Origin: an uncultured Pseudomonadales bacterium | Lineage (GTDB): Bacteria > Patescibacteriota > Microgenomatia > UBA1400 | Assembly: GCA_964589815.1 (NCBI GenBank) | Contig: CAZPUR010000002.1 | Coordinates: 19,466 to 83,465 of the forward strand | DNA length: 64,000 bases | Reading direction: 5' to 3' | Shown here: one piece after another, positions 1 through 64,000 of the stretch | How the letters are laid out: the number at the start of each line of letters is the position of its first letter | Position numbering within the stretch: the first letter of the stretch is position 1 | Made by a program: the position numbers and the translations under genes | The notes under the pieces: model-generated | What the model was told of the DNA's origin: nothing | Database searches by the model: none | What the model saw: the letters and a program-made list of their open reading frames with translations, nothing else

Positions 1-689
1 AGGGTAAAAGCTTGTTGTTTAAAGTTTTTAATCAGACGGTTAAAAGTACGGTCATTGAAACAGATTTGCCCCAGGATAAACCAGTTTCCTGGTTTATTAT
101 TCCTCCTCAGGAAAAATATGGTCAAGGCTATACTTTATTTTTTGACAATATTTCCATCGGCAGACCTGCCTCGCCGTCCGCCTCGTCTCTGACTCGTCGA
201 GACGGGAGTCAAGGCGGGCAAAAAACCATTAACCAACTAGATCGGGTAGAGGTTTACCCCATTCCTTACCACTTTCTGAAATCCATTAAATTAACTACCA
301 ATCAACTACTTAATACACGACCTAATCAACTATCAGTTAACGATGTTAAACATCCAAACCCCTCCTTTTACAAAATCCAACTAGACTCTACGCAATACAC
401 TCTACGCCCTACACCCTATTTAATATTATCCCAATCCTTTCACTCTGGTTGGCTGGCTTTTTATTTTCAAGGCCTTAAACCAGTGTTTTTAAAAGACCAC
501 GTTTTGGTCAACAATTGGCAAAACGGCTGGAATCTAAACAATGAAACAATGAAACAGTGGAACAATGAAGCAATTTATCTTCTCTTCTGGCCCCAATTCC
601 TGGAATACCTGGGTTTTATTTTCTTAGGAGTTTTTATTCTTTTTCTTTTCTTCCCTAGAAAAACACCTAGAAAAAAAACCAAAAAATAG
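1..689 (+). CDS. 3' portion of a large membrane protein gene that starts upstream of the window (family not recognised)
   Basis: Frame open from nt 3 to window edge; C-terminal hydrophobic helix GFIFLGVFILFLFF plus Lys-rich tail; in-frame GC-rich palindrome 161-219 and word repeats 386-419, 537-575. Confidence 0.45.
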   Translation, partial: GKSLLFKVFNQTVKSTVIETDLPQDKPVSWFIIPPQEKYGQGYTLFFDNISIGRPASPSASSLTRRDGSQGGQKTINQLDRVEVYPIPYHFLKSIKLTTNQLLNTRPNQLSVNDVKHPNPSFYKIQLDSTQYTLRPTPYLILSQSFHSGWLAFYFQGLKPVFLKDHVLVNNWQNGWNLNNETMKQWNNEAIYLLFWPQFLEYLGFIFLGVFILFLFFPRKTPRKKTKK

Positions 690-752
690 TTTTACTTCGG
701 TATATCAAACCAGAGTTTTTATTCCTCAAGCCAAATATGTTATAAATAACTT

Positions 753-1907
753 ATGGAGAAAAAGATAAGAAAAATCCACTTAATTTTCTCCTTCATTTTA
801 GGCCTGACCATTATTTTTGAATTGGTTTATTTATTTTGTCTCAAACCTTTTTATTTTCCTCTTGATTTTCCTCAACCCCAACCTCTACCTGTTGAAGAAC
901 AAATAATTGAAAAAAAGATTGCCAGCTTGAGCCTAGAAGAAAAAGTCGGTGCTTTGTTCATTGTTGGTTTTAATGGTTCCACTCTAACCGATGATACCAG
1001 AGATTTTATCAATCAACATCATTTCCGCCATTTTTTGCTTTTAGGCAGAAACATTAACAATAAAGAACAGTTAATCAGTTTAACCGCCGAACTGAAAAAT
1101 GCCACTTCGAGTGCCATTCCCAGCTTAATTACTATTGACCAGGAAGGCGGGCAAGTGGCCCGACTCAACTTTGAAGAGCTAGACAACACTTCTCAAGCAG
1201 CAATCACCAGCGTGCCTCAGGCTTATAAAATCGGCCGGGACAGAGGAGGGGTACTTAAGGACTTAGGCATTAATGTAAACTTTGCTCCGGTGGTAGAGGT
1301 AATTAGAGATGAAGACTCTTATTTGGCTCGATTAAATCGGGCCTTCCCGGGTGATGAAGATCAAGTCTTTAGATTTTCCCAAGCAATGATTAAAGGCTAT
1401 CAAGACTCAGCTATCATTGCTGTGGCTAAACACTTTCCCGGAGGCTTAGGCCGTAAAAAAGCTGATCCTCATCAGACCCTGCCCAGGTTAGAGGTTGGTT
1501 TTCAGGATTTGAATCAAGATTTATTGCCTTTCCAAGATCTAATTAAACAAGGTAGAATTTCTGCCCTTATGACCACCCACATTCTTTATTCCCAAATTGA
1601 TGAGAATAACCCGGTTACCACTTCAGAAAAATTCATTAGCGCCATTCTAAGGCAGGAATTAGGCTTTAAAGGGGTAATTATATCAGATGATTTGGTAATG
1701 AGAGGTTTGGGTTCTATTAATACCATAGAAGACTCGGCCATCGCCGCGTTTAACGCGGGCCATGACCTTTTAATTGTTTCCGGACCAACGGAGATTCAAG
1801 ACCGGGTTTACCAAAATTTGCTTCAGACAGTTAAACAAGGAGAAATAACAGAAGAGAGGCTGGACCAATCCCTTCGGCGCCTTCTGCGTCTGAGCAATGG
1901 GGAATAG
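753..1907 (+). CDS. nagZ: Glycoside hydrolase family 3 beta-N-acetylhexosaminidase (NagZ-like), membrane anchored
   Basis: GH3 N-domain motifs TIDQEGGQVARL, KHFPGGLGR, IISDDLVM; N-terminal hydrophobic anchor. Confidence 0.8.
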   Translation: MEKKIRKIHLIFSFILGLTIIFELVYLFCLKPFYFPLDFPQPQPLPVEEQIIEKKIASLSLEEKVGALFIVGFNGSTLTDDTRDFINQHHFRHFLLLGRNINNKEQLISLTAELKNATSSAIPSLITIDQEGGQVARLNFEELDNTSQAAITSVPQAYKIGRDRGGVLKDLGINVNFAPVVEVIRDEDSYLARLNRAFPGDEDQVFRFSQAMIKGYQDSAIIAVAKHFPGGLGRKKADPHQTLPRLEVGFQDLNQDLLPFQDLIKQGRISALMTTHILYSQIDENNPVTTSEKFISAILRQELGFKGVIISDDLVMRGLGSINTIEDSAIAAFNAGHDLLIVSGPTEIQDRVYQNLLQTVKQGEITEERLDQSLRRLLRLSNGE

Positions 1908-2042
1908 GGAGTAATGCTACTGGCTAACTAAACTTTTCCACAATTCCCAAAAAACTCTTAATAACTTTCTTTTTCTAGAGGTAATTACAATGTAGTATAT
2001 TTTATAGGCCTAGCTATTTTAGGTGTATTTTTTGCTATAGGC

Positions 2043-2071
2043 TTGACAGAAGAGAAAAGATATGCTAGATT
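2043..2071 (+). promoter_or_regulatory. Sigma70-type promoter with no annotated gene downstream
   Basis: TTGACA (2043-2048), 17-nt spacer, TAGATT (2066-2071). Confidence 0.4.
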
Positions 2072-2280
2072 AAAGGCGTAATTTGAAAAGATGAAGCGCC
2101 AGAATGAAAAGAGCATCGCTATCGCTGATCATCCGAGCTTAATAAAGATCAGAAAAACACGAATAGCAATGCCCTTTTATATAGGTCTGACTTAAGGACA
2201 GGAATAAATCAAGACCTAAAAAAATCAAAGCATAATTGTAGCTTTTTGTCAATAGAATATTAATTTTTTAGTCTTTGTAA

Positions 2281-2313
2281 GGTGGCTCGTGGGTAGGGCA
2301 GGCACACGAGCTA
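2281..2313. other. Strong hairpin in the long spacer upstream of rho
   Basis: GGTGGCTCGTG (2281-2291) / CACGAGCTACC (2303-2313), one mismatch, extended by TAGTCT/AGACTA flanks. Confidence 0.5.
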
Positions 2314-2517
2314 CCTTAGAGAGACTAAACTTAAAGAATTTTACGGGGTAAACAGGTACACTCCCTTCCTTTACTCCTGAACAATTTGAACAGTTGGCGG
2401 TAATAGTCGACCAGGACAGAACTCAGGCTCTAGTAAGGGCTAAGGCTTACGGGAAAATCTCCTCTTCTTTTACGCCTTTAGAAGAGTTGATAGAACGTTT
2501 AGGAAGAGAATAGACTC

Positions 2518-2546
2518 TTGACAAAGATTTCTGATTAACCTAAGAT
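2518..2546 (+). promoter_or_regulatory. Probable rho promoter (about 180-nt leader)
   Basis: TTGACA (2518-2523), 17-nt spacer, TAAGAT (2541-2546). Confidence 0.5.
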
Positions 2547-2615
2547 TTTAATATCTAAAGTTCAAAAATTTCTCCCATCAGGTTTATTTAATTTTTTTTG
2601 ATGAAATTTTAGTTT

Positions 2616-2712
2616 AATTCCCAATTCCCAATTCCTAATAAAATGTTAAATGTCTAATTTCAAATTACTGAATTAGATATTTAAAAATTAAAAATTAAAA
2701 ATTAAAAATTTT
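2616..2712. repeat. AT-rich word arrays in the rho leader
   Basis: AATTCCC-type words at 2616-2639; AAAAATT x4 tandem (period 7) at 2681-2712. Confidence 0.8.
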
Positions 2713-2729
2713 CTTCAGAGGAGGTTTAC

Positions 2730-4070
2730 ATGGTTTCTAAAACCACATCCAAAACAACTAAATCTTCTTCTCGTTCTAAAGTGAGGAAGACAACTGCTAA
2801 AGCATCTGCCATAGGCGGATCGTCCTTTGGACAAAGAAAAGAAGTCTCAGTCGAAGAACTAGTAGGAGCGACTGTTTCCGAGCCAACTCCACCAGCCCAG
2901 GTAGTTGAGGAAAGAAAAGGCTTTACCGGCATTGTTGACAATCGAGTCATTCCTGATGCCGGTGTCCCCACCGAACAAGTAGAAGGCATTTTAGACATGG
3001 GCGCTAATGGTCGGGGAATTTTAAGGCCCAATTATACTCCTTCTGACCAAGATATTTATATTTCCAGTTCTCAAATCAGACGGTTTAATATTCGACCAGG
3101 AGATTTAGTGGCTGGTCCGGCGCGCCGACCCAAGGAAAAAGAACGTTATTGGGGGCTTTTGAAAGTGGAAAAAATTAATGGGCAGACTCTAGAAAAAATA
3201 GCCAAACGGCCTCAGTTTGACCAGTTGACGCCTCTCTATCCTGAAGAGCAAATTAAACTGGAAACAGATCAGGATTTATTATCTACTCGGCTTATTGATA
3301 TCATTGCCCCTATTGGCAAAGGCCAAAGAGGCTTGATTGTTTCTCCGCCTAAAGCTGGTAAAACCACCATTTTAAAACAAATTGCCAATGCCATTACCAA
3401 GAATCATCCCAAAATCAAAATTATGGCTGTTTTAGTGGGGGAAAGGCCGGAAGAAGTGACCGATATCAGAAGGTCGGTCAAAGGTGATGTGATTTCTTCC
3501 AACTTTGACGAGCCAGCTGAACGCCAGGTTAATACTGCAGAAATCGGCTTGGAACGGGCCAAAAGAATGGTAGAAATGGGTGATGACGTGGTCATTTTAC
3601 TTGACTCAATTACTCGGTTGGCTCGAGCCTATAACCTGGCCATTCCCACCTCGGGTCGGACTTTGTCAGGAGGTTTTGACCCGGCCGCTCTTTATCCCCC
3701 GAAACATTTCTTCGGCGCGGCCAGAAACTTTGAAAATGGCGGCTCATTGACGGTCATCGGCACTACCCTCATCGAAACCGGCAGCAAGATGGACGAACTG
3801 ATTTATGAAGAATTTAAAGGTACGGGTAATATGGAACTGCATTTAGATCGGGGACTGGAGCAAAGGAGAATTTTCCCGGCGATTGATGTCCAGAAATCAG
3901 GCACTCGTCAGGAACAGCTCTTGTTTGACAAGAAAACATATGAGAAAATAGCGACTCTAAGAAGAATGGTGGATGTTTTGGGTAAAGATGAAAGAACCGA
4001 GCTTTTATTAGACCGTCTGCGCAAAACCAAAACCAACAAAGAGTTTTTAGATGGGTTAAATAAGGGATGA
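2730..4070 (+). CDS. rho: Transcription termination factor Rho with Ser/Thr/Lys-rich N-terminal extension
   Basis: IAPIGKGQRGLIVSPPKAGKTT Walker A, Rho ATPase core through C-terminus; AGGAGG 5-6 nt upstream of ATG. Confidence 0.95.
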   Translation: MVSKTTSKTTKSSSRSKVRKTTAKASAIGGSSFGQRKEVSVEELVGATVSEPTPPAQVVEERKGFTGIVDNRVIPDAGVPTEQVEGILDMGANGRGILRPNYTPSDQDIYISSSQIRRFNIRPGDLVAGPARRPKEKERYWGLLKVEKINGQTLEKIAKRPQFDQLTPLYPEEQIKLETDQDLLSTRLIDIIAPIGKGQRGLIVSPPKAGKTTILKQIANAITKNHPKIKIMAVLVGERPEEVTDIRRSVKGDVISSNFDEPAERQVNTAEIGLERAKRMVEMGDDVVILLDSITRLARAYNLAIPTSGRTLSGGFDPAALYPPKHFFGAARNFENGGSLTVIGTTLIETGSKMDELIYEEFKGTGNMELHLDRGLEQRRIFPAIDVQKSGTRQEQLLFDKKTYEKIATLRRMVDVLGKDERTELLLDRLRKTKTNKEFLDGLNKG

Positions 4071-4101
4071 AAATTGTTAAATTGGGAATTATAATTCCTC
4101 T

Positions 4102-5196
4102 ATGCAATTTTTAGATAACATATCAGATTTTTTTACTAACCTTCGTGAATATGTAGTTTTCCTCAAGGTCTACTTCACCCGTAAAATTTTCCGTTCTTTT
4201 TATCGTTTTGAAAAAGGCAAAAGCGTCTTAGTTGATGGCTTGAGCGTTAAAAGAGGGAAGTACGTTCGTCCCTTTTTACATAGCTCTATGATCGGTCTTT
4301 TTTTAATCGGTCTTTTAATGGCTCCTTTAATTAGATCTGCTTTGCCTGAGGCAAAATTTGAATTGGCTCAAAACTTTCAGGTTCTAGGCATAGAAGATTT
4401 AGATCAGCTGACCACCACCCAAATCTCAGTTAAACCCAGAGACAATGTGGTCACCTATAAAGTCCAAGAGGGTGATACTTTATCTTCAATTGCCTTAAAA
4501 TTCGGTGTTTCTGAAGAAACAATTATGTGGCAGAATGACCTAAAAAAAGATCCGGTTTTAAAAATCGGAGAGAAATTGGAGATTCCGCCGGTGACCGGCA
4601 TTGTCCACAAAGTCAAAAGGGGAGAGACGATTCACTCGATTGCCAAAAAATACCAAGTTGACCCTCAGCAGATTGTTAACTGGCCTTTTAACAGTTTTAT
4701 TAACGATGAAACTTTTGCTTTGGCCGTGGGTCAATTAGTGATTGTACCTGAAGGAATCCAACCCAAAGCTTCACCGCCGCCCAGCTATCTGGCTCAAAGA
4801 TACCGCCAAACGCCTGATGCGGGCGCAGTTTCTGCTACTGGTGATTTTGTTTGGCCTACTTCCGGAGGCATCACTCAATACTTTGTTTGGTACCATCCGG
4901 CGATTGATATTGCTAATAAATCGGCGCCGGCGATTTTAGCGGCTGACTCAGGCACGGTTACTTTAGTCAGATATGATAAATGGTCTTATGGTCACCACGT
5001 CATTATTGACCATGGTAATGGCTATACTACTTTATATGCTCATATGAGCAATATCTATGTTTCTGAGGGGCAAACGGTCAGTCGCGGCAATGCTATTGGT
5101 CAAATGGGTACCACCGGCCGTTCTTCAGGCATCCACCTTCATTTTGAAATCCGCCTCAACGGCGTCGCCCAAAATCCGTTAGCATATCTGAAATAA
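4102..5196 (+). CDS. LysM-domain M23 family metallopeptidase (peptidoglycan endopeptidase)
   Basis: Two LysM repeats (YKVQEGDTLSSIALKFGV, HKVKRGETIHSIAKKYQV); M23 motifs HHVIIDHGNGYTTLYAHMS and GIHLHFEI; N-terminal TM. Confidence 0.9.
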   Translation: MQFLDNISDFFTNLREYVVFLKVYFTRKIFRSFYRFEKGKSVLVDGLSVKRGKYVRPFLHSSMIGLFLIGLLMAPLIRSALPEAKFELAQNFQVLGIEDLDQLTTTQISVKPRDNVVTYKVQEGDTLSSIALKFGVSEETIMWQNDLKKDPVLKIGEKLEIPPVTGIVHKVKRGETIHSIAKKYQVDPQQIVNWPFNSFINDETFALAVGQLVIVPEGIQPKASPPPSYLAQRYRQTPDAGAVSATGDFVWPTSGGITQYFVWYHPAIDIANKSAPAILAADSGTVTLVRYDKWSYGHHVIIDHGNGYTTLYAHMSNIYVSEGQTVSRGNAIGQMGTTGRSSGIHLHFEIRLNGVAQNPLAYLK

Positions 5197-5327
5197 AAGC
5201 CACGTTTAAATCTGTGAGATTTATTACGGGGCCCAAAATCCGTTAGCATATCTGAAATAAAAGCCACGTTTAAATCTGTGAGATTTATTACGGGGCCCAG
5301 AATCCTTTGGCTTATTTAAAATAAAAG
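5167..5327 (+). repeat. 64-bp-period tandem repeat of the M23 gene 3' end (2 exact copies + 1 diverged partial copy)
   Basis: GCCCAAAATCCGTTAGCATATCTGAAATAA... starts at 5167 and again at 5231; third copy 5295-5324 encodes the same AQNPLAYLK-stop using different synonymous codons. Confidence 0.9.
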
Positions 5328-5330
5328 TTG

Positions 5331-6311
5331 TTAAGGGAGATTGTAGAATTTCACCCAGTCAATATACATCTTTTGGTCTCGGTCAAGGTTGAGATTTGAT
5401 TTTTGAATACTGGAGCCGCTGAGGTTGAGACCCATATTATCTATCCAAATCTCAATCCTTTGACTAGTGGCTGGCCGGTGAGGAGTAGAGGCCACTTCTT
5501 GATTATCCACAAAAAATTTAGTTCCGCTCGGAGATAATTCCACCCGGTAAATATGCCATTCTTTCATATCAATGGCCACTGGTTTCAAAAGATGAAAAGT
5601 ACCGTTTTCTACTACCATGGCTTGGAAGCCTTGGAGTAAGGGATTACTTTCCGAAGAAGCGGACCAAAACCACGCCACATTTAACCGGTTAAGCTGTTCT
5701 GTTTCTACATGCCAAAAGCCCCAACCTCTGGTGCCTTTCCCGGAGATGCCGCCGCTAATAGTGCCGTTATCATCAGTGCATCGGAGTTTCATTTCCAAAA
5801 TACCGTAAGTATGAGTGTAGTTATTTTCATGAAGGGAGCAATCAGAATAAGTGCTTGAGTTAGAGTTTTGGGTAACGCCGATTTCCACGGCGGAATTATC
5901 CTCAGTATTGATCAAATTAATCAGAGAATGATAGCCCGTGCCCGTATGGTAGCTCCATTCCCAGCGGGAATTTTGAGAAGTAAATTGATCAGTCCAGACC
6001 AAATTTGGCAGTGAGCTTGGGCTAGGTGAAGCGGTTGGGATTGGTGACGGTGTAGGTGAAGGACTACAATTTTGGCCCCAAGATAAAATTAATTCTCCAA
6101 ACTCTAAACCGTTTACTTTAGAGTCAGAATTAAAATCAAGTTGACCTGAAGAAAACCAAGAACTAAGCAGCATTCTCAGGTCTAATTGATTCACAACACC
6201 GTCTTGATTAAGGTCAGCTTGGCAAACATCTTGGGCTTCAACTTCTGAAACTTTGATTAGAGAAAAACAGAAGAGAGTAAGGATAATAAAGAATAAAATA
6301 AACTTTTTCAT
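5331..6311 (-). CDS. Secreted dockerin-repeat protein with concanavalin-A-like lectin/glucanase (GH16-like) domain
   Basis: Signal peptide; two dockerin-type Ca-binding repeats (DLNQDGVVNQLD, DFNSDSKVNGLE); SPSPTPSPIPTASPSPSS linker; GILEMKLR...GWGFWH resembles GH16 fold but no ExDxxE catalytic motif seen. Confidence 0.6.
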   Translation of the reverse strand: MKKFILFFIILTLFCFSLIKVSEVEAQDVCQADLNQDGVVNQLDLRMLLSSWFSSGQLDFNSDSKVNGLEFGELILSWGQNCSPSPTPSPIPTASPSPSSLPNLVWTDQFTSQNSRWEWSYHTGTGYHSLINLINTEDNSAVEIGVTQNSNSSTYSDCSLHENNYTHTYGILEMKLRCTDDNGTISGGISGKGTRGWGFWHVETEQLNRLNVAWFWSASSESNPLLQGFQAMVVENGTFHLLKPVAIDMKEWHIYRVELSPSGTKFFVDNQEVASTPHRPATSQRIEIWIDNMGLNLSGSSIQKSNLNLDRDQKMYIDWVKFYNLP

Positions 6312-6350
6312 CTTTTCTAATTATAATCACTATAAACCAGAAACGGAAAA

Positions 6351-6380
6351 TTGTAAACCAAGAATTCAATTTGATATAAT
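6351..6380 (+). promoter_or_regulatory. Promoter of tRNA-Ala
   Basis: TTGTAA (6351-6356), 18-nt spacer, TATAAT (6375-6380); the tRNA 5' end lies 7 nt downstream. Confidence 0.5.
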
Positions 6381-6386
6381 TTGCTA

Positions 6387-6460
6387 GGGCCTGTAGGTAA
6401 ACGGTATACCATACCCTTCGCATGGGTATATTCCGAGTTCGATTCTCGGCAGGTCCACCA
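6387..6460 (+). tRNA. tRNA-Ala (anticodon CGC), CCA encoded
   Basis: Hand-folded cloverleaf. Acceptor GGGCCTG/CAGGTCC with the G3:U70 alanine identity pair. D stem GGTA/TACC. Anticodon stem TACCC/GGGTA with loop TTCGCAT. T arm CCGAG-TTCGATT-CTCGG. Discriminator A followed by CCA. Confidence 0.93.
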
Positions 6461-6543
6461 GAAAAACAAGATAACAAGATAACAGGATAATAAGGAATAG
6501 TCCATTGTTCACTATTATCCTAGCATCCTATTATTCTGAATTT

Positions 6544-6750
6544 ATGAAAGATAAAGTAATTCAATGCATTGATTGTCAACAGAAGTTTCCGTGGGTGGTG
6601 GAAGAGCAGGAATTTTATCAAGAAAAAGGCCTCAAACCGCCAACCCGTTGTCCCATTTGCCGAGCGGCTTTCAAAGAGGCAAAAAAAGATAAGTTTCGGG
6701 GAAGAATCAAAATTTCTAATTATTCTAAAAAAATCCCAATTTCCCAATAA
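6544..6750 (+). CDS. Zinc-ribbon domain protein (CxxC...CxxC)
   Basis: MKDKVIQCIDCQQKFPWVVEEQEFYQEKGLKPPTRCPICR pattern typical of the 'probable zinc-ribbon' family; ATG at 6544 preferred over track start 6505. Confidence 0.65.
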   Translation: MKDKVIQCIDCQQKFPWVVEEQEFYQEKGLKPPTRCPICRAAFKEAKKDKFRGRIKISNYSKKIPISQ

Positions 6751-6771
6751 CCAAGAGATTACTTAATTTTT

Positions 6772-7123
6772 CTATAATATAGAGTTAAAAATCAAATTTA
6801 GTTCTTTAGCTTCCTGCCAAAGTTTTCTGGCTTTATCTTTAGATTCTGGAACCGCAATTCCTATCATTCTTAAGAAATGTTTACTCTCTCTGGATTCTTT
6901 TTTACAAATACCAATCTTATGTTTAAAATCCTTGCCTGATTCAGCATCATCGGCTTCACAATAGTTAGCTCCAATACTGGTTCCCGCCTTAACTAATTGA
7001 GTTATTAATGGAGTAGTAACGGCAGTTTTAGATAAGTTATTGCAAAACTTTATTATTTCTTCACCAAATTTAGCCGTTCTTTTTCCTCCAAATCATATAT
7101 TTTCTTTTTGGTGCTTTTGACAT
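6772..7123 (-). pseudogene. Four-helix-bundle protein (23S rRNA IVS protein family), reading frame interrupted in A-runs
   Basis: Minus-strand frame ending at TAG 6772-6774 reads TAKFGEEIIKFCNNL...GTSIGANYCEADDAESGKDFKHKIGICKKESRESKHFLRMI. The expected N-terminus (MSKAPKRK / KIYDLEEK) lies in two other frames joined at poly-A tracts near 7078-7110. Confidence 0.6.
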
Positions 7124-7147
7124 TATTTAGGTCAATTAGGTTAATTT

Positions 7148-9196
7148 CTAAGGTGTACTCGCCTTAGTCGCTTCTTCTCCCTCTTCCAAGACTTCGGGTT
7201 TAACGTCTTCCGGTAGCTTTACCTCTCCCAAACGGGCATTAGGACTAGGCAAAGGTTGAGGTTGGCTCAATTTCTCTCTTGCTTCTGTTTTCAATTGAGC
7301 GCTGCTAGTCGCTTGAGGAATGGTTTCCAGTTTAGCCTGAATTTCTTTTAATTCATCTTGAGTCTTTTGATAGTCAGGACTATCTGGTTCCACCAAATTA
7401 GCGGTTAACTGCAGATTATAAAAAGCATTCTGCCAGTCTTCTTTGGCTTTATAAGCTTCGGCCAAATTATAATAGCCATTGGCATAATCGGGCTTGAGAT
7501 TAACCGCTTGCTGGAATTGGGTTATGGCTCGGTCATAGTCTTTCAATCCATAAAATAAACCGCCGAACTCAACTCTTAAAAGCGGATTGGTTGGATCTTT
7601 TCTGACGGCCTCTAAATAAGTGGCCATGGCCCATTGATCCGCGTCTTGGACGACGTTAATAATATTACGGTATAAATTGGCCAGGTTAAGCCAATAACTG
7701 CTGATTTGAGGGTTTAAATTAACCGCGGTTTTGGCTTCTCTGATCGCTTGGGCAATCAATTGCCTGACACTTTCTTTATCCTGATCGGTCAGATTTTTAT
7801 TGGCGGTGATTGAATTGGCCAGAGCTAAGTTGGTTTGAGAATAGGTGACTCGATATCCGGGCGCGTAAGGATTTAGCATCAAGGCCTTAATTTGTAAATT
7901 ATAAGTTTCCGCCCCTTTGTTGGCCTGGGCGGCCAAAAGGCTTTTTCTAAATTGCCGGTCAGCCAGCCATATTCGCGTCTGCCAATAAAGTCCAAAAAAG
8001 GTCAAAATAAGCAAGAGACCGGCTAGACTCCAAGCTAGAGCCTGAGACTTCAGTTCATAACTAGAATTAGAAGCTGAACTAAGAGACATTTTACTAGCTT
8101 CAAGTAAAGCCAAGAGTAAAAAAGTGACGGTTAAGATCAAAACATTAGACGTTAAAAGTAGCTGGATCACAAAGCTGGCGGCCAAACAAATATAGATAAC
8201 TTTAGAGACTAAAGAACCTTTAAAGCCGCCTTTTTTCAGACTCTTAAGCAGAATTAAAAGATAAAAACCCAAACCGAGAATGCCTACAGTAGAGAGTAGG
8301 TGTAAATACTGATTGGAATTGGTGATGAATTTTACCGCCCAGAGACTGGTGTTGTTTAAACCTAAAGGTCTAAATTGATTAAAAGCGGCCAGAAAATTAC
8401 CTGGGCCAACGCCAAAAAGAGCGGTTCTGATGGTTTTTAAACCTTCAACGCTAATCTGCCAGCCAAAATTAGGCCAGAGATAAGTCAAGACGACTTCTTT
8501 ATTAATGAAAAGAGCCAGAATCACCACTAGACTTAAAACCTGCATCATTGAAGCCACAAACAAGAGGATTTTTTTCAGAGCGTCTTTAGTTTTAAAAGCC
8601 CAGTAAAAAGTGCCTGGCATCAGAATTAAAAGCAGTTGAGCGGTAATTAAAGGCGAACCAGTTGGCGTCCAGGCTTTATTTTCAAGCCACAAAGGTCCGG
8701 TTTTTGATAAAATGCCTAAAAAGGAAAAAAGGGTTAGCCAACTTAAGACCACGCCGGAGCTGATTAAAGCGGTCATAATTTGCAGGATCGGTTTTTTGCC
8801 TCGGCAATAGTTGACAATGAAAAAATATAAAAGGGCCAAAGCCAAAATTATGCCCGTGTCTTCTAATAAAGAAAGCGGTCTGTTCGGAGCCTGCAAAAAA
8901 GAGGAGAGCAAGAAGCTGGCCACCAAACCTAAAATGGGCCAGTTGAGGTCGGTTTTTAAAATTTTTAAATTTTGTTCAAAAAAAAGCTTGATCACTAAAA
9001 TTAAAAGCATTACTCCTAACAAAAGGTACAAAAAAGCGATCTTATTGATTTGATAAAACTCGCTGGTAAAAGGCAGGAAAAACAAAGGCAGGCCAAAAGC
9101 CAGAAGAGTAATAATCCAGGTGAAAATTTTCGCCTCTTTATTTAAAAAAGGCTTAAGGGTATTTTTAAAAACTGGTGATGGTTTAAATGTTTCCAC
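7148..9196 (-). CDS. O-antigen ligase/polymerase-like polytopic membrane protein with C-terminal TPR repeats
   Basis: About 12 hydrophobic segments, LFGVGPGNF motif of Wzy_C-type proteins, TPR-like repeats (YYNLAEAYKAKEDWQNA etc.). Confidence 0.75.
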   Translation of the reverse strand: METFKPSPVFKNTLKPFLNKEAKIFTWIITLLAFGLPLFFLPFTSEFYQINKIAFLYLLLGVMLLILVIKLFFEQNLKILKTDLNWPILGLVASFLLSSFLQAPNRPLSLLEDTGIILALALLYFFIVNYCRGKKPILQIMTALISSGVVLSWLTLFSFLGILSKTGPLWLENKAWTPTGSPLITAQLLLILMPGTFYWAFKTKDALKKILLFVASMMQVLSLVVILALFINKEVVLTYLWPNFGWQISVEGLKTIRTALFGVGPGNFLAAFNQFRPLGLNNTSLWAVKFITNSNQYLHLLSTVGILGLGFYLLILLKSLKKGGFKGSLVSKVIYICLAASFVIQLLLTSNVLILTVTFLLLALLEASKMSLSSASNSSYELKSQALAWSLAGLLLILTFFGLYWQTRIWLADRQFRKSLLAAQANKGAETYNLQIKALMLNPYAPGYRVTYSQTNLALANSITANKNLTDQDKESVRQLIAQAIREAKTAVNLNPQISSYWLNLANLYRNIINVVQDADQWAMATYLEAVRKDPTNPLLRVEFGGLFYGLKDYDRAITQFQQAVNLKPDYANGYYNLAEAYKAKEDWQNAFYNLQLTANLVEPDSPDYQKTQDELKEIQAKLETIPQATSSAQLKTEAREKLSQPQPLPSPNARLGEVKLPEDVKPEVLEEGEEATKASTP

Positions 9197-9204
9197 TGAT
9201 AGTA

Positions 9205-9316
9205 ATTAAAAGTTAAAAGTACAAAGTGTAAAGTTACAGTTAAAAGTTTTAAGTTTGATAATTAACTTTTAACTTTAAGTTGTAATTTTTAACTTTAAAC
9301 TTTAAATTTTTAATTT
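9205..9316. repeat. Long imperfect AT-rich palindrome built from AAGTTAAAAG/CTTTTAACTT words
   Basis: Left half AGTTAAAAGT-type words, right half their reverse complement, centre near 9262. Confidence 0.6.
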
Positions 9317-9517
9317 AGTTTATTATCCACCAATTGAATTTAATCTCATTGGTGATTGATTTGTCAACTACAAGTCGCTAACACTCCAATTTCTAATTAT
9401 TCTAATTGACTTAATTATTCTAAATAAACCCCAATGACCCAATTTATTAAATTTTGGTGCTTGGTGCTTTGTTCATTATTTAGGTTAATTAGAGCAATTA
9501 GGTTAATTAAGTTAATT

Positions 9518-12500
9518 CTAATTAATAATCCACCAGTTGAACCCAATTGGCCTACTAATTGCCTTATCAAGTCCAATGGTAAAAAAGCCCTCCCTCCCGT
9601 CCTTTTTATTTTTAACAAATAAGACCTTATTACCGGTGTCTGATGTAGGAGTAATATATATTAAGCTATCTTTTGTTATATTTTGATTATATATTGCCAG
9701 TTCAGTTTCATTAGCTGGTAAGGCCGCTTGACCAGCAGTGGCATTAGTGGTAATTTCGGGGATTAAAGTACCAAAGCCAGCCGAAGGCGTCGCTTCAGCA
9801 GCGGCAATATTTAATTTCCTGAACATGGCTTGCCTCGATTCAACATCGTTGAAGCGGGCTGAACCCGAAGCATCAATACTGGCCATAAGATTGTTATTAG
9901 CATCTTCGATGCGTAATTTACTCCCCCGAGCTGAACTCGGGGTCGCGTTATCAGGTAGTTGATTAAGTTGAATGATTAAATCATCTTTTGGTTGAATCAG
10001 CTCGGCAAATAAACTCTTAGTTTTTAGCTCATTACTGTTTATTGTGCCGCTAACTTCTAAGTTGCCGTCAATAACCACATCTCCATTTTCATTAATCCTG
10101 AATTTACCGGCCATCATATTAATCCCACCCATACCAGAAGGCTGGAGAAAAAGGGTATCAGTGGTGCTGCCAATACTATTATCAGCAATAAACATATTAT
10201 TATTAACCGTTAAAGCGTCGGTTACTTGAAGATTGGTAATCACCGCTTGACCAATGACCGCTAAAAATTCATCCACAATCAAAGAATCAGTATCTATAGA
10301 TGAAATGTCTAAGTAATCATAGTTATTCATTGTTCCATTGTTCCATTGTTCCATTGTTGCTAATAAGGCTGAATATGAAGCAATTTCTTCTTCACTTAAT
10401 CCCGCCAAAAAATCGGAATCTTTCACCTCGGAGGTGAAATCTTCAGACACCTCCGAGGTGTTTTTGTCCGGGGTGGCCGTCTCATAATAATAATTATTAA
10501 TAGTATCGCCAGTTAAAGTAGCCACCTTATCTTCCAAACCCTCAATCTCATCCGCATAAAGTTTTTTAAAATGGCCGGTTCCAGCCGTCAATTCTCCACT
10601 GACACTGGCACTTCGGGTTTCTAAACCCTCGGTGTAAACTGACTTGGCTGCTAGTTCACCGGCTAATGTGGCATTACCATTTGAGTCAACCGCAAATAAA
10701 TCTTTTCCTTCTTTAGTTTGAACTTTGAACTTTGAACTTTGAACTTGACTTAATTGTAAAATTAAGTCCTTGTCTGCTATTGGTTTAAGCATTTTGGTTT
10801 CTACGCTTTGAGCGATAAGGTTTTCAGTCTCCACCAGAGGAGAAATAAGCTTATCGTTAATGGTTACATGGTTGAATTGTCCTATTGTTGCCACCACTTT
10901 GTCTGCCATTAAATCCTTGGTTTCTATCAACCCAGTTTTAACTTTGTTAAAAAGTCCTGAAAATATTCCTTCTAAGTTCTGGGTTCTCAGTTCTAAGTTC
11001 TGAATTATTCCTTGCTGTTCTTGAACCGCCTTAATTATCTTGGGAACAAATTTCAAAGGTTTGATAGAATACATATCTGCGTCAGGATTATAACTAACCA
11101 CGTCAGGAAAGATTTCTTTAACTTCCTGAGCAATAAAACCGGTTTGAAGGGCATTGTTTTGTTTAAATTTAAAATCCACCACTCTTAGTCTATTAATGTC
11201 TTCAAGGGTAGTACCGCTGGTAACAATGTTTTCTTTTAATCTTTCATCACTGGCTTGTTCTATTTCTAAAGTGCCGTCATCTAAAGTAATATAACCTTCA
11301 AGATCGCCATCGCCATCATAAAAAGTGATCATTCTATTATCTCCGGCGGCATCATCTGCGCCGGCTTGGATTTTAACCCCATATCTATCAACATTATTGC
11401 CATCATTAAAAAATTCTCCGGCCCAACCACTGGCCGCGTCTGTTTCTACATCTAACCTGGAATCTGGGGTGGTATCGCCAATCCCCACATTGCCTGAGAA
11501 ATAAGTATATCCGCTGGTGCCGCCAGAAATGGTGAGGTAAGCCGCTAAATCATTAGATATGCCTCCCCGAAGTACTGATCCATAATCAACATAAAACGTA
11601 CCTGAAGGTATATGTGTATAAGTAGTAGCATTTAAGCTAAGCACAGAGCTTCCGCCGGTCGTAATGGAAGGGCCACTACCAAAATATAGATTGTTTCCAC
11701 CGACGTTAATGTTTCCATTGACATCCAATTTTTGTCCCGGAGTCGTCGTCCCGATGCCGACGTTGCCATTGCTTCCAAAGAAAACTTTATCACCAGCGTA
11801 ACCACCGCCATCAATATAAAACCTTAATCCTAAAGGAGAATCATCACTTTGTAGTCTCCAATCAGAACCGCTTCCCGGATAATCTATGGCCAACTCAGCA
11901 TTAGTTCCAGATAAATTCAAAAGTGAACTTGGTGCTGTTGTTCCAATGCCAACGTTGCCGCCATTCATTATTACGTCCCCATCACTTTGAATTATCAAAC
12001 TATCGGTATCTGCGCCACTTTCAATTGTCAGGGGGTATTCTCGAGCATAGACTGAATCCGCAGTGCCACTTGAGGCTGTGGAAAAAGTAATGCCGCTGTC
12101 TGCCATCTCAATTATGGATGCTCCTCCATCCACCCTATATTTCCACCCCCCGTCATAGTAGGTATTATGCGTAATGCGAGAAAGTGTGTTGGAGTGTGCC
12201 CACAAACCAAAGGTCTGACCCACCGATAGTGTATAATCACCACCGTTTATTGCGGAATCAGTCCCTATGATGGCTCTTCCGTTGACCTGAAGTTTAGTGT
12301 TTGGCCCCGTCGTCCCGATCCCCACATTGCCGCCGGTTAACCAGTAACCACCAGAAAATCTGGCTCCGAAGACGTTTGTTGTCCCAACAGTGAAGTCTGC
12401 ATCGGTGGCATCAGTTAATGTAAAAGCTCCTTCAGCGCTGGCTATAGCGCGGCGGCCCGCGGCAAAGCTATAGTCACCGGAGGCGGTATTCTCTCTACCG

Positions 12501-15500
12501 CCAGGAATAGTGGCAGAGTAGCCGCTGGCAGTGTTGCTTCGTCCGCCCGCCACGGTTGCGTAGTTTTTGCCATCTGCACCGGCCGTATTCGCCGCCCCAC
12601 CGCCAACAAAACCATAATGCCAAGCCACATTGCTTTGTCCACCGACAATAGTTCCCCAACCGTTTCCGTAAGTGGTGTTATAAGATCCGCCCGCAATGAC
12701 ATCGCGTCCCATATAGTCGGCGCTGCTACTAATAGAGTTCATGTAACCGCCGCCAATGAAATTTTCATTTTTTCCGGTAATCGTGTTTCTTTGGCCACTG
12801 ACAATGGCTGAAGCCCAGACATTACTACCACTAATGCTGTTACCGTAGCCGGCGCCAATAAAACTGTTTCCCCAGTCGGTTAGGCTGTTGTTTTGCCCTC
12901 CAGCAACAACACCGGTTCTATAATCAGCAGCGATAGAATTTACCATCCCAGAACCGCCACCGCCTAAAATACTAGATCCATAGGCGCCCGAGCCCATAGA
13001 ATTGCCGCTATACCCTCCTAAAATATTTGGGCTAGAGGCGTTACCCAGGACTTGAAATCCACCACCCGTGGTTGTTACCCCCAAATCTCCAGCCACCTCC
13101 AGCTTATAGGAAGGCCCCGTCGTCCCAATCCCCACGTTGCCGTTAAAAGCCGCTACCCCTCCGGAGATAGTTGAAGGATCATAGTTCACGCCTAAGAGTT
13201 GATTACTACCCAGATAAACGTCGTCTCCGGCCGTAGTTGGGGAGAGATTAGTTCCAGACCGAGACCAATAACCGATTGTTCCTGAGGTACTGCCGATGAT
13301 ATTGCCGGTGCAAGTCAAATTGCCGGTGCTGTTATCCACGGTACAGCCAGTGCTTCCTGAACCACCAGCCAAATCAACGCTAGAGCCATCAATATCTGTC
13401 GCAGCGCCACTGTCTCCCAAAACCAAAGTGCCATTATCAGCAATGCCCAGTCTTTCCGTACCGTCAGTTAAAGAAAAAGTACCGCCGGAAGCAGCATAGG
13501 TGATAGTGATATCGTCCACCGAAGTAATCAGGACATCACCGGCCGATCCGGTAGTCTGCAGAGTTAAATCATCAGCGTCAGCCGTAGCCGTAGCCGTAAT
13601 CGTCAAGGGGTCGGCCGTGCCTCCCTGAACCGTGGTAAAATAGCCCGCCCTCCAGATATTGGTGACTGTGCCTAAATCATCAGTGTTATCCCCACCGCTC
13701 ACTACAGCATTGTTATAAGGATCTAATTCTATACCGGCAGAACCATCGCTTTCAATATTAACGCCATCATCACCCTGAAGGGTTAAGATACCGGTAGAAG
13801 TTGACCAGGTGGAAGCGGCATTAGCCGTCAAAGTTAAAGCCCGGGAAGCTCCAGCCGCAATGACAAAGGTAGTGCCACTAGGTCCGGTAATAGTATCACC
13901 ACTGCCATAAAAAGTTAAATCTCCGGTGCTATTAAAAAGAGCATAATTGGTGGTACCGCCATCACCAAAAGAGGCATTGCCATTAACTGTTAATTCCTGA
14001 CCGGGATTAGTGGTGCCAATGCCGACGTTACCGTTTCCAATAAGGACATCGCCGCCAGTAGTATAAATAGCGGCTCCAGTATAAGAAGAAAGGTCAGGAA
14101 GATAAAGTCCGTAGACGTTATCAAAATTATAGAGATTACTATAATCACCATAAAAAATAGCTCCAGTATTAGCTCCACCGCTGGTAGGATCATTATCAAT
14201 CCAACCAAAAACACCAGCCAAAACATTAACCTTACCCGTAGCATTATTTTGTTTGCTTAAGCCTCCGACGCCAATGACATAACCATATGTTTCTCCACTA
14301 ATGTCTCCAGAAGAAGTATAGATGGCTTCAATATTGGCTCCCCAAACCCCTGCGGTGGGGGTAATACTGCCCGAAGCAGTGATATTTGAATTAATACCAA
14401 CAGCGGTGACGCCGCTGCTAATATCTTTATCCAAACTCAAAGTGGCATCTCCTACAGGCAATGTCCCGACTCCTAATGTCCCGGAAACATAGGCGTCTCC
14501 AATCACATCCAGTTTTGCCGAAGGACTCGTCGTCCCAATCCCCACATTGCCACCAGGGTTAAAAGTCAAATCCACCGTTCCATTGGTGGTTAAGTCAATG
14601 GTGCCGCTACTATTTTCATCCAAATCAATGGTCAAAGTATTGGTACCGTCAGATAAAGCCAGCTCAGAATCATTAATATTATCAATGGTTTCACTATTAG
14701 ATAGTTTAATATCGTCTGTGCCTATAGTTGCTCCGGAAAGGTCAAGGCCCAAATCAGCAGTACCGTCTAAATCAAAACCAATGGTAGTCGCTGAAGCACC
14801 GCCATCAGCTAAATTAAGAAAAACACCAGTTTGATTACCAGAAGCAGAATTAGGTACCGTAATATTAGAAGAAAGATCAAGGTCTAAACCAACCAAAGCG
14901 CCTGTTTGAGTAAAAGCATGAGTCGCATTTTGGCCAAAATTAAAAATAGAACCTGAGGTAAAAGTGGAAGTTCCACCCGAAGCTTGGGAATAGACAGAAA
15001 CAGGAAAATTAAAAAGCAAATTGTCATCATAACCGCTAACCCGACTGGCGTCACCTGAAGCATTCCATTGTAAAACCGCATTAATAGTGGGCGAGCCCCG
15101 TTCAAAAGTGAGAGTCATAATTTGGGCGTTGGCGCCAGTATAGCCGGCGCCAATCAACCAGTCATAAGAAGAAGTTGAGCCGGTGACAATGGTGCCTACC
15201 ACGCTGGTAGCATTAACCGTGTCGAAATAGCCAGTGACCCAGCGGGTAGAGGCAGAACCAATGTCATAAGCATTAGCATCAGCAATAAAATTACTGGCGG
15301 CCAAAGCATTAAAAGTGACCGTATCAGAAGCAGCATCACCCAAAATAATACTGCCGGTGACATCTAAGCTGGCGCCCGGGGTCGTTGTCCCAATGCCCAC
15401 CCGATCATTATCACTTTCCACCACCAGGGTATTAGTATCAACAATAAAATCATCTCCAGCAGCGCCGCCCAGAATTACTGACAAAGAAGAACCAGTAGAT

Positions 15501-18500
15501 TTAGTGATGGTGCCGTCAGCATAAACAGTAGAAGGACCTACAGTCAGGCCGGCATCAGAGTAAATCATACCTTCAACTCCAGCTGTACCTAAAACAAAAA
15601 GATCATCTCCGTCCATGGTAAAGCCGGCATTATCTAAAGTTTCTGTAGTTGCTCCTACCCAAAGATTATTCATAGTAACAATGTCGTCATCAGTATAAAT
15701 AGCCCAATCCCAGTTGGTATTAGCCACATAAAGACCGGTTAATACAGCCGTAGTATTGCCGCTAGGGCCGTTAATCCTCATGCCTTGAATAAAGTTAACA
15801 GGGTTAGCAATAGGGGTGAGATTGCCCATATCAATATCAATTCCTCTTAAATCACTAGTAGTGGTAGTGGCTCCACCCCAATCAAGATTAACCACATCTC
15901 CTTCTGTATTGTTAACGTCAATATCCAAGGCTGTTTGGTCCACATCATCCTGGTCAACAGTGACAGCTATACCAGAATCGGTGCCAGTATCTATTTCTAA
16001 AGGTCCAGTCGGGGTCGTTGTCCCAATGCCCACATTACCATTAAAAGTGAGGATATCTGAGTCAAAATCGCCATAAATTAAAGCACTGGTTGGCCCGGCA
16101 GTTGAATTTTCAATGTAAAGTTTGTTGGAGCCAGTTTCACTATAACCTGCCTTGTATCCCAGAAAGACATTACCAGAGCCCGTTATCACATTAAAACCAG
16201 ATTGTCTTCCTATAGAAGTATTGGTGCTGCCGGTGGTTAAAGACACCAAAGCCTCATCTCCCATGGCCACATTTTCAGTCCCTTCTGTTTCTGCTAAAAG
16301 AGCGTTTCTGCCAAAAGCGCTGTTTCGATTTCCCGTAGTATTGGCAAATAAGGCATAAAGCCCCAGGGCGCTATTATGATAGCCTTCAGTGTTTTTATAA
16401 AGAGCATATTTTCCAAAAGCACTGTTAGAGTAGCCGGTGGTATTATCTCTTAAGGCGCTTTCGCCAAAAGCGCTGTTGCTGTTACCAGTACTATTAGTGT
16501 ACAAAGCCCGATAGCCAAAAGCGCTGTTGCTGTTACCAGAGGTGTTGTTATATAAAGATTCTGCTCCGCTAGCAGTATTGGCCGAGCCATCGGCCGTGGA
16601 GAATCCAGCCGTGTAACCAACAAAGGTATTATAGGTGCCACTAGTAATTGAAGCACCAGCAGTATAGCCCAAAAGAGTTTGATAATTAGTATTATCAAAA
16701 TTAATTAGATTAGCTACCTGGATAGTATTGTTGGGGGCGCTGGTGCCAATGCCGACGCTGGCCGTTAAGATATTCACTTCATCAGTCGTCTGGTCATCAA
16801 ATTCAATACGTCCCGCGGCCGCGCCCAGACCGATCCAGCTATCATCAGCCATAATAATATTACCGCTCAAAGCTAAGGCTCCAATTGAGGCACTATCAAG
16901 GTAGGCGGTGCCGTCGATATATAGATCTCTCCATTCCTTAGTTGAAGAGCCAATGTCAGAAGTATCGTCACTCTTAGGCAGGAGGTGGCCGCCTACCACT
17001 AAGTTGCCGCCCACATAACCTTCTGCCTCAATATAGGCATTACCAACCACATGGAGCTTATACCCAGGATTAGAGGTGCCCACGCCGACACGGGCTTCCG
17101 AGGCATCAACAAAAAAAGTGCCGGTTTCTGTATCGCCATCCCAGCGGAAATCAATGTCCTCCTGGTTATAATTGCCCTGTAGAACATCTTGGGTAGTGTT
17201 TTCTGAAAAAGCCAAAAAACTGGCTCCACCCACATTAATCTTAAACTCATCATCAGCAAAAGCCAGATAAGTGTCCGTATCATTAAGATGAAACAAAGAG
17301 TCTATCAAACCCAGTTTGCCGGTATTGCTGAGGGTAGCCAACTGACTACCACTGGAGTTTCTTACCTCAAATAAATTGGTTTTCCAGCCTTGAAGTAAAA
17401 GAGAAGAGGCTTTCAGGTCGCCGCTGATAGTGGCGTTTCTGGATAAAAAAAGGTCTCCTTCAGTGGAAATGCTGAATCTTTCAATTTCTGTTACCCCACT
17501 GGAAAGTCTAAATAAATCAAAACCAGTGTTATTGTTGGCGGCCCAACCATTAATCAAAGCGCCAGAGCTGATATTGGCATTGGTGATGCTTAGATGGTCA
17601 CCGCTAGAAGAGCTGAGATGAATATATAAAGCGCCTTGGCCGTCCGGGGCCAGAGTGATATCACCGTCCGAGCCAGTATTTGTTACCAAAGTCAAAGCTT
17701 GACCGCCAATACCCAAATTGCCCACCGGCGCGTAAATATTAGGGTTTTCCTCGCCTAGATTTAAATCACCCTCTTCGTCTATCACCAAAACCTTATTAGC
17801 TGAACCTGAGGCAGAAGGAGTGTAGCCTTGCAAAGCCCGGGCATTTAAACAATATTCACATATCCCCCCGGTACCAGATATACTTTCAATATCATAAGGA
17901 TACATAGTAGTATCTTCTATATCAGTAGTTTTATCAGTTTCCTTTTTTTCAAGACCAGTCTCTCCTTCTTCCGGAAGTTTACCTGAAGGAACGGGAATCT
18001 GACTTAATTGTTGGGAGTAAAACTCCAGTTCTTTTCTTTTTTTCTCTGAGCGAGTATAAACAACAATGCCTAAAATCAGAGCCAAGACGACTAATGCCAG
18101 AATGCCCAAGGTTAAAAGAAAGGTCTTTTTATGTTGTTCTAAAAGTTCTCCCAGGCTTTTCTGGGCGGCTAACTGGGGACTTTCCTCAATAATATGTTTT
18201 AAAGGAATATTTTCCAGTTGCTGGACGGGGTTACTCATTAAAAGTTTTTCTTTTTGCAGGAATTCGCCAAAAGAACGCAAAGAAGCTAAGTGACGGTTAA
18301 TGGTTTTTCCCGGAAGATTGTTTTGGGTGAGGAAAGCTTTGTATTGTTTAAAATTTTCCGGATTAAGTTGAGTAGTAATTTCATCTTTGTTGGTTAAATT
18401 ATTTTCTCGGTGCCAATGCAAAAATTTCCTCACATCAGAAGCATAGTTTTTAATTGAAGCTTTTGCCAGCCTTTTTATTCCTAAATAACTTTTAAAATCT

Positions 18501-18517
18501 TTTAACAGTTTTTCCAT
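9518..18517 (-). CDS. Giant (2,999 aa) single-pass membrane-anchored surface protein with tail-fibre/adhesin-like repeats
   Basis: Uninterrupted 9-kb ORF with a TM helix at aa 132-154. Eleven copies of the (G)NVGIGTTxP...L.V motif. YadA-head-like NSAFG/NTASG repeat tracts. An internal S74-like domain. In-frame word repeats at 10328-10360, 10424-10460 and 10717-10748. Confidence 0.9.
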   Translation of the reverse strand: MEKLLKDFKSYLGIKRLAKASIKNYASDVRKFLHWHRENNLTNKDEITTQLNPENFKQYKAFLTQNNLPGKTINRHLASLRSFGEFLQKEKLLMSNPVQQLENIPLKHIIEESPQLAAQKSLGELLEQHKKTFLLTLGILALVVLALILGIVVYTRSEKKRKELEFYSQQLSQIPVPSGKLPEEGETGLEKKETDKTTDIEDTTMYPYDIESISGTGGICEYCLNARALQGYTPSASGSANKVLVIDEEGDLNLGEENPNIYAPVGNLGIGGQALTLVTNTGSDGDITLAPDGQGALYIHLSSSSGDHLSITNANISSGALINGWAANNNTGFDLFRLSSGVTEIERFSISTEGDLFLSRNATISGDLKASSLLLQGWKTNLFEVRNSSGSQLATLSNTGKLGLIDSLFHLNDTDTYLAFADDEFKINVGGASFLAFSENTTQDVLQGNYNQEDIDFRWDGDTETGTFFVDASEARVGVGTSNPGYKLHVVGNAYIEAEGYVGGNLVVGGHLLPKSDDTSDIGSSTKEWRDLYIDGTAYLDSASIGALALSGNIIMADDSWIGLGAAAGRIEFDDQTTDEVNILTASVGIGTSAPNNTIQVANLINFDNTNYQTLLGYTAGASITSGTYNTFVGYTAGFSTADGSANTASGAESLYNNTSGNSNSAFGYRALYTNSTGNSNSAFGESALRDNTTGYSNSAFGKYALYKNTEGYHNSALGLYALFANTTGNRNSAFGRNALLAETEGTENVAMGDEALVSLTTGSTNTSIGRQSGFNVITGSGNVFLGYKAGYSETGSNKLYIENSTAGPTSALIYGDFDSDILTFNGNVGIGTTTPTGPLEIDTGTDSGIAVTVDQDDVDQTALDIDVNNTEGDVVNLDWGGATTTTSDLRGIDIDMGNLTPIANPVNFIQGMRINGPSGNTTAVLTGLYVANTNWDWAIYTDDDIVTMNNLWVGATTETLDNAGFTMDGDDLFVLGTAGVEGMIYSDAGLTVGPSTVYADGTITKSTGSSLSVILGGAAGDDFIVDTNTLVVESDNDRVGIGTTTPGASLDVTGSIILGDAASDTVTFNALAASNFIADANAYDIGSASTRWVTGYFDTVNATSVVGTIVTGSTSSYDWLIGAGYTGANAQIMTLTFERGSPTINAVLQWNASGDASRVSGYDDNLLFNFPVSVYSQASGGTSTFTSGSIFNFGQNATHAFTQTGALVGLDLDLSSNITVPNSASGNQTGVFLNLADGGASATTIGFDLDGTADLGLDLSGATIGTDDIKLSNSETIDNINDSELALSDGTNTLTIDLDENSSGTIDLTTNGTVDLTFNPGGNVGIGTTSPSAKLDVIGDAYVSGTLGVGTLPVGDATLSLDKDISSGVTAVGINSNITASGSITPTAGVWGANIEAIYTSSGDISGETYGYVIGVGGLSKQNNATGKVNVLAGVFGWIDNDPTSGGANTGAIFYGDYSNLYNFDNVYGLYLPDLSSYTGAAIYTTGGDVLIGNGNVGIGTTNPGQELTVNGNASFGDGGTTNYALFNSTGDLTFYGSGDTITGPSGTTFVIAAGASRALTLTANAASTWSTSTGILTLQGDDGVNIESDGSAGIELDPYNNAVVSGGDNTDDLGTVTNIWRAGYFTTVQGGTADPLTITATATADADDLTLQTTGSAGDVLITSVDDITITYAASGGTFSLTDGTERLGIADNGTLVLGDSGAATDIDGSSVDLAGGSGSTGCTVDNSTGNLTCTGNIIGSTSGTIGYWSRSGTNLSPTTAGDDVYLGSNQLLGVNYDPSTISGGVAAFNGNVGIGTTGPSYKLEVAGDLGVTTTGGGFQVLGNASSPNILGGYSGNSMGSGAYGSSILGGGGSGMVNSIAADYRTGVVAGGQNNSLTDWGNSFIGAGYGNSISGSNVWASAIVSGQRNTITGKNENFIGGGYMNSISSSADYMGRDVIAGGSYNTTYGNGWGTIVGGQSNVAWHYGFVGGGAANTAGADGKNYATVAGGRSNTASGYSATIPGGRENTASGDYSFAAGRRAIASAEGAFTLTDATDADFTVGTTNVFGARFSGGYWLTGGNVGIGTTGPNTKLQVNGRAIIGTDSAINGGDYTLSVGQTFGLWAHSNTLSRITHNTYYDGGWKYRVDGGASIIEMADSGITFSTASSGTADSVYAREYPLTIESGADTDSLIIQSDGDVIMNGGNVGIGTTAPSSLLNLSGTNAELAIDYPGSGSDWRLQSDDSPLGLRFYIDGGGYAGDKVFFGSNGNVGIGTTTPGQKLDVNGNINVGGNNLYFGSGPSITTGGSSVLSLNATTYTHIPSGTFYVDYGSVLRGGISNDLAAYLTISGGTSGYTYFSGNVGIGDTTPDSRLDVETDAASGWAGEFFNDGNNVDRYGVKIQAGADDAAGDNRMITFYDGDGDLEGYITLDDGTLEIEQASDERLKENIVTSGTTLEDINRLRVVDFKFKQNNALQTGFIAQEVKEIFPDVVSYNPDADMYSIKPLKFVPKIIKAVQEQQGIIQNLELRTQNLEGIFSGLFNKVKTGLIETKDLMADKVVATIGQFNHVTINDKLISPLVETENLIAQSVETKMLKPIADKDLILQLSQVQSSKFKVQTKEGKDLFAVDSNGNATLAGELAAKSVYTEGLETRSASVSGELTAGTGHFKKLYADEIEGLEDKVATLTGDTINNYYYETATPDKNTSEVSEDFTSEVKDSDFLAGLSEEEIASYSALLATMEQWNNGTMNNYDYLDISSIDTDSLIVDEFLAVIGQAVITNLQVTDALTVNNNMFIADNSIGSTTDTLFLQPSGMGGINMMAGKFRINENGDVVIDGNLEVSGTINSNELKTKSLFAELIQPKDDLIIQLNQLPDNATPSSARGSKLRIEDANNNLMASIDASGSARFNDVESRQAMFRKLNIAAAEATPSAGFGTLIPEITTNATAGQAALPANETELAIYNQNITKDSLIYITPTSDTGNKVLFVKNKKDGREGFFTIGLDKAISRPIGFNWWIIN
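10970..11251 (-). other. Peptidase S74-like intramolecular chaperone (autoproteolytic) domain inside the giant protein (aa 2423-2516)
   Basis: SDERLKENIVTSGTTLEDINRLRVVDFKFKQNNALQTGFIAQEVKEIFPDVV... matches the tail-spike/endosialidase C-terminal chaperone pattern (S-D-x-R-x-K-x-N-I ... GFIAQE). Confidence 0.7.
18203..18517 (-). other. Tyrosine-recombinase N-terminal SAM-like (core-binding) domain at the cytoplasmic N-terminus of the giant protein
   Basis: LAKASIKNYASDVRKFLHWHRENNL ... TINRHLASLRSFGEFLQKEKLLMSNP follows the XerC/XerD N-domain pattern; no catalytic domain follows. Confidence 0.6.
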
Positions 18518-18806
18518 TTTCCTATTCGCGTAAATTTGTATAGATAATTTTTAAAAATCCGTATAACAGGCTTTAGCCTGTAAATTATAAAAATTAGACT
18601 ATTTTTTACGGCTTTTTATCATCCTCTCTACTATAAAAGGTTTTTAAATTTCTCGTCAATAGAGGTAGAAATAGAGGAAAGAAAAGGCTTTTATTAGAGT
18701 AAAACTAGCACTGAGTCATAGAGAGTTGCTAGTTTTCACATTTTTTTCACGGGATATCAAAAGACATCAATAGATATCTTAGTAGATAATATAATTTTGT
18801 ATTGTT

Positions 18807-18836
18807 TAGAAATTAGAAATTAGAAATTAGAAATTA
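18807..18836. repeat. TAGAAAT x4 tandem word array
   Basis: Period-7 tandem repeat read directly. Confidence 0.85.
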
Positions 18837-18949
18837 TTACCTGTCAAATTACCTATTGACAGGTAATTATATGTTGTGTTTTAATGTTGTAAAAGACTGT
18901 GTAACACAACAGTAGAGTGGATTAGCCTAATCAATCAAATTAGGCTAAT
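18836..18949. promoter_or_regulatory. Three inverted repeats (candidate operators) upstream of the PaaX-like gene
   Basis: ATTACCTGTCAA (18836-18847)/TTGACAGGTAAT (18856-18867); TGTTGTGTT (18872-18880)/AACACAACA (18903-18911); ATTAGCCTAAT (18921-18931)/ATTAGGCTAAT (18939-18949); TTGACA box inside IR1. Confidence 0.4.
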
Positions 18950-18956
18950 TAGACTA

Positions 18957-19742
18957 ATGAAACTTTTAAAGCGCAAAATCCTTTTTACTTTAGCCAGCGA
19001 AGTTGATTTTTTCAGCCCGCGGGTAGATTTTGATTATTATCCCTACCTTTTTTTATATTGGCGCTTAAAGAGTTTTAAAAAAAGTTCTATTCGTGACGCT
19101 TGCTTGCAATTAGTCAAAAGCGGAGAAGTGGATAAAATTACCCGTAATCAAAAAGTCTATTTTCGTTTAACCAGTCAGGGTAGAAGCCGCTTGCTTTCTT
19201 TTTTCCCCATCTCTACCGGCCAAAAAAAAGTCTGGGATAGAGTTTGGCGGTTTGTAATTTTTCCTAAACCTCCTATATCACCTCTACCCCCTTTTGACTT
19301 AAGAAGACTCCGCCAAACCCTTCGTCGCCTTGGTTTTAAAAAGCTTTCACGAGGAGTTTATCTTACCCCTTTACCGATTTCTGGCAAATTAAATGAACTT
19401 CTTCTCGAGAAAAAATTTCCCGCAAAAATTACGGTAATTGAATCAAGGAAACTGCTTTTATCTGATGACAAACAATTAGCGAAGCAAACTTGGCCCCTAG
19501 AGAAGATGCAAAAAGAGTATCAAAACCTTATCACTAAGCAGAAAAGCCTGCTAAAGAGGTTAAAAAGCCAAAAAGGATTGAATCAGCAAACAAAAGAGCA
19601 ATTTTCTCTCATATTGGATAATTTTTTTTCTCTGTTAGAAAAAGACCCAGGTTTACCCAGAAAGCTGCTTTTTGATGATTGGGCCGCTTTTCAGTGTCAA
19701 GAAACACTCCTAAAACTAACCCAGATGATTAAAAGCAATTGA
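18957..19742 (+). CDS. PaaX-like (winged-helix + Cas2-fold-like) putative transcriptional regulator
   Basis: KVWDRVWRFVIF...LRRLRQTLRRLGFKKLSRGVYLTPLP resembles the PaaX-family core. Confidence 0.5.
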   Translation: MKLLKRKILFTLASEVDFFSPRVDFDYYPYLFLYWRLKSFKKSSIRDACLQLVKSGEVDKITRNQKVYFRLTSQGRSRLLSFFPISTGQKKVWDRVWRFVIFPKPPISPLPPFDLRRLRQTLRRLGFKKLSRGVYLTPLPISGKLNELLLEKKFPAKITVIESRKLLLSDDKQLAKQTWPLEKMQKEYQNLITKQKSLLKRLKSQKGLNQQTKEQFSLILDNFFSLLEKDPGLPRKLLFDDWAAFQCQETLLKLTQMIKSN

Positions 19743-19850
19743 TATAGTTTGAAAGCTTTTGATAGAGGAGTTTTATATCTCAACTTCTTTATTACTTCGA
19801 TAGTTTTAACAATGTAACCCTATAAACCAGAACAAGTTCAGTTCAGGGCA

Positions 19851-19907
19851 GGCAATGAAGCCATGTAGCAATGAAACAATGGAACAATGGAACAATGAAA
19901 CAATGAA
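19851..19907. repeat. AACAATGR word array (period 8) flanking the four-helix-bundle gene
   Basis: GCAATGAAGCCATGTAGCAATGAAACAATGGAACAATGGAACAATGAAACAATGAA. Confidence 0.85.
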
Positions 19908-19911
19908 TTTA

Positions 19912-20286
19912 CTATTGCTTTAATTTTTGATTTGTAAATTGAATTAATTGGTTGACCTCTTTTGGTAAAGCTTTTAGTTCTTTTAAGATATACTTATATT
20001 CTTTTTCTGATAACATATTTCTTATATTCGCCTTTTGATTCCAATCTAATGACTCTTTTACTGATCCAAAACTATAGTGGTAAAATTTTACCTTATCTTT
20101 TTTACTATATCTTCCGAAACCCTCAGCAATATTAGCAGATATTGAATCAATGGCTCTGACAAATTGGCCCCCAACGGCATTTTTTTTAAAGTAATTCCAT
20201 TCAACGACGACATTCCATACATAATTTGACAGGTTTAAGGCTCTTTTATAGCAGTCTATATAATTTAGCTGTAAATATTTCTTCAT
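19912..20286 (-). CDS. Four-helix-bundle protein (23S rRNA intervening-sequence protein family)
   Basis: GGQFVRAIDSISANIAEGFGRYSKKDKVKFYHYSFGSVKESLDW motif; start at MKKYLQL (20286), upstream codons belong to the word array. Confidence 0.85.
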   Translation of the reverse strand: MKKYLQLNYIDCYKRALNLSNYVWNVVVEWNYFKKNAVGGQFVRAIDSISANIAEGFGRYSKKDKVKFYHYSFGSVKESLDWNQKANIRNMLSEKEYKYILKELKALPKEVNQLIQFTNQKLKQ

Positions 20287-20316
20287 AACAATGTAACAAT
20301 GAAGCAATGAAACAAT
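20287..20316. repeat. AACAATGR word array on the other flank of the same gene
   Basis: AACAATGTAACAATGAAGCAATGAAACAAT, same orientation as 19851-19907. Confidence 0.85.
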
Positions 20317-20327
20317 ATATTATTATT

Positions 20328-21008
20328 CTAAAAGTTAAATTCTTCAGGCTCAACAAAGAAGGGAAGAGGATTATTATTTTTATCTTTCACCAACACGGTT
20401 AAAATCACTTTATCAGCAGGAATGAGAGTGGCGTTGAGGTTTGTCGATTCAGTTTTTTCGCCGTCACTAAAATGAATTTCTAAAATTGACCCCTCAGGCG
20501 CATTAAGGACAGTGACAATATCATTGTTTTCTGTCACCTGAATTTTGGTATTAAGACTATAAACTGTAAACAAATAGGGCCAAGAGGCTTTTTTACCCCC
20601 CACCGTCAAAGAAATAGAAGAAGAAAAACTGTTTTGAGGCACAATAAACTCAATTAAATTTGGAGTCCAGCGATTGATTTTGTCTTCACCCACAGCCACA
20701 TTGCCAATAGAAAGCTGTTTGTTTTCAGGGTTATCGCCAAAATTTTCACCCTCAATCAAGACCGCATCACCCACCTTGCCTAAAAAAGGCCAGACTAGAT
20801 TGATTCTAGGTTCGCCTGGAGAAAGAGGACCATATCTGGTTACGGGTTTGATTAAGGCTGGTTTTTCAAACTCCGCTCTGCTGGCTAGCCGGGTTTCTTG
20901 CTGGGAAACCCAAACAGTAACCGGAATCGCCAATACCATAATTAACAGAGCTGTTGCCCCAATGATTTTTTTAAAAGAAAAACGATCGAGTTTTTGTACT
21001 ATATTCAT
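20328..21008 (-). CDS. Membrane-anchored IPT/TIG-domain protein
   Basis: N-terminal anchor; GKVGDAVLIEGENFGDNPENKQLSIGNVAV...IEFIVPQ resembles IPT/TIG. Confidence 0.55.
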   Translation of the reverse strand: MNIVQKLDRFSFKKIIGATALLIMVLAIPVTVWVSQQETRLASRAEFEKPALIKPVTRYGPLSPGEPRINLVWPFLGKVGDAVLIEGENFGDNPENKQLSIGNVAVGEDKINRWTPNLIEFIVPQNSFSSSISLTVGGKKASWPYLFTVYSLNTKIQVTENNDIVTVLNAPEGSILEIHFSDGEKTESTNLNATLIPADKVILTVLVKDKNNNPLPFFVEPEEFNF

Positions 21009-21021
21009 AGTTGATTAACTC

Positions 21022-21154
21022 GTCCCGACGTAATGTCGGGACTCGCGTTATTAAGTAGTTAATTAGCTCGTTTCACTCGCGGTGAATTTATAATAACGCA
21101 GGCGAAAGCTTGCTAATAACCATCAATATACGCTCCGACCGCAAGCGTCGGAGC
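21022..21154. repeat. Cluster of GC-rich hairpins in a 165-bp spacer
   Basis: GTCCCGACGTAATGTCGGGAC (21022-21042); GCGTTATTA/TAATAACGC (21045-21053/21091-21099); GCTCCGACCGCAAGCGTCGGAGC (21132-21154). Confidence 0.7.
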
Positions 21155-21173
21155 TAGTATACCACTTAACTAA

Positions 21174-21854
21174 CTATCTTCTAACCTCTATCCTTTCTAC
21201 CTCTGAATTAAAGTATATATTGTAGCGTTCAAAAAATCCAGAGCGGCCCAAGATGGGTTTAGTTCCGGCTGATTCTGTGAAAACTACCGGTAGTAAAACC
21301 TCCTGATCGCCGATTTTAACTTTAATTTCGCTTTTATAAGCAAAAGAGGTCGTGCCGCCAAAGCCGCCAAAAGTACTTCTGGGCATTTGCGCCAAAGATA
21401 AACCCATTTTTTTAGCTTCTTCTCGGGGCAAAGAAGAAACCAGGGCGCCGGAATCAAGGAGAAAATTCAATTTTTGCCAACCCTGATTGGGATAATAAAC
21501 TTCGAGTTTTATAATCGGTTCGAAGACCTCGCCAAAATCTTTCCATAAAACCGGCTGATAAGGGGCCTGAAGCAGGACTTCACCATTCACCGGTCCGCCA
21601 GCCGGAGAAATAATTAAATAACGTTGAGCCAGAATAATCCCCACCACCAGCATTAAGATCATAAAAACAACCAAATAAGCCAATTTAAGCCAGCTTCGCC
21701 AGGTAATAGGCTTGATCTCACGCTGAGTAAAACCAGGCTCTTGGATATTGAGATTTTCAACTGGCGGAGGCGCTGCCGGAGGAGAAGCGGGTGGTTGATA
21801 AGGCAAGCTTTGGTCCATGAAAATATTATAAACGTTGTTTCTTTTCCAAATCAA
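21174..21854 (-). CDS. Membrane-anchored retropepsin-like (clan AA) aspartic protease
   Basis: Pro-rich N-terminus, one TM, FLLDSGALVSSLP active-site-like motif; alternative start at 21818 (MDQSLPY). Confidence 0.65.
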   Translation of the reverse strand: MIWKRNNVYNIFMDQSLPYQPPASPPAAPPPVENLNIQEPGFTQREIKPITWRSWLKLAYLVVFMILMLVVGIILAQRYLIISPAGGPVNGEVLLQAPYQPVLWKDFGEVFEPIIKLEVYYPNQGWQKLNFLLDSGALVSSLPREEAKKMGLSLAQMPRSTFGGFGGTTSFAYKSEIKVKIGDQEVLLPVVFTESAGTKPILGRSGFFERYNIYFNSEVERIEVRR

Positions 21855-21875
21855 GCCCCAAGATAAACATCATTA

Positions 21876-24131
21876 TTAAGGATTAGGGGAAGCTTCAGTT
21901 AAAGGACAACCTTGGAGGGCTTTAACAATTTCTTCGGCGGGTTTACCTTCTTCTTCCATTTTTTGTTTCTTGGCCTGACATTCGGCCGGAGAAGGGAAGT
22001 AACAGTGTTGTTTAGGTTCTGTGCCCGGGACAAACCAGGCTTTTTTCAACTGAGGGCAACCTTTACAGGGTAAAAGGCCGTTGCTGGCGCAGATTTCCAC
22101 TTCCACCATGCCTTCAGGCACCGGAAACTCTGCTGGTTCAGTATCTTTTAAAACATTAGTCATAATTTCATTCCAAATCGGAGCGGCGCCGGTAATGCCT
22201 GAGGCAACTTTATACATCGGTTCGCCATTATTATTGCCTACCCAGGTTAAGACACAGAAATCAGGTGAACAGCCGTCAGTCCAGTTATCTTTAAATTCAT
22301 TGGAAGTGCCGGTTTTGACAAAAACCTTCCGGTCTTCTTTATTGATAATGATCCTTAAGGGAGTATTGAGGCCAAACTCGCCGGCCCGGGCATTCTTGTC
22401 AGACAAAATGTCCACCAACTGCCAGGCGGTAAAATGAGAAACGACTGGTTTGCCGCCTTCGACTTCGTTTTCCTCTGAGGCATAAGCTTTTCTGGCAATA
22501 TCTGCCCATAGACTTCTGGGTTTTTCAATATCCTGAATCACTTTACCATGAGAATCAACGATTTTTTTAATGGGTGTTAGTTCTTTTTTCATGCCCATAT
22601 TGGCCAGGGAACCAAAAGCCACGGCCATGTCTGTCATTTTTACCTCCGCTGCTCCTAAAGTCAGAGAAAGGCCGTATTTATCCGGTTCATTCCAGGTAGT
22701 GATGCCCATTTTATGAGCTTGCTCCACCAATTTATCCACGCCGATTTGGTTTAAAGTTTTGACGGCCGGCACGTTTCTGGATTCGGCCAAAGCTTTTTTC
22801 AAAGTCACTGGTCCTTTAAATTTATGGTCATAATTGACCGGTGTATAAGTTTCCCAGGGGTTGGAATAGGAGACCGGGGTATCCAAAAGAATGCTTGAAG
22901 GCGTAAAACCGCCGTTTTCCAAAGCATAAGCATAAGTAATTGGTTTCACCGAAGAGCCAGGTTGACGCAGAGAAGTGGTTAAGTTAACATTGCCGTCATT
23001 GGCAAAATCCCAAAAATCAACACTGCCTACCATGGCCAGAATTTCTCCGGTTTTAGGCTTGGTAACTAAAGCGGAGCCGTTATGGACATTATAGCGTTTA
23101 TCGACTTCTTTGACATTTTTTTTGACGACTTCTTCAGCCATTTCTTGAACATCTAGGTCCAAAGTGGTGTAAACATGAAGACCGCCTTTTTCCACCACCT
23201 GCTGGCCGTAAAGCCGGGAAAGATAGTCTTTAACATAAATAACAAAATGGGGCGCTTTAATCGGTGTCGCCTGAGGGGCAAAAGTTAAAATTTCTTTTCC
23301 TACTTCCTGGGCCTGTTCTGCCGTAATAAAGCCTTCTTCTATCATCCGGTTTAAAACCTGGCTTTGTCTTTTTTTAGCCAATTGGGGATTAGCCCCAAAA
23401 GGGGAGTAGGTCGTCGGCGAAGCTGGCAGGCCGGCCAAAAGAGTCGCCTCAGCCAGATTAAGGTCTTTAGCTTGTTTGGCAAAGTACATCTGGGCCGCTT
23501 CTTCAATGCCGTAGGCAGTGCCGCCGTAAGCCACCTGATTAAAATACATTTCCAAAATTTGGTCTTTTTCAAAGACCATTTCTACGGCGGTGGCTAAAAA
23601 GAGTTCTTTAAGTTTTCTTTCTACCGTTCTTTCCGGAGAAAGAAGGGCGTTTTTAACCAATTGCTGGGTGATAGTCGAACCGCCCTGTAAAGAAAGAGCG
23701 GTATTTTTATTTTCCCTTACGAAAAAATCATGTTTTACGGCTCGGGCAATGCCTCGGAAAGAAAAACCTCGGTGCTGGTAAAAATTCTGGTCTTCAATGC
23801 TAATGGTTGCTTGAATTACATGTTGAGGGATATCTTTTAAACTTAAAAGGGTTCGATTTTCATCTCGGTAAATTTTGTAAAGCAGACGACCATTACGGTC
23901 ATAAATTTTAGTTGAAGCATTGGGTTGTTGAAAACTTAAAAGATATGGATTCGGTAGGTCGTTGAGGAAGTCGAAATAAAAAAGAGCAACTAAAAAGAAA
24001 AACACCAGATAAACAGCGGTGCGGATAGGGTGGAATCTGGCTTTCCTGCCCAGAGTTTCTAAACCATTAACTACATAATTCAAAAACCTATTAATTATTC
24101 TTTTCACTAACTCAAACAAAGAGTCTATCAC
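21876..24131 (-). CDS. Class A penicillin-binding protein (PBP1A family: GT51 transglycosylase + transpeptidase)
   Basis: GT51 motifs SIEDQNFYQHRGF, GGSTITQQLVKN; transpeptidase PGSSVKP (SxxK), KTGT-like KTGTSNE. Confidence 0.93.
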   Translation of the reverse strand: MIDSLFELVKRIINRFLNYVVNGLETLGRKARFHPIRTAVYLVFFFLVALFYFDFLNDLPNPYLLSFQQPNASTKIYDRNGRLLYKIYRDENRTLLSLKDIPQHVIQATISIEDQNFYQHRGFSFRGIARAVKHDFFVRENKNTALSLQGGSTITQQLVKNALLSPERTVERKLKELFLATAVEMVFEKDQILEMYFNQVAYGGTAYGIEEAAQMYFAKQAKDLNLAEATLLAGLPASPTTYSPFGANPQLAKKRQSQVLNRMIEEGFITAEQAQEVGKEILTFAPQATPIKAPHFVIYVKDYLSRLYGQQVVEKGGLHVYTTLDLDVQEMAEEVVKKNVKEVDKRYNVHNGSALVTKPKTGEILAMVGSVDFWDFANDGNVNLTTSLRQPGSSVKPITYAYALENGGFTPSSILLDTPVSYSNPWETYTPVNYDHKFKGPVTLKKALAESRNVPAVKTLNQIGVDKLVEQAHKMGITTWNEPDKYGLSLTLGAAEVKMTDMAVAFGSLANMGMKKELTPIKKIVDSHGKVIQDIEKPRSLWADIARKAYASEENEVEGGKPVVSHFTAWQLVDILSDKNARAGEFGLNTPLRIIINKEDRKVFVKTGTSNEFKDNWTDGCSPDFCVLTWVGNNNGEPMYKVASGITGAAPIWNEIMTNVLKDTEPAEFPVPEGMVEVEICASNGLLPCKGCPQLKKAWFVPGTEPKQHCYFPSPAECQAKKQKMEEEGKPAEEIVKALQGCPLTEASPNP

Positions 24132-24214
24132 AATACCTCCTAAATATATAATAGTGGTAGTGAAAACATCATGTCAAGGGGTAAAAGATTATTGTTCCAT
24201 TGTTTCATGGTTTT

Positions 24215-24242
24215 CATCCAGAGGATGATCATCCTCTGGATG
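24215..24242. repeat. Perfect 28-bp palindrome flanked by inverted AACAATG word arrays (possible terminator)
   Basis: CATCCAGAGGATGATCATCCTCTGGATG; flanks ATTGTTCCATTGTTTCAT / AACAATGGAGCAATTG... Confidence 0.8.
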
Positions 24243-24299
24243 ACATTGTTAACAATGGAGCAATTGACCAATGAAGCAATGATGAAAATTTAGAAATTT

Positions 24300-25148
24300 T
24301 TATGCCAGCGGATATTCTTTAAAAATCTTCCAAAACAGACCGGCAATACAGCCAGTCCAAAGCGTGGCTAAAGGCAGAATCGTGTTTTGGTTTAAATAAT
24401 CTTTAAGAGTTTTTTGGGGTTGGTTGCCCTTAACTGAGGTTTTTGCCTGTAAAACTTGGGGTAGTTTGAATTTTAATCCTTCTTCCAAATCAGATAAATT
24501 CTCGTTTTTTAGTGGCTTTTTTTCTTCCAAAGTCAGACTGGGAGGGTGTTTTTTGTTCTCCTTGCTGAAAAAAGTCCGGGAAAAAGTATCTAGGTTATAA
24601 TAAAAAGCCATGCCCATGTTCTTAATTTCAGCTGAAACCCATTTTCCCACCAAAGGAGTCAAGTTGATTTTCTGAGCGCCGGGAGTGGCTTCTAAAACCA
24701 CGCTCAGGCCGCTGGAATACAAAGAAGGCTTATTATTCCAATTAAGCTGGTCTTCCTCCCAGTTGTTATGGGGCAGGAGCAGCTCGATTTCTAATGGTTT
24801 AAGCTCGCCAAAACTTTGGTCCAGCCAAAGATTTAAGACGACCTCTTTACCTTCTTCTAGGCCTTGTTCCACTTTTTCATCCAAGTCAAACTGTAAAAAC
24901 ATGATTTTAGTGGAGGAAGTAAAACCAGTTGACAAAGTTTCCTGATCGCCAAAATTAATTTCCGGATAATGGCTGTTGACATAAGTGTCTTTAACGGGCA
25001 ACAAACCTTCTGGTTGAGCGCTTGGCCTAGGCGCGAGGTTTTTTATTTTCACTTCTATCTCAGGTGGGGTGAGGGGCTTATCTTCCGCCAAAACAGGCAA
25101 AGGAACAATGTAAATTAATAAAAAAATTAAAAGAAGAAGGATATTCAT
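24300..25148 (-). CDS. Secreted protein with DNRLRE-like domain and C-terminal membrane anchor
   Basis: Signal peptide; KDTYVNSHYPEINFGDQETL...MFLQFDL pattern; C-terminal hydrophobic helix. Confidence 0.4.
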   Translation of the reverse strand: MNILLLLIFLLIYIVPLPVLAEDKPLTPPEIEVKIKNLAPRPSAQPEGLLPVKDTYVNSHYPEINFGDQETLSTGFTSSTKIMFLQFDLDEKVEQGLEEGKEVVLNLWLDQSFGELKPLEIELLLPHNNWEEDQLNWNNKPSLYSSGLSVVLEATPGAQKINLTPLVGKWVSAEIKNMGMAFYYNLDTFSRTFFSKENKKHPPSLTLEEKKPLKNENLSDLEEGLKFKLPQVLQAKTSVKGNQPQKTLKDYLNQNTILPLATLWTGCIAGLFWKIFKEYPLA

Positions 25149-25169
25149 AGTTCTAGGTTCTAAATTCTA

Positions 25170-25185
25170 TCCGCCAGCTGGCGGA
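25170..25185. repeat. 16-bp perfect palindrome TCCGCCAGCTGGCGGA (copy 1 of 3)
   Basis: Identical 16-mer at 29772-29787 and 40031-40046. Confidence 0.95.
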
Positions 25186-25296
25186 CTAATTCCAATCTAC
25201 CACCTTCCCCATTTCTCGTCAATCAGAAAAAACCTATACCTCCTATATCCCATATAACTCCTTGTTTCTATACGAAAACATGCTAAGATATTTTTA

Positions 25297-25944
25297 ATGA
25301 AAAAACCTAAACTAATAGTTCTTCTTTTAACCTTTTTTTCTCTTCTAGGTTTTTTTTCTTTTAAGTATTTATTAAGAGGTGAAAACCCGATCGTCACTAG
25401 AGTGATCGATGGCGACACTATTGAGTTAAGCGACGACCGGATAATCAGATATATTGGTATTGACAGTCCAGAATTAGCCACAGAGGAATGTTTTAGCCAG
25501 GAAGCCAAAAAGCTCAATCAAGACTTGGTTTTAAACCAAAAAGTAAGGGTAGAGTTGGACACTAATCAGATGGATCGTTTCGGCCGCTACTTAGCCTATG
25601 TATATGCCAAAGACGCGAAAAAAGAGGTTTTTGTTAATCAGTATTTATTGGAACAGGGAGCAGGAGAATTTTTCCTAGACACGGTTAATTTAAAATATCA
25701 GTCAGAATTGGTGAAAGCAGCAGAAAAAGGTTATAGCGAGAAAAAAGGCAAATGGTCAGCTTGCGCTTTGGATCAACAGGGTTGTATAATTAAGGCCAAT
25801 TTGGACAAATTAGATAAACGTTGGTATCATTTGCCTGGATTCAGGCATTATGACCAGGTGAAGATAAATTTAGAAAAAGGGGATCGTTGGTTTTGCACGG
25901 AAGAGGAAGCCATTAAAGCTGGTTTTGAAAAAGCGCGGATATAA
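25297..25944 (+). CDS. Thermonuclease (staphylococcal nuclease, SNase) family protein, secreted/anchored
   Basis: VTRVIDGDTIEL...IRYIGIDSPE...RFGRYLAYVY SNase motifs; N-terminal hydrophobic segment. Confidence 0.85.
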   Translation: MKKPKLIVLLLTFFSLLGFFSFKYLLRGENPIVTRVIDGDTIELSDDRIIRYIGIDSPELATEECFSQEAKKLNQDLVLNQKVRVELDTNQMDRFGRYLAYVYAKDAKKEVFVNQYLLEQGAGEFFLDTVNLKYQSELVKAAEKGYSEKKGKWSACALDQQGCIIKANLDKLDKRWYHLPGFRHYDQVKINLEKGDRWFCTEEEAIKAGFEKARI

Positions 25945-25960
25945 AAGGAGGGGGGTATTG

Positions 25961-26185
25961 ATGCCAGTATATATCAGTGAACATCTGTCTAATCCAGCAG
26001 TCACCACAGATATGGTAGTCATGGGGCGGGTGGAAATAGAACCTGAAATATTACCTGAGCCTGGAGAACTGTCTGAGCCTGGAGAGTCTCCCAAAGTAGA
26101 AAGAGCTAACCTCATTACAGGACTCAGCAGTACAGGATTCAGAGATTGGATATATAGGCACTTTCTTCTTCATGGTAACGAATGA
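25961..26185 (+). CDS. Orphan small protein (74 aa)
   Basis: AAGGAGG 8 nt upstream of ATG 25961; acidic EPEILPEPGELSEPGESP tract. Confidence 0.5.
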   Translation: MPVYISEHLSNPAVTTDMVVMGRVEIEPEILPEPGELSEPGESPKVERANLITGLSSTGFRDWIYRHFLLHGNE

Positions 26186-26282
26186 GGTTATCGCTGAATA
26201 ATAATTTTGGTTAAAAAAGAAAATTAATCTAGCTAAGATACGATGGGGTATTAAAGAGATTAAAAATTAAGCCTCTATATAT

Positions 26283-26311
26283 TTGACAAAACAGAGGTTA
26301 TTTGCTATTCT
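26283..26311 (+). promoter_or_regulatory. Promoter of the 26344-27052 small-ORF trio
   Basis: TTGACA (26283-26288), 17 nt, TATTCT (26306-26311). Confidence 0.5.
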
Positions 26312-26343
26312 AAGCTGGATTTTTAAAAAGGAGGTGGAGAAAA

Positions 26344-26562
26344 ATGCTTGAAAGAAAATTATTATCTACTGGCGAACAAATTCCTACGTTGCTAGGCATG
26401 TCAATTCGGTTAAGAGAAGACTGTTCGGTAGCTATTCTCCCAACAGCAGAAGGAGCCGTGCTTTTCTCTGGATTAGATGAAGATCCTGGTTTTAGAGAGG
26501 AGGAGTTACCCGTGGGTTTTCAATTTAGAGTTAGAGATGTTCTTTTTACTGTTACTGAGTGA
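26344..26562 (+). CDS. Orphan small protein (72 aa)
   Basis: AAGGAGGTGG SD upstream; no recognisable motif. Confidence 0.5.
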   Translation: MLERKLLSTGEQIPTLLGMSIRLREDCSVAILPTAEGAVLFSGLDEDPGFREEELPVGFQFRVRDVLFTVTE

Positions 26563-26599
26563 TTAAAATTTTGTTCCACCTAAATTAATCTAAAAAAAT

Positions 26600-26800
26600 A
26601 TGACTTCAGTTATAGAACTTAATGGCTGCCGGGCGATTGTCAATCATCACTTACCCAGAGAAACAGGTTTAGAATGGTTTGATCTTCGTTCAGTACCAGC
26701 ACTTAATCGAGATTTAAAAAAAAGACAGGAAATAAAGCCAAGAATAAGAGTAGAAACTGTTACTGTTATTAAAGAAGACCTCATGTTGCAAGAGTTATAA
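26600..26800 (+). CDS. Orphan small protein (66 aa)
   Basis: ORF in operon context; no SD. Confidence 0.4.
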   Translation: MTSVIELNGCRAIVNHHLPRETGLEWFDLRSVPALNRDLKKRQEIKPRIRVETVTVIKEDLMLQEL

Positions 26801-26833
26801 TTAAGCTAACCAAAAGGGAGGTGAGGGGTAAAT

Positions 26834-27052
26834 ATGAGTGGAGGTCCACGGGAGATAAAAGTAATCGTCCAAATCGAAGAATCAGGAAAACGTCAGACGT
26901 CTCCGGAGGAAATAAAGGCTAGGCGTGAACTTGAAGGAGAGATGGATCCGATGGACATCGCCAGGGGCGAAAAGGTCACAGACGCTGAAGTCAGCCAGCG
27001 AGTGTTACAAGATTGGCTTGACGAAGCTAAGGATGCAGGATGGAGAGATTAA
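26834..27052 (+). CDS. Orphan small acidic protein (72 aa)
   Basis: GGGAGGTGAGG SD upstream. Confidence 0.5.
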   Translation: MSGGPREIKVIVQIEESGKRQTSPEEIKARRELEGEMDPMDIARGEKVTDAEVSQRVLQDWLDEAKDAGWRD

Positions 27053-27081
27053 GGAAAGGGAACTTAAATCCTGATTTTTAA

Positions 27082-27110
27082 TTGTTTTTTAAGACAAATT
27101 ATGGTATAAA
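27082..27110 (+). promoter_or_regulatory. Promoter with duplicated ATGGTATAAA box
   Basis: TTGTTT, 17 nt, TGgTATAAA; ATGGTATAAA repeated at 27101 and 27111; same box at 27829-27842. Confidence 0.45.
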
Positions 27111-27158
27111 ATGGTATAAAAAGGAGCTAAATTTTTATAAAACTTAAAGGAAGATAAA

Positions 27159-27347
27159 ATGGCAGGTGAAAAACGTAGTTTATTCCCAGAAGGAACTCCT
27201 GAGAGTGAACTTGATCTTTATGATCAGGCGGTTTTGGCAGCTGAAGCAATATTGGTATTTGATAAAATAATAGATCTTCCAAGTCCAAACTTTCAAACCC
27301 GTCAAGAGGCATTTGATACTATTGAAAGAGCGTGTGGTGTTCTTTAA
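27159..27347 (+). CDS. Orphan small protein (62 aa), 3' end overlaps dgkA 3' end by 4 nt
   Basis: AAGGAAG SD; convergent overlap with 27344-27733. Confidence 0.45.
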   Translation: MAGEKRSLFPEGTPESELDLYDQAVLAAEAILVFDKIIDLPSPNFQTRQEAFDTIERACGVL

Positions 27348-27733
27348 GGCAGTCTTAAGATTTTGGGTCCAAAAATAATTACCCCTATAATTACCGCCGC
27401 CATGGCCAGAACCATGACCGCGCCAGCCGCAAAATTCCTCACCCAATACGTTTCATAATAGGAGAGATTAAGCTTAAATCTCATCAGGTTGCAGACTGCT
27501 TCTATAGCCGCATTCATAATCTCCAGGCTAATTACTAGGGCAATGATGATAATTAAAGCTAGCCATTCCATAGAGGAGATTTTTAGCAGAAAACCAAGTA
27601 TGATTGCTAAACTACCGGCTACCAGATGTATTCTTACATTTCTTTCCTGTTTAATGGTTCTCCCAATACCCCTGAAGGCAAAAACAAAAGACTCCCACAA
27701 TTTATATTTTTTCTTTCTTTTAATTTCAATCAT
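27344..27733 (-). CDS. dgkA: Diacylglycerol/undecaprenol kinase (DgkA family)
   Basis: Three TM helices, EIMNAAIEAVCN motif (E-x-x-N-[ST]AIE). Confidence 0.85.
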   Translation of the reverse strand: MIEIKRKKKYKLWESFVFAFRGIGRTIKQERNVRIHLVAGSLAIILGFLLKISSMEWLALIIIIALVISLEIMNAAIEAVCNLMRFKLNLSYYETYWVRNFAAGAVMVLAMAAVIIGVIIFGPKILRLP

Positions 27734-27809
27734 CTTTCTAAGTTTAGCATATTTTTTAAAATATGTTGAGAGTTGATTTTAATGTTCTCGTTCAGAAACC
27801 TGTATTTAA

Positions 27810-27838
27810 TTGACTTTTCAGGCGAAAGATGGTATAAA
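27810..27838 (+). promoter_or_regulatory. Promoter of ORF 27878
   Basis: TTGACT (27810-27815), 17 nt, TGgTATAAA (27833-27838). Confidence 0.5.
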
Positions 27839-27877
27839 ATGGGGGTTGGGAATATAAAGCTATAAAAAGGATAAGAA

Positions 27878-28078
27878 GTGGCTGAATTAGAAGCATCAGG
27901 AGAAATAGAATTAATGGAAGTTGCTTTAGAGCAAAAACCAGGACTAGCAGAAATGCTTGTTAGTGGAGTAGAGACGATGAGGTGTTTGGCAGTAGCTAAT
28001 GGTTTATTGGATCCTCGAGTAGGGACTGACACTTTTGCTTATGCATTATTTCTTCTTTCAAGAGGCCTGAAGAGTTAG
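27878..28078 (+). CDS. Orphan small protein (66 aa, GTG start)
   Basis: AAGGATAAGAA before GTG; own promoter. Confidence 0.4.
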   Translation: MAELEASGEIELMEVALEQKPGLAEMLVSGVETMRCLAVANGLLDPRVGTDTFAYALFLLSRGLKS

Positions 28079-28170
28079 GTTAATTTTCTTCTACTACCTC
28101 TTTTCCTAGACCCCTTTTACCTCTGATCCCTCCTCTTGTAATTTTTGTCTTAAAACTCTAAAATACCTTT

Positions 28171-30837
28171 ATGAAGCAATACAATCCTTCTGAAATCGAG
28201 GCCAAATGGAGAAAGATCTGGACTAAAAATAAAACTTTCCAAGTTGATCTAAAAAGAGCCTCGGCCAAAGGCCGAAAGCCATATTACAATCTAATGATGT
28301 TTCCTTATCCATCGGCCGAAGGTCTTCATATTGGTAATATGTATGCTTTTACCGGCTCAGATATCTGGGGCAGATATATGAGAATGAAGGGTTTTGAAGT
28401 TTTTGAACCCATTGGTTTGGATGGTTTTGGGATCCACTCGGAAAACTATGCCCTTAAAGTTGGTCGCCATCCCAAAAAGCAGGCTAAAATCTCCGAAAAA
28501 AACTTTTACCGCCAGCTAAAAATGATTGGCAATCAATTTTCTTGGGACAATCATTTGGAAACCTATGACCCCGATTACTACCGCTGGACCCAGTGGATTT
28601 TTATTCAGTTATTCAAGGCGGGTTTGGCTTATAGAAAAAAGTCAGCGGTTAACTGGTGCCCTTCCTGTAAAACTGTTTTAGCCGATGAACAAGTCATTAA
28701 TGGCCTTTGTGAGCGCTGTGAAACTCGGGTTAAGGAGAAAAAACTATCTCAGTGGTTTTTTAAAATCACTGATTACGCTGATAGATTACTTAAGAATACA
28801 GAGAAAATAGACTGGTCAGAAAAAGTCTTAATTAGCCAGAGAAACTGGATTGGTAGAAAAGAAGGGATTGATATTACTTATCAAGTGGTTGACTCCAGGG
28901 GTAAAAGTCTTAAAAACACCACCATTACTTGCTTTACCACCAGGCCGGATACTAATTTTGGGGCCACTTTTGTGGTTTTAGCGCCGGAACACCAGCTAGT
29001 AGATCAGATAACATCAAAAGATAACAAAAAAACAGTTGGCAATTACAAAGCTCAAGCGCTAGGAAAATCAAAAGAGGAAAGAATTGCTGAAGGATCAAGT
29101 AAAAGTGGAGTTTTTACTGGCAGGTATGCTTTAAACCAGCTAACAGGTAAAAAGATGCCTATCTGGGTTTCTGACTTTGTTTTAATGGATTTTGGCAGTG
29201 GGGCAGTGGTGGGTGTTCCCGGTCATGACCTCAGAGATTTTCAGTTCGCCCGGGAATTTGGGTTGGATATTGTTCGGGTAGTTGTTGGGCCGGACGGAGA
29301 TAAAAGCAAAATCAAAAAAGAATCTCAGGTTCAGGAAGAAGAGGGAAAAATGGTTAATTCCGAGTTTTTAAATGGTTTGGACATTCATCAAGCCACTGAA
29401 AAAATGATGGATTATCTTGAGGAAAAAGGCTGGGGTACAAGGACTGTTACCTATCATCTCCGTGACTGGCTCATTTCTCGCCAAAGATACTGGGGACCAC
29501 CGATTCCTATGGTTTATTGTAAGAAATGTAGTTGGCAGCCAGTAGCGGAAAAGGATTTGCCGGTTTTACTGCCAGAGGTAGAGGATTGGCGGCCTAAAGG
29601 TATGGGTAGAGGACCGTTAGCTCAATTAAAAGATTGGGTGAAGACTAAATGCCCCAAATGCGGCGGTCCAGCTGAAAGGGAAACAGATGTTTCCGATACT
29701 TTTTTAGATTCTGCCTGGTATTTTCTTAGATATCCTAGTATTAAACTTAGGAATAGTAAATTGGAAATTGGTCCGCCAGCTGGCGGATGGAAATTGGAAA
29801 TTCCCTGGAACCAAAAGGTTACAGGGCAGTGGCTGCCGGTAGATATGTATATTGGCGGTGCCGAGCATTCAGTTTTACATCTTCTGTACTCGAGATTCCT
29901 GACGATGTTTTTTAAAGACCAAGGCCTGTTAGACTTCGAAGAACCCTTCAGCAAATTTAGAGCCCACGGTTTGATTATTAAAGATGGTGCCAAGATGAGT
30001 AAATCCAAGGGCAATATTGTCACCCCTGATAAATACATTAAAAAATATGGGGTCGATGCTCTTAGATGCTATCTGATGTTTATTGGTCCTCTGTCTCAAG
30101 GCGGAGATTTTCGAGATACAGGCATGGTGGGAATGTATAAATTTCTCACTCGGGTTTGGAAACTAGTTGTTTCCAACCACGGGATTAACCTCAAGAAAAA
30201 GGGTTCGGAGTACGATCAAAGCCTGGTTTTCAACTCCCCTAAAAACACCTCGGAGGTGTTACGAAGTAACTCCTGCGAGGTGGATGATAAAAGGGAAACC
30301 TATTGGCAACACCAAACCATCAAACGCGTTACCCAAAGCATTGAAAGATTAAAGTATAATACCGCCATTTCTGCTTTAATGGAATATATTAATTTCCTTC
30401 AAAGTCTTAAAAAAATATCACCAGAATCACTATCAATTCTAATTCGACTCTTAGCTCCATTTGCCCCTCATTTAACAGATGAATTATGGTCTATTTTAGA
30501 GAGTAAAAAAGGTATTCAAAGAGATGAGAATCGTCATTCTGGAGCGTCAGCGATAGAATCTCATCGTCATCCCGAATTCATTTCGGGATCTTCTGTTCAT
30601 TACCAATCTTGGCCTAAGTGGAATGAAAAATATTTAGTGGAGGAGACCGTGGAAATCGTGGTTCAAATCAACGGTAAAGTCCGGGATCGTTTACAAGTTA
30701 AAGTCACCAAAGCTAATGATCAAAACACCATTAGCACACTTGCCCTAAATTCTGCTAAAATCCAAAATTACTTGAAGAATAATAAACCTAAAAAAGAAAT
30801 TTTTATCTCTGGAAAACTGATTAATTTGGTAGTTTAA
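28171..30837 (+). CDS. leuS: Leucine--tRNA ligase
   Basis: HIGN (HIGH) motif, KMSKS, CP1 editing domain; carries lineage-specific in-frame inserts (see repeats). Confidence 0.97.
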   Translation: MKQYNPSEIEAKWRKIWTKNKTFQVDLKRASAKGRKPYYNLMMFPYPSAEGLHIGNMYAFTGSDIWGRYMRMKGFEVFEPIGLDGFGIHSENYALKVGRHPKKQAKISEKNFYRQLKMIGNQFSWDNHLETYDPDYYRWTQWIFIQLFKAGLAYRKKSAVNWCPSCKTVLADEQVINGLCERCETRVKEKKLSQWFFKITDYADRLLKNTEKIDWSEKVLISQRNWIGRKEGIDITYQVVDSRGKSLKNTTITCFTTRPDTNFGATFVVLAPEHQLVDQITSKDNKKTVGNYKAQALGKSKEERIAEGSSKSGVFTGRYALNQLTGKKMPIWVSDFVLMDFGSGAVVGVPGHDLRDFQFAREFGLDIVRVVVGPDGDKSKIKKESQVQEEEGKMVNSEFLNGLDIHQATEKMMDYLEEKGWGTRTVTYHLRDWLISRQRYWGPPIPMVYCKKCSWQPVAEKDLPVLLPEVEDWRPKGMGRGPLAQLKDWVKTKCPKCGGPAERETDVSDTFLDSAWYFLRYPSIKLRNSKLEIGPPAGGWKLEIPWNQKVTGQWLPVDMYIGGAEHSVLHLLYSRFLTMFFKDQGLLDFEEPFSKFRAHGLIIKDGAKMSKSKGNIVTPDKYIKKYGVDALRCYLMFIGPLSQGGDFRDTGMVGMYKFLTRVWKLVVSNHGINLKKKGSEYDQSLVFNSPKNTSEVLRSNSCEVDDKRETYWQHQTIKRVTQSIERLKYNTAISALMEYINFLQSLKKISPESLSILIRLLAPFAPHLTDELWSILESKKGIQRDENRHSGASAIESHRHPEFISGSSVHYQSWPKWNEKYLVEETVEIVVQINGKVRDRLQVKVTKANDQNTISTLALNSAKIQNYLKNNKPKKEIFISGKLINLVV
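29772..29787. repeat. TCCGCCAGCTGGCGGA palindrome in frame inside leuS (reads PPAGG)
   Basis: Flanked on both sides by GGAAATTGG words. Confidence 0.95.
30246..30283. repeat. CACCTCGGAGGTG palindrome + degenerate second copy in frame inside leuS (NTSEVLRSNSCEV)
   Basis: Same 13-mer family at 10424, 10448, 54213, 54243, 54291. Confidence 0.9.
30566..30590. repeat. 25-nt hairpin element GTCATCCCGAATTCATTTCGGGATC in frame inside leuS (HPEFISGS)
   Basis: Family members at 38543-38567, 38702-38726, 47397-47421. Confidence 0.9.
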
Positions 30838-31112
30838 ATATAACCTCTTTTTCGAAGCATCACTTCATTCAAATCTAACACGGTTTGTGCTATGATATTG
30901 TCTGGATCTGTTTGTTGACGTTGTTCCTCAATCTGAGCCAATAAAGTTCTGTCTCGACTAGCAAATAATTCTCCCAAAGTAGCTGGATAGCCATCGCCCG
31001 GAACAGCCTGAATGGGAATATCGGAAAAATCAAGAGCCAGCTCTTCTCTTACAGCAGCCTCTTGTTCGTTTAAAGCAGCTAATTGACTTATATGATGTTC
31101 TGATGCTTTCAT
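30834..31112 (-). CDS. Orphan small acidic protein (92 aa), 3' end overlaps leuS stop by 4 nt
   Basis: ORF only; convergent overlap. Confidence 0.4.
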   Translation of the reverse strand: MKASEHHISQLAALNEQEAAVREELALDFSDIPIQAVPGDGYPATLGELFASRDRTLLAQIEEQRQQTDPDNIIAQTVLDLNEVMLRKRGYI

Positions 31113-31236
31113 AAATATGAACTAATTAAAATTATCTGTTATTTTACTTTCTTATTTTTCCTCTGTCAATTTTTTTGCTTTTTTGCTTTTTCTTAACTTC
31201 TTTTTTAGTTTTTTTTCTTTTCCTCCTTAGCAACCT

Positions 31237-31277
31237 TCTTATACTTCGGTATACTAAAAGTATACTAGAGTATAAGC
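31237..31277. promoter_or_regulatory. 41-bp repeat copy 1 (candidate operator) upstream of the yerC-like gene
   Basis: TCTTATACTTCGGTATACTAAAAGTATACTAGAGTATAAGC; contains inverted repeat TATACT-AG-AGTATA; overlaps TTGACA (31277-31282). Confidence 0.5.
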
Positions 31278-31313
31278 TTGACAAATCACAGGGATAAGAT
31301 TATTATTTAAATA

Positions 31314-31769
31314 ATGCCCAGGGTTTCAAAGGCCAGAAAAGTATCTTCAAAGAAAAAAGAGCTCTTTATTGATGACTTCTATTCGGCCATAACTTCTTTT
31401 AAAGACAAGTATGAAGTCCAATCATTTTTTGAAGATATGCTTACTACAGAAGAAAAGTTGATGCTTGCTAAACGTTTTCAAGTAGCCATGATGCTCAAAC
31501 TTAACTATCTTTGGAGTGAAATAACAGATAGAGTAAAGGTAACCACCTCTACGGTAGCTCAAGTGGCCCAGAGAATAAAAAGATATAAGGGTGGGCTTTT
31601 AACTGTTGCCCAGAGAATCATTTCTTTCAAAGAAAAAAAGTTGAATCAGTGGCAGAAACATAAAAAGGAAAAATATTCGGATTTAGGAGCAGAAATGGTC
31701 AAAGCAGGTTTGGGAATTTTGATTCAGAATAAACAAAGAATTAGGAAGAAAAAGTCAATTACATCATAA
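31314..31769 (+). CDS. yerC: TrpR-like YerC/YecD family DNA-binding protein
   Basis: FFEDMLTTEEKLMLAKRFQVAMML...TTSTVAQVAQRIK matches the YerC/YecD pattern. Confidence 0.7.
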   Translation: MPRVSKARKVSSKKKELFIDDFYSAITSFKDKYEVQSFFEDMLTTEEKLMLAKRFQVAMMLKLNYLWSEITDRVKVTTSTVAQVAQRIKRYKGGLLTVAQRIISFKEKKLNQWQKHKKEKYSDLGAEMVKAGLGILIQNKQRIRKKKSITS

Positions 31770-31800
31770 TTAATAAAGCAATTAATAAAGCAAGGTCATT

Positions 31801-31841
31801 TCTTATACTTCGGTATACTAAAAGCATACTAGAGTATAAGC
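31801..31841. promoter_or_regulatory. 41-bp repeat copy 2, 8 nt upstream of comEA
   Basis: 40/41 identical to 31237-31277. Confidence 0.5.
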
Positions 31842-31848
31842 AACAGAT

Positions 31849-32532
31849 ATGGCGGAAGTCCTAGAGGTAAAACTTTCTCCAAAAGAAGTAGAGAGGAGTG
31901 AAGGATTAGACAATAAAGGCAAATTTGACTTCGAGGATTTTTTTGAAAAACATAAACTTCAAGTAATTTTAGGCGGATTAGGCATTTTTCTTTTGGGAGT
32001 AGGGATTTTCTCCACCGTGGCCCTTTCCCTTAAAAATCAATCTTCAGATATAGAAATCATTTCCGACCAAGAAGAACAAACCTCAGAAATTTGTGTCCAC
32101 ATTGCCGGCGCAGTTGAAGCGCCTGGTCTTTACAAACTGGCTTCAGATGCCAGAATTAATGATGCTTTAGTCGCCTCTGGCGGCTTGAACGCTGAAGCTG
32201 ATCGGGAGTGGTTTAATCAATCCGTTAATTTAGCCCAAAAGCTATCAGATGGAGCAAAACTTTATATTCCCTTCAAAGGCGAAGCCTCGCCCATACCCCG
32301 AGAAGGAATAGTTGCTGGCCAACAAACCAATATTTTTGTTGATTCTCAAGGGAAAATCAACCTCAACACTGCCACCCTTGATCAGTTAGATTCTTTACCC
32401 GGTATTGGTCCGGCCTATGCCCAAAGAATTATCGATGCCCGACCCTTTTCTTCCGCAGAAGAGCTCAAAAATATTTCCGGTATTGGCGAAAAAACTTTTG
32501 AGAAAATCAAAGACCAAATCACGGTTTTTTAA
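31849..32532 (+). CDS. comEA: Competence protein ComEA (DNA receptor, SLBB + helix-hairpin-helix)
   Basis: LNTATLDQLDSLPGIGPAYAQRIIDARPFSSAEELKNISGIGEKTFEKI HhH motif; N-terminal TM. Confidence 0.85.
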   Translation: MAEVLEVKLSPKEVERSEGLDNKGKFDFEDFFEKHKLQVILGGLGIFLLGVGIFSTVALSLKNQSSDIEIISDQEEQTSEICVHIAGAVEAPGLYKLASDARINDALVASGGLNAEADREWFNQSVNLAQKLSDGAKLYIPFKGEASPIPREGIVAGQQTNIFVDSQGKINLNTATLDQLDSLPGIGPAYAQRIIDARPFSSAEELKNISGIGEKTFEKIKDQITVF

Positions 32533-33647
32533 TGAATTTAAAACTTCGTTATATTTCCATCCTTCTCACCATTTTTTTACCCCTTTATTTTTTCCGTCTT
32601 TATCAAAAAACAAAAGTTCCCTTTAAAATCGGGGATAAGGTTAAAATTACCTCCAGCTTCACCGAAGAACCCCAAATTTATCAAGGGAAACAACATTTTA
32701 AGATTAAAAACATCAAAGTCAGTTCAGGTTTAGAACCAGAATTGCATTATGGAGATGAGGTACAAGTCATCGGTCGCGTCAGTCGGGAACAAAATAAATA
32801 TTATCTCCAAAACCCAAAAGTGACCTTATTAAAATCCAATAAAAACTTAAAAACCGGTTTATTTAAACTCCGCCAAAACTTAGAGCAAAAAATCACTCAA
32901 GTTTTACCCGAACCTCAAGCCAGCCTTTTATCAGGCATTGTTTTGGGAGTCCAAAAAACTCTGCCTCAAGATTTCTATCAGAACTTGATTAAAAGCGGCA
33001 CCCTCCATATTGTCGTTGCCTCGGGAATGAATATTTCTTTAGTGGCTGGTGGCCTTAAAGAAGTTTTGGCTCATATTTTCTCCCGCAAACCTGCCTTAAT
33101 TATTTCCCTGATAATTATTTACCTTTATTGCCTTTTGGCTGGTTCCACTCCGGCTATTATCCGCGCCAGCCTTATGGCTGGCGCTCTTTACCTTTCTTAC
33201 TTTTTCGGTCGGCAAAGCACCTCCTGGTGGACTTTGATTTTAACTGCCTGCCTTATGTTGATAGTCAACCCCTTAATTATCAGTGATACTGGCTTCCAGC
33301 TTTCTTTTTCCGCTACTTTTGGTTTAATCACCTTTACCCCCAAAATCCAAAAGAAACTCTCTTCCCGATTATTTCTCAAAAAAATCAACCAGCCTTTATC
33401 AGAAACTTTAGGCGCCCTCATCTTTACCTCACCCATTTTAATCTTCACTTTTGGTCGATTTAACCCTCTCATTATTATTCCCAATATTTTTATTATCGAG
33501 TTAATCGAATATATTATGTATTTGGGGCTAATAATTAGTTTCAGCAGTTTAATTTTTTTACCTTTAACTCAGTTGATCGCTTTTTTTGCCTGGCTGCCTT
33601 TGACTTACCTAATTTTGGTGATTAACTTTTTTGGTCCCATACTATGA
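32532..33647 (+). CDS. comEC: ComEC/Rec2 N-terminal and membrane 'competence' domain (first half of split ComEC)
   Basis: TAATG overlap with comEA; polytopic; GTLHIVVASGMNISL competence-domain motif. Confidence 0.8.
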   Translation: MNLKLRYISILLTIFLPLYFFRLYQKTKVPFKIGDKVKITSSFTEEPQIYQGKQHFKIKNIKVSSGLEPELHYGDEVQVIGRVSREQNKYYLQNPKVTLLKSNKNLKTGLFKLRQNLEQKITQVLPEPQASLLSGIVLGVQKTLPQDFYQNLIKSGTLHIVVASGMNISLVAGGLKEVLAHIFSRKPALIISLIIIYLYCLLAGSTPAIIRASLMAGALYLSYFFGRQSTSWWTLILTACLMLIVNPLIISDTGFQLSFSATFGLITFTPKIQKKLSSRLFLKKINQPLSETLGALIFTSPILIFTFGRFNPLIIIPNIFIIELIEYIMYLGLIISFSSLIFLPLTQLIAFFAWLPLTYLILVINFFGPIL

Positions 33648-34468
33648 ACAAAAAAATTTTCTATCCCTTTATTCTTTCCTTAATTCTTTTACCCTTTGTT
33701 TTTCTAGCTTTTTTACCCAGCCAGCGTCTCCAACTGATTGCTTGTGACGTCGGCCAAGGCGACGCCATTTTATTAACTAAAGGTTTTACTCAAATTCTGA
33801 TTGATGGCGGCCCCAATAACAAGGTTTTAGATTGTTTAGAAGAAAACTTACCTTTTTATGACCGCACCCTTGAATTAATCATCAATACTCACCCAGACAA
33901 AGACCATGTGGCTGGCTTAGTAGAAGTTTTAAAACGTTATCAAGTCAATCAAGTTTTAGCTCATGAATTTGATGTAGAAAGTAATATTGCGAAACAGTTT
34001 TATATACTTACTCAAGAACGAGAAATACCTTTTTATTCGCCTGAAAAAGGGGAGAAAATCAAACTGGCAGGTTTAGAGTTTGCTACCCTGTGGCCGCCTT
34101 TGGACAAACAAAACTCAACTCAAGTTCTAGGAACCAGCAGTGGTAAAACCAATGAGAATTCTTTGGTTTTCCATTTGCAATACGGCGCTTTTGATGCTAT
34201 TTTTACCGGTGATATCACCAGTAAAGAAGAAGAACAAATTATCAAAGACTATCAATTTCAAAATATCGAAGTCTTAAAAGTAGCTCATCACGGTTCCAAA
34301 TATTCTTCTTCTCAGAAATTTCTTCAGGCAGTCAGGCCTCAAATCGCCATTATCTCTGTGGGCAAAAACCCCTGGGGCCACCCGACTCAGGAAGTTTTAG
34401 AAAGGTTAAGTCAAGTTAAAGCCAAAATTTTAAGAACAGATAAGGAGAAAATAAAGATAGTGATTTAG
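33644..34468 (+). CDS. ComEC C-terminal metallo-beta-lactamase domain as a separate protein
   Basis: ATGA overlap with previous gene; ACDVGQGDAILL, HPDKDHVAGL, KVAHHGSKYSSS. Confidence 0.85.
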   Translation: MNKKIFYPFILSLILLPFVFLAFLPSQRLQLIACDVGQGDAILLTKGFTQILIDGGPNNKVLDCLEENLPFYDRTLELIINTHPDKDHVAGLVEVLKRYQVNQVLAHEFDVESNIAKQFYILTQEREIPFYSPEKGEKIKLAGLEFATLWPPLDKQNSTQVLGTSSGKTNENSLVFHLQYGAFDAIFTGDITSKEEEQIIKDYQFQNIEVLKVAHHGSKYSSSQKFLQAVRPQIAIISVGKNPWGHPTQEVLERLSQVKAKILRTDKEKIKIVI

Positions 34469-34473
34469 TTTTT

Positions 34474-34806
34474 TTAGCGTTGAAAAAGGAAACCAGAGGC
34501 AAGTCTTTGGAGATTTTCTTCAGCTTCTGTAGCTTTAGCGTCTCCGAAAGAAGCAAGGGCAAAAACCCAAGGTCTTAAGTCTTCCATCGCCATTTCTTCC
34601 GAAGGGAGAAAGGCCAAACCGTAAATACCTGGTCGTATTTCTTGGATAGAGGCAACTTCTTCTGGAGGTATCCCTGCCTCTTCACCCATCCAGAGCAGGG
34701 TTTGATTTATTACCACACTTACGCTTGAATCATAAGACTGTAAAAATAAACCTTGTTCACCGGTTGCTAATGTTATTTCTCTAATCGAAGTTTTTGCTTC
34801 TGCCAT
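34474..34806 (-). CDS. Orphan acidic protein (110 aa)
   Basis: ORF; divergent from 34889. Confidence 0.45.
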   Translation of the reverse strand: MAEAKTSIREITLATGEQGLFLQSYDSSVSVVINQTLLWMGEEAGIPPEEVASIQEIRPGIYGLAFLPSEEMAMEDLRPWVFALASFGDAKATEAEENLQRLASGFLFQR

Positions 34807-34888
34807 AAAATACTCCTTATTTTTATTTTGAACCTTATTTTATCTTTATAACTACTATTTGTCAATAATATAGGATATAATTATAGAT

Positions 34889-35245
34889 ATGGATACATTA
34901 GAAAGATTAGGAATTTGGTTGGGTGAGGGTGAAGCGAACATACTTTATGTTCAAGCCGCAGTTTCTGAGATAGCTCCGGGGACTGAATTTTTTACCGGCG
35001 ACTTGGTTTTTAGAGGAGAAAAACCTCCTAGACCGACTGACTTACTTAGGCAGATGGAGGGATGTGTAGAGCCACTAGGAGTGCAAGCTCGGCGAGGAGG
35101 AGAATTAGGTTGGTTACGCACAGGCGATCCGCGTCTTGAGGGGCTTGGAGTTTGTGAAAAGAGCCAGGAAGGTAAGGACTGTCTTTGTATTCAATCAGCT
35201 CACGCTGGTTGTGTTATTTATGATCGAGCAAAGAGGAGAAAATAA
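34889..35245 (+). CDS. Orphan Cys-containing protein (118 aa), apparently leaderless
   Basis: TATAAT (34876-34881) ends 7 nt before ATG. Confidence 0.5.
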   Translation: MDTLERLGIWLGEGEANILYVQAAVSEIAPGTEFFTGDLVFRGEKPPRPTDLLRQMEGCVEPLGVQARRGGELGWLRTGDPRLEGLGVCEKSQEGKDCLCIQSAHAGCVIYDRAKRRK

Positions 35246-35336
35246 GATTAAGAATTTAAATAAATAAAGCTAGACTATCTGCCTTAGCGTGATATAATTG
35301 TTTGAGTCTTTAAAGTTTTTAGAAAAGAGGGGATAA

Positions 35337-35550
35337 GTGGAAACTAAAACTATAATTATGGGAGCAGATGGAAAACCATTAAACTTAGGGCAGATTAAGG
35401 AAGCAGCTCTGGCTGAAGGCTTTTGACCCTACAGACTTAGAAGGTTTAGGCGCAGAAGATATAGCAACAATAATGGCAGCTGAAAATGCAATTACTAGAG
35501 GAAGGATATCTCCAAACCTCACAGTAAGCCCTAGCCCTACCAGAGAATAG
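35337..35550 (+). pseudogene. Small ORF split by a frameshift in a T4 run (30 aa + 43 aa)
   Basis: TGaTATAAT at 35289-35298. GTG at 35337 with a GAGGGG SD; this frame stops at TGA 35424-35426. The other frame continues from 35419 to TAG 35548-35550 (AFDPTDLEGLGAEDIATIMAAENAITRG...). Confidence 0.35.
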
Positions 35551-35626
35551 ACTTCAGCATTCTTTCCCAGACTTTGAGCTTAAAAAATCTTGACATTGGT
35601 TTAATCGCAATGCTAGACTGAAAAAG

Positions 35627-36538
35627 ATGAGAAAAATTTTTGATTGGCTTAAAAATCACAAACTCGCCTTTATTCTTCTTTTAGTCATGGCTTATTTTAT
35701 TTTTAAACCCCAGTTTTTAGGCCTGTCTAGTTTGCAAAAAGCAGTCACTCCCCAGCGGAGTTTGGTAACCGAAGAAGCCCTACCTGCTGTGGGTGGGGGA
35801 GAAATAGCCATGGCTCCGGCCAGAGGCGGAATCCTTGCACCTGAATCTGCGCCAGTGCCTGACGTAGAAGAAAGAATGGTGGCAGAAGAAAGTTATCTTT
35901 CCATGTTAGTTGACGATGTCCGTCAATCAGTGGATGAAGTCATCAACTATATCGATGCCAAAGGTGGTTACATGGTTTCTTCTAATATTAGTCAACCAGA
36001 AGAAGCGCCTTTTGCCACGGTTGTTTTAAGAGTGCCTCAACCAGAATTAAGGTCAGCCCTGGAACATTTACGGAGTTTGGCAGTTAGAGTCACTTCAGAA
36101 AGATTACAGGGTAGAGATGTCACCGACCAATATTTTGACCTTGAATCTCGACTGCAAACTTTAGAAAAAACCAAAGCCAAGTTTGAAACAATTCTTAACC
36201 AGGCGACTCAAGTTCAAGATCTTTTGGAAGTGCAAAGACAACTGACCTATTTGCAAGACCAGATTGATAGCCTTAAAGGCCGCCAGCTTTATTTAGAAAA
36301 AACCGCGGCCAATGCCAAGCTGACGGTCTATCTTTCTTCAGATGAATGGTCTTTGCCTTATGCGCCGGAAAAGCCTTTTAGAGCTAAAGTGATTTTCAAG
36401 CAAGCAGTTCGTGCTTTGGTGACCACTGTTCGCGGCCTAGCCAAAGCCGGTATTTGGGTAATAGTTTATGGTCCAATTTGGTTGCCAGTTCTGATCATTG
36501 TCTTAGTGATTAAGAAAAGGCGAAGACCTCAACCCTAA
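35627..36538 (+). CDS. DUF4349-like membrane-anchored coiled-coil protein
   Basis: N- and C-terminal TM helices, VVLRVPQPELRSALEHLRSLA...DVTDQYFDLESRLQTLEKTK pattern; promoter TTGACA-18-TAGACT just upstream. Confidence 0.65.
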   Translation: MRKIFDWLKNHKLAFILLLVMAYFIFKPQFLGLSSLQKAVTPQRSLVTEEALPAVGGGEIAMAPARGGILAPESAPVPDVEERMVAEESYLSMLVDDVRQSVDEVINYIDAKGGYMVSSNISQPEEAPFATVVLRVPQPELRSALEHLRSLAVRVTSERLQGRDVTDQYFDLESRLQTLEKTKAKFETILNQATQVQDLLEVQRQLTYLQDQIDSLKGRQLYLEKTAANAKLTVYLSSDEWSLPYAPEKPFRAKVIFKQAVRALVTTVRGLAKAGIWVIVYGPIWLPVLIIVLVIKKRRRPQP

Positions 36539-36615
36539 CATTGAAAAAACACCAATAATCTTCCACCCCTTTTTTGATCTACTAATATATATTTTGATAT
36601 AATTGGTGTTTAATT

Positions 36616-37419
36616 ATGTTAGAAAGACTAGGAGTTGATTATCCTTATCAGGCTAGCGAGCTTTGTGATGGCAATGGCCATTGCTTAGTTTATGAAGTTT
36701 TTGGAGCTGATCCAAGGGCTGGCTTTGTTAGTGGCATTCATACTAATAGGGTTTATGGCAAAAGGGGAGAATACCCCTTGATTCTGCCTTTGTATCGGAG
36801 TTTAAACCAGGGGGGTGAATCATTACCTGCTCATTTAAGAATTTTAAATGCAGATCCGAGAGTAAGACAACGAGAGCCAGAGAATTTGAACCGTTGCTTT
36901 AACGAGCCAATTGGTGATGCTCAGGCTCAATTACTAGCTCGAGTTTTAAGTCAATTTCCTGATTTACAATTTCTTTTTTCCTTTCATGAGGATGTAGACG
37001 AGAATGGGCCTCTTAATTTCGAGCCAGAAGAAAGCACCCCTATTGCTTTTTATATGTATGATATTCCTTTGGATGAGAACGGTGATGGTGCTACCAATGG
37101 TATGGTTAGCGCTCAAGTAGAAGAACTTAGAGAAGCGTTAAAAGGTAAACATTTTTCTCTTTATACTGGTTGGGACGATGTTGATAAACCAGACCGTAAA
37201 GCTCAATGGATTGAAAATGGTTATTGTTTAGTCCCCGCCGATCCATCTTTTGATTGTAGTTTGGAAGAGTGGTTTGTGCGTCAAGGTCGGGAATCGGGAG
37301 TCCAGCGCCGGGCTTTTACTTTTGAAGTTCCTGGGGTTAATTGTTCCATGGCTCAAAAACAGCAAATGCTAGAGATTATTTTAGATCAATTTGTGCGTCC
37401 ATTTTTAGCCTTAAAGTAA
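36616..37419 (+). CDS. M14/AstE-AspA-like protein with degenerate zinc site (possible pseudo-enzyme)
   Basis: SGIHTNRVYG in place of GxHGxE; ENLNRCF and FSFHED motifs retained. Confidence 0.5.
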   Translation: MLERLGVDYPYQASELCDGNGHCLVYEVFGADPRAGFVSGIHTNRVYGKRGEYPLILPLYRSLNQGGESLPAHLRILNADPRVRQREPENLNRCFNEPIGDAQAQLLARVLSQFPDLQFLFSFHEDVDENGPLNFEPEESTPIAFYMYDIPLDENGDGATNGMVSAQVEELREALKGKHFSLYTGWDDVDKPDRKAQWIENGYCLVPADPSFDCSLEEWFVRQGRESGVQRRAFTFEVPGVNCSMAQKQQMLEIILDQFVRPFLALK

Positions 37420-45407: not shown

Positions 45408-47390
45408 ATGAAGAAAAATTGTTTCATTGTTTCATTGTTTCATTGTTTTCTCCTGTTTACTGTTTACTGTTTATGCCGGCGTTACGCCGTGCATCCCGTG
45501 CAGGCATTTGCCTCGCCGGGACTGTTTACTTCTTTCGCGTTCGCGAAAGATTACTCTTTTACCCAAGTCAACTTTTCCGTTCAAATTTATAGTGATGGTT
45601 CTTTTGAGGTTGAAGAGCAAAGAACTTATGATTTTGACGGTTCTTTTACTTGGGCTGACCGAACCATCCCCTTAAGAGATGATGAAATTGTTAATTTTCA
45701 GATAGAAGATGAGCACGGATTATACCTCCAAAATGACACGGAAGAACCTGGCACTTATCAGGTTTCTGTTGATAATAATCAACTTTATGCCAAATGGTTT
45801 TATTCTGCCTATAACCAACAAAAAACTTTCACCATTACCTATTTGGTTAAAGACGGGATTGACTTGCATCAGGATATTGCCGAGTTTTACTGGCAGTTAA
45901 TTGGCGATGAATGGGATAAAGGCGTCGGCCAAGTGACCGGAGTGATTAATCTGCCCGGTTCGGTAAAAGAGAATCAAATTTATTGTTTTGGCCACGGACC
46001 TTTAAATGGTAAAGTAGAAATTCCTAATGAATCGAGTTGTCAATTCAGCGCCAGCAACTTACCCAAAAACCAGTTTTTAGAAATCAGATTTTTATTTGAT
46101 AAGAATTTAATTACTAACTACTCCCTACGCAATACTAACTACTCGCTAGATGATATTTTGGCTGAAGAAAAAACATTTGCTCAACAAGCCGAGAGACAAA
46201 AAACTACGGCCCGCATCCTTACCATTGTTTTTGGTTTAATACCCCTGTTTAGTTTTGGTTTATTTAGTAAAGGTGTTTTCGCCTATTTTCGCGATTGGTG
46301 GCAGTATGGCAGGGATGAACCTTTGCCCCAAGTTAATTTAGCAGACAAATTGCATGAGCCACCCTCTGATCTTCCGCCGGCCATGGTAGATTCTCTTTTA
46401 AAAATGTCCAAAAATTTATCTCCTAAGGTTTTTTTAGCCACCATTCTTTCTTTGGTTTTAAAAAGATTAATCAAGATTAAATCCACTAAAAAAGTCAATA
46501 CTGGTCTTTTAGGCCAGACCACCTCTTACGATTATAGTTTAGTTAAAGAAAAACAAGGCGTCAGATTATTAGACTTCGAGGGGAGAATTTTCAGCTTTTT
46601 ATTTAATAAAGTAGCCCAGGGAAAAAGTGAAATTAGTTTTGATGAGATTAAAAAATATGCTCGTTCTCACAAAACCAGTGCCTACAATTTTTTCCAAGAC
46701 TTTCAAAAAAAGGTTTTCCAGCAAATCCTGGACCAAGGTTATTTAGAAAAACACAGTCATGAAAATGTGGCCACTTTAAAACGCAAAAACATCTGGTTAG
46801 GATTTGGTTTAATCGTGGTTAGTTTTATTATTAACTTTCCTTTAATGGTTGCTTTTCCTCAGGCGATAATTGGTTTTTTTAGTGCCATTTTCTTTTTCTT
46901 TTTCGCGACTTTCGTGTTAATAGTTTTAGTTATTTTTGCCTCTTTTGGCGAAAAAAGGTCAGCTAAAGGCAGAAAAGAAGCGGCTGGCTGGCTGGCTTTT
47001 AAAAATTGGTTAAAGGATTATTCAGTCACCAAGCATTATCCGGTTGACTCCCTTATTTTATGGGAAAAATATTTAGTTTACGGCACGGTTTTGGGTATTT
47101 CGGAAAAAGCCTTGGCCAGTTTACCGGTGAGCTTTAGTCAGGCTGATCAACAAATGGCCTTAGGTTATTATGGCGGTATTAGCTCTGGAACAGGGGCAGA
47201 CTTAGGTACCAGTATGGCTTCATTTTCTCAGGCAGTCAGTGGCATTTCTCAAGCAGTTTCTAGCCTAAGTAGTACTTTTTCTTCTTCTTATGGTGCTTCC
47301 GGAATTGGTTCTTCCGGTGGTTTTTCCGGCGGCGGCGGGGGAGGGGGAGGCGGAGGCGGAGGTGGAGGGGGAGGCGGAGGCGCCGGATGA
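45408..47390 (+). CDS. DUF2207-like membrane protein with poly-glycine C-terminal tail
   Basis: N-terminal domain YSDGSFEVEEQRTYDFDGSF, central TM cluster, C-terminus GGFSGGGGGGGGGGGGGGGGGGAG; N-terminal signal region built from ATTGTTTC words (45418-45449); start uncertain. Confidence 0.7.
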   Translation: MKKNCFIVSLFHCFLLFTVYCLCRRYAVHPVQAFASPGLFTSFAFAKDYSFTQVNFSVQIYSDGSFEVEEQRTYDFDGSFTWADRTIPLRDDEIVNFQIEDEHGLYLQNDTEEPGTYQVSVDNNQLYAKWFYSAYNQQKTFTITYLVKDGIDLHQDIAEFYWQLIGDEWDKGVGQVTGVINLPGSVKENQIYCFGHGPLNGKVEIPNESSCQFSASNLPKNQFLEIRFLFDKNLITNYSLRNTNYSLDDILAEEKTFAQQAERQKTTARILTIVFGLIPLFSFGLFSKGVFAYFRDWWQYGRDEPLPQVNLADKLHEPPSDLPPAMVDSLLKMSKNLSPKVFLATILSLVLKRLIKIKSTKKVNTGLLGQTTSYDYSLVKEKQGVRLLDFEGRIFSFLFNKVAQGKSEISFDEIKKYARSHKTSAYNFFQDFQKKVFQQILDQGYLEKHSHENVATLKRKNIWLGFGLIVVSFIINFPLMVAFPQAIIGFFSAIFFFFFATFVLIVLVIFASFGEKRSAKGRKEAAGWLAFKNWLKDYSVTKHYPVDSLILWEKYLVYGTVLGISEKALASLPVSFSQADQQMALGYYGGISSGTGADLGTSMASFSQAVSGISQAVSSLSSTFSSSYGASGIGSSGGFSGGGGGGGGGGGGGGGGGGAG

Positions 47391-47396
47391 AGGAAC

Positions 47397-47421
47397 GTCG
47401 TCCTGAACTTGTTTCAGGATC
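47397..47421. repeat. 25-nt hairpin element GTCGTCCTGAACTTGTTTCAGGATC
   Basis: Directly after the DUF2207 stop; near-identical to 38702-38726. Confidence 0.9.
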
Positions 47422-47430
47422 AAATTAAGA

Positions 47431-48315
47431 ATGAAAAAGCGTTATTTACTTTTATTTATTTTTATAATTTTTGTTGGCCTGGCAATTTTTAGATTTATTG
47501 AAGTAGTTAAACCTTTTCAGGGATTACGATCTTCTTATCTTTCTCCTCAATCCAAAGGCCAACTTGATGAACTTAATGAACTTGATAAACCAGTTTTGTC
47601 TTTTTGTGTTGTTGGTGATCCGGAATCAGACTTGGAAAATCTTAGAAAATCTTTGCTCAAAAACCAAGAACAAGGTTGTGAATTTACGGTTATCGTGGGT
47701 GATCTGACTCAAACCGGTACGCCCAAAGAATTTGAAAAAATAAAAAAGACCTTAGATCAGGAAGAGATCAGATATTATCTTATTCCCGGTAACCATGATT
47801 TGTGGTATGAGCACAAAGAAAAAATAGATATTTGGTCAGACTATTTTGGTCAGCGCTATTATGCCCGGGAAATTAAAAACTTTACCTTTATTTTTTTGGA
47901 CAATGCTGATGAATGGCTAGGTTTTGACCAAACCCAGCTTAATTGGTTAAGTCATTTCTTGTTTGACTCAGAAGATTTTCAAAAAGGGAAATTAGACCAT
48001 CAATACTTGGTTTTTGCTCATATTCCTTTTTGGCATCCGGAAAGCGAGAAAGCCATGGGTGAGTATAGTCAGGCCATGAAAAATCAGGCTTATGACTTAC
48101 TCCAGGAGTTTTGCTCCCACCCGCCCCTGGCTATTTTTTCCGGCCATTTACACAAAGCCCAGGAATATAATTATGGTTGTAGCAATGGTAACCAGATTAG
48201 GATGATTAATGCTGGCTCTGTTAATGAAACCCGCAACTGGCAATTGCCCCGGTTTTTAAAGGCGGACATATTAAAAGATGGACAATCAGAAATAAAAGAA
48301 ATAGAACTAGACTGA
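47431..48315 (+). CDS. Calcineurin-like metallophosphoesterase
   Basis: VVGDPE, VIVGDLTQTG, IPGNHD, FAHIP, GHLH motifs. Confidence 0.8.
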   Translation: MKKRYLLLFIFIIFVGLAIFRFIEVVKPFQGLRSSYLSPQSKGQLDELNELDKPVLSFCVVGDPESDLENLRKSLLKNQEQGCEFTVIVGDLTQTGTPKEFEKIKKTLDQEEIRYYLIPGNHDLWYEHKEKIDIWSDYFGQRYYAREIKNFTFIFLDNADEWLGFDQTQLNWLSHFLFDSEDFQKGKLDHQYLVFAHIPFWHPESEKAMGEYSQAMKNQAYDLLQEFCSHPPLAIFSGHLHKAQEYNYGCSNGNQIRMINAGSVNETRNWQLPRFLKADILKDGQSEIKEIELD

Positions 48316-48347
48316 AAAATATTGATCTCTGTGATATATTATAGGAC

Positions 48348-48539
48348 ATGGAAATAAAGTTAGAGAAACCTCCACTTACTCCGGCGGGCAAAAGAGCTTT
48401 AGAAGCCGCCTTAGTTTTTATCCAAGAAGGCGATAACCCCTTTGTTTTTTTAGAAAAAAGCGGAGTTCCCCAACTTGCCGATCATTTAAGAGAGTTGGGC
48501 CAGGCATATCCGGAAATAGTTTCTGAATTAGTGAGTTAA
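48348..48539 (+). CDS. Orphan small protein (63 aa), leaderless-type
   Basis: TGaTATATT (48332-48340) ends 7 nt before ATG. Confidence 0.5.
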   Translation: MEIKLEKPPLTPAGKRALEAALVFIQEGDNPFVFLEKSGVPQLADHLRELGQAYPEIVSELVS

Positions 48540-48551
48540 AAGGAGAGTTCT

Positions 48552-48782
48552 ATGATTTTACCCGTTTCAGAACCTACACCAGAACAAATAATTCATCAAG
48601 ATGAAAAAGATTTTTGTGTTTTTGGTAGCGCAGGTCAAAATACTTTGGCCGTCTTTTGTAATAGATGTGGCCAATCAGAATTGTTTGAAATTCACCCTGG
48701 ATTTATAGAGGCAGAGATAGGTGTAGCCAATGTTTTGGCAGAAGTAGCTCATACCCACGCCTGTCCTGATTTATTTAAGTAA
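48552..48782 (+). CDS. Orphan small Cys/His protein (76 aa)
   Basis: AAGGAGAG SD; CNRC ... HTHAC possible metal site. Confidence 0.5.
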   Translation: MILPVSEPTPEQIIHQDEKDFCVFGSAGQNTLAVFCNRCGQSELFEIHPGFIEAEIGVANVLAEVAHTHACPDLFK

Positions 48783-48783
48783 A

Positions 48784-48981
48784 ATGGAACAAAATCTCAA
48801 ACCAGCGCCATTCATCCCAGAAGAACTACAAATAGATGGTAATGGAAAAGCTTTTGTGGGAATGTCTGAAGGTTCTGCGCAAATGGCTCTTTCAGCAGAA
48901 GAAACTTTGATTTCTTCGGATGATATTTTAAATGCCAATTTTGGTTTCCTGTTTCCTTTGCCTTGGTGGCAAGAGGCTTAA
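48784..48981 (+). CDS. Orphan small protein (65 aa); 54-nt convergent overlap with 48928-50310
   Basis: Start 2 nt after the previous stop. Confidence 0.4.
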   Translation: MEQNLKPAPFIPEELQIDGNGKAFVGMSEGSAQMALSAEETLISSDDILNANFGFLFPLPWWQEA

Positions 48982-50310
48982 AGCCAACACTGTACTTAGC
49001 ACCAACATCCCTTGTTGAATTGTTAACCAATAATGATCGAAACTTCCAAGCAAGAGAATAACAATAGTAAGTAGCCAGTAGTAAGTAGGGTGTAGGGGTT
49101 TTTCAGCCCTACGCAGTACGCAATACTCCCTACTCACTAATTTTAATATTAACCAGCCAAATCCCATTAAACCCACAATTCCCATTTCACTTAAGACTAA
49201 CAAAAAAATATTATGCACTGGCTGTAAAAATCTATAATTAGCCACCACTTGACCAAACTCTTCCATTCTGGGAACAAAATTATTTAATCCTACCCCAAAA
49301 ATAGGGGAGGATTGCCACATTTTCCAGGCAATTTTATTCAGTTCCATTCTCCGACTGAACGAACTTGCCTCCATTTTTCCTATTCCTCCTAAACCCCATA
49401 TAACCCCTAAAAGAATAATAGCCAGTAGTAAGTAGCCAGTAGTAAGTACCCAGTAGTAAGTAGGGCGTAGGGACTTATTTTTTCTACGCAGTACGCTACG
49501 TAATACGCAATACTTCCTACTTCCTACGTAATACGCCATACCCCCTATAAAACCTATCCATGCCGGAAAACTAAAGGTTAAGCCCAGAGTTGCCATTCCC
49601 AAAATTAAAGCAGAAATTACTACAATTGACCTGCGATCGCCATTGAATTGTAGTAATATTAAGAGGAGGCTGATGACTAAAAAACCGGCCAAAACATTGG
49701 AGTGAGGAAAGGTTCCCATAGGCAAGACCTTAATTTGGCCCAATAAACTGATTTTTTTAATGGCTAAAGTGCTGGTATTAAAGGGTTGTTCGCCCAGAAA
49801 CCAGTAGCCAAAAATCGAGCCTTGCTTTAACCATTGACCAATAGCCAAAACCGATTGCCAAATGACTGAAAGACTTAAAACCTTAATAAAAGTTTTATTT
49901 TTTCCCGCAGAGCGGGATCGTCCTTTGGACGAAATATAGTATATCAAAAGCCCGAATTCCAAAACCTTTATCCATTTATAAACTGCTACTGGCCGATTTT
50001 TAGCCAGCAAAATATTTAGTAGCAAGCAGGTAATAGTAAGTAGCCAGTAGAGTGTAGGGCGTAGGGATTTTTTCTTCCTATGCATTACGCTATGCAATAC
50101 GTAATACTCCCTATTTACTAATTTTTCCAGTAGCCACAGGCCCAACAAAGTTAAAATAAGTAGGTCGGTCAAGTAGATGGTAGGAATGAGGTAGTCTATA
50201 AGAATTCCATGCACATAGCTCCAATCTTGAGGCCAGTGTTTGGCTAAATTAGAGGGAATTAAAAAAACCAGAAGATAAAAAATAATTTGTTGAAGTTTTT
50301 TTAAGCCCAT
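48928..50310 (-). CDS. O-antigen ligase/polymerase (Wzy_C)-like membrane protein carrying three in-frame repeat insertions
   Basis: Polytopic; IFGVGLNNF motif; three paralogous segments REY[YC]VL...K(K)SLRPT[LY]YW[LV]LT. Confidence 0.7.
   Translation of the reverse strand: MGLKKLQQIIFYLLVFLIPSNLAKHWPQDWSYVHGILIDYLIPTIYLTDLLILTLLGLWLLEKLVNREYYVLHSVMHRKKKSLRPTLYWLLTITCLLLNILLAKNRPVAVYKWIKVLEFGLLIYYISSKGRSRSAGKNKTFIKVLSLSVIWQSVLAIGQWLKQGSIFGYWFLGEQPFNTSTLAIKKISLLGQIKVLPMGTFPHSNVLAGFLVISLLLILLQFNGDRRSIVVISALILGMATLGLTFSFPAWIGFIGGMAYYVGSRKYCVLRSVLRRKNKSLRPTYYWVLTTGYLLLAIILLGVIWGLGGIGKMEASSFSRRMELNKIAWKMWQSSPIFGVGLNNFVPRMEEFGQVVANYRFLQPVHNIFLLVLSEMGIVGLMGFGWLILKLVSREYCVLRRAEKPLHPTYYWLLTIVILLLGSFDHYWLTIQQGMLVLSTVLALSLLPPRQRKQETKIGI
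49063..49137. repeat. Palindromic AGTAAGTAG / CCCTACGC / TACTCCCTAC element, copy 1 inside the Wzy-like gene
   Basis: AGTAAGTAGGGTGTAGGGGTTTTTCAGCCCTACGCAGTACGCAATACTCCCTACT. Confidence 0.8.
49421..49540. repeat. Same element, copy 2 (longest)
   Basis: GCCAGTAGTAAGTAG... GTAGGGCGTAGGGACTTATTTTTTCTACGCAGTACGCTACGTAATACGCAATAC... Confidence 0.8.
50031..50120. repeat. Same element, copy 3
   Basis: TAATAGTAAGTAGCCAGTAGAGTGTAGGGCGTAGGGATTTTTTCTTCCTATGCATTACGC...TACTCCCTAT. Confidence 0.8.
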
Positions 50311-50381
50311 CTTTTATATCTTAACATATTTAAGCCTTATAAAAATTTGCAGAAATTACTTTTTTATGATATATACAAAAT

Positions 50382-50642
50382 ATGGCAGGAGAACCAGAAT
50401 CACCAATTTCTTTTCTCAGAAATGACTCAGAAAATGAAACCGGTAAAGGACCGGCTAAGTCTTATTTAGTTTTACCTCTTCAGGAAAAACCAAGCCCTGA
50501 CATCCCTACTGCTTTTGCAGAGTTAGGCGGAACTTTGGAGCCGGAAAACAAAGGTGTTTCCCGTATTGGTCCTGTGGCTTCAAATAGTAGTAGCGCCCAG
50601 ATTTTACAATGGGGTAGAGAAAATAGTAATCAGAGGGGTTAA
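50382..50642 (+). CDS. Orphan small protein (86 aa), leaderless-type
   Basis: TGaTATATA (50367-50375) ends 6 nt before ATG. Confidence 0.45.
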   Translation: MAGEPESPISFLRNDSENETGKGPAKSYLVLPLQEKPSPDIPTAFAELGGTLEPENKGVSRIGPVASNSSSAQILQWGRENSNQRG

Positions 50643-50648
50643 ATTCCG

Positions 50649-50909
50649 ATGCCCAAAACTATCCAACCAGAAATTACAGGGCTTGTAGTTGAAGGCCCAC
50701 CACTTCATCCCCGGAGAGGAAGAGAATTGTCAGACACAAGAGTATTTCCTGTTTTAATGGATCAACGAAGAGTAAATTGGCCAAACCAAGGAGCAATGGT
50801 AGAATTAGTTCATCAAGTTTTAGATGAAGGCTTGGATTATAGCGATCCGGAAGCAGTCACAGCCGCCATTGAACGAGTCAGAGCCAAACCTCATCTGCCT
50901 GGTTTATAA
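50649..50909 (+). CDS. Orphan small protein (86 aa)
   Basis: GAGGGG SD inside the end of the previous ORF. Confidence 0.45.
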   Translation: MPKTIQPEITGLVVEGPPLHPRRGRELSDTRVFPVLMDQRRVNWPNQGAMVELVHQVLDEGLDYSDPEAVTAAIERVRAKPHLPGL

Positions 50910-50918
50910 AAGAATAAT

Positions 50919-51140
50919 ATGGCTAATCCAAAATCCATGAGAGAAATTGTTCAAGATTTAACTCCAGCAGAAGTTGCTGGTCTTCAGGGAGAAAATCCTC
51001 CAATAAGGATAATGCCTGAAAGAGTAGAGAATCGTTCTTATGTTTTAGGCGTTGATGTCCAAAGAGCAAGAGAAGTCTTGCAAGAACCAGTCATCGCTGA
51101 AGCAGTAAAACTAGGCGCCGTGATAACAAAGATCGGCTAA
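50919..51140 (+). CDS. Orphan small protein (73 aa)
   Basis: ORF in operon context. Confidence 0.4.
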   Translation: MANPKSMREIVQDLTPAEVAGLQGENPPIRIMPERVENRSYVLGVDVQRAREVLQEPVIAEAVKLGAVITKIG

Positions 51141-51216
51141 AAGAACTATAGGATTGTTTTTAGTATAAACTTCTGATATAATACCACTTTATTCTTGTTA
51201 ATTTTAATCAAATTTT

Positions 51217-51315
51217 ATGGGATTTAAAAATTGCTTGGAACGAACTCTTCAGACTATAGCCGGAGCGGACGCACCTCGAGGCGTAGGCGAACTTTTGTCA
51301 GCCCGCATTGAGTAA
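51217..51315 (+). CDS. Orphan mini-protein (32 aa)
   Basis: TGaTATAAT promoter at 51174-51182; stop TAA abuts ATG of next gene. Confidence 0.3.
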   Translation: MGFKNCLERTLQTIAGADAPRGVGELLSARIE

Positions 51316-51657
51316 ATGGCCGATGCTCATCATGATCCTGATGATAAAGGTATTTTTCTTATGGGGCATGATCAAACTTTAGCAGCCTTAACAGAAGAAG
51401 GTTTTCTTGAGAAAACAAAACATGTTGTAATTCAACCAGGTTCAGATCCAAAAGAAACATTATCATTTATGGAAGAAGTTTTAAGATTACACAAACCTGA
51501 TTCGATCTTTTTCCGCATACCTACAAGTCCTGAGACTTGTCATAGCTTTGCTGCCTTAAATGAAAGAGCTATAGCTGGAGCCATAAATGCTATTTCTGCA
51601 GTAGGCGGAGAGCTGGTTTTGATAGATTTTGCCCCAGACGAATTTTCTATTTATTAA
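51316..51657 (+). CDS. Orphan protein (113 aa)
   Basis: ORF only. Confidence 0.45.
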   Translation: MADAHHDPDDKGIFLMGHDQTLAALTEEGFLEKTKHVVIQPGSDPKETLSFMEEVLRLHKPDSIFFRIPTSPETCHSFAALNERAIAGAINAISAVGGELVLIDFAPDEFSIY

Positions 51658-51798
51658 TTTTTTTATAAATTCTATTTAGGGAAAGAGATTTATGTTTGAT
51701 GAAAAAAGATATGAAAGCATTCTATGAGAGAAGAGAAAGGTCTATTGCTGTTTTTCAAGAATCAGGAAGCGAAGAATTCTAGGCTCTAAATTCTTATT

Positions 51799-52011
51799 AT
51801 GCCTACTTACAGAGGAGAATTAATTACCCAGCCAGAAGCCATGGCAAAACTGGAACAGCTCCAGCGTTTGGAAGAATTGCAGGGTGATGAGATTGCCTGG
51901 CAATTAAACCCAGAGGAATTGGATTGTTTGAGATTTGGCGATAGGCCTGCTGATTGGCTAGGCGAGGAAGCGGAGTATGTATCAGGTATTTTAAAAGAAT
52001 TCGGCTTCTAA
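51799..52011 (+). CDS. Orphan small acidic protein (70 aa)
   Basis: ORF only. Confidence 0.4.
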   Translation: MPTYRGELITQPEAMAKLEQLQRLEELQGDEIAWQLNPEELDCLRFGDRPADWLGEEAEYVSGILKEFGF

Positions 52012-52035
52012 ATAACTTTTAACTTTGCACTTTTT

Positions 52036-52064
52036 CGTCCAGAGGACAACCATCCTCTGGATGG
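52036..52064. terminator. Hairpin element between convergent genes (possible bidirectional terminator)
   Basis: CGTCCAGAGGACAACCATCCTCTGGATGG, stem TCCAGAGGA/TCCTCTGGA; related to 24215-24242; T-run follows. Confidence 0.5.
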
Positions 52065-52078
52065 AACTTTAATCTTTT

Positions 52079-53311
52079 TTAGTATCCTGGCCCTACAATC
52101 ACCCAAGAAGCCATATCCGGCCTAAAGATATTTTGGCAAAGCTCATTAATTTCTTCCAAACTAATATTTTTTATTGCTTCCATCACATCTTCCGGAGTTT
52201 GTTCTTTTAAATTAAAAAAGTAACCCAGAATATAAAACAAACCCAGTTGCAAAGCCTGGTCTAATTTTGCCAATAAACTATTCTGATAAAAAATTTTGGC
52301 CTTATCCAATTCTTCTTGGGTAATGGTTCCTGAGGCCAATTGGCCAAATTGATTTAGGACTTCTTCCTTAACCTCATTTTCTTTAGTTGAAAGGCAGCTG
52401 GCTTGGAGTAAAAACAGACCGGCCTCAGCCGTCATTCTGACCCAGGGCCTGATGCTGGTGACCAGTCTTTTATCCTGCAAGGTTTTTAATCTCTGGTTAT
52501 TTCTGCCTCCAGATAAAATATTAATCAAAAGGCTTTGGACTACTCTTTTGTCCGAGCTGCGGCCATAGCAGGGAAAACCAAAAGTTAAAATCGAAGCTTT
52601 ACCCATTTGGCTTAATTTATCCTGAGTTACTTTGGTTTGGGAAAAATTAAAGGGAGTGGGGTTTTGTCTTTCTCCCGGAGGAATAACCTCGACCTCATTT
52701 TGCAAATTTTCCCAAGCCAAATCCTCGTCAGGTCCAATAACGAGCAAAAGGCAGTTTTTGGAAACATAATATTGGTCTTTAAACTTGGTTAAAAGTTCAG
52801 GAGTGATATTTTTAACTGCCTCTCCTGAGCCTAATATATCAAAACCTATAGAATTATAATTAAATATATCATTAGTAAGTTTATTTAAGCTTAAAAACTG
52901 AGGCTGTCTGGAAGAAAGCTCGATTTCTGTTAAGGTTAAATTTTTTTCATTTTCCAGGCCTTTTTGGGTTAAGGCCGGCGTGAAAATAATGTTCATAAAA
53001 ATTTTCATTGCCTGTGAAAAATAATCTTTAAGGCATGAAAAGTAAAAAAGGCTGTATTCTGGATTAACCGTCGGTACAAAACTCAGACCCAGATTGTCTA
53101 AAGCTTCAGCCAATTGTTTTTTGCTGGGGTAGTCCTGGTTGCCCTGAAGACAAATATTGGCATAAAACCGGGAAAGACCATGAGTTTCTTGAGTTTCAAA
53201 CCTGGAGCCGACGCCGACCAGTAAAATAGCCGTTAAAACTCTGGCGCCGGGATATTGAAGATAAACTGAGGCTAGACCATTGGGAAAAACATGAGTTTTA
53301 ATATTTTCCAT
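52079..53311 (-). CDS. M16 (pitrilysin) family protein lacking the HxxEH zinc motif (non-catalytic subunit type)
   Basis: M16 fold pattern; GLSRFYANICLQG where HxxEH is expected. Confidence 0.7.
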   Translation of the reverse strand: MENIKTHVFPNGLASVYLQYPGARVLTAILLVGVGSRFETQETHGLSRFYANICLQGNQDYPSKKQLAEALDNLGLSFVPTVNPEYSLFYFSCLKDYFSQAMKIFMNIIFTPALTQKGLENEKNLTLTEIELSSRQPQFLSLNKLTNDIFNYNSIGFDILGSGEAVKNITPELLTKFKDQYYVSKNCLLLVIGPDEDLAWENLQNEVEVIPPGERQNPTPFNFSQTKVTQDKLSQMGKASILTFGFPCYGRSSDKRVVQSLLINILSGGRNNQRLKTLQDKRLVTSIRPWVRMTAEAGLFLLQASCLSTKENEVKEEVLNQFGQLASGTITQEELDKAKIFYQNSLLAKLDQALQLGLFYILGYFFNLKEQTPEDVMEAIKNISLEEINELCQNIFRPDMASWVIVGPGY

Positions 53312-53369
53312 TAAGAGCTAGTATATAATATTTTTCCTTATTTTTCCACAGAAGCCTTATCAGAGGATT

Positions 53370-53693
53370 TTAAGCAGGTATAACCGCGACTGTTTCCAGA
53401 GATTTAATCCTTTGTTGGTGATAAAAGAGTTTATCTTCGTTTTTTTCAATTCTTCTTTCATGATTATCAACAATGCTATTGGTTTCCTTTAGGGTTTTTT
53501 CTATCCTATCCAAGATGGGGATGATAGCGGTTTGGACAAAACTGACCGTTTCGCTAATAATTTCCTTTTTTTGCTTAGTTAAAGCTTTATCCAGGGTTGA
53601 GTTTAGTTTTTTGTCCCATTTCTGGTCCTGTTTACTTAAAGCTTTATTCAAGGCTTTATTCAAATCAGTTTTAGTTACCGGTTCACTAGTCAT
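53370..53693 (-). CDS. Lys/Glu-rich coiled-coil protein (107 aa), leaderless-type
   Basis: On the minus strand TTGACA-16-TAATAC ends 7 nt before ATG 53693; track start 53714 would lie inside the promoter. Confidence 0.5.
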   Translation of the reverse strand: MTSEPVTKTDLNKALNKALSKQDQKWDKKLNSTLDKALTKQKKEIISETVSFVQTAIIPILDRIEKTLKETNSIVDNHERRIEKNEDKLFYHQQRIKSLETVAVIPA

Positions 53694-53721
53694 GTTTTTA
53701 GTATTACAGTTCATTTTTTAG

Positions 53722-53742
53722 TTGTCAAGCTGAGCTTGACAA
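53722..53742. promoter_or_regulatory. Palindrome providing back-to-back divergent -35 boxes
   Basis: TTGTCAAGCTGAGCTTGACAA; the plus-strand TTGACA (53736-53741) is followed by 18 nt and TATAAA (53760-53765). Confidence 0.45.
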
Positions 53743-53853
53743 AATCCTCCTTTTCATAGTATAAAACTATAAGTTTATAAACTCCCAAGGTGGGAGTTTA
53801 TATTTATGAGCCTAAAGGTGATTTGACATACACATTTGTGATATAATTCCCTT

Positions 53854-54005
53854 TAAGTCCGGTTGATATAACGCTAGCTATTGAAAAACTGCCCAATATG
53901 GTTAGTTTTTTATTAACTTACCTTTGAAGTAAGGAAAAATGCCTAGCCAAAAACCGATCAGATTTTTGAAGTTCAAAAGCCATGCAAATGCGCATGGCTT
54001 TTGTT
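53854..54005 (+). ncRNA. Candidate small transcript (about 150 nt) between an extended -10 promoter and an intrinsic terminator; function unknown
   Basis: TGaTATAAT at 53839-53847; terminator at 53975-54005; contains a 24-codon ORF (53939-54013, MPSQKPIRFLKFKSHANAHGFCWL) that runs through the terminator. Confidence 0.3.
53975..54005 (+). terminator. Intrinsic terminator
   Basis: AAAA-GCCATGC (53979-53985)-AAATGC-GCATGGC (53992-53998)-TTTTGTT. Confidence 0.65.
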
Positions 54006-54212
54006 GGTTATAGGGTTTAGTTTTTTTATTGTTTTTTTGAAACAATAAACAAAGTGAACCTTATTACAAAAAGGAACACTTTATTCTTTGGCAGACTTAA
54101 GTGAGCTTAAAAGCTAGTTCACCCTGAGCCTGTCGAAGGGCTCTTTGACATCGCAAACAAAAGATTTATTTTTCCGAGCCGGAACTTAGGGAGTTAGAAA
54201 AGCGCCTAAAAA

Positions 54213-54303
54213 CACCTCCGAGGTGAGGTTGCGCCTGCGGTGCACCTCGGAGGTGGAGGATAAAAATTTCCCTAGGTGTCTTGAGTATTTCACCTCCCAG
54301 GTG
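54213..54303. repeat. Three CACCTC[CG/CC][GA]AGGTG palindromes at the left edge of the GC-rich cassette
   Basis: 54213-54225, 54243-54255, 54291-54303. Confidence 0.85.
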
Positions 54304-54392
54304 GAATTTATTTATCTAGTTCTTTAGGTTTCGGTTCGGAAAAAAATAGTGGGCCTTAGCCCACAAAAAAATCCACACAAGGAGGTGGCAAA

Positions 54393-56069
54393 ATGGACGC
54401 GAAGAAGGCGTTCAAAACGGCCACCTTCTTCCTGGTGGTCGGGGTATTGGTGGGGGCAGTTCTTTGGACTCGCCCTGTCTTTGCACAGGAGTCAACATCG
54501 ATAAATGAGAAGATTGCCAGCGAAGCGCGGTTGCTCATCGGCACAGCACCCTACGCGCCCGATCCAAGTGACTGCGGCCAGAACCCATGTTCTGGCTACT
54601 ACGTCTGTACTGATGTAGTCGCAGTCGCCACGGAAAGGGCTGGGGTGCCGATCGCCGAGGATTCGTGCGCCTGCAGTTTGATGAGGCGCGCGGAATACCA
54701 GCGCCAGTACTTCATGGGCGATTCAGTCCGTGGAGGAAATGATGCGCTTCGACGCCACTACGAGGCTGAGGGTTCAGCCGCTCCACCGGCCGCAGGCAAC
54801 ATCTTGCTCTACTCTGCTCACGTAGCAGTAGTAGTGGATGTTCGATCTGCGGGGGAGGGAAGGTTGGAACTTTGGACTGTTGAGGCCAACGGTGGCTCAG
54901 CCAGGGTGAACATCAACTCCCGGAAGTATGAGCTGGAAAAGCTCGGAGAGGGTTGGTATTTCATTTCTGGTCGCAATCATGACTCTATCTTCGGGTGGGG
55001 TGTGATTGATGAAACAGAGCCATTGGCACCAAGCAGTTCAGCTTCGCGCTGGCCTTACCCAGTGGAGCAAGCCCCAAAATCAAAAGGCGAATGGGGATGG
55101 GTTGGGCCAGCAGTAGCTGGGTTGACCATCATTGCCTTAATCTTGTTTTTCTTTGCCCTGGTTCCTCCAGGGTCAAGAATGGCAGCAATCAAGTTCATGG
55201 CCAAAAAAGCCTGGAAAGGCTTTAAATGGACTATGAACAAGACTTTGGAGCTGTGGGGGAAGCTGATGATCCTTCTCGAACCATCTGAGGAGGAAAAAAG
55301 ACGCTTCTACTGGCTCCAACATGGCCGAGGTCGAGGCGGCTGCCACTATTACTTTGTAGGCGCTTTCTGGGGAGCAATTCTTTGCTCCTGCGTTTTGGTT
55401 TTGATGGTAATCAGGTTACTGGTTTTAGGTGGCATGCCGTTGGAGAACCTGGTTGGTGGTCGTCAGACCTGGGTTGGCCGGGCCGTTTCTCGGGTGAGTG
55501 AGATCGACCCGGAAAATGTGGCCTACGGTTTGATCCCTGCTGATGAACAGAAGAAGTGGGATCAGGCTTTGCTGGAAACGTCGGCCCTGCCGACATTCCC
55601 GATTACTTACTGGACAGGGAGTGAAGTGAGTTTCCACTGTCCGGAAAGAATCTGGAGCGCAGCTAAGGCTGCGGCCAGCAAACACGGTTGCGATCCGCTC
55701 TTGGTTGTGGCGATAGGCCACTCAGAGGGACCGAGTTACAACCAAAATGCCATCTCGCGGGCTGGGGCCAAAGGAACCTGGCAATTCATGCCAGGCACCT
55801 GGGATTTATATTGGCCCCCAGGCCCGAGTCAACCCGGCCGGGAAAATGATTCGGCAGGAGCTGATGCTGCTTGCCGGATGGAGCTAGAACTGGAGTTGGA
55901 AGAACAAACTTCGGAGCTAGCTTTTGCCAGGCGGTTTAACGGGGCTGATGAAGGTCGGTGTTGGAACTGCGCTGACACGGATGGAGGCCCTGAAGATCCG
56001 GCTGTTCGCCAGGCCAAGTACGCTTGGAAGCTCTGGCAGCAGCTTCTCGCAGAAACAGGAGGTGAGTAG
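54393..56069 (+). CDS. Bifunctional peptidoglycan hydrolase: N-terminal CHAP/NlpC-P60-like amidase, two TM helices, C-terminal SLT lytic transglycosylase
   Basis: Signal/anchor; CHAP-like triad context GYYVCTDVV ... GNILLYSAHVAVVVDV ... WTVEANGG; TMs VGPAVAGLTIIALILFFFALV and YYFVGAFWGAILCSCVLVLMVIRLLVLG; SLT motifs AIGHSEG...AGAKGTWQFMPGTW; AAGGAGG SD. Confidence 0.8.
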   Translation: MDAKKAFKTATFFLVVGVLVGAVLWTRPVFAQESTSINEKIASEARLLIGTAPYAPDPSDCGQNPCSGYYVCTDVVAVATERAGVPIAEDSCACSLMRRAEYQRQYFMGDSVRGGNDALRRHYEAEGSAAPPAAGNILLYSAHVAVVVDVRSAGEGRLELWTVEANGGSARVNINSRKYELEKLGEGWYFISGRNHDSIFGWGVIDETEPLAPSSSASRWPYPVEQAPKSKGEWGWVGPAVAGLTIIALILFFFALVPPGSRMAAIKFMAKKAWKGFKWTMNKTLELWGKLMILLEPSEEEKRRFYWLQHGRGRGGCHYYFVGAFWGAILCSCVLVLMVIRLLVLGGMPLENLVGGRQTWVGRAVSRVSEIDPENVAYGLIPADEQKKWDQALLETSALPTFPITYWTGSEVSFHCPERIWSAAKAAASKHGCDPLLVVAIGHSEGPSYNQNAISRAGAKGTWQFMPGTWDLYWPPGPSQPGRENDSAGADAACRMELELELEEQTSELAFARRFNGADEGRCWNCADTDGGPEDPAVRQAKYAWKLWQQLLAETGGE

Positions 56070-56129
56070 GGAAAAGTTTAGGTTAGTGGAAGACTTTTAA
56101 AATCAGGACATGAAACGGAGGCAAAAGAA

Positions 56130-57158
56130 ATGTTTCAGTGGATTATCATGATGTTGCCGTTTTTGTTGGCTCTGGTGGCCGGTGCTGCGGGCTTCTGGAT
56201 GCTCAAGAACGGTTTGGGAGCCAAGAACGCTCTCAAGGTAATCGGTGGCGGTATAGTCGGCGTCGTTGCCGTTGCCTTTTTAGGGATAAGACTATTGGAC
56301 TTTGCAATTGGGCAGTTTGAGAAAGACTTGCCTGAAAGCAAAACCATGGCCTACCTAGAGAAAGGACTGGCGACGGAGTTTGACTATGCGGCCTACAGCG
56401 AAACGGGTGAAGGTGTAGGCATTGGTCCGCCCTGGAGTCAGCCTGTTCAATCTGACGCCGGTGTGCCACCTGCCGTACCTGCTGCAACGCCCGTTGCTGG
56501 CGTACCTGCGGCCACACCAATTCCGGTTTATCCGGCACAGGTCGAAGCCGCGCCCGAGCTGCAAAAGGAGCTACTGCCCGAAGGACCGCAGCGAGTGCAG
56601 TGCCTGGTTGATGCCCTTCTGGGCGCCAGCATCGGCAATGCGCAGAGCGGCTCAACTACGTGGTTTCCGCGTGGGACGATCTGGAATCTGAGAGTGAAAC
56701 GTGGTGTCGGTTTTTTCTATAAGAACCGGCACTGGGTTTCGTCTCCGGCGTTGGGTATTACGCAGGAGATCCAGATTGGCTACGGCTTGGGCAGACAGCT
56801 CGACAAGGCCAGCTCTGATACGGACGGCATCTTTTACGGCACGGGGGAATGGCCTCCCTCTTGCTACGTTGCGGTGACATCGCCGCCACCGACTGTTGTG
56901 CTTCCGCCTGACACTGGCTCGAGCACTCCGCCCGTCGACACCGGCCCTTGCACCAATGCAGAGCTCCTCCCCGGAGAGGAAAGCCAATACTGGTTGAAAA
57001 ATACCAGCGATGGCTCCTTTACCTGGGTGGAAGGGGGCTTGCCAGAGGCAACCTTTCGGACCACAGACGGACGGCAGGTGTCTGTCTGGGGGTGGCTCTG
57101 TAGGACTGAGCTGCAGTACGGCGTTGACCCGACCTACGAAGTCTGGGTTTTGCCGTAA
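56130..57158 (+). CDS. Membrane protein (2 N-terminal TM helices, Pro/Ala-rich linker, Cys-containing C-terminal domain), unknown family
   Basis: GGAGG SD; hydrophobic N-terminus; PPAVPAATPVAGVPAATPIPVYP linker. Confidence 0.65.
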   Translation: MFQWIIMMLPFLLALVAGAAGFWMLKNGLGAKNALKVIGGGIVGVVAVAFLGIRLLDFAIGQFEKDLPESKTMAYLEKGLATEFDYAAYSETGEGVGIGPPWSQPVQSDAGVPPAVPAATPVAGVPAATPIPVYPAQVEAAPELQKELLPEGPQRVQCLVDALLGASIGNAQSGSTTWFPRGTIWNLRVKRGVGFFYKNRHWVSSPALGITQEIQIGYGLGRQLDKASSDTDGIFYGTGEWPPSCYVAVTSPPPTVVLPPDTGSSTPPVDTGPCTNAELLPGEESQYWLKNTSDGSFTWVEGGLPEATFRTTDGRQVSVWGWLCRTELQYGVDPTYEVWVLP

Positions 57159-57175
57159 GGCTAGGAGGCCAGAAG

Positions 57176-57256
57176 ATGGCCTACCTAGTCAGATCTCCAC
57201 CCGACCCGCCGATTCGGGCAAATCTGTTGTCAGTTACCTTACATATAAACAGGTAA
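57176..57256 (+). CDS. Possible 26-codon Pro-rich leader ORF (MAYLVRSPPDPPIRANLLSVTLHINR)
   Basis: AGGAGG (57163-57168) 7 nt upstream of ATG; ORF runs into the 5' arm and inner stem of the 57203-57297 hairpin. Confidence 0.3.
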   Translation: MAYLVRSPPDPPIRANLLSVTLHINR

Positions 57257-57297
57257 CTGTTCCAAGGCTGGACAGAGCAAGTTCGAATCGGCGGGTC
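57203..57297 (+). other. 95-nt nested hairpin element (ncRNA, attenuator or recombination site; unknown)
   Basis: Outer 13-bp perfect stem GACCCGCCGATTC (57203-57215)/GAATCGGCGGGTC (57285-57297); inner 9-bp stem CAGTTACCT (57231-57239)/AGGTAACTG (57251-57259). Confidence 0.7.
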
Positions 57298-57530
57298 AAC
57301 CGGAGGTTCTTTTGTTTGCGAGCAATTCTTCCGCATCTGGCGGAAGGCTGCACGCGGCATAGCTTAAAATCTTTTTTTCTCTCATGCTTGAGAGAAAGTT
57401 TATAAAAGGTTTTAGGTTTATGTTGTGTGCAGTATTTGGTTGTTGTCCGATGTGTATCGGGCCTGAAGAGCTTAAAAAAGCGAAACAACTTAAAGTCAGT
57501 TTATTATTAATATGTTTTGAAAGGAAAAAA

Positions 57531-58613
57531 ATGCCTAGATCAGAATTGCCAGGACTATTAGGCCAAACTCTTTTAGAGCAGGGGATAGAAGGAAAGAAGG
57601 AGACTTCTTCTATTAGTACTGAAGGGATTGAAGTAGGCAAACCAGTCGGCTTAGGTAATGTTTTTAGAGTAAATAAGGCAGAGAAGGCAGGGTTGGCTTT
57701 AACTACCACTAATAGTGAAACTGGGAGAAGGCAAGTAATTGCTCGTATTCCTCCGGGGACTCAGGGTAAGGTGAGTCGTAGAAATGAGACAGTTTATGCT
57801 CAGGTTGGCCCTATTTTTGCTCAGATCAGAACTGAAGCTGGAGCAAGACGAGTAAAAGAAGGAGAGAATTTAGTCAGAAGGAGACAAAAGGTTCAAAGAG
57901 GTCAATCTTTAGCTGATCAAGCCTTAATTGCTCAACAAGAGATTGAATCAGCCCGGATCTATCGCAAGGCAGCTGAGCAAGATCGGTCTGAACATTTCCA
58001 AGCGCAACAAGCGATGGCTGATTTACAGTTAACTCATTCACTTAGAGAGGGAAATGGAAAAGGCAAGGGACTTTTAAGATTATTAGGTGATGGCTTAACT
58101 GATGTAGCTGTAGCTGCTTTATCAGGTGAGCCTAGGGCTGGAGGCGAAACAGCTGTCCTTGATTTTAATAGAGGGAGTATGCAAGTTAATGCCCCTACGC
58201 GAAGATCCGGGCAAACTAATGTTTCAGTAGCAAAAATAGTTGATGGCACTTTTAGACCTGAGGTGACTCTTGATCCTTTGTCTCGAGCAGTTAATAGGGT
58301 TAGAGGTTTGCTTGGAAAAAAACCAGTGGCTGTTTTGGGTGTTGGTGTTATTCGCTGGCGTCATACTTTAAGTCAGGAAATAGTTGGGGGCGAAGTTCAC
58401 AAAGAGCCTTTAGACGTTTTTGCTCAGCTTAATCAAGGCATTGAAGCTTTAAGAGTACTTAGTAGAGAGTCTTTACTCATAGAAGGAGTGCCTACTTTTG
58501 CTGATTTAGGCTTAGATGGACCAGAATTAGAAGCCCAGTCTGGAACAGAACCACATGAACCTCAGACCAAAGAACAAATTAGAGCGTTATTAAGAAAAGG
58601 AGAACAAAAATAG
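57531..58613 (+). CDS. Orphan soluble protein (360 aa), first gene of the ten-gene operon
   Basis: GAAAGGAAAAAA before ATG 57531; ORF is open from 57384, alternative start 57420 would add MLCAVFGCCPMCIG...; coiled-coil-like central region. Confidence 0.6.
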   Translation: MPRSELPGLLGQTLLEQGIEGKKETSSISTEGIEVGKPVGLGNVFRVNKAEKAGLALTTTNSETGRRQVIARIPPGTQGKVSRRNETVYAQVGPIFAQIRTEAGARRVKEGENLVRRRQKVQRGQSLADQALIAQQEIESARIYRKAAEQDRSEHFQAQQAMADLQLTHSLREGNGKGKGLLRLLGDGLTDVAVAALSGEPRAGGETAVLDFNRGSMQVNAPTRRSGQTNVSVAKIVDGTFRPEVTLDPLSRAVNRVRGLLGKKPVAVLGVGVIRWRHTLSQEIVGGEVHKEPLDVFAQLNQGIEALRVLSRESLLIEGVPTFADLGLDGPELEAQSGTEPHEPQTKEQIRALLRKGEQK

Positions 58614-58701
58614 CCATGAGTAAGTGTATTTATAAATAATATTATAGGTTTGACATATTTAATATATTTAGTATAATAAATTTGTCTGAAAGGAAATATA
58701 T

Positions 58702-59811
58702 ATGAAGAGTGAAATTCCTAATATCGTCACCGGTGAACCAGCTTTTGATTCAGTAGGAGCTGAGTCTGAAGCAGTTACTCCAAGATCTGGTTTGGTTGGT
58801 AGCGTTGAAAGCATTTTAGATAATACAAAACAAGCTTTAGGTATAGGCGAGGAAATTCCAGGAGCTGTTACTGATAGGCGTTCCAGAGAGGTCTTAAAAA
58901 AATTAGCTGAGGATCAACCTGAGAGACTTGATCTTCGTGTTTTTAGGGAAGAGGTGGGAACTGGTATTTTTGGACTAAGAAGGAAAAAAGAGGCAGTCAG
59001 GCCAAGAGCTAGGGTTATAGATTCAAGCAATGCTTCATCAATGGTTGATGAGCAGGGAAATGATGCTAGACCTACGGGCAGAGGTAAAATTTTACGTCCA
59101 GGCGAAAGAATGGGTCTTTTGGTAAGAAATAGTGGAAAAGAAATAGCTCCAGGGGATGCTAGATTCCCTAAAAGTTCAGAACAAACAGCAGAAAGCAAAC
59201 GCTTAAAAGAATACTTAGATAGAAAGCATCCTGATAGTGATACCCGTAAGGGCTATATGAGGAGGGTTGCCGATGTAGCACAAATAACTCAGGCGAGACA
59301 GGCTAATATAGAAGTGGCTTTAAGCGAAGAAGAAAAAGTATGGGAAGGACAGCAAGTCAGGACTCAGCTAAACAGCAATCCCATAAAATTGGAAACCACA
59401 GGGATAAGTGGACTTCTCAAAGTCATTGTAGGAGGTGGGACCTGGGGAAATTCTGTTGAAGTGGGAGGAATTTATCACAATTGGACGATTCCCATGGGAA
59501 GACAAAATAAGATACCGATTAGACATGAAACAATTGCTGGCGGTAGTATTTTTTACAGCTCTGATCCACCAAAGTGGTTTGATCTAATTAATACCATATT
59601 AAAGCGAGCCACTCGTGGGAAGAAGGCTCTCGAAGCCCCCATTGGTAGAGTTACTTTGAAAACCTCAACAGGCGCAGCTATTGGTTCAGTAACAGTAGCT
59701 CATCCAGAGAAGGTAGTTCTTCAATTAACTGACCTTGCCGTGAAAGCGAGCAATACTAATGTTCAACCCAGACCTATTCCTGAACCGATAAAACCAGGAG
59801 ATTTAATCTAA
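58702..59811 (+). CDS. Orphan soluble protein (369 aa)
   Basis: GAAAGGAAA SD; no TM, no nucleotide-binding motif. Confidence 0.6.
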   Translation: MKSEIPNIVTGEPAFDSVGAESEAVTPRSGLVGSVESILDNTKQALGIGEEIPGAVTDRRSREVLKKLAEDQPERLDLRVFREEVGTGIFGLRRKKEAVRPRARVIDSSNASSMVDEQGNDARPTGRGKILRPGERMGLLVRNSGKEIAPGDARFPKSSEQTAESKRLKEYLDRKHPDSDTRKGYMRRVADVAQITQARQANIEVALSEEEKVWEGQQVRTQLNSNPIKLETTGISGLLKVIVGGGTWGNSVEVGGIYHNWTIPMGRQNKIPIRHETIAGGSIFYSSDPPKWFDLINTILKRATRGKKALEAPIGRVTLKTSTGAAIGSVTVAHPEKVVLQLTDLAVKASNTNVQPRPIPEPIKPGDLI

Positions 59812-60113
59812 TGGAGAATTTAATAAAACATTTTGGACGAGGTATTTATCATTTAACAGAAGACAGTTTAAGTTTTGCCAAGCGGGGCAAGGCAGTTCGA
59901 CAGGGTAGAGTTCATCCAAAAATAGCATTTGATATGATAGTGGAGGATGCTGTTGGGCCCATGCCTCTTTTAGTCCGAACAGAATCTTGTCTTGCTGGCT
60001 TCCTAGGAGTACCAGATTGTATGGGAAAGATTTTAGGACGTGAACGTATCTCTACGGAAGAAGCATTGACACATGTAAGAGAGATTTTTGGACTTTCAGA
60101 ACAAGAGGTTTAG
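59811..60113 (+). CDS. Orphan protein (100 aa)
   Basis: TAATG overlap with previous gene. Confidence 0.55.
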   Translation: MENLIKHFGRGIYHLTEDSLSFAKRGKAVRQGRVHPKIAFDMIVEDAVGPMPLLVRTESCLAGFLGVPDCMGKILGRERISTEEALTHVREIFGLSEQEV

Positions 60114-60137
60114 TGTTAAAATAAAACCAAGGAAAAA

Positions 60138-60404
60138 ATGGCTCAAGAGCAGGTTTACACTGCTGCCCAAATTCGAGAAGCTAATGCAGATCAGTTAGCA
60201 GGAATTATGGTTAGGGCCGCTGGTTTTGATACTGGTGACTGGAGTCTTTGGGGTTTGGGTCTTGAGGCTCTGACCAGGGGAGGAGTAGACTTAATATCAA
60301 GACTTGGAGGAGACCGAGCAATTGACCAGTTAAGGCAAGCAGTTTCTGGGGAATTAAGAGAATTAGATTTGATCGAAGAACCACCCATACTCCAACCTGT
60401 TTAA
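60138..60404 (+). CDS. Orphan protein (88 aa)
   Basis: AAGGAAAAA SD. Confidence 0.5.
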   Translation: MAQEQVYTAAQIREANADQLAGIMVRAAGFDTGDWSLWGLGLEALTRGGVDLISRLGGDRAIDQLRQAVSGELRELDLIEEPPILQPV

Positions 60405-60415
60405 TTAAAAAACAT

Positions 60416-60631
60416 ATGTCAGAAAAATTATCAGTGCCAGAAAACGTTACTTTATTAGAAGCAGCTGCTATTGCCGCTGCCCGTTATCCTGATAAAGCTT
60501 TGTTTGGAGAATTGCCGGAGGGACGTATAATAGTAAGTGTAGAGGAAGTTATTAGAATGTCACAAAGTGACTCAGGGTTTAGATTAGCTCTTGAAGAATG
60601 CGCTCAACAAGGAGGCTTGCCCGAGAGATAA
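60416..60631 (+). CDS. Orphan protein (71 aa)
   Basis: ORF in operon context. Confidence 0.45.
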   Translation: MSEKLSVPENVTLLEAAAIAAARYPDKALFGELPEGRIIVSVEEVIRMSQSDSGFRLALEECAQQGGLPER

Positions 60632-60645
60632 AAAGGAAAAACGAA

Positions 60646-61155
60646 ATGGAAAAAGCACCCGTTTTTGACCATAGACAAGTAACAGCAAAAACAAGAACTT
60701 TAGTTGCAAGTGGAATGATTGGGCCAGAACAGGTTTTTGGCGAAGCTGATACACCTTCAGAAAGAAGTTTAGCCGTACTTTTAGGAGAAGATTTTCGTCT
60801 TTCAAGAGAAGATGTTGAAGGCTCCCTGGATGTTTATGACACAAGAAGAGTATTAATTGAGGTTCGTTTAAATGAAGCCACCGGTCAATTATCTCATCTT
60901 CGTTATCAACCAGGTTTTGATTCAAGGACAGGCAGGGTGCTCTCTGAACTTCAAGATCTTCCCGGGGCAGATTTATATAAACATAATCCGGACGCAGCCG
61001 AAGCCACCCGTACTTTAAGAACCCAAAAAAAACACTTTTCTTCTACGGCCCATCCTTTTGATGAGGCTAAAACAGTTAGACAAAGAGGTGGCGACCCAGA
61101 TTATAGAATTCCCAAACCTCCATCCAGTTTTTTACTTCAGGAAGAAAGAAAATAA
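60646..61155 (+). CDS. Orphan protein (169 aa)
   Basis: AAAGGAAAAA SD before ATG 60646; track start 60598 overlaps the previous gene. Confidence 0.5.
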   Translation: MEKAPVFDHRQVTAKTRTLVASGMIGPEQVFGEADTPSERSLAVLLGEDFRLSREDVEGSLDVYDTRRVLIEVRLNEATGQLSHLRYQPGFDSRTGRVLSELQDLPGADLYKHNPDAAEATRTLRTQKKHFSSTAHPFDEAKTVRQRGGDPDYRIPKPPSSFLLQEERK

Positions 61156-61194
61156 TTTTAATTTCACTTATTTTATGATAAAATCAGGGCTGTT

Positions 61195-61494
61195 ATGGCA
61201 AAAGATTTAGCTTGGTTAAATAGAGGTTTTGCAAGTGGAGGATTAACTCCCGAAGAGGCAGTGGCTAAATTAATGACTAAGGGAGAATTGGATTTATCAC
61301 AAATCTCCCGACCTGATTTAATTACCCGATTAAATACAGCTTTTGAGTCAGGGAATCTAGAACCAGATCAGGCAGTAGCACATTTGATAATTGAAGAAAG
61401 TTTTTTAGCCAGTAGAATGGAGCCAGAGCGTGCTCTTAAGATGCAACCTAATTTAACTGGTCAGATGGTTGAAGTTTTAGGTTTGGAATTATAA
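61195..61494 (+). CDS. Orphan protein (99 aa) with internal duplication
   Basis: GFASGGLTPEEAVAKL / AFESGNLEPDQAVAHL repeat; TGaTAAAAT promoter 10 nt upstream. Confidence 0.5.
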   Translation: MAKDLAWLNRGFASGGLTPEEAVAKLMTKGELDLSQISRPDLITRLNTAFESGNLEPDQAVAHLIIEESFLASRMEPERALKMQPNLTGQMVEVLGLEL

Positions 61495-61496
61495 AA

Positions 61497-61697
61497 ATGG
61501 AGTTAAAAAAAACTAGATATACCACCCCTACTGCGGTCCAAGAGGCAATTAATGCCCACCTAACTGAAGAAGCAGGAGCATTATTGAACGAATCATTAAT
61601 CTGGCTTCAGGCATCAGAACATCTTACTCCGGCAGGAGCAGAATCTTTGTTAGAGATTGCCGGTCAGGCAGCTGATTTACAGCGACGTTTACGGTAA
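61497..61697 (+). CDS. Orphan protein (66 aa)
   Basis: Starts 2 nt after the previous stop. Confidence 0.45.
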   Translation: MELKKTRYTTPTAVQEAINAHLTEEAGALLNESLIWLQASEHLTPAGAESLLEIAGQAADLQRRLR

Positions 61698-61739
61698 GAA
61701 TTTTAAATACCTTATAACGTTGATAGAGACGCCTTTTAT

Positions 61740-62033
61740 TTAAACAAAGGACCAGCCACATTCTATATCAGGAAAGAGTTTTCTAGGGTTTTCAACCGGA
61801 GCTTCTGTGCAAGATTTTATCTGACCGTGAATATCACGACGTCCTTTATGGTCCAGATGTTCACAAGGGTGAACGTGGATAATTGCTTTGCCTGTTTCTG
61901 TTTCCAAGACAATTTCTGGATTTTGAAATAACCCTAACTCCTCTACGCCCACAGGAACAAAAGCATCCTGGCAGCATTGGCCGCCACAGCCAGAGCAAGG
62001 ACTATCTTTAAAACTTACCTCAAAGTTTGTCAT
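61740..62033 (-). CDS. YkgJ-type Cys-cluster (zinc/iron-chelating, CxxCxxCC) protein
   Basis: SPCSGCGGQCCQDAF motif plus downstream Cys/His. Confidence 0.6.
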   Translation of the reverse strand: MTNFEVSFKDSPCSGCGGQCCQDAFVPVGVEELGLFQNPEIVLETETGKAIIHVHPCEHLDHKGRRDIHGQIKSCTEAPVENPRKLFPDIECGWSFV

Positions 62034-62108
62034 AACAATTAATTAATTTTCTTATTTAGCTATTTTACTTCTTTTTTTATATTTTTCAAGATATGATACA
62101 ATATCTTC

Positions 62109-63413
62109 ATGAACTTTAAGCCTCAAATTAAAACTTTAAGCAATGGCCTGCGTTTAATTACCCTTAACTTACCTCAATCTCCATCAGTGACCGCTCTATT
62201 AATGGTTAAAGTTGGCTCCCGTTATGAAAAAGAAAAATTGGCAGGCATTTCCCATTTTTTAGAACATATGGTTTTCAAGGGCACTAAAAAATATCCCACC
62301 TCGTTTGACTTAACCTCAACCGTAGACGCCATTGGCGCCGAATTCAATGCTTTCACCACTAAAGAATACACTGGTTTTTATGTTAAGTCTGCGGTTCAAC
62401 ATCTTGATTTAGCCTTGGACGTTTTGTCCCAGTTGGTGTTTCAACCGCTCCTGCCGGAAAAAGAAATGCAAAAAGAAAAAGGGGTGATTATTGAAGAAAT
62501 CAATATGTATGAGGATAATCCTATGGTTAAAGTAGGCATAGATTTTGAGATACTTTTGTATCCTGATAGCCGTTTGGGCTGCCCGACCATTGGCTATAAA
62601 AAATCAGTTAAAGCCATGAAACGCAGCAACTTTTTAAATTATCTTGGCCAATATTACCGGCCCAAAAATATGATTTTAGGGATTGTGGGAGGAATGAAAA
62701 AAGTGCAAAGTGCAAACCTGCCTGCCGGCAAGGCAGGGTGCAAAGTGCAAAATTTTAATCTGAATAAAGGACCTACGATTGTGGATCGATTATTCGAACT
62801 TCAACCAGTTAAATTTATCCAGCAAAAGCCTGCCTTACAGTTTAAATATAAAAAAACTAACCAAACCCATTTTTGTTTAGGAGTTAGAGCCTTACCCCAC
62901 GGTCATAAAGACCGTTACGTGATGGCGGTTTTATCCACTATTTTAGGCGGCAATATGAGTTCCAGACTATTTATGGAAGTCAGAGAAAAAAGAGGTTTGG
63001 CTTATTATATCAGAAGTTCAATCAACACTTATTTTGATCATGGTTATTTTATGACTCAGGCAGGCACAGATGTTAATAAGGCGGGAGAGGCGATAAAAGT
63101 GATTTTAAATGAACTACGCAATACGCATTACTCCCTACGTTCTAGTGAATTAAAACGAGCCAAGGAATACCTTAAGGGGAAGTTGGCTTTGAGTTTGGAA
63201 GACTCCCAAGAAATTGCCAGTCTTTTGGTGGAAGACTTTTTATTGGAAGATAAAATTAGAACTCCTAAAGAGATTATTGAGGGAATAGAAAAGGTGAGCT
63301 TGAGTGATATTAAAAGAGTTGCCCGACAAATTTTTGTTAATCAAGGCCTGAATTTAGCCATCATCGGACCATATAAAGACGAAACTAGATTTGCAAAGAT
63401 ATTGAAAATATAG
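62109..63413 (+). CDS. M16 family zinc metallopeptidase (catalytic, HxxEH)
   Basis: GISHFLEHMVFKGT; leaderless-type promoter TGaTACAAT ends 6 nt before ATG; in-frame inserts 62701-62752 and about 63111-63140. Confidence 0.88.
   Translation: MNFKPQIKTLSNGLRLITLNLPQSPSVTALLMVKVGSRYEKEKLAGISHFLEHMVFKGTKKYPTSFDLTSTVDAIGAEFNAFTTKEYTGFYVKSAVQHLDLALDVLSQLVFQPLLPEKEMQKEKGVIIEEINMYEDNPMVKVGIDFEILLYPDSRLGCPTIGYKKSVKAMKRSNFLNYLGQYYRPKNMILGIVGGMKKVQSANLPAGKAGCKVQNFNLNKGPTIVDRLFELQPVKFIQQKPALQFKYKKTNQTHFCLGVRALPHGHKDRYVMAVLSTILGGNMSSRLFMEVREKRGLAYYIRSSINTYFDHGYFMTQAGTDVNKAGEAIKVILNELRNTHYSLRSSELKRAKEYLKGKLALSLEDSQEIASLLVEDFLLEDKIRTPKEIIEGIEKVSLSDIKRVARQIFVNQGLNLAIIGPYKDETRFAKILKI
62717..62737. repeat. 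GC-rich palindrome CCTGCCTGCCGGCAAGGCAGG flanked by AAGTGCA words, in frame in the M16 gene
   Basis: Flanks AAGTGCAAAGTGCAAA (62701-62716) and GTGCAAAGTGCAAAA (62738-62752); reads VQSANLPAGKAGCKVQ. Confidence 0.9.
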
Positions 63414-63452
63414 GGAGTATTGCGTATCGCGTAGGGTAAACCCTACACCCTA
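63411..63452. repeat. TAGGGAGTA / TGCGTAT / CCCTACACCCT element, left flank of the four-helix-bundle gene
   Basis: TAGGGAGTATTGCGTATCGCGTAGGGTAAACCCTACACCCTA. Confidence 0.85.
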
Positions 63453-63456
63453 ATTT

Positions 63457-63810
63457 ATGTATAAAAAACTAACCGTTTGGCAGCGTTCGATGCAGTTAAT
63501 CGTTGCCGTTTACCAATTAACTAGCAAGCTTCCTACTTCAGAACAATATGGCTTATCTTCACAAATGAGAAGAGCAGCTATTTCGATTCCTTCTAATATT
63601 GCTGAGGGGTATAGAAGGAAAAGTAGGAAAGACTATCTAAGATTTTTATCTATTGCTAATGGTTCTGCTTCTGAGTTAGAAACCCAGGTAGAGATAATTA
63701 AGGTCTTGCCTAAAATGAAAAACCTTGATACAGTAAAAGTAGAGAATTTACTAAACGAAGTTTTAAAAATGTTAAATGTAATGATTAGAAAATTAGGGAG
63801 TAGGGAGTAG
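63457..63810 (+). CDS. Four-helix-bundle protein (23S rRNA intervening-sequence protein family)
   Basis: LTVWQRSMQL...YGLSSQMRRAAISIPSNIAEGYRRKSRKDYLRFLSIANGSASELETQ. Confidence 0.9.
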   Translation: MYKKLTVWQRSMQLIVAVYQLTSKLPTSEQYGLSSQMRRAAISIPSNIAEGYRRKSRKDYLRFLSIANGSASELETQVEIIKVLPKMKNLDTVKVENLLNEVLKMLNVMIRKLGSRE

Positions 63811-63896
63811 CTTTATAGTGAGTAGGGAGTAATGCGTATTGCGTATTGCGTAGGAAGAGAAACCCTACACCCTACTAACTACTGACTACACCCTAG
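63795..63896. repeat. Same element family, right flank of the four-helix-bundle gene (direct orientation)
   Basis: ...GTAGGGAGTAATGCGTATTGCGTATTGCGTAGGAAGAGAAACCCTACACCCTAC... Confidence 0.85.
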
Positions 63897-63902
63897 AGAA
63901 TT

Positions 63903-64000
63903 ATGGCAAAACTTCAACGTTCAGTCGTTTTAGTCAAACCCGATGCCTTACAAAGAGGCCTGGTGGGTGAAATCATTTCCCGCTTTGAACGTAAAGGCTT
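63903..64000 (+). CDS. ndk: Nucleoside diphosphate kinase, 5' part (runs off the window)
   Basis: [32 protein letters not shown] matches the NDK N-terminus. Confidence 0.85.

Follow-up and report, generated by a model that had tools for sequence, protein, structure and literature searches.

A stretch of 64,000 nucleotides from the genome of a Microgenomates-like CPR bacterium (contig CAZPUR010000002.1; the whole stretch is referred to here as the window) carries short palindromes and AT-rich words that recur in spacers, in RNA leaders and in frame inside essential genes. This raises the question of whether these motifs form one composite element, as a preliminary description of this DNA proposed, or several kinds of repeats, and of how they came to lie within genes. 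Our analyses indicate that the pattern is real and that it blends kinds of repeats previously described in Rickettsia, Neisseria and cyanobacteria. The notion of one architecture is too broad, and two layers are present, viz. word arrays and separate families of small hairpins. The explanation that we favor, with a probability of about 0.62, is that these layers interact, slippage-type arrays being joined by REP-like hairpins copied in trans, with filtering in genes.

Recurrence of the Motifs and Overall Statistics

All six groups of motifs in the preliminary description are present where it placed them, well above chance expectation. Exact tandem runs in the 64-kb window are enriched at period 7 (6 observed vs. 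0.05 in shuffles) and at period 8 (7 observed vs. 0), and the enrichment is restricted to these two periods. Hairpin elements adjoin a TRF-scored period-7 or period-8 array in 4 of 18 cases (3.5% expected). The same word brackets the palindrome on both sides in families 1 and 4 and at a palindrome at 24214. Families 2 and 3 lack such bracketing and have no association with arrays, and a single word-palindrome-word architecture does not extend to every family.

Word Arrays of Period 7 and 8

The word arrays are STRR-like tandem arrays with a period of 7 or 8. AACAATGR arrays yield 34 double-unit matches (3.8 expected), and they comprise all of the sites listed earlier, viz. 536–574 (forward strand, inside an ORF), 10328–10358, 19853–19907, 20287–20316, 42469–42506, 43868–43897 and 45418–45448, together with 24189–24282. 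The TAC-word families are likewise confirmed and correspond to repeat families D2, D3, D6, and D8; AACAATGR and nnnnTAC words are dispersed over about nine loci each. Three in-frame composites of the form (GTAnnnn)n-centre-(nnnnTAC)n are found in a Wzy-like gene (49063–50136, reverse strand; about 49063–49140, 49412–49547, and 50006–50136), where they are translated as REYCVLR...KSLRPTYYWLLT, in loops that are variable among orthologues. Two GTA/TAC-heptamer composites (63413–63896, forward strand; 63413–63455 and 63794–63896) flank a four-helix-bundle (23S_rRNA_IVP-like) gene, tracts of related GTA/TAC words are located at 385–418, 43672–43707, 46108–46148, and 63102–63137, and an inverted pair of TTAAAAG heptamer arrays with 45-nt arms that are 78% complementary occupies a spacer (9204–9308, no strand assigned).

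Exact period-7 arrays number 6 in the 64 kb of the window, 8 in 70 kb from relatives, 5 in 151 kb from other CPR bacteria and 1 in 472 kb from non-CPR bacteria; the density of heptamer arrays in this clade is about 50–100 times that found near the same gene in non-CPR bacteria. STRR or heptameric tandem repeats are known in Calothrix, Nostoc and Xanthomonas, and heptameric repeats are over-represented in bacteria (PMC4692102 and references therein), so that the earlier remark that nothing like this had been described was overstated. The window resembles these cases in its dispersed tandem arrays of a single 7-nt word, in the inverted pairs that some arrays form and in the period-specific excess. 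It differs from them in its AT-rich words, in its additional period-8 family, in its CPR host and in the position of the arrays, about half of which are inside ORFs; those published are found mainly between genes.

Palindromes Embedded in Arrays: Families 1 and 4

Family 1 is the perfect 16-nt palindrome TCCGCCAGCTGGCGGA, which contains CAGCTG and is found at 25170, 29772, and 40031 (0.01 copies expected in the window). The copy in the spacer of two divergent genes (25150–25201, no strand assigned; palindrome 25170–25185) has weak TTCTAnn words on its left and CTA repeated on both sides. The copy in leuS (29758–29804, forward strand) consists of (AAATTGG)2, the palindrome (29772–29787) and TGG(AAATTGG)AAATTCC, encoding KLEIGPPAGGWKLEI, a 13 aa insertion relative to the LeuRS of T. 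thermophilus. In argH (40020–40059, forward strand) the palindrome (40031–40046) lies between ATTAAAAAATA and TTAAAAATTAAAG and adds 4 aa (PPAG) that are missing in 27 orthologues; both genic copies read PPAGG, as had been noted. The 16-mer is also present in other genomes, including the LeuRS of Microgenomates P0078, and locus L337 shows the same word-palindrome-word build at another site with another word, viz. AAATTCA AAATTCA A(16-mer)CA AAATTCA. In loci L145, L159, and L277 family 1 occupies the apex of a CGTC-tagged REP. A flanking 3-nt duplication (TGG, CAA, or CTA) accompanies 3 of 5 copies, and the duplication attributable to insertion is at most 3 nt. In this duplication, and in its similarity to two back-to-back 8-nt terminal inverted repeats, family 1 is like a MITE, but the duplication is inconsistent, 16 nt is far under MITE sizes, and neither a parent insertion sequence nor a larger element with family 1 half-sites as termini was found.

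Family 4, CCTGCCTGCCGGCAAGGCAGG at 62717, lies within an AAAGTGC array of the M16 gene (62700–62752, forward strand), with the structure (AAAGTGC)2AAA, perfect 21-nt palindrome (62717–62737), GTGC(AAAGTGC)AAAA. The phase of the array carries on through the palindrome, and an 8 aa insertion in M16 relative to PDB 3hdi results.

The order of these events can be read from LeuRS. At site 1 L082, the closest relative, carries (AGAAATT)5 as one unbroken array, and the window at this place shows (AAATTGG)2, the palindrome and (AAATTGG)2; at site 2 an (AAAAATT)5 array kept in two relatives is disrupted in the window. Since these relatives carry the arrays without interruption, the arrays preceded the palindromes. 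The bracketing words had been interpreted as target-site or templated duplications; because the array at site 1 predates the palindrome, they are not duplications caused by insertion, to which only the 3 nt mentioned above are attributable.

Family 2: Hairpins With Shine-Dalgarno-Like Arms

The 13-mer CACCTCSGAGGTG occurs at 10424, 10448, 30246, 54213, and 54243 and, with one mismatch, at 54291 (0.02 expected). These positions are as first described, but the unit is not, as the 13-mers pair up as arms of longer hairpins (37–60 nt). The arms, CACCTCC and GGAGGTG, are anti-Shine-Dalgarno and Shine-Dalgarno-like, and the apex is variable and often nested. In the giant gene (10424–10465, reverse strand) the sense strand reads A5-CACCTCGGAGGTG-11 nt-CACCTCCGAGGTG and folds into a single 13-bp hairpin (−26 kcal/mol, z = −7.3). 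The leuS copy (30241–30282, forward strand), A5-CACCTCGGAGGTG-TTACGAAGTAA-CTCCTGCGAGGTG, forms a nested hairpin (z = −5.8), encodes KNTSEV... and sits amid remnants of an AAAAATT array that is still present in relatives. A further locus (54208–54303, forward strand; arms at 54213 and 54243, extra half-copy at 54291) lies upstream of the gene starting at 54393, whose actual ribosome-binding site is GGAGGTG. All copies seen (7/7) are in sense orientation behind an A5 tract. Family 2 peptides are found at about 12 sites in the LeuRS of other Microgenomates (four in P0006).

Family 3: CGTC-Tagged Hairpins

Family 3 consists of four 25-nt hairpins at 30566, 38543, 38702, and 47397 (0 expected in the window). 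In leuS, two tandem CGTC-tagged hairpins (30532–30590, forward strand; a degenerate one at 30533–30560 and GTCATCCCGAATTCATTTCGGGATC at 30566–30590) encode RHSGASAIESHRHPEFISGS, and the leuS of L082 has there a single copy whose stem differs by compensated changes. Other CGTC-tagged REPs are located between a DUF2207 gene and the next gene (47396–47421, forward strand) and in the T-box-like leader of argH (38542–38567, forward strand), where the element stands as an insertion when Rfam aligns the leader with the T-box consensus. The terminator hairpin of this leader, CCCCTTTG...CAAAGGGG with T6 behind it, contains in its loop a copy with the tag AGTC (38702–38726, forward strand); REPs in terminator loops are also found in L095 and L118. 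The identification of this leader as a T-box is upheld in part: the Rfam match is weak (24 bits vs. a gathering score of 93, E = 0.002), but the conserved GGGTGGTACCG box is present and a terminator follows. A perfect 30-nt palindrome (24214–24243), TGTC-tagged on the reverse strand, lies between inverted AACAATGR-type octamer arrays (24186–24283, reverse strand), and a related TCCAGAGGA...TCCTCTGGA hairpin (52038–52061, reverse strand) adjoins a heptamer array just downstream of the second M16 gene.

Beyond this lineage, family 3 is present in 59 IMG/VR loci (about 0.01 matches expected), and the identical 25-mer is found in contigs of 28–71% GC. In 75 of 76 matches to a search pattern that permitted all four combinations, stem positions 8 and 20 are Watson-Crick paired, and the loop pair 12/15, which lay outside the selection, is C-G in 22 cases, T-A in 8, T-G in 1, and other in 1. 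As with families 1 and 2, the LeuRS of other Microgenomates has independent insertions at other positions; those of family 3 are read in three frames and lie in either orientation (P0020, P0031, P0073, and P0077).

These features fit the superfamily of CGTC-tagged REPs, which includes Rickettsia conorii RPE-4/RPE-6 and Neisseria dRS3 and has been reported from 5 phyla, mostly alpha-Proteobacteria (Di Nocera, De Gregorio and Rocco, 2013; PMC3733652). Shared characteristics are an unpaired CGTC or TGTC tag, an 8-bp stem opening with the pairs A-T and T-A, a 5-nt loop (with 4-nt-loop relatives among the fetched loci), a short tail starting with C, in-frame intragenic copies, copies within other palindromes, opposite-orientation dimers in relatives (L339) and the lack of an associated transposase, no Y1 transposases being found near family 3 copies. 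The differences are the hosts (a CPR bacterium and many IMG/VR contigs), a CCA tail in just about 25% of copies, and window copies that are single or tandem rather than head-to-head dimers. The analogy with Rickettsia palindromic elements drawn earlier is thus apt, family 3 having the defining anatomy of the superfamily of RPE-4 and RPE-6 (PMC3733652).

In-Frame Insertions in Genes and Their Analogues

Alignments with orthologues and solved structures identify the genic copies as lineage-specific in-frame insertions in variable regions or surface loops, as had been suspected, and the host ORFs are all intact, with Pfam domains on either side of the inserts. The hosts are LeuRS (three sites, of about 13, 17, and 28 aa), ArgH, ArgRS (small indels), the M16 peptidase and the Wzy-like protein, and the inserted peptides include PPAGG, KNTSEV/HLGG, and HPEFISGS. 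Other genomes carry the motifs at non-homologous sites, in agreement with their supposed recurrence, and copy numbers and sites vary among relatives with a common gene order. Several TAC- and AACAATGR-word tracts substitute native residues, with net length barely altered; simple insertion leaves them unexplained, and they count against the explanation favored here.

The nearest analogues are the cyanobacterial SDR/STRR and the REP/RPE elements. Elhai and colleagues are said to have described in 2008 the SDRs of Nostocaceae, which also bear on the claim of novelty: these are reportedly small palindromes of 21–27 nt, often embedded in heptamer arrays and nested in one another, with conserved hairpins, compensatory changes and no encoded enzyme. 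The window elements share these traits, but they differ in sequence and phylum, in the many copies in frame in essential genes and in the possible 3-nt duplication of family 1. Insertion of SDR5 in HIP1 is documented, and no SDRs were detected beyond the Nostocaceae (PMC5861425). RPE-1-type Rickettsia palindromic elements (about 100–150 bp; PMC10969869) similarly lie in frame in unrelated housekeeping genes and add peptide segments, but RPE-1 is 5–10 times longer than the window elements (16–60 nt) and encodes a conserved peptide module.

Origin of the Elements

Under the two-layer explanation, the 7- and 8-nt word arrays, similar to cyanobacterial STRRs, were probably produced and resized through replication slippage. 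The hairpins would represent several independent, non-autonomous REP-like families (1, 2, 3, and 4), copied into new DNA sites by an activity in trans encoded outside the window. The window itself yielded no transposase, no RAYT and no other HUH enzyme, which counts against this reading, as do the missing larger element with family 1 half-sites as termini, the lack of Y1 transposases near family 3 copies and the inconsistent 3-nt duplication. We infer this copying mechanism and its enzyme, the neutrality of the inserts and a preference for DNA prone to single-strandedness or extrusion, viz. the loops of hairpins, terminators included, and AT-rich word arrays. Intragenic survivors would be those that kept the frame, had no stop codon and fell in tolerant surface loops, and this selection would therefore account for the short lineage-specific peptides in LeuRS, ArgH, ArgRS, M16, and Wzy.

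The metagenome source of the DNA might suggest an assembly or chimeric artefact, which is hardly credible: two independent assemblies, viz. a JGI contig and one by Logan from another run, match the window at 100% identity over 12.4 kb and 4.5 kb, the ORFs remain open and relatives have homologous arrays and elements. Because these sole other assemblies are identical, we infer recent mobility from phylogenetic distribution only. It is also very improbable that the palindromes are uptake signals or motifs linked to methylation or restriction (DUS/USS, HIP1-like), kept by biased uptake or repair. The window does encode ComEA and ComEC, family 1 contains CAGCTG, and Neisseria DUS pairs form terminators. 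However, DUS/USS occur at a density of about one per kb vs. just 3–6 copies per family in 64 kb here, several unrelated families lie side by side, and syntenic relatives with the same competence genes have none of the motifs.

An entirely local origin, with slippage producing the arrays, template switching (snap-back synthesis) producing the palindromes and no transfer between loci, is improbable, although the period-specific excess fits polymerase slippage (a hypothesis quoted in PMC4692102), some word tracts replace rather than add sequence, and covariation reaches a pair that would close a 2-nt loop, which arm-to-arm copying explains more easily than hairpin stability. It is difficult to reconcile with identical 16-mers at three differently flanked loci and in other genomes, the same 25-mer across contigs of such different GC content and octamer and TAC words at about nine loci each. 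In the window every family 2 copy and almost every family 3 copy is in sense orientation, which could indicate an RNA-level role rather than neutrality. This leads to the view, in our estimation rather unlikely, that the hairpins are not selfish insertions but selected cis-elements (RNA stabilizers or terminators, translational-control hairpins or protein-binding palindromes), with genic copies as by-products or as regulators of translation or ribosome pausing. It is consistent with the nature of the family 2 arms and the real GGAGGTG site of the 54393 gene, the 7 sense copies behind A5 tracts, the six family 3-type window copies in sense orientation, the REPs in the T-box-like leader and its terminator loop, and the published view of many REPs as RNA elements (PMC3733652). 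Arguing against it are the many non-homologous positions at which one protein family carries in-frame copies that close orthologues lack, the differing copy numbers and sites in relatives sharing gene order, and the orientation of family 3 within ORFs of the IMG/VR loci, where only 17 copies are sense and 8 are antisense.

Identification of the Repeat Families and Their Source

Our analyses have located all six groups of motifs named in the preliminary description at the coordinates claimed for them, in copy numbers beyond expectation. The 16-nt palindrome of family 1, TCCGCCAGCTGGCGGA, is present in 3 copies in the window (25170, a spacer; 29772, leuS; 40031, argH) as against 0.01 expected, the arm of the family 2 hairpin, CACCTCSGAGGTG, in 5 exact copies and 1 mismatched copy (0.02 expected), and the 25-nt hairpin consensus of family 3 in 4 copies (30566, 38543, 38702, and 47397; 0 expected), besides a degenerate copy at 30533. 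Family 4 is a 21-nt palindrome set at 62717 within an AAAGTGC array of the M16 gene, double units of the octamer AACAATGR occur 34 times in the window (3.8 expected), and the tracts of TAC words make up the repeat families D2, D3, D6, and D8. Scored against dinucleotide shuffles, exact tandem runs (2.5 units or longer) were in excess only at periods 7 (6 vs. 0.05 in shuffles) and 8 (7 vs. 0 in shuffles), and 32 separate period-7/8 arrays, 17 of them inside ORFs, were delineated by TRF, amounting to 1.4% of the window.

The nearest named relatives of the LeuRS, ArgH, and Wzy-like proteins are from Beckwith-, Gottesman-, and Daviesbacteria (Microgenomates, CPR), and the closest LeuRS sequences show 71%, 68%, and 67% identity. 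Searches of the literature with the motif sequences as strings returned nothing relevant. A metagenome scan with (AACAATGR)3 recovered at least 119 mixed loci (GC 0.20–0.68); among the matches listed, none was from the source sample, none held exact copies of families 1–3, and family variants were present only in the loci L277 and L285.

Genic Copies as In-frame Insertions

The proposal that the genic copies are in-frame insertions is upheld by alignments of LeuRS, ArgH, and the M16 protein, in which extra residues are seen relative to orthologues or structures. All three element-bearing segments of LeuRS are gaps in most orthologues in a 17-sequence alignment and represent insertions of about 13, 17, and 28 residues relative to the T. 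thermophilus enzyme (1h3n), while ArgH carries exactly 4 extra residues (PPAG) in comparison with 27 orthologues and the M16 protein 8 in comparison with 3hdi. The word tracts of ArgRS fall where small indels set it apart from the 72%-identical orthologue of a relative (locus L083), and one TAC tract substitutes residues with a net gain of zero. In the Wzy-like protein, three composites lie in loops that vary across every orthologue, and other REP-like peptides are present in the loops of some orthologues (e.g., VILSKAKDL and DCFV...PRNDK in P0247). The host ORFs are all open, with domains on either side of the inserts.

The LeuRS orthologues P0001–P0120 range in length from 805 to 1074 aa, and their repeat-derived peptides concentrate at about residues 250–310, 530–600, 665–750, and 800–890, four regions that look like permissive insertion hot spots. 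The AlphaFold model of LeuRS based on the 17-sequence alignment (mean pLDDT 57) is too poor for placing the inserts, whose segments are modelled as coil with pLDDT <50, as is much of the protein.

Family 3 and the CGTC-tagged REPs

Family 3 is, by the anatomy read from its copies, of a known repeat kind, the CGTC-tagged REP superfamily. The members of this superfamily have a CGTC or TGTC tag, a stem of 8–9 bp opening with A/T pairs, a loop of 4–5 nt, and a short unpaired tail of 3 nt with the consensus CCA; they are mostly arranged as head-to-head dimers (a family tendency and no requirement), occur also within genes and inside other palindromes, and have neither a dedicated transposase nor any known mobilising enzyme (PMC3733652). 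Family 3 shares the tag, the A/T-opening stem of 8 bp (ATCCYGAA/TTCRGGAT, with columns 4–5 pairing with 23–24 as A-T, T-A in 31–32 of 32 variants), and a 5-nt loop (YTYRT), and relatives with a 4-nt loop, e.g., GTCATTCCCGCGAAAGCGGGAATC, are found at the same loci. The tag is CGTC in four of the five window copies and AGTC in the other, and the palindrome at 24215 (minus strand) bears TGTC. The fetched loci yielded 103 non-redundant copies, in which GTC is preceded by T (44 copies), C (43), A (13), or G (3), T or C thus making up 84%; the tails of these copies nearly all start with C, the commonest being CTC (39), CCA (26), and CTA (16), and in the window CCA follows only the 38543 copy. The window copies differ from the superfamily in being single or in direct tandem (30533 + 30566), with no head-to-head dimers; pairs in opposite orientation are present in the loci L339, L087, and L136. 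As R. conorii RPE-4 and RPE-6 belong to the same superfamily, together with Neisseria dRS3 (Di Nocera et al., PMC3733652), the kinship with Rickettsia palindromic elements suggested at the outset holds for this family.

The pattern GTCRTYCYGAAYTYRTTTCRGGATC had 76 matches in 59 IMG/VR loci with GC contents from 28% to 71%, where about 0.01 would be expected. Positions 8 and 20 form a Watson-Crick pair in 75 of the 76 matches, although all four combinations were permitted by the pattern; fully compensated stem variants (e.g., GCTGAA, TCCGAA, GCCGGG, and CCCGGA) are numerous, and the unselected pair 12/15 of the nominal loop also covaries (22 C-G, 8 T-A, 1 T-G, 1 other). A weakly matched T-box-like leader is interrupted by one copy, and the terminator of this leader has another copy in its loop, a location also seen for copies in the IMG/VR loci L095 and L118. 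The leader itself (38443–38750; Rfam 24 bits, E = 0.002) lies 5' of argH-argG and includes, besides the terminator, the conserved GGGTGGTACCG box; a T-box ahead of genes for arginine biosynthesis would be unusual in a CPR genome, and the leader contains two REP insertions.

GTAG REPs are characterized by a GTAG tag and an associated tyrosine transposase (RAYT). The elements of the window differ in having no such tag, and Pfam searches of the window revealed no Y1/RAYT protein and no other candidate mobilising enzyme. An approximate IS608 TnpA query, of limited sensitivity, matched 2 of 341 loci, neither of them with family 3, and no Y1 transposase was found in the vicinity of this family. The locus L339, of a Microgenomates relative, has at 6729–7524 fragments of an IS5-type transposase (DUF4096, DDE_Tnp_1), about 2.5 kb from LeuRS, with no link to the small repeats.

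Families 1, 2, and 4

Families 1 and 2 are small families that have apparently not been described so far. The family 1 palindrome is flanked by AAATTGG words in leuS and TTAAAAA words in argH and adjoined by weak TTCTAnn words in the spacer, and at a different LeuRS site in another genome (L337) the arrangement is AAATTCA AAATTCA A[TCCGCCAGCTGGCGGA]CA AAATTCA, coding for NSKFNPPAGGQNSKLK. In the locus L003, where the array is absent, the 16-mer interrupts a CxxC knuckle (C-DPPAGG-C, +4 aa). The PPAGG frame is used by all four genic copies. Three of five copies have the same three nucleotides on both sides of the palindrome (TGG, CAA, or CTA); the argH copy has ATA/TTA, and the two flanks in L003 are unrelated. 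Longer hairpins with the 16-mer at their apex occur in lower-GC IMG/VR loci; it lies within CGTC REPs in L145 and L159, as do variants of it in L277. MITEs are marked by terminal inverted repeats and a target-site duplication and have an autonomous insertion sequence to which they are related; the family 1 palindrome is readable as terminal inverted repeats, with a 3-nt duplication in three of five copies, and our searches found no insertion sequence ending in family 1 termini and no half-sites flanking an ORF.

Family 2 has the layout A5-CACCTCSGAG...[variable apex]...CTC(TG)CGAGGTG, in which the 13-mer pairs at 10424/10448 and 54213/54243 are the two arms of single elements; in the leuS copy (30246), CACCTCGGAG pairs with CTCCTGCGAGGTG around a small nested hairpin. 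As RNA, the elements fold at -24 to -35 kcal/mol (z-scores -4 to -8). In the LeuRS of other Microgenomates, KNTSEV and KHLGG peptides occur at different positions, about a dozen in all, and the P0006 LeuRS has four family 2 peptides, borne out in its DNA (L338). In IMG/VR, family 2 is rare, with 2 matches, at or below chance. The 21 nt of family 4 equal 3 x 7, and the AAAGTGC phase is continuous across it; IMG/VR matches to this family and to the TCCAGAGGA hairpin were GC-rich or unrelated and chance-like.

Word Arrays and the Order of Events

The heptamer arrays are a trait of the clade. Exact period-7 arrays number 6 in 64 kb in the window, 8 in 70 kb in five Microgenomates relatives, 5 in 151 kb in other CPR LeuRS loci, and 1 in 472 kb in non-CPR LeuRS loci, and period-8 arrays were found, among these sets, only in the window. 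At LeuRS site 1, the relative's locus L082 has an unbroken (AGAAATT)5, the homologous array of the window is split by the palindrome, and no array is present in L083; at site 2, (AAAAATT)5 is kept in both L082 and L083, and the window has a family 2 element amid array remnants. Because uninterrupted arrays are held by L082 at both sites and by L083 at site 2, the arrays predate the hairpins, and the bracketing words are therefore not products of insertion, so that their earlier reading as templated or target-site duplications has to be abandoned. The association of hairpins with arrays is real but partial: of 18 hairpin elements, 4 lie directly against a scored array (3.5% expected). The single architecture envisaged for all families does not hold.

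Inverted composites (array, centre, reverse-complement array) are found at 9204–9308, 24186–24283, and 63413–63896, with three more in the Wzy-like gene. Heptameric repeats, including inverted pairs, are over-represented in Nostoc, Calothrix, and Xanthomonas (PMC4692102). With such STRR-like arrays the window shares dispersed tandem arrays of the same 7-nt word, in excess over other periods. The SDR elements of Nostocaceae, described by Elhai and colleagues in 2008, are reportedly hairpins of 21–27 nt that are set in tandem arrays of heptamers, lie nested within one another, show compensatory changes, and are confined to that family. The likeness, by description and in behaviour only, lies in the setting of families 1 and 4 in heptamer arrays, the nesting, and the compensatory changes; since the host is a CPR bacterium, the window elements are not classed as SDR members.

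Origin and Significance of the Repeats

The repeats are of known kinds (CGTC REPs and SDR/STRR-like behaviour) in a new variant or host range, and the essential genes of this CPR bacterium are strikingly loaded with them. We prefer to read them as selfish, non-autonomous hairpin repeats that would be copied by a trans-acting activity into DNA that melts or extrudes readily (viz. arrays and hairpin loops), after which purifying selection would spare only in-frame, stop-free copies in tolerant loops. The analyses show that the genic copies are insertions, that insertion was independent at many sites and in many frames and orientations, that elements are nested and covary, and that the arrays were there first; the copying enzyme and its target preference are what we infer. 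Purely local generation of the repeats is a rival explanation. The hairpins could instead be functional RNA or DNA elements: the two arms of family 2 are identical to the anti-Shine-Dalgarno and the Shine-Dalgarno sequence, and GGAGGTG is also the ribosome-binding site at 54381. No Rfam family was matched by any hairpin of the window.

Palindromes may also serve as uptake or methylation motifs. DNA uptake sequences consist of a single motif that is present on both strands about once per kb, whereas just 3–6 copies per family are present in these 64 kb. The last rival, that the pattern is an artefact, is opposed by two independent assemblies, from JGI (3300031551, contig L081) and Logan (SRR9707468, contig L340), which are 100% identical to the window over 12.4 kb and 4.5 kb, respectively, and hence its features are no assembly artefacts; the strain comparison comprises these two contigs, neither of which departs from the window.

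The preferred reading can be extended to a joint proposal, to which we give roughly one chance in four: Microgenomates may host a hitherto unreported community of nested, ultra-small mobile palindromes along with slippage-prone heptamer/octamer arrays, the arrays acting as landing pads that may also buffer the reading frame, and the two together being a main source of the large surface-loop length variation in essential CPR proteins. If so, family 1 (16 nt, 3-bp duplication) would rank with the smallest known transposable elements, and the enzyme that moves CGTC-type REPs could be traced in small CPR genomes, where a mobilising activity should be easier to find because candidate genes are few. 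Should the pattern be general, it would explain the strong length variation of CPR housekeeping proteins and warn annotators that odd short peptides in them derive from repeats. With these results, the range of CGTC-type REPs and of SDR/STRR-like behaviour comes to include a phylum of tiny genomes, and the inserts provide natural examples of insertion-tolerant loops in aminoacyl-tRNA synthetases.

Other Features of the Window

A four-helix-bundle gene at 19912–20307 (minus strand) matches PF05635 (23S_rRNA_IVP, a fold family to which DGR Avd proteins belong), and a second at 63457–63807 (plus strand) was identified only by its phmmer match to the former (E = 1.8e-5). Both have arrays on either side, of AACAATGR and of GTA/TAC heptamer composites, respectively, and in L083 the syntenic region between PaaX and PBP lacks the first gene and its arrays. 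These observations point to small cassettes landing in arrays or carrying them; no link between arrays and four-helix-bundle genes was found in other loci. Also missing from syntenic regions (of L082, L083, and L084) is a run of five small called genes (62–74 aa) without a Pfam match between the SNase gene and DAGK (25960–27340; L081 600–1986).

The 2999-aa ORF at 9518–18517 (minus strand) combines an N-terminal phage-integrase SAM-like domain with a Peptidase_S74 (endosialidase chaperone) domain and contains the internal repeat families D4, D7, and D9, one family 2 element, and three or more period-7/8 arrays. A further GC-rich hairpin family of about 45 nt is represented in this giant gene (9880–9995) and in a spacer (20978–21093), with stems that are wholly different yet compensated (CCCCGAG/CTCGGGG vs. 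GTCCCGAC/GTCGGGAC) and a conserved TCGCGTTATYARGTAGTTRATTA following them. GC content reaches about 0.51–0.52 at 12000–14000 and 54000–58000 (window average 0.40); the latter block, downstream of the family 2 cluster (54213/54243/54291) and with ORFs without Pfam matches, may be foreign DNA. Lastly, a tandem repeat with a 64-nt unit (5167–5327; 2.5 copies, 93% matches by TRF, copies 1 and 2 identical) begins within the 3' end of an M23/LysM peptidase gene (4102–5196).

Follow-up and report, generated by a model that had tools for sequence, protein, structure and literature searches.

The GC-rich island at 54100-57370 of the window (the whole 64,000-nucleotide stretch of DNA that was analysed) probably belongs to a small and conserved family of bracketed cassettes of coding sequence that is found in AT-rich, Patescibacteria-type chromosomes, in which GC is kept by selection for RNA structure. 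The probability of this reading is put at roughly 0.6. The new features are the excess folding of the coding sequences (CDSs), a motif and inverted repeat that bracket the cassette, a covarying 5' leader hairpin, and the pairing of the Shine-Dalgarno (SD) region of gene A with codons 10-13. Base-pairing along the whole genes is in large excess of the level attainable from protein sequence, codon usage and GC3, and such pairing beyond the need of protein or composition would explain GC richness in an AT-rich genome.

Composition and gene content of the island

The mean GC of the island is 0.546, compared to 0.396 in the rest of the window, and the island ranks top among all 3271-nt windows (mean 0.405, sd 0.036), the best of those without overlap to it reaching 0.482. 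The core (54400-57299) has a GC of 0.47-0.63 in 200-nt windows. At the left edge GC rises from 0.31-0.35 to 0.57 within about 300 nt, at the right edge it falls from 0.585 to 0.355 over a similar distance (about 300 nt), and both steps coincide with gene edges. The original prediction of a sharp island with an abrupt transition on both sides was therefore correct, and its hand counts of GC (34/60, 40/60, 22/60 and 26/60) were exact; its range of 57-67% GC, taken from two 60-nt samples, is too high as an average, while the enrichment itself is real. GC3 is 0.19-0.42 in 47/47 other ORFs of the window, lower than in genes A and B (Table 1). The Gly+Ala+Arg+Pro share of the island proteins is 0.33 (versus 0.21), and 10/108 backbone segments deviate at least as much as the island in GC-normalised dinucleotide signature.

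The cassette encodes a predicted envelope-anchored peptidoglycan hydrolase with a CHAP-like domain, transmembrane (TM) segments and an SLT domain, together with its partner B. The identification of gene A as a cell-wall hydrolase is borne out by the SLT domain, which passes the curated Pfam cut-off (E 1e-4); the CHAP-like domain of the family is sub-threshold in Pfam (E 0.0025 in two members), and C72, H143 and E164 of gene A are invariant. Gene B is a conserved, predicted membrane partner of gene A. Its homologues lie directly 3' of an A-type gene in L096 (E 4e-24), L095 (E 6e-15) and L011 (E 5e-6), and the L011 version has SH3_3 at its end. Both genes have the strong ribosome-binding sites (RBS) that had been claimed for them. 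In L096 (E 1e-44) and L095 (E 2e-19) the corresponding position is taken by an orthologue of the next gene, with a GC3 of 0.25 in both. Genes A and B and this AT3-rich neighbour are syntenic in these loci, where protein identity is 27-47% and the contrast in composition is the same.

Table 1. Positions of the cassette features in the window
Feature	Position	Strand	Description
Terminator-like hairpin	53974-54003	+	Closes the preceding transcription unit; 12-bp stem (terminator scan); inverted repeat I7
Left-edge motif	54140-54150	+	GCTCTTTGACA (consensus GCaCTTTGACA); directly 5' of IR-L
IR-L, left bracket arm	54151-54164	+	TCGCAAACAAAAGA; perfect 14-nt complement of 57308-57321
5' leader hairpin	54170-54343	+	Basal stem 54170-54196 with 54317-54343
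Three palindromes	54213, 54243, 54291 (54213-54303)	+	CACCTCNGAGGTG; inside the apical insertion of the leader hairpin
RBS of gene A	54379-54387	+	AAGGAGGTG
SD region of gene A	54379-54389	+	AAGGAGGTGGC; pairs with 54420-54430 (inverted repeat I15)
Gene A	54393-56069	+	558 aa; GC 0.552, GC3 0.576; hyper-structured CDS; predicted signal peptide; Cys/His domain of CHAP-like type at about residues 30-210; TM segments; SLT lytic transglycosylase at the C-terminus
Anti-SD segment	54420-54430	+	GCCACCTTCTT; codons 10-13 of gene A
RBS of gene B	56117-56121	+	GGAGG
Gene B	56130-57158	+	342 aa; GC 0.576, GC3 0.627; two predicted N-terminal TM helices, Pro/Ala-rich linker, C-terminal domain with Cys
3' trailer	57160-57310	+	Hairpin 57160-57189; long hairpin stem 57203-57216 / 57284-57297
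IR-R, right bracket arm	57308-57321	+	TCTTTTGTTTGCGA; marks the right edge of the GC island
Syntenic neighbour	57531-58613	+	About 360 aa; GC3 0.25; without excess folding; outside the bracket

Folding of the coding sequences

The CDSs of the family fold about 19-42% more stably than their synonymous-codon shuffles (z -7 to -17), whereas the controls, from the window or GC-matched, deviate by no more than about 7% in either direction (z +1.5 to -3.7). The A genes gave z values of -6.9, -7.8, -15, -8.9 and -16.7, the first being that of gene A of the window (19% excess in minimum free energy), for which the partner gene B gave -4.0. The excess was 42% and 40% in L095, and 30% and 16% in L096. 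Among the controls, six genes of the window gave z values of -0.1 to -2.9, the lowest deviation being that of the syntenic neighbour (-0.1), nine GC-matched LeuS genes showed an excess of -1.4 to +6%, and a relative in a 67%-GC genome (L097) showed 0.0%. A scan of the whole window gave -10.2, -8.9, -5.7 and -7.0 kcal/mol per 150 nt for the island bins and +1.2 to -5.2 for the others, and in a further folding run the island segments, from gene A, had z values of -6.3 and -5.9 compared to +0.45 and +0.30 for the controls, the latter value belonging to the syntenic neighbour.

RNAalifold detected no conserved global fold across the CDS (covariation term +1.5). The CDS structure is generic, and it is the shuffling tests rather than covariation that point to selection for it. 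Because the excess is found on both strands, with the sense strand only slightly stronger, a role at the level of DNA or of single-stranded DNA is possible.

Bracketing repeat, leader and trailer

The left-edge motif occurs once in the window and recurs at the corresponding place in L002 (twice), L006, L008, L010, L011 and L093-L096; hairpins like the terminator-like one of the window stand 5' of it in L002, L006, L011 and L094. The motif was scored as the -35 element of a predicted TTGACA-16-TATTTT promoter, and the class-2 loci lack a properly spaced -10. If this promoter is used in the window, IR-L would lie in the promoter spacer, outside the transcript.

The complementarity of IR-L and IR-R in the window was reached by 0/200 shuffles, and the complement of IR-L at IR-R is the only one within 50-64 kb. 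When leader and trailer were co-folded, IR-L was fully paired (ddG -16.7 kcal/mol). Inverted-repeat pairs of 11-17 nt were found in 10 cassettes and were significant in 4/5 tested by shuffling, with an IR-L complement that is unique within the locus in 7/8 loci checked. The arms were paired in 10/10 leader and trailer co-folds (8 fully, L011 and L096 within one base), with ddG values of -11 to -27 kcal/mol, and their sequences differ between loci but change together. In terms of the strand involved, the G.U test of the helix favoured sense in 3 loci and antisense in 2. The two arms may pair the ends of the RNA.

The region of the 5' leader hairpin folds with a z of -8.6. Its basal stem is kept in L011, L094, L095 and L096, where 96.3% of cells are paired (0/500 shuffles), 9 pairs have compensatory changes and about 30/134 cells are G.U, which together indicate a sense-strand RNA structure. 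The apical insertion, of about 110 nt, is specific to the window and holds the three palindromes that had been taken to mark the left edge. These are present, those at 54213 and 54243 being exact and that at 54291 having one mismatch, and in each of them one half is SD-like (GAGGTG) and the other anti-SD-like (CACCTC). Palindromes of this type occur 6 times in the window compared to 0.03 expected by chance, the others being at 10424, 10448 and 30246. They were not found in the homologous leaders of other loci and therefore do not define the island edge. The hairpin predicted at 57203-57297 exists as described, with perfect 14-nt arms in a trailer region that folds with a z of -8.1. No tRNA, tmRNA or Rfam match was found in the trailer. 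Most other loci also have a GC-rich 3' hairpin ahead of IR-R, for which L002B has no room.

Pairing of the Shine-Dalgarno region of gene A

The minimum-energy fold of positions -25 to +60 of gene A encloses the AUG. The duplex of SD and anti-SD has a dG of -24.6 kcal/mol, which 0/500 shuffles reached, compared to a mean of -5.7 (sd 3.1, minimum -14.1) for the same measure in 46 other genes of the window. The anti-SD segment can instead pair downstream, within codons 10-17. This alternative hairpin (A5 columns 28-50) is conserved, has compensatory changes (CG<->GC at 33:45 and GC<->AU at 34:44) and is the minimum-energy state in L006. Sequestration of the SD is weaker in class-2 loci, as 37/500 shuffles reached it in L006 and L008.

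Relatives of the cassette

An exhaustive HMMER search against 1.84 billion representatives returned only 72 matches, of which about 10 bear the N-domain. The close relatives with flanking DNA (about 10 distinct loci) are all GC-rich islands in an AT-rich, Patescibacteria-like context; besides the window they include L002 (A and B cassettes), L006/L007/L008, L011, L093/L094 and L095/L096. The LeuS of the window is 49-52% identical to those of Jorgensenbacteria, Saccharibacteria and Paceibacterota MAGs, in agreement with the expected Patescibacteria-type organism. Between lineages, differences per codon amount to 0.59-0.68 at position 3 compared to 0.25-0.37 at positions 1 and 2, and 53-65% of the codons for identical residues differ synonymously, while GC3 is still 0.58-0.67. 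Synonymous sites between cassette lineages are thus near saturation, and the cassette genes are old and coding. High GC is a long-standing property of the family and matches exactly the unit between the motif with IR-L and the 3' hairpin with IR-R.

The N-terminal catalytic domain varies among family members (CHAP-like, M23 or none). L006 and L008 form a recombination mosaic in which 180 nt are identical, the flanks are about 80% identical and the C-terminus is replaced. In L010 the cassettes stand in tandem and share end modules. The cassette neighbourhoods also differ, with Rho/VirD4-like genes in L002 and NusG/L11 in L093; the window cassette sits between M16 genes.

Proposed mechanism and alternative explanations

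As to the purpose of the CDS structure, we infer that selection for nucleic-acid secondary structure, acting at synonymous sites and at some amino-acid sites, would hold G+C up against AT-biased mutation. The transcript would be a very stable mRNA, with its ends paired through IR-L and IR-R, that is translationally locked. To open translation, the SD:anti-SD helix would have to be displaced; candidates for this include the alternative hairpin, a processing event, a helicase or a change in temperature. If this is true, a wall hydrolase that could lyse the cell itself (or act on a host) would be produced late or in tightly controlled doses.

The original prediction regarded the island as recently acquired from a high-GC donor. 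In this reading the wall hydrolase might come, for example, from an actinobacterial host or a plasmid of that host, and its GC would be an un-ameliorated relic. The cassette does resemble horizontally acquired islands in its sharp GC/GC3 step at both edges, repeat-marked edges and accessory-type genes, and distant N-domain relatives lie in GC-rich contexts (P0045, on a 67%-GC contig with E 1e-11, and P0031). The richness of its proteins in Gly, Ala, Arg and Pro would fit such a donor, but is also expected from long residence in a GC-richer replicon. Our data nevertheless make this origin very improbable. The close relatives are all equally GC-rich within AT-rich genomes, and L097, the sole relative whose organism is truly GC-rich (67% GC, GC3 0.83), is distant (E 1e-11). 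The GC3 of the islands has been retained despite the saturation of synonymous sites and is far under that of L097, and the deviation is conserved across diverged lineages, in synteny with the AT3-rich neighbour. No relatives were found on plasmids, phages or IMG/VR viral contigs or among GTDB representatives, and the island edges carry no integrase, tRNA or direct repeat, which speaks against capture from a host or host plasmid; transfer would also leave the folding excess over synonymous shuffles unexplained. An assembly chimera, in which a piece of another, GC-richer organism was joined into the contig, would account for the compositional step alone, and its probability is negligible. The consistency of the junctions was confirmed by an independent Logan assembly (L001, 7350 nt), which is identical to window positions 51353-58702 across both of them, and about 10 other loci, obtained from different samples with different assemblers, share this architecture and likewise have their edges at conserved motifs; the island is therefore not an assembly artefact.

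It is unlikely, although less so, that the cassette is a mobile or rearranging DNA element, whose inverted repeats would be the terminal repeats of a non-autonomous element or inversion sites relative to the outside TTGACA, and whose GC and folding would stem from its own past, such as passage through an intermediate of single-stranded DNA or RNA. Integron and mobile insertion cassettes are likewise promoter-less-looking ORF units bounded by short inverted repeats. In 10 cassettes the positions of the repeats coincide exactly with the edges in composition, and the differing neighbourhoods of L002, L093 and the window, the tandem arrangement in L010, the mosaic alleles with swapped domains and the folding excess on both strands are all in keeping with mobility. 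On the other hand, no transposase, integrase or invertase gene was found in the 64-kb window, the Pfam tables for the other loci show none either, and neither target-site duplications nor attC-type RYYYAAC/GTTRRRY cores are apparent by eye. A transposase would require conserved ends, but the repeat sequence varies from locus to locus; every independent assembly has the cassette in a single orientation; gene A, gene B and the neighbour are syntenic in three lineages; and the leader hairpin and SD helix are clearly RNA-level features. GC-biased gene conversion (gBGC) at a recombination hot-spot, where allelic exchange in a fast-evolving surface-enzyme gene lifts local GC without selection for structure, would suit the L006/L008 mosaic and the shuffled N-terminal domains. 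This process is improbable here, because it raises GC3 but cannot yield a folding excess of 19-42% over shuffles of the same GC3, and leaves the bracket, leader hairpin and SD pairing unexplained. The effects of gBGC reported in bacteria are far below a GC3 shift of 20-30 points.

Comparison with known systems

Gene A is similar to the bifunctional, VirB1-like peptidoglycan hydrolases that serve conjugation/T4SS in monoderms (TraG of pIP501, PrgK of pCF10 and CwlT of ICEBs1), in which an SLT-type lytic transglycosylase likewise occurs together with a peptidase-type Cys/His domain and a membrane anchor, and the L002 cassette lies 3.3 kb from a VirD4/TraD-like ATPase. In contrast to these enzymes, the domain order of gene A is reversed (CHAP-like N-terminal, SLT C-terminal), a multi-TM linker lies between the domains, and the CHAP match is under the Pfam cut-off. 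No T4SS gene was found in the 64-kb window. Patescibacterial VirB1 homologues often bear M23 or LysM domains (PMC12102498), and such domains are present in relatives P0005, P0006, P0011 and P0013; the term GC content had 0 occurrences in the searched text of that T4SS paper.

At the RNA level, the processing stems of rRNA operons (RNase III) are comparable as long-range inverted repeats around a GC-rich, highly folded RNA in an AT-rich genome, although the RNA bracketed here is protein-coding, its helices are only 11-17 bp and it has no Rfam match. The genome-scale ordered RNA structure (GORS) of some positive-strand RNA viruses is likewise a CDS-wide folding excess over shuffles without conserved individual pairings, and the excess of 19-42% in the cassettes is at or above the values reported for such viruses. 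The cassette differs in being a chromosomal bacterial gene pair with no RNA genome and no replicase, and the GORS papers retrieved concern viruses only.

The hok mRNA of type I toxin-antitoxin systems is very stable; its 5' and 3' ends pair with each other, and its RBS stays sequestered until the mRNA refolds. It encodes an envelope-damaging protein and shows fold-back inhibition. The counterparts in the cassette would be the putative end pairing of IR-L with IR-R and the SD:anti-SD helix, in a unit of about 3 kb, compared to about 0.4 kb for hok, that encodes two large proteins predicted to be secreted or membrane-bound.

Composition of the island

The compositional island proposed from the sequence is real: its GC content was 54.6%, compared to 39.6% for the rest of the window, and the earlier hand counts of GC were all exact. 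Among 3271-nt windows (mean 40.5%, SD 3.6) the island ranked top, and the best non-overlapping window reached 48.2%. The high GC content was as described, while the figure of 57-67% came from two 60-nt samples; the core measured 0.47-0.63 in 200-nt windows. The step in GC content coincided with two co-directional genes, A and B, which together form the cassette; the GC3 of all 47 other ORFs of the window was 0.19-0.42. The 3′ hairpin and both ribosome-binding sites were present as claimed. The dinucleotide relative-abundance distance between the island and the backbone was not significant, and it is uninformative either way because 10 of 108 segments were at least as far from the backbone. A GC-richer stretch in the middle of a giant ORF (approximately 12-14 kb; 0.50-0.53 GC, GC3 just 0.44-0.50) was considered as a second such island and rejected: it folds no more than expected, and its bump in composition is of another kind.

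Coordinates of features in the window and in related loci
Feature	Position	Remarks
Island	54100-57370	
Gene A	54393-56069 (+)	558 aa; GC3 0.576
Gene B	56130-57158 (+)	342 aa; GC3 0.627
IR-L	54151-54164	left inverted-repeat arm
IR-R	57308-57321	right inverted-repeat arm
Shine-Dalgarno (SD) helix	54379-54389 with 54420-54430	
3′ hairpin	57203-57297	
Leader palindromes	54213, 54243, 54291	CACCTCNGAGGTG
Exact copies, giant ORF	10424-10436, 10448-10460	CACCTCNGAGGTG
Exact copy, leuS	30246-30258	CACCTCNGAGGTG
Extended -10	53838-53846	TGATATAAT
24-codon ORF	53939-54013	
Terminator-like hairpin	53974-54003	
M16 peptidase genes	52079-53311 (-), 62109-63413 (+)	
Six-ORF run	57531-61155	first ORF 57531-58613
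bAvd-like ORF	63457-63810	
Giant ORF	9518-18517 (-)	2999 aa
tRNA	6387	sole tRNA of the window
Dispersed repeat	536-582, 10312-10358, 19869-19913, 20287-20316, 45410-45448	30-45 nt
42-nt repeat	31236-31277, 31800-31841	flanks ORF 31314-31769
Tandem 64-nt repeat	5167-5327	after gene 4102-5196
L006 and L008 alleles	1227-3566 and 305-2233	
L010 tandem cassettes	1-9502	
L010 5′-UTR module	1-99, 2623-2721	99 nt, 100% identical
L010 3′ module	2284-2354, 6091-6161	72 nt, 92% identical
L094 A-type gene	1294-2783	stop at 2556

Relatives of the cassette

An exhaustive HMMER search of 1.84 billion representatives returned only 72 matches, approximately 10 of them with the N-terminal domain of gene A, and no relatives of the cassette were found in GTDB representatives, IMG/VR (three alignments), plasmids or phages. 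Every relative with fetchable DNA formed a sharp GC island inside an AT-rich context (eight rows with GC values in the table below), and none of the closest homologues pointed to a donor lineage matching the island composition. The flanks of these islands are host chromosome, with NusG/L11/L1 in L093 and, in L002, Rho and LysM-M23 genes that were 69% and 47% identical to the window copies. The only relative in a truly GC-rich genome, L097 (67% GC, GC3 0.83), is distant and otherwise ordinary.

Gene and flank GC content of the related loci, with the sequence of the left inverted-repeat arm
Locus	Gene GC	Flank GC	IR-L
Window			TCGCAAACAAAAGA
L002, cassette A	0.565	0.39-0.44	AAAGGGTGATAAC
L002, cassette B	0.595	0.39-0.44	
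L006/L007/L008	0.57-0.58	0.35-0.40	AAAGAGGGTGATAACC (L006)
L010			CAGCACAACAAG
L011	0.56-0.58	0.37-0.39	GCAAACGAAGAAC
L093	0.572	0.42-0.47	AGAGGGTGATAACC
L094	0.50	0.28-0.36	
L095	0.59-0.61	0.32-0.41	GTAAAGGAAAACGA
L096	0.55-0.56	0.29-0.41	

Judged by their codon differences, the cassette genes are real and old. Differences at third positions were far above those at positions 1 and 2, and between lineages 53-65% of the codons for identical residues differed synonymously, with GC3 nonetheless at 0.58-0.67. In both L095 and L096 the A-B pair was followed by an orthologue of the first ORF downstream of the island (E = 2e-19 and 1e-44), and the GC3 of this conserved syntenic neighbor was 0.25 in all three loci, the window included. 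The compositional boundary has thus persisted even though protein identity has fallen to 27-47%.

Excess base-pairing in the cassette genes

Folding was compared with that of synonymous-codon shuffles, which keep the protein, the codon usage and the GC3, and the measure for the A genes was the mean MFE of 120-nt windows. The resulting excess (table below) spanned the whole CDS on both strands, with the sense strand slightly stronger. In a dinucleotide-shuffle scan of the whole window the 54-58 kb bins gave -10.2, -8.9, -5.7 and -7.0 kcal/mol per 150 nt, and the rest of the window gave +1.2 to -5.2. Separate folding z-scores were -6.3 and -5.9 for island segments and +0.45 and +0.30 for controls.

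Folding excess over synonymous-codon shuffles
Genes	Excess	z
A genes	19-31%	-6.9 to -16.7
L095 A and B	42% and 40%	about -13
L096 A and B	30% and 16%	-10.0 and -4.5
B genes	weaker	-2.2 to -4.0
Distant SLT+M23 relative (P0005)	28%	-12
Six window control genes		-0.1 to -2.9
Nine GC-matched LeuS genes (0.54-0.62 GC)	-1.4 to +6%	+0.7 to -3.7
Island-flanking genes in L095 and L093	-7 to +4%	
High-GC relative (L097)	0.0%	0

A conserved RNA fold along the whole CDS was considered and rejected, as the RNAalifold covariation term was +1.5 (unfavourable) and just one early hairpin was conserved. The excess is thereby similar to the genome-scale ordered RNA structure of some RNA viruses, which is likewise generic and not a conserved global fold. 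The MFE gap to order-randomised controls was sustained along the coding region, as in those genomes, and an excess of 19-42% is similar in size to that described for RNA viruses with highly structured genomes. No report of a comparable excess in chromosomal bacterial genes was found in the searchable literature.

These results bear on the origin of the island. Compositional islands are routinely read as horizontal transfer, and the original prediction proposed recent acquisition from a high-GC donor. However, close relatives were found only in AT-rich contexts, and the boundary maintained in the window, L095 and L096 is decisive against this reading, so that recent transfer is effectively excluded and the compositional contrast is a long-maintained one. 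In terms of the usual signs of a genomic island, Pfam found no recombinase among the window ORFs, there were no direct repeats at the island, and the sole tRNA of the window lies elsewhere. Chimeric assembly can likewise be set aside for practical purposes, the independent Logan assembly (L001) being identical to window positions 51353-58702 across both junctions. GC-biased gene conversion was weighed as another cause of the island, but the folding excess is beyond its reach. Selection for pairing would be a sufficient reason for the G/C-rich third positions because the excess resides in synonymous choices, and we infer that it sustains them against AT-biased mutation.

Inverted-repeat bracket and leader hairpin

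From edge to edge, 10 cassettes had a common order of parts: in most loci a terminator-like hairpin upstream, then the motif GCaCTTTGACA, IR-L directly after it, a 5′ hairpin that L093 lacks or has only in very short form, a strong SD, the CDS or CDSs, a GC-rich 3′ hairpin (absent in cassette B of L002), and IR-R. The two arms of the window are 14/14 complementary, with 0 of 200 shuffles as good, and their positions show that the bracket matches the island edges. The repeat sequence varied by locus, and both arms changed together. The complement of IR-L was unique within the locus in 7 of 8 loci checked; the exception, L010, has two copies because its cassettes lie in tandem. L010 carries three GC-richer cassettes in all, adjoining AT-richer RNR/NrdR genes, and a 5′-UTR module and a 3′ module recur within it.

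Co-folding of leader and trailer paired the arms in 10 of 10 cassettes (8 fully, L011 and L096 within one base), with a ddG of -11 to -27 kcal/mol. The G.U strand test on this helix was mixed, with three loci indicating the sense and two the antisense strand, and was given no weight as evidence. The leader hairpin shared by the class-1 loci, which starts 4-6 nt after IR-L, is demonstrably a sense-strand RNA structure: 96.3% of its cells were paired (slid controls 29-63%), nine pairs had compensatory changes, and about 30 of 134 cells were G.U. The edge structures had no match in Rfam 15 or to tRNA/tmRNA models, and these empty scans also led to rejection of the T-loop-like GTTCGAATC in the 3′ hairpin as a tRNA.

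The TTGACA of the motif may be read as the classical -35 element of a cassette promoter, and in the window TTGACA-16-TATTTT does score as a promoter. However, the class-2 loci, which include L006 and L008, have no properly spaced -10, and the proposed -10 would fall inside the covarying class-1 leader hairpin. The position of this hairpin and the class-2 loci favor transcription of IR-L, which is probably part of the RNA. A mobile or invertible DNA cassette is a possible but less likely explanation of the bracket. Pfam scans found no T4SS, integrase or transposase genes among the window ORFs. The bracket does not match an integron cassette: by eye the repeats do not fit RYYYAAC/GTTRRRY, and no integrase was found.

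Sequestration of the Shine-Dalgarno site

In minimum-energy folds of the region from -25 to +60, the SD region paired with codons ~10-13 and enclosed the AUG in 6 of 7 A genes. The window helix had an energy of -24.6 kcal/mol, a value reached by 0 of 500 shuffles, and the SD duplexes of 46 other window genes averaged -5.7 kcal/mol (SD 3.1, minimum -14.1). Sequestration was as strong in L011 and L094 and weaker in the class-2 loci, where 3-37 of 500 shuffles reached the observed value. The anti-SD segment can alternatively pair with the next codons, forming a hairpin that is conserved with compensatory changes and is the minimum-energy state in L006. The two competing pairings suggest a two-state switch at the start of gene A.

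The three CACCTCNGAGGTG palindromes had been predicted to mark the left edge of the island. They are present, but were rejected as edge markers, being a window-specific insertion at the apex of the leader hairpin, outside the conserved frame, with exact copies inside leuS and the giant ORF. Each consists of an SD-like half and an anti-SD-like half, so that modulation of the switch is conceivable, and the palindromes could act in this way. The window holds 6 sites of this type compared to 0.03 expected by chance, which points to a genome-wide short palindromic motif that may serve in restriction/modification or be a small repeat. Immediately before the cassette, inspection by eye showed an extended -10 and, after it, a 24-codon ORF that has its own RBS and ends within a terminator-like hairpin; this ORF is a possible leader peptide or attenuator.

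Proteins encoded by the cassette

Gene A encodes a signal peptide, a conserved N-terminal domain of ~200 aa, TM segments and a C-terminal SLT domain. The SLT match (PF01464), over residues 424-470, exceeded the curated cut-off of 21.3 bits with a score of 22.3 (E = 1e-4), and the same stretch matched a PHROG lytic tail protein (E = 1.5e-5). SLT domains are recognised by a catalytic Glu within E-S and, further on, a sequence of the type G-x-x-Q-(F/I)-x-P-x-T-W; gene A contains ...AIGHSEGPSYN...AKGTWQFMPGTW..., with a catalytic-type Glu in E-S and then QF.P.TW, and E178, Q197, F198, T202 and W203 (segment-relative numbering) were invariant in the protein alignment A8. The CHAP match (PF05257) was below the gathering score (18.7 bits against 26, E = 0.0025) and spanned nearly the full profile (5-81 of 81) independently in two members. 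A CHAP domain would be expected to have a conserved nucleophile Cys and, ~60-70 residues further on, a His within a beta-strand; C72 (VCTDVV), H143 (HVAVVV) and E164 were invariant in 5 members. The AlphaFold2 model, built from a 4-sequence alignment, was unusable (pLDDT 42); it predicted, at low confidence, a helix after C72 and a strand at H143. Profile searches against PDB sequences gave chance-level matches only, and the N-domain alignment had no matches in a word-indexed protein search.

The product of gene B has two TM helices, joined by a Pro/Ala linker to a domain that contains Cys, and in the word-indexed search it matched itself only. Clear homologues immediately follow the A-type genes in L096 (E = 4e-24), L095 (E = 6e-15) and L011 (E = 5e-6), the last ending in an SH3_3 wall-binding domain.

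The A family is modular in its domain composition: M23 replaces the CHAP-like domain in P0013 and P0011, P0012 lacks the N-domain, and P0003/P0004 have different C-termini. L006 and L008, from one sample series, form a recombination mosaic in which 180 nt are 100% identical, with ~75% identity further on, and unrelated C-terminal domains lie between conserved flanks and a conserved inverted-repeat bracket, a pattern that indicates replacement of domains inside the cassette by recombination. The A-type gene of L094 appears frameshifted, with the SLT part in another frame after the stop, and is a possible pseudogene or assembly error.

The architecture of gene A is like that of the VirB1-type hydrolases of monoderm and Patescibacterial T4SSs, but the domain order is reversed. 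VirB1-like hydrolases of Patescibacterial T4SSs are treated in PMC12102498, and modular wall hydrolases of this kind are suspected to act where episymbiont and host meet or in the assembly of T4SSs and pili (PMC12102498). No T4SS cluster (VirB4, VirD4, VirB6 etc.) was found near gene A in the 64-kb window. In L002 a sub-threshold VirD4/TraD-like ATPase was found 3.3 kb from the cassette, and an association with T4SSs is thus possible in some genomes.

Meaning of the cassette

The locus is a conserved two-gene hydrolase cassette that is GC-rich and hyper-folded, lies within a bracket, and has an RNA leader hairpin and SD sequestration. In the proposed mechanism, selection on structure would maintain the GC content of the island, and the mRNA would be stable, paired at its ends and gated in translation, its enzyme product being potentially self-lytic or directed at the host. 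Hok-like mRNAs have paired 5′ and 3′ ends and a sequestered SD, and they are processed at the 3′ side and opposed by an antisense RNA encoded in cis; in the cassette, the co-folds favored end pairing throughout, the strand test was mixed, and the SD was sequestered.

With a probability of roughly 0.2, the cassette may represent an undescribed 'armoured' class of bacterial messenger, in which GC content and full-length folding are selected, the 5′ and 3′ ends are paired, and the SD is silenced by its anti-SD. The RNA itself would then be the selected product, and an episymbiont with little transcription could keep it as a lasting reserve of message for the lytic enzyme. A more radical version is an RNA made to outlast normal turnover in the cytoplasm and to withstand RNases, dormancy or passage into a partner cell. 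If the armoured reading is true, GC islands in AT-rich genomes cannot be read as transfer by default. With a GC excess of 15-25 points that is conserved across diverged lineages, stands beside AT-rich syntenic neighbors and is tied to a folding excess, the cassette is a counter-example to the transfer reading, and is better explained by selection on nucleic-acid structure. An RNA that both locks and stabilises its own message would add a new level at which a dangerous enzyme is controlled, and Patescibacteria, with minimal regulatory repertoires, are the setting of this proposed RNA-level control. The motif, the inverted-repeat bracket, the leader hairpin and the SD lock provide precise testable handles. 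No description of such cassettes was found in the searchable literature, which does not prove absence.

Genomic neighborhood

The window is chromosomal, with Rho, PBP1, LeuS, ComEA/ComEC, ArgG/ArgH and ArgS present, and its LeuS is 49-52% identical to those of Patescibacteria MAGs. The island lies in a block of ~9 kb whose genes are unannotated, with an M16 peptidase gene on either side. M16 genes are usually adjacent, as a pair, and this entire block could represent an old insertion or else a specialised locus. The six co-directional ORFs after the island encode Gly/Ala/Arg/Pro-rich proteins (0.32) with very AT-rich third codon positions (GC3 0.24-0.30; four-fold-site GC 0.25 compared to 0.46 in the backbone), and had no excess folding and no Pfam, PHROG or NCBIfam match. 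This run is an opposite compositional anomaly directly adjoining the island.

Close to the window end, one ORF encodes a 23S rRNA intervening-sequence protein/bAvd-like protein (E = 4e-38). Proteins of the bAvd type assist diversity-generating retroelements as accessory factors; up to the window end, neither a reverse transcriptase nor a template/variable repeat pair was seen, and a retroelement connection of the island was rejected, as no repeat connects it with the rest of the window. Other repeats of the window include a dispersed one in both orientations at no fewer than five sites, a 42-nt repeat flanking an ORF, and a tandem 64-nt repeat.

Follow-up and report, generated by a model that had tools for sequence, protein, structure and literature searches.

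A four-helix-bundle protein gene with tandem-heptamer arms as a probable intervening-sequence-type cassette outside rRNA

A small gene for a four-helix-bundle (FHB) protein of the 23S rRNA intervening-sequence (IVS) family lies between an M16 peptidase gene and ndk in the 64,000 nucleotides analysed here (hereafter, the window), framed by two palindromic elements, P1 and P2, which are composed of period-7 units (Table 1). We think it probable that gene and frame form an intervening-sequence-type cassette outside rRNA, in which the FHB gene is carried with arms of tandem 7-base units. Family-wide, the upstream arm is G-rich and TAG-containing (TAGGGAG-like) and the downstream arm its reverse complement (CTCCCTA-like), so that the arms can pair and enclose the gene. 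In the course of events that we propose, the cassette landed in the very short M16-ndk spacer of a Microgenomates-like (CPR) bacterium (a placement read from the names of homologs) and replaced it, the ribosome-binding site of ndk included; in the window each arm would have grown into a full left-arm/loop/right-arm palindrome, and for this reason the locus presents itself as two direct copies of one element. Palindromes without the gene, found elsewhere in the genome, would correspond to the short non-autonomous derivatives that accompany an autonomous element.

The preliminary description of this DNA had assigned the 354-bp gene to the FHB family and had placed it between two same-orientation copies of a palindromic element, each with a hairpin of its own, and in all three respects it was right. 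The ORF was confirmed, and in profile searches its product matched PF05635 at 130.4 bits (cutoff 33.8) and TIGR02436 at 129.4 bits (cutoff 24, residues 7-113), which places it in the family; PF05635 was the only Pfam family matched besides a sub-threshold bAvd match. The nearest solved structure is that of XCC0516 (2gsc; E 9.8e-27, residues 2-113), which makes the product a sequence relative of a solved pentameric four-helix bundle. Profile and structure searches found no catalytic domain in the bundle. With a dN/dS of 0.10 between the window and a related locus, L087 (see below), the protein is under purifying selection, and the sequence carrying the locus is present in three independent assemblies.

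The same fold superfamily, that of the pentameric four-helix bundles, includes Avd, a protein that binds nucleic acid as well as an enzyme partner; this binding is the ground for our hypothesis that the FHB protein, too, binds nucleic acid. That the FHB protein is itself Avd, as the accessory factor of a diversity-generating retroelement, is hardly credible: the similarity is weak (NF033474, 25.2 bits; PF22296, 20 bits; phrog_3206, E 7e-4), all three scores falling far under the cutoffs (80 and 40 bits, 80 being the equivalog cutoff of NF033474), the 13-kb locus has no recorded reverse transcriptase domain and has M16 and ndk as the neighbours, and a repeat search of 62000-64000 found no long pair of the template/variable type. 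We rejected the retroelement reading on this evidence.

P1 and P2 share, in the same orientation, a stretch of 23 nt with 91% identity and one of 15 nt with 100% identity. The 17-nt left word of the element is matched at seven places in the window (0.00 expected), and the 14-nt right word likewise at seven (0.60 expected). P1 reaches into the M16 gene, the TAG stop codon of which (63411-63413) is its first triplet, and the FHB ORF ends in 17 nt (63794-63810) that are themselves the heptamers TAGGGAG TAGGGAG TAG, which code for the C-terminal tail and give the stop codon. As regards the folds, P1 and P2 each form a hairpin of their own, that of P1 being weak (Table 1). For 63400-63905 as a whole (-132.1 kcal/mol, z -4.08), both the MFE and the centroid structure pair 63441-63456 with 63790-63805 (94% complementary), a predicted stem of 16 bp that surrounds the FHB ORF, and in both 63411-15 is further paired with 63891-95 on the outside; complementary termini that enclose an insert in a stem, as in an rRNA IVS, are thus present as a prediction. 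Rfam holds no family that matches the elements, its one match in the window being a tRNA, and a scan for promoters and terminators between M16, FHB and ndk gave no excess over shuffles, with no terminator after either hairpin.

Three TAGGGAG units do terminate the FHB ORF. As a general account of the TAG heptamers, 'stops in all three frames' was considered and set aside, the 8-mer family described below and some non-TAG units being at odds with it.

Table 1. Coordinates of the genes, repeat elements and predicted stem strands in the window.
Feature	Position	Strand	Remarks
Right-arm-type array, P1/P2 family	385..418	+	Word/array scan
Gene-less copy, P1/P2 family	1905-1930		Word/array scan
Second, distant FHB gene	19912..20307	-	phmmer E 2e-6; PF05635 75 bits
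Right-arm-type array, P1/P2 family	43672..43715	+	Inside ORF 42229-43983
Right-arm-type array, P1/P2 family	46108..46143	+	Inside ORF 45408-47390
Gene-less palindrome copy	49087..49132	-	In frame in Wzy_C (O-antigen-ligase-like) gene 48928-50310; hairpin z -3.81
Second in-frame gene-less copy, Wzy_C gene	49460..49547	-	Insertion vs L004 ortholog
Third in-frame gene-less copy, Wzy_C gene	50056..50113	-	Hairpin z -2.85
M16 (insulinase-type) peptidase gene	62109..63413	+	PF00675, PF05193; upstream neighbour of FHB
Half-element, left-arm type	63114..63138	-	Inside M16 coding sequence
P1, upstream palindromic heptamer element	63411..63452	+	TAGGGAGTATTGCGTATCGCGTAGGGT-AAA-CCCTACACCCTA; hairpin -16.1 kcal/mol, z -1.96
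P1 left arm	63411-63437		TAGGGAG TATTGCG TATCGCG TAGGGT; followed by loop AAA
P1 right arm	63441-63452		CCCTACACCCTA
Long-range stem, 5' strand	63441..63456	+	CCCTACACCCTAATTT; predicted, around ORF; overlaps P1 right arm
FHB protein gene, 23S rRNA IVS protein family	63457..63810	+	117 aa
Long-range stem, 3' strand	63790..63805	+	AAATTAGGGAGTAGGG; predicted; 63790..63810 when listed with the TAGGGAG heptamers
P2, downstream palindromic heptamer element	63822..63896	+	GTAGGGAGTAATGCGTATTGCGTATTGCGTAG-GAAGAGAA-ACCCTACACCCTAC...CCCTAG; hairpin -41.1 kcal/mol, z -5.36
P2 left arm	63822-63853		
P2 loop	63854-63861		
P2 right arm	63862-63896		
ndk (nucleoside diphosphate kinase), start	63905..64000	+	Downstream neighbour; whole gene L001 10286-10759, PF00334

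The preliminary description had suggested that related genomes be searched for sites without the gene, and such sites were found. In five related lineages (L003, L004, L005/6, L101/2 and L103) M16 is directly followed by ndk, over spacers of 26-58 nt that are free of repeats and contain GGAGG; this ribosome-binding site, present in all of the empty-site relatives, is missing from the window ndk. The same M16-ndk site is filled in two other lineages: in L087, the FHB protein of which is 90% identical in amino acids to that of the window and which also has two full palindromes, and in L088-L091, where the protein is 66% identical and the arms are simple and inverted (TAGGCAG/TAGTTCG ... CTACTGC/CTACGAG). 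A small TAG-heptamer palindrome without a gene occupies the spacer in L105/L106, and represents an intermediate state. In about 46 kb of FHB-less relatives the words of the repeat family are absent, against at least 10 sites in the window. The host flanks of L087 are nearest to those of the empty L004 (95.7% nucleotide identity for the 3' end of M16, 87.7% for ndk), and between these two the spacer is replaced, with no recognisable target-site duplication. These data support the view that gene and repeat frame behave as an inserted cassette. Between the window and L087 synonymous divergence was 0.54 for FHB, 2.9 for ndk and 0.96 for the 3' end of M16 (dS from about 70-75 synonymous sites, L087 being a contig of 930 nt at 1.5x coverage); because the value for FHB lies below those of its neighbours, it indicates that the gene moved horizontally to the same site.

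FHB could also be an old member, inherited vertically, of an M16-FHB-ndk operon, with several losses since and with the repeats as a slippage-prone spacer. The occupation of the same site in L088, a distant Microgenomates genome (identities of 45% for M16, 69% for ndk and 66% for FHB), speaks for such an origin, but the gene is missing in five of the eight lineages, where the spacers are tight and intact, L004 is empty even though it is the nearest relative of L087, and the FHB dS between window and L087 is about five-fold below that of ndk. We hold this to be very unlikely and rejected the plain-operon reading. Domain annotation of the 13-kb locus (L001) found no recombinase, transposase or reverse transcriptase, and PADLOC found no defence-system match. 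A metagenome scan with the M16 protein returned nine distant loci (25-44% identity), none of them followed by ndk or FHB. The locus was also considered as an integron gene cassette; this was rejected, as the 13-kb locus lacks an integrase domain and the palindromes flanking the ORF on both sides are heptamer arrays.

The arrangement is not peculiar to this bacterium. About 80 FHB loci from many phyla were surveyed, and the flanks of 78 were scored against those of 343 neighbouring control genes. The median score for inverted similarity between the two flanks was 14 at FHB loci and 7 at controls, and 72% of the FHB loci lay above the 95th percentile of the controls (p = 2e-23), whereas direct flanking repeats were not enriched (9% above that percentile); direct copies, on which the preliminary description had built, do not therefore hold as a general layout. 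The usual layout consists of TAG-containing heptamers upstream and their reverse complements downstream. With an inverted score of 7 and a direct score of 22, the window locus departs from this rule and is a minority variant. Identity at lag 7 was 0.40 in FHB flanks and 0.30 in control flanks. A heptamer array precedes the gene at 46 of 79 loci and follows it at 46 of 79, with 34 loci having both, and the units downstream are reverse complements of those upstream; the flanks of a locus pair better with each other than with those of other loci. On a Calothrix plasmid an FHB gene is framed by TTAGCTG / AGCTAAA arrays. GC skew was +0.41 upstream (positive at 73 of 78 loci) and -0.33 downstream (negative at 71 of 78). 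Paralogs within one genome differ in their repeat unit (four genomes), and protein distance co-varies weakly with heptamer sequence (Mantel r 0.147, p 0.005), too weakly for us to claim co-evolution of protein and heptamers. Cognate arrays without the gene, many of them left-arm/loop/right-arm palindromes, numbered 25 in 18 of 55 loci, compared with 3.6 expected from non-cognate units.

The window has eight or more further copies or half-copies of the element that carry no gene (Table 1). Three are in frame within one membrane-protein gene, that for Wzy_C, the first being an insertion of 11 residues relative to the L004 ortholog. Over 24 nt the half-element in M16 is fully (100%) complementary to 63822-63845, and a protein alignment maps it to a variable loop of the M16 protein. 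The repeat is consequently not tied to the FHB gene alone, and the mobility suggested in the preliminary description stands only in part, borne out by the insertion and by the low dS of FHB (0.54, against 2.9 for ndk). The window's second FHB gene is framed by a different array, of the 8-mer CATTGTTN, at 19853-19907 and 20287-20316, in direct and not inverted orientation; this second repeat family, too, is scattered across the window. Both the FHB-less copies, some of them inside coding sequences, and the scattered 8-mers would suit a dispersed REP- or MITE-like repeat family that piles up in any spacer, with FHB an ordinary resident and functionally unlinked to it. We consider this improbable, since complementary heptamer arrays are far commoner at the 80 FHB loci than at the 343 neighbouring controls, the units vary between paralogs in one genome, the polarity of the arrays relative to the gene is fixed, and the relatives that have no gene at the M16-ndk site have no repeats there either.

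For the favoured cassette reading, the closest comparison is with the intervening sequences of rRNA. ORFs of the S23p/FHB type are found in 23S rRNA IVSs of Leptospira, Coxiella, Xanthomonas and Brucella. In CPR bacteria, insertions in rRNA carry the PF05635/TIGR02436 protein family (10.1101/2024.02.27.582315), and in the IVS of Coxiella tandem heptamers precede the ATG of S23p, a terminal stem of 28 bp is formed and the first repeat is the site of RNase III cleavage (PMC4990558). The window cassette has the same protein family, an ORF within complementary termini that form a predicted stem, a patchy distribution among relatives and, as in Coxiella, tandem heptamers beside the ORF (PMC4990558). 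The parallel with rRNA IVSs drawn in the preliminary description is thus borne out by the predicted 16-bp stem, by the complementary flanks usual across the 80 loci and by the Coxiella heptamers (PMC4990558). Unlike an rRNA IVS, however, the window cassette occupies an operon-like spacer with a protein-coding gene on either side, and Rfam detects no rRNA in the window; its arms are each a complete palindrome; and it has dispersed gene-less copies, some of them in frame within coding sequences. Signature motifs of rRNA were found at none of the 80 homolog loci. By analogy with rRNA IVSs, we infer that the arms would pair in the M16-FHB-ndk transcript and that RNase III would cut the double-stranded stem, which would spare the neighbouring genes any harm from the insert. 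The FHB protein, related as it is to the Avd pentamer, which binds nucleic acid, may recognise its own arrays and so help the element to persist or spread.

A second likeness is with RAYTs, the REP-associated tyrosine transposases, which are flanked by cognate REP palindromes and are associated with REPINs. As with RAYTs, FHB genes are flanked by inverted repeats and have cognate palindromes that are also dispersed in the same genome without the gene, and the cognate repeats differ from paralog to paralog; the FHB protein, however, is a helix bundle of 117 aa and not a Y1 (HUH) transposase, and its repeats are tandem 7-mers, not a single REP hairpin, with no assignable transposition chemistry. 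The arms might nonetheless act at the DNA level, as terminal inverted repeats in a transposon-like element, of which the gene-less palindromes would be miniature derivatives; the FHB protein would then bind subterminal heptamers and recruit a host or unlinked enzyme, as a RAYT does for REPINs, and pairing in RNA would be a by-product. That the gene has been gained and lost at the M16-ndk site and has a discordant dS, that cognate gene-less palindromes lie close to FHB genes and that the units are specific to paralogs are observations that all fit this alternative. So do the mismatches within the arm pairings, which show no strand asymmetry: G:U (38) and A:C (46) did not differ (p 0.45, and not significant at three stringencies), and, there being no excess of G:U over A:C on the sense strand and hence no sign that pairing in sense RNA is selected for, the complementarity could belong to the DNA, as terminal inverted repeats or as hairpins formed by single strands. 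Against it stand a helix bundle of 117 aa that has no catalytic domain, a 13-kb locus with neither transposase nor recombinase and the lack of a visible target-site duplication, while the strong polarity that the arms show with respect to the ORF, together with the known cleavage of rRNA IVSs by RNase III, favours a role in RNA (PMC4990558). On this balance we regard a DNA-level element as unlikely.

The gene-less palindromes also recall the Rickettsia palindromic elements (RPE) and in-frame MITEs, in that they lie in frame in protein-coding genes, at variable loops; they differ from RPE in consisting of tandem heptamers, in being linked to a master-like copy that carries FHB and in occurring in a different phylum. 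For the annotation of CPR genomes, they would be an alert to short in-frame palindromic insertions inside essential genes.

Going beyond the cassette reading, one can tentatively suppose that FHB (PF05635) proteins act in trans as the partners of very widespread, so far unrecognised mobile palindromes made of tandem heptamers, each paralog maintaining or spreading its cognate arrays in the way that a RAYT serves REPINs; the rRNA IVS would then be a particular instance, in which the element came to lie in rRNA, and the heptamer excess of bacterial genomes a footprint. We put this forward as a possibility that is less likely than not. To our knowledge, PF05635/TIGR02436 has had no assigned function since its discovery in rRNA intervening sequences around 1990, and the family is very large, our homolog search giving at least 8000 scored matches. 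If gene and heptamer arms are a unit that spawns gene-less palindromes, this bears on the nature of intervening sequences. Small FHB-type genes also occur among genes to which they are not related, cas operons being one example (PMC3936711), and a unit of this kind would account for them, as it would for the over-representation of heptamer repeats in bacteria (PMC4692102). The over-represented heptamers, GGGAATC in Xanthomonas and GGGGAYT in Nostoc, are mostly intergenic with a G-rich strand, and the study describing them proposes G-quadruplexes and draws no link to FHB genes (PMC4692102). Like these heptamers and the cyanobacterial STRR, the units of the window are short, tandem and G-rich on one strand. 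A literature search for this protein family in connection with heptamer or palindromic repeats found the Coxiella IVS heptamers as the sole link. Xanthomonas and Nostoc are both rich in FHB genes.

The gene between the insulinase-type peptidase gene (M16) and the nucleoside diphosphate kinase gene (ndk) was first described as a four-helix-bundle (23S rRNA intervening-sequence, IVS, protein; hereafter FHB) gene, and profile searches with its protein bear this out (TIGR02436, 129.4 bits, cutoff 24; PF05635, 130.4 bits, cutoff 33.8); the nearest solved structure is the pentameric XCC0516 (2gsc; E 1e-26). The DGR accessory protein Avd was rejected as an identity: with the Avd equivalog model the protein reaches 25 bits, where 80 are required, and the 13-kb FHB locus contains no reverse transcriptase. 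The last 17 nt of the ORF read TAGGGAG TAGGGAG TAG, and the stop is in frame because the third TAGGGAG-type unit places its TAG there. Two palindromic elements composed of period-7 units, P1 and P2, do bracket the gene in the same orientation, and the first TAG of P1 is the stop codon of M16. Matches to one element word number 7 in the window against 0.00 expected by chance, and to the other 7 against 0.60. The interpretation in the preliminary description is supported in part: the cassette and the likeness to an IVS hold, but the "direct copies" are a local peculiarity of a repeat that also exists alone. In an alignment with the ortholog from the relative L004, two of the three palindromes in the Wzy_C gene are net insertions and the third lies in a variable segment. 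In about 46 kb of sequence from relatives that have no FHB gene, no words of the P1/P2 family occur, as against at least 10 sites in the 64-kb window. The Wzy_C gene spans 48928-50310 (minus strand), and its in-frame palindromes translate to VSREYCVLRRAEKPLHPTYYWLLT-like segments.

FHB genes and P1/P2-family elements in the window
Feature	Position	Strand	Remarks
FHB gene	63457-63810	+	117-aa ORF
P1	63411-63452		left arm TAGGGAG TATTGCG TATCGCG TAGGGT, loop AAA, right arm CCCTACACCCTA
P2	63822-63896		left arm GTAGGGA GTAATGC GTATTGC GTATTGC GTAG, loop GAAGAGAA, right arm ACCCTACACCCTACTAACTACTGACTACACCCTAG
Gene-less copy or half-copy	385-418		
Gene-less copy or half-copy	1905-1930		
Gene-less copy or half-copy	43672-43715		
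Gene-less copy or half-copy	46108-46143		
Gene-less copy or half-copy	63114-63138		within M16 gene
Full gene-less palindrome	49087-49132		in frame in Wzy_C membrane-protein gene
Full gene-less palindrome	49460-49547		in frame in Wzy_C membrane-protein gene
Full gene-less palindrome	50056-50113		in frame in Wzy_C membrane-protein gene
Second, distant FHB gene	19912-20307	-	PF05635 75 bits

Across the family, FHB genes sit between inverted heptamer arrays, as judged by eye and by measurement. We collected 80 loci encoding relatives of the window protein from species-representative genomes (CPR lineages, Omnitrophota, Bacteroidota, Clostridia, Proteobacteria, Acidobacteriota, Planctomycetota and others), none of which lies in rRNA. 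For 78 FHB genes and 343 other genes of the same loci, the 80-nt upstream flank was locally aligned with the reverse-complemented 80-nt downstream flank; the median score was 14 for FHB genes and 7 for the controls (Mann-Whitney p 2e-23), and 72% of FHB genes lay above the 95th percentile of the controls. Scores for direct repeats were not elevated (9% above that percentile). When upstream flanks were matched with downstream flanks from other loci, the median score was 7. Self-identity of the flanks at lag 7 was 0.40, against 0.30 in controls. Of 79 loci, 46 have a clear heptamer array on the upstream side and 46 on the downstream side, and 34 have arrays on both. The arrays have a fixed polarity relative to the gene. 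Upstream units recur downstream in reverse complement (TAGGGAG/CTCCCTA, TAGGCAA/TTGCCTA, TAGCGTA/TACGCTA, AGAGGCG/CGCCTCT), TAG is contained in 35 of the 46 upstream units, and the flanks have a GC skew of +0.41 on the upstream side (positive in 73/78) and -0.33 on the downstream side (negative in 71/78). The same pattern accompanies an FHB gene on a plasmid of Calothrix, a cultured cyanobacterium (TTAGCTG arrays upstream, AGCTAAA downstream). The window locus has a minority layout (inverted score 7, direct score 22), because each arm became a complete palindrome; its outermost arms obey the family rule (TAG type, 63411-63437; CTA type, 63862-63896). A similar layout was seen in a Clostridiales locus (L046, about 1930-2460), where some 60 nt, including TAGGCAG arrays and adjoining sequence, are directly duplicated on either side of the FHB gene.

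Units are specific to the paralog: in the window and in three other loci (L008, L022, L061), two FHB genes of one genome have different units. The second FHB gene of the window is framed on both sides (19853-19907, 20287-20316) by the 8-mer CATTGTTN, which is also dispersed across the window. Sites of this 8-mer family (CATTGTTN / AACAATGN), several of them within ORFs, were noted at 536-574, 10328-10358, 24191-24282 (an inverted pair flanking another hairpin), 42469-42506, 43866-43897 and 45418-45448. In the 8-kb loci, 25 further cognate arrays were found in 18 of 55, against 3.6 expected from non-cognate units, and many are gene-less palindromes of left arm, loop and right arm (three in L020; others in L015, L035, L009, L040 and L027). 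We propose, by analogy with Avd, that the FHB protein binds its cognate arrays; co-variation between heptamer unit and protein is weak (r 0.147, p 0.005).

The names of homologs suggest that the window comes from an uncultured Microgenomates-like CPR bacterium. Its FHB locus has the same sequence in three assemblies. The comparison with related genomes suggested in the preliminary description revealed empty sites, with M16 followed directly by ndk, in five lineages (L003, L004, L005/L006, L101/L102, L103); their spacers, of 26-58 nt, contain GGAGG and no repeats. The site is filled in L087, where two full palindromes flank an FHB gene 90% (amino acids) and 88% (nucleotides) identical to that of the window and CCTAGAAATTT-ATG words precede both FHB and ndk. 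It is also filled in Microgenomates RIFCSPLOWO2_01_FULL_46_13 (L088-L091; FHB 66% identical), with simple inverted arms (TAGGCAG TAGTTCG TAGAACG TAGGCAG ... CTACTGC CTACGAG CTACTCC CTACGAA) and the M16 stop within the array. The edges of the repeat arms mark the insert junctions, which lie outside M16 and ndk. The GGAGG ribosome-binding site of ndk is lost in all three filled lineages and kept in 7/7 empty or gene-less loci; the regions before ndk that lack it are window 63897-63907, L087 600-613 and L088 3390-3406. The FHB dN/dS between the window and L087 is 0.10, so the gene is under purifying selection. The host flanks of L087 are nearest to those of the empty L004 (M16 3′ end, 95.7% nt, dS 0.09; ndk, 87.7%, dS 0.42) and distant from those of the window (ndk dS 2.9; M16 3′ end dS 0.96), whereas FHB dS between L087 and the window is only 0.54. 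Thus, the FHB gene has moved between lineages more recently than the housekeeping genes diverged, landing at the same M16-ndk site.

An intermediate state of this site is a small gene-less TAG-heptamer palindrome in the M16-ndk spacer of L105/L106, with TAGAATT units facing CTAAATT. The near-identical L104 carries an unrelated 118-nt insert there, and small insertions seem to be favoured in this spacer, an apparent hotspot. In L104 (3796-3960, compared with 3796-3842 in L105/L106) the insert, with inverted repeats of its own, replaces the right arm of the palindrome; the contigs encode an identical M16 protein (P0136).

The RNA of 63400-63905 has a predicted fold of -132.1 kcal/mol (z -4.08), in which a stem of 63441-63456 with 63790-63805 encloses the FHB ORF (MFE and centroid); outside it, 63411-15 pairs with 63891-95 and so closes the insert as a whole, while P2 folds locally into a strong hairpin. 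Between M16, FHB and ndk, neither promoter-like nor terminator-like signals are in excess, and the three are therefore likely to be co-transcribed. In the Coxiella IVS, the S23p ORF is enclosed by a 28-bp terminal stem, its ATG follows tandem heptamers, and cleavage by RNase III takes place at the first repeat (PMC4990558). On our best reading, an IVS-type cassette sits in the mRNA spacer at M16-FHB-ndk; by analogy with Coxiella, we infer that its arms would pair in the transcript and that RNase III would cut them, uncoupling the insert from its neighbours. Mismatches in arm pairing show no excess of sense-strand G:U (38, against 46 A:C), and the arms may therefore have a role at the DNA level.

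The FHB family, its presence in rRNA IVSs with stem-forming ends and the Coxiella heptamers are already known. The family is also carried by CPR rRNA insertions (10.1101/2024.02.27.582315), and scattered FHB genes occur outside rRNA, for example within cas loci (PMC3936711). In Xanthomonas and Nostoc, heptamer repeats were reported to be over-represented, without an explanation (PMC4692102). The IVS parallel drawn earlier stands as regards the stem-enclosed ORF and the tandem heptamers: the cassette shares the predicted anatomy of a classical rRNA IVS and is proposed to work alike, but does not lie in rRNA. The element family resembles RAYT/REPIN in population structure, but the cassette has no Y1 transposase. 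In the searchable literature, which is incomplete, no paper was found that connects non-rRNA FHB genes with inverted arrays of heptamers or with cognate palindromes lacking a gene, and an earlier description may exist.

Other features of the window were noted. ORFs without a family match form blocks at 54393-62033, 48348-48981 and 50382-51657, which separate genes adjacent in relatives (Metallophos-Wzy-M16-ndk in L004; an M16 paralog, a 75-aa gene and M16 in L005); a weak SLT lytic-transglycosylase match and a CxxCxxCC match are the sole hints, and the blocks may represent an integrated element or what is left of a phage. G+C is 0.51-0.52 at 54-58 kb and about 0.41 at 58-62 kb, against about 0.38 around them. 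A 64-nt unit is repeated 2.5 times at 5167-5327 (93% identity; TRF score 280), between ORFs 4102-5196 and 5331-6311. A 2999-aa ORF (9518-18517, minus strand) holds several perfect short tandem arrays, of an 8-mer (10328-10358) and of 7-mers (10717-10746, 10970-11003), and the 3′ end of ORF 45408-47390 contains 9.3 tandem copies of a hexamer, (CGGAGG)n, at 47327-47382.
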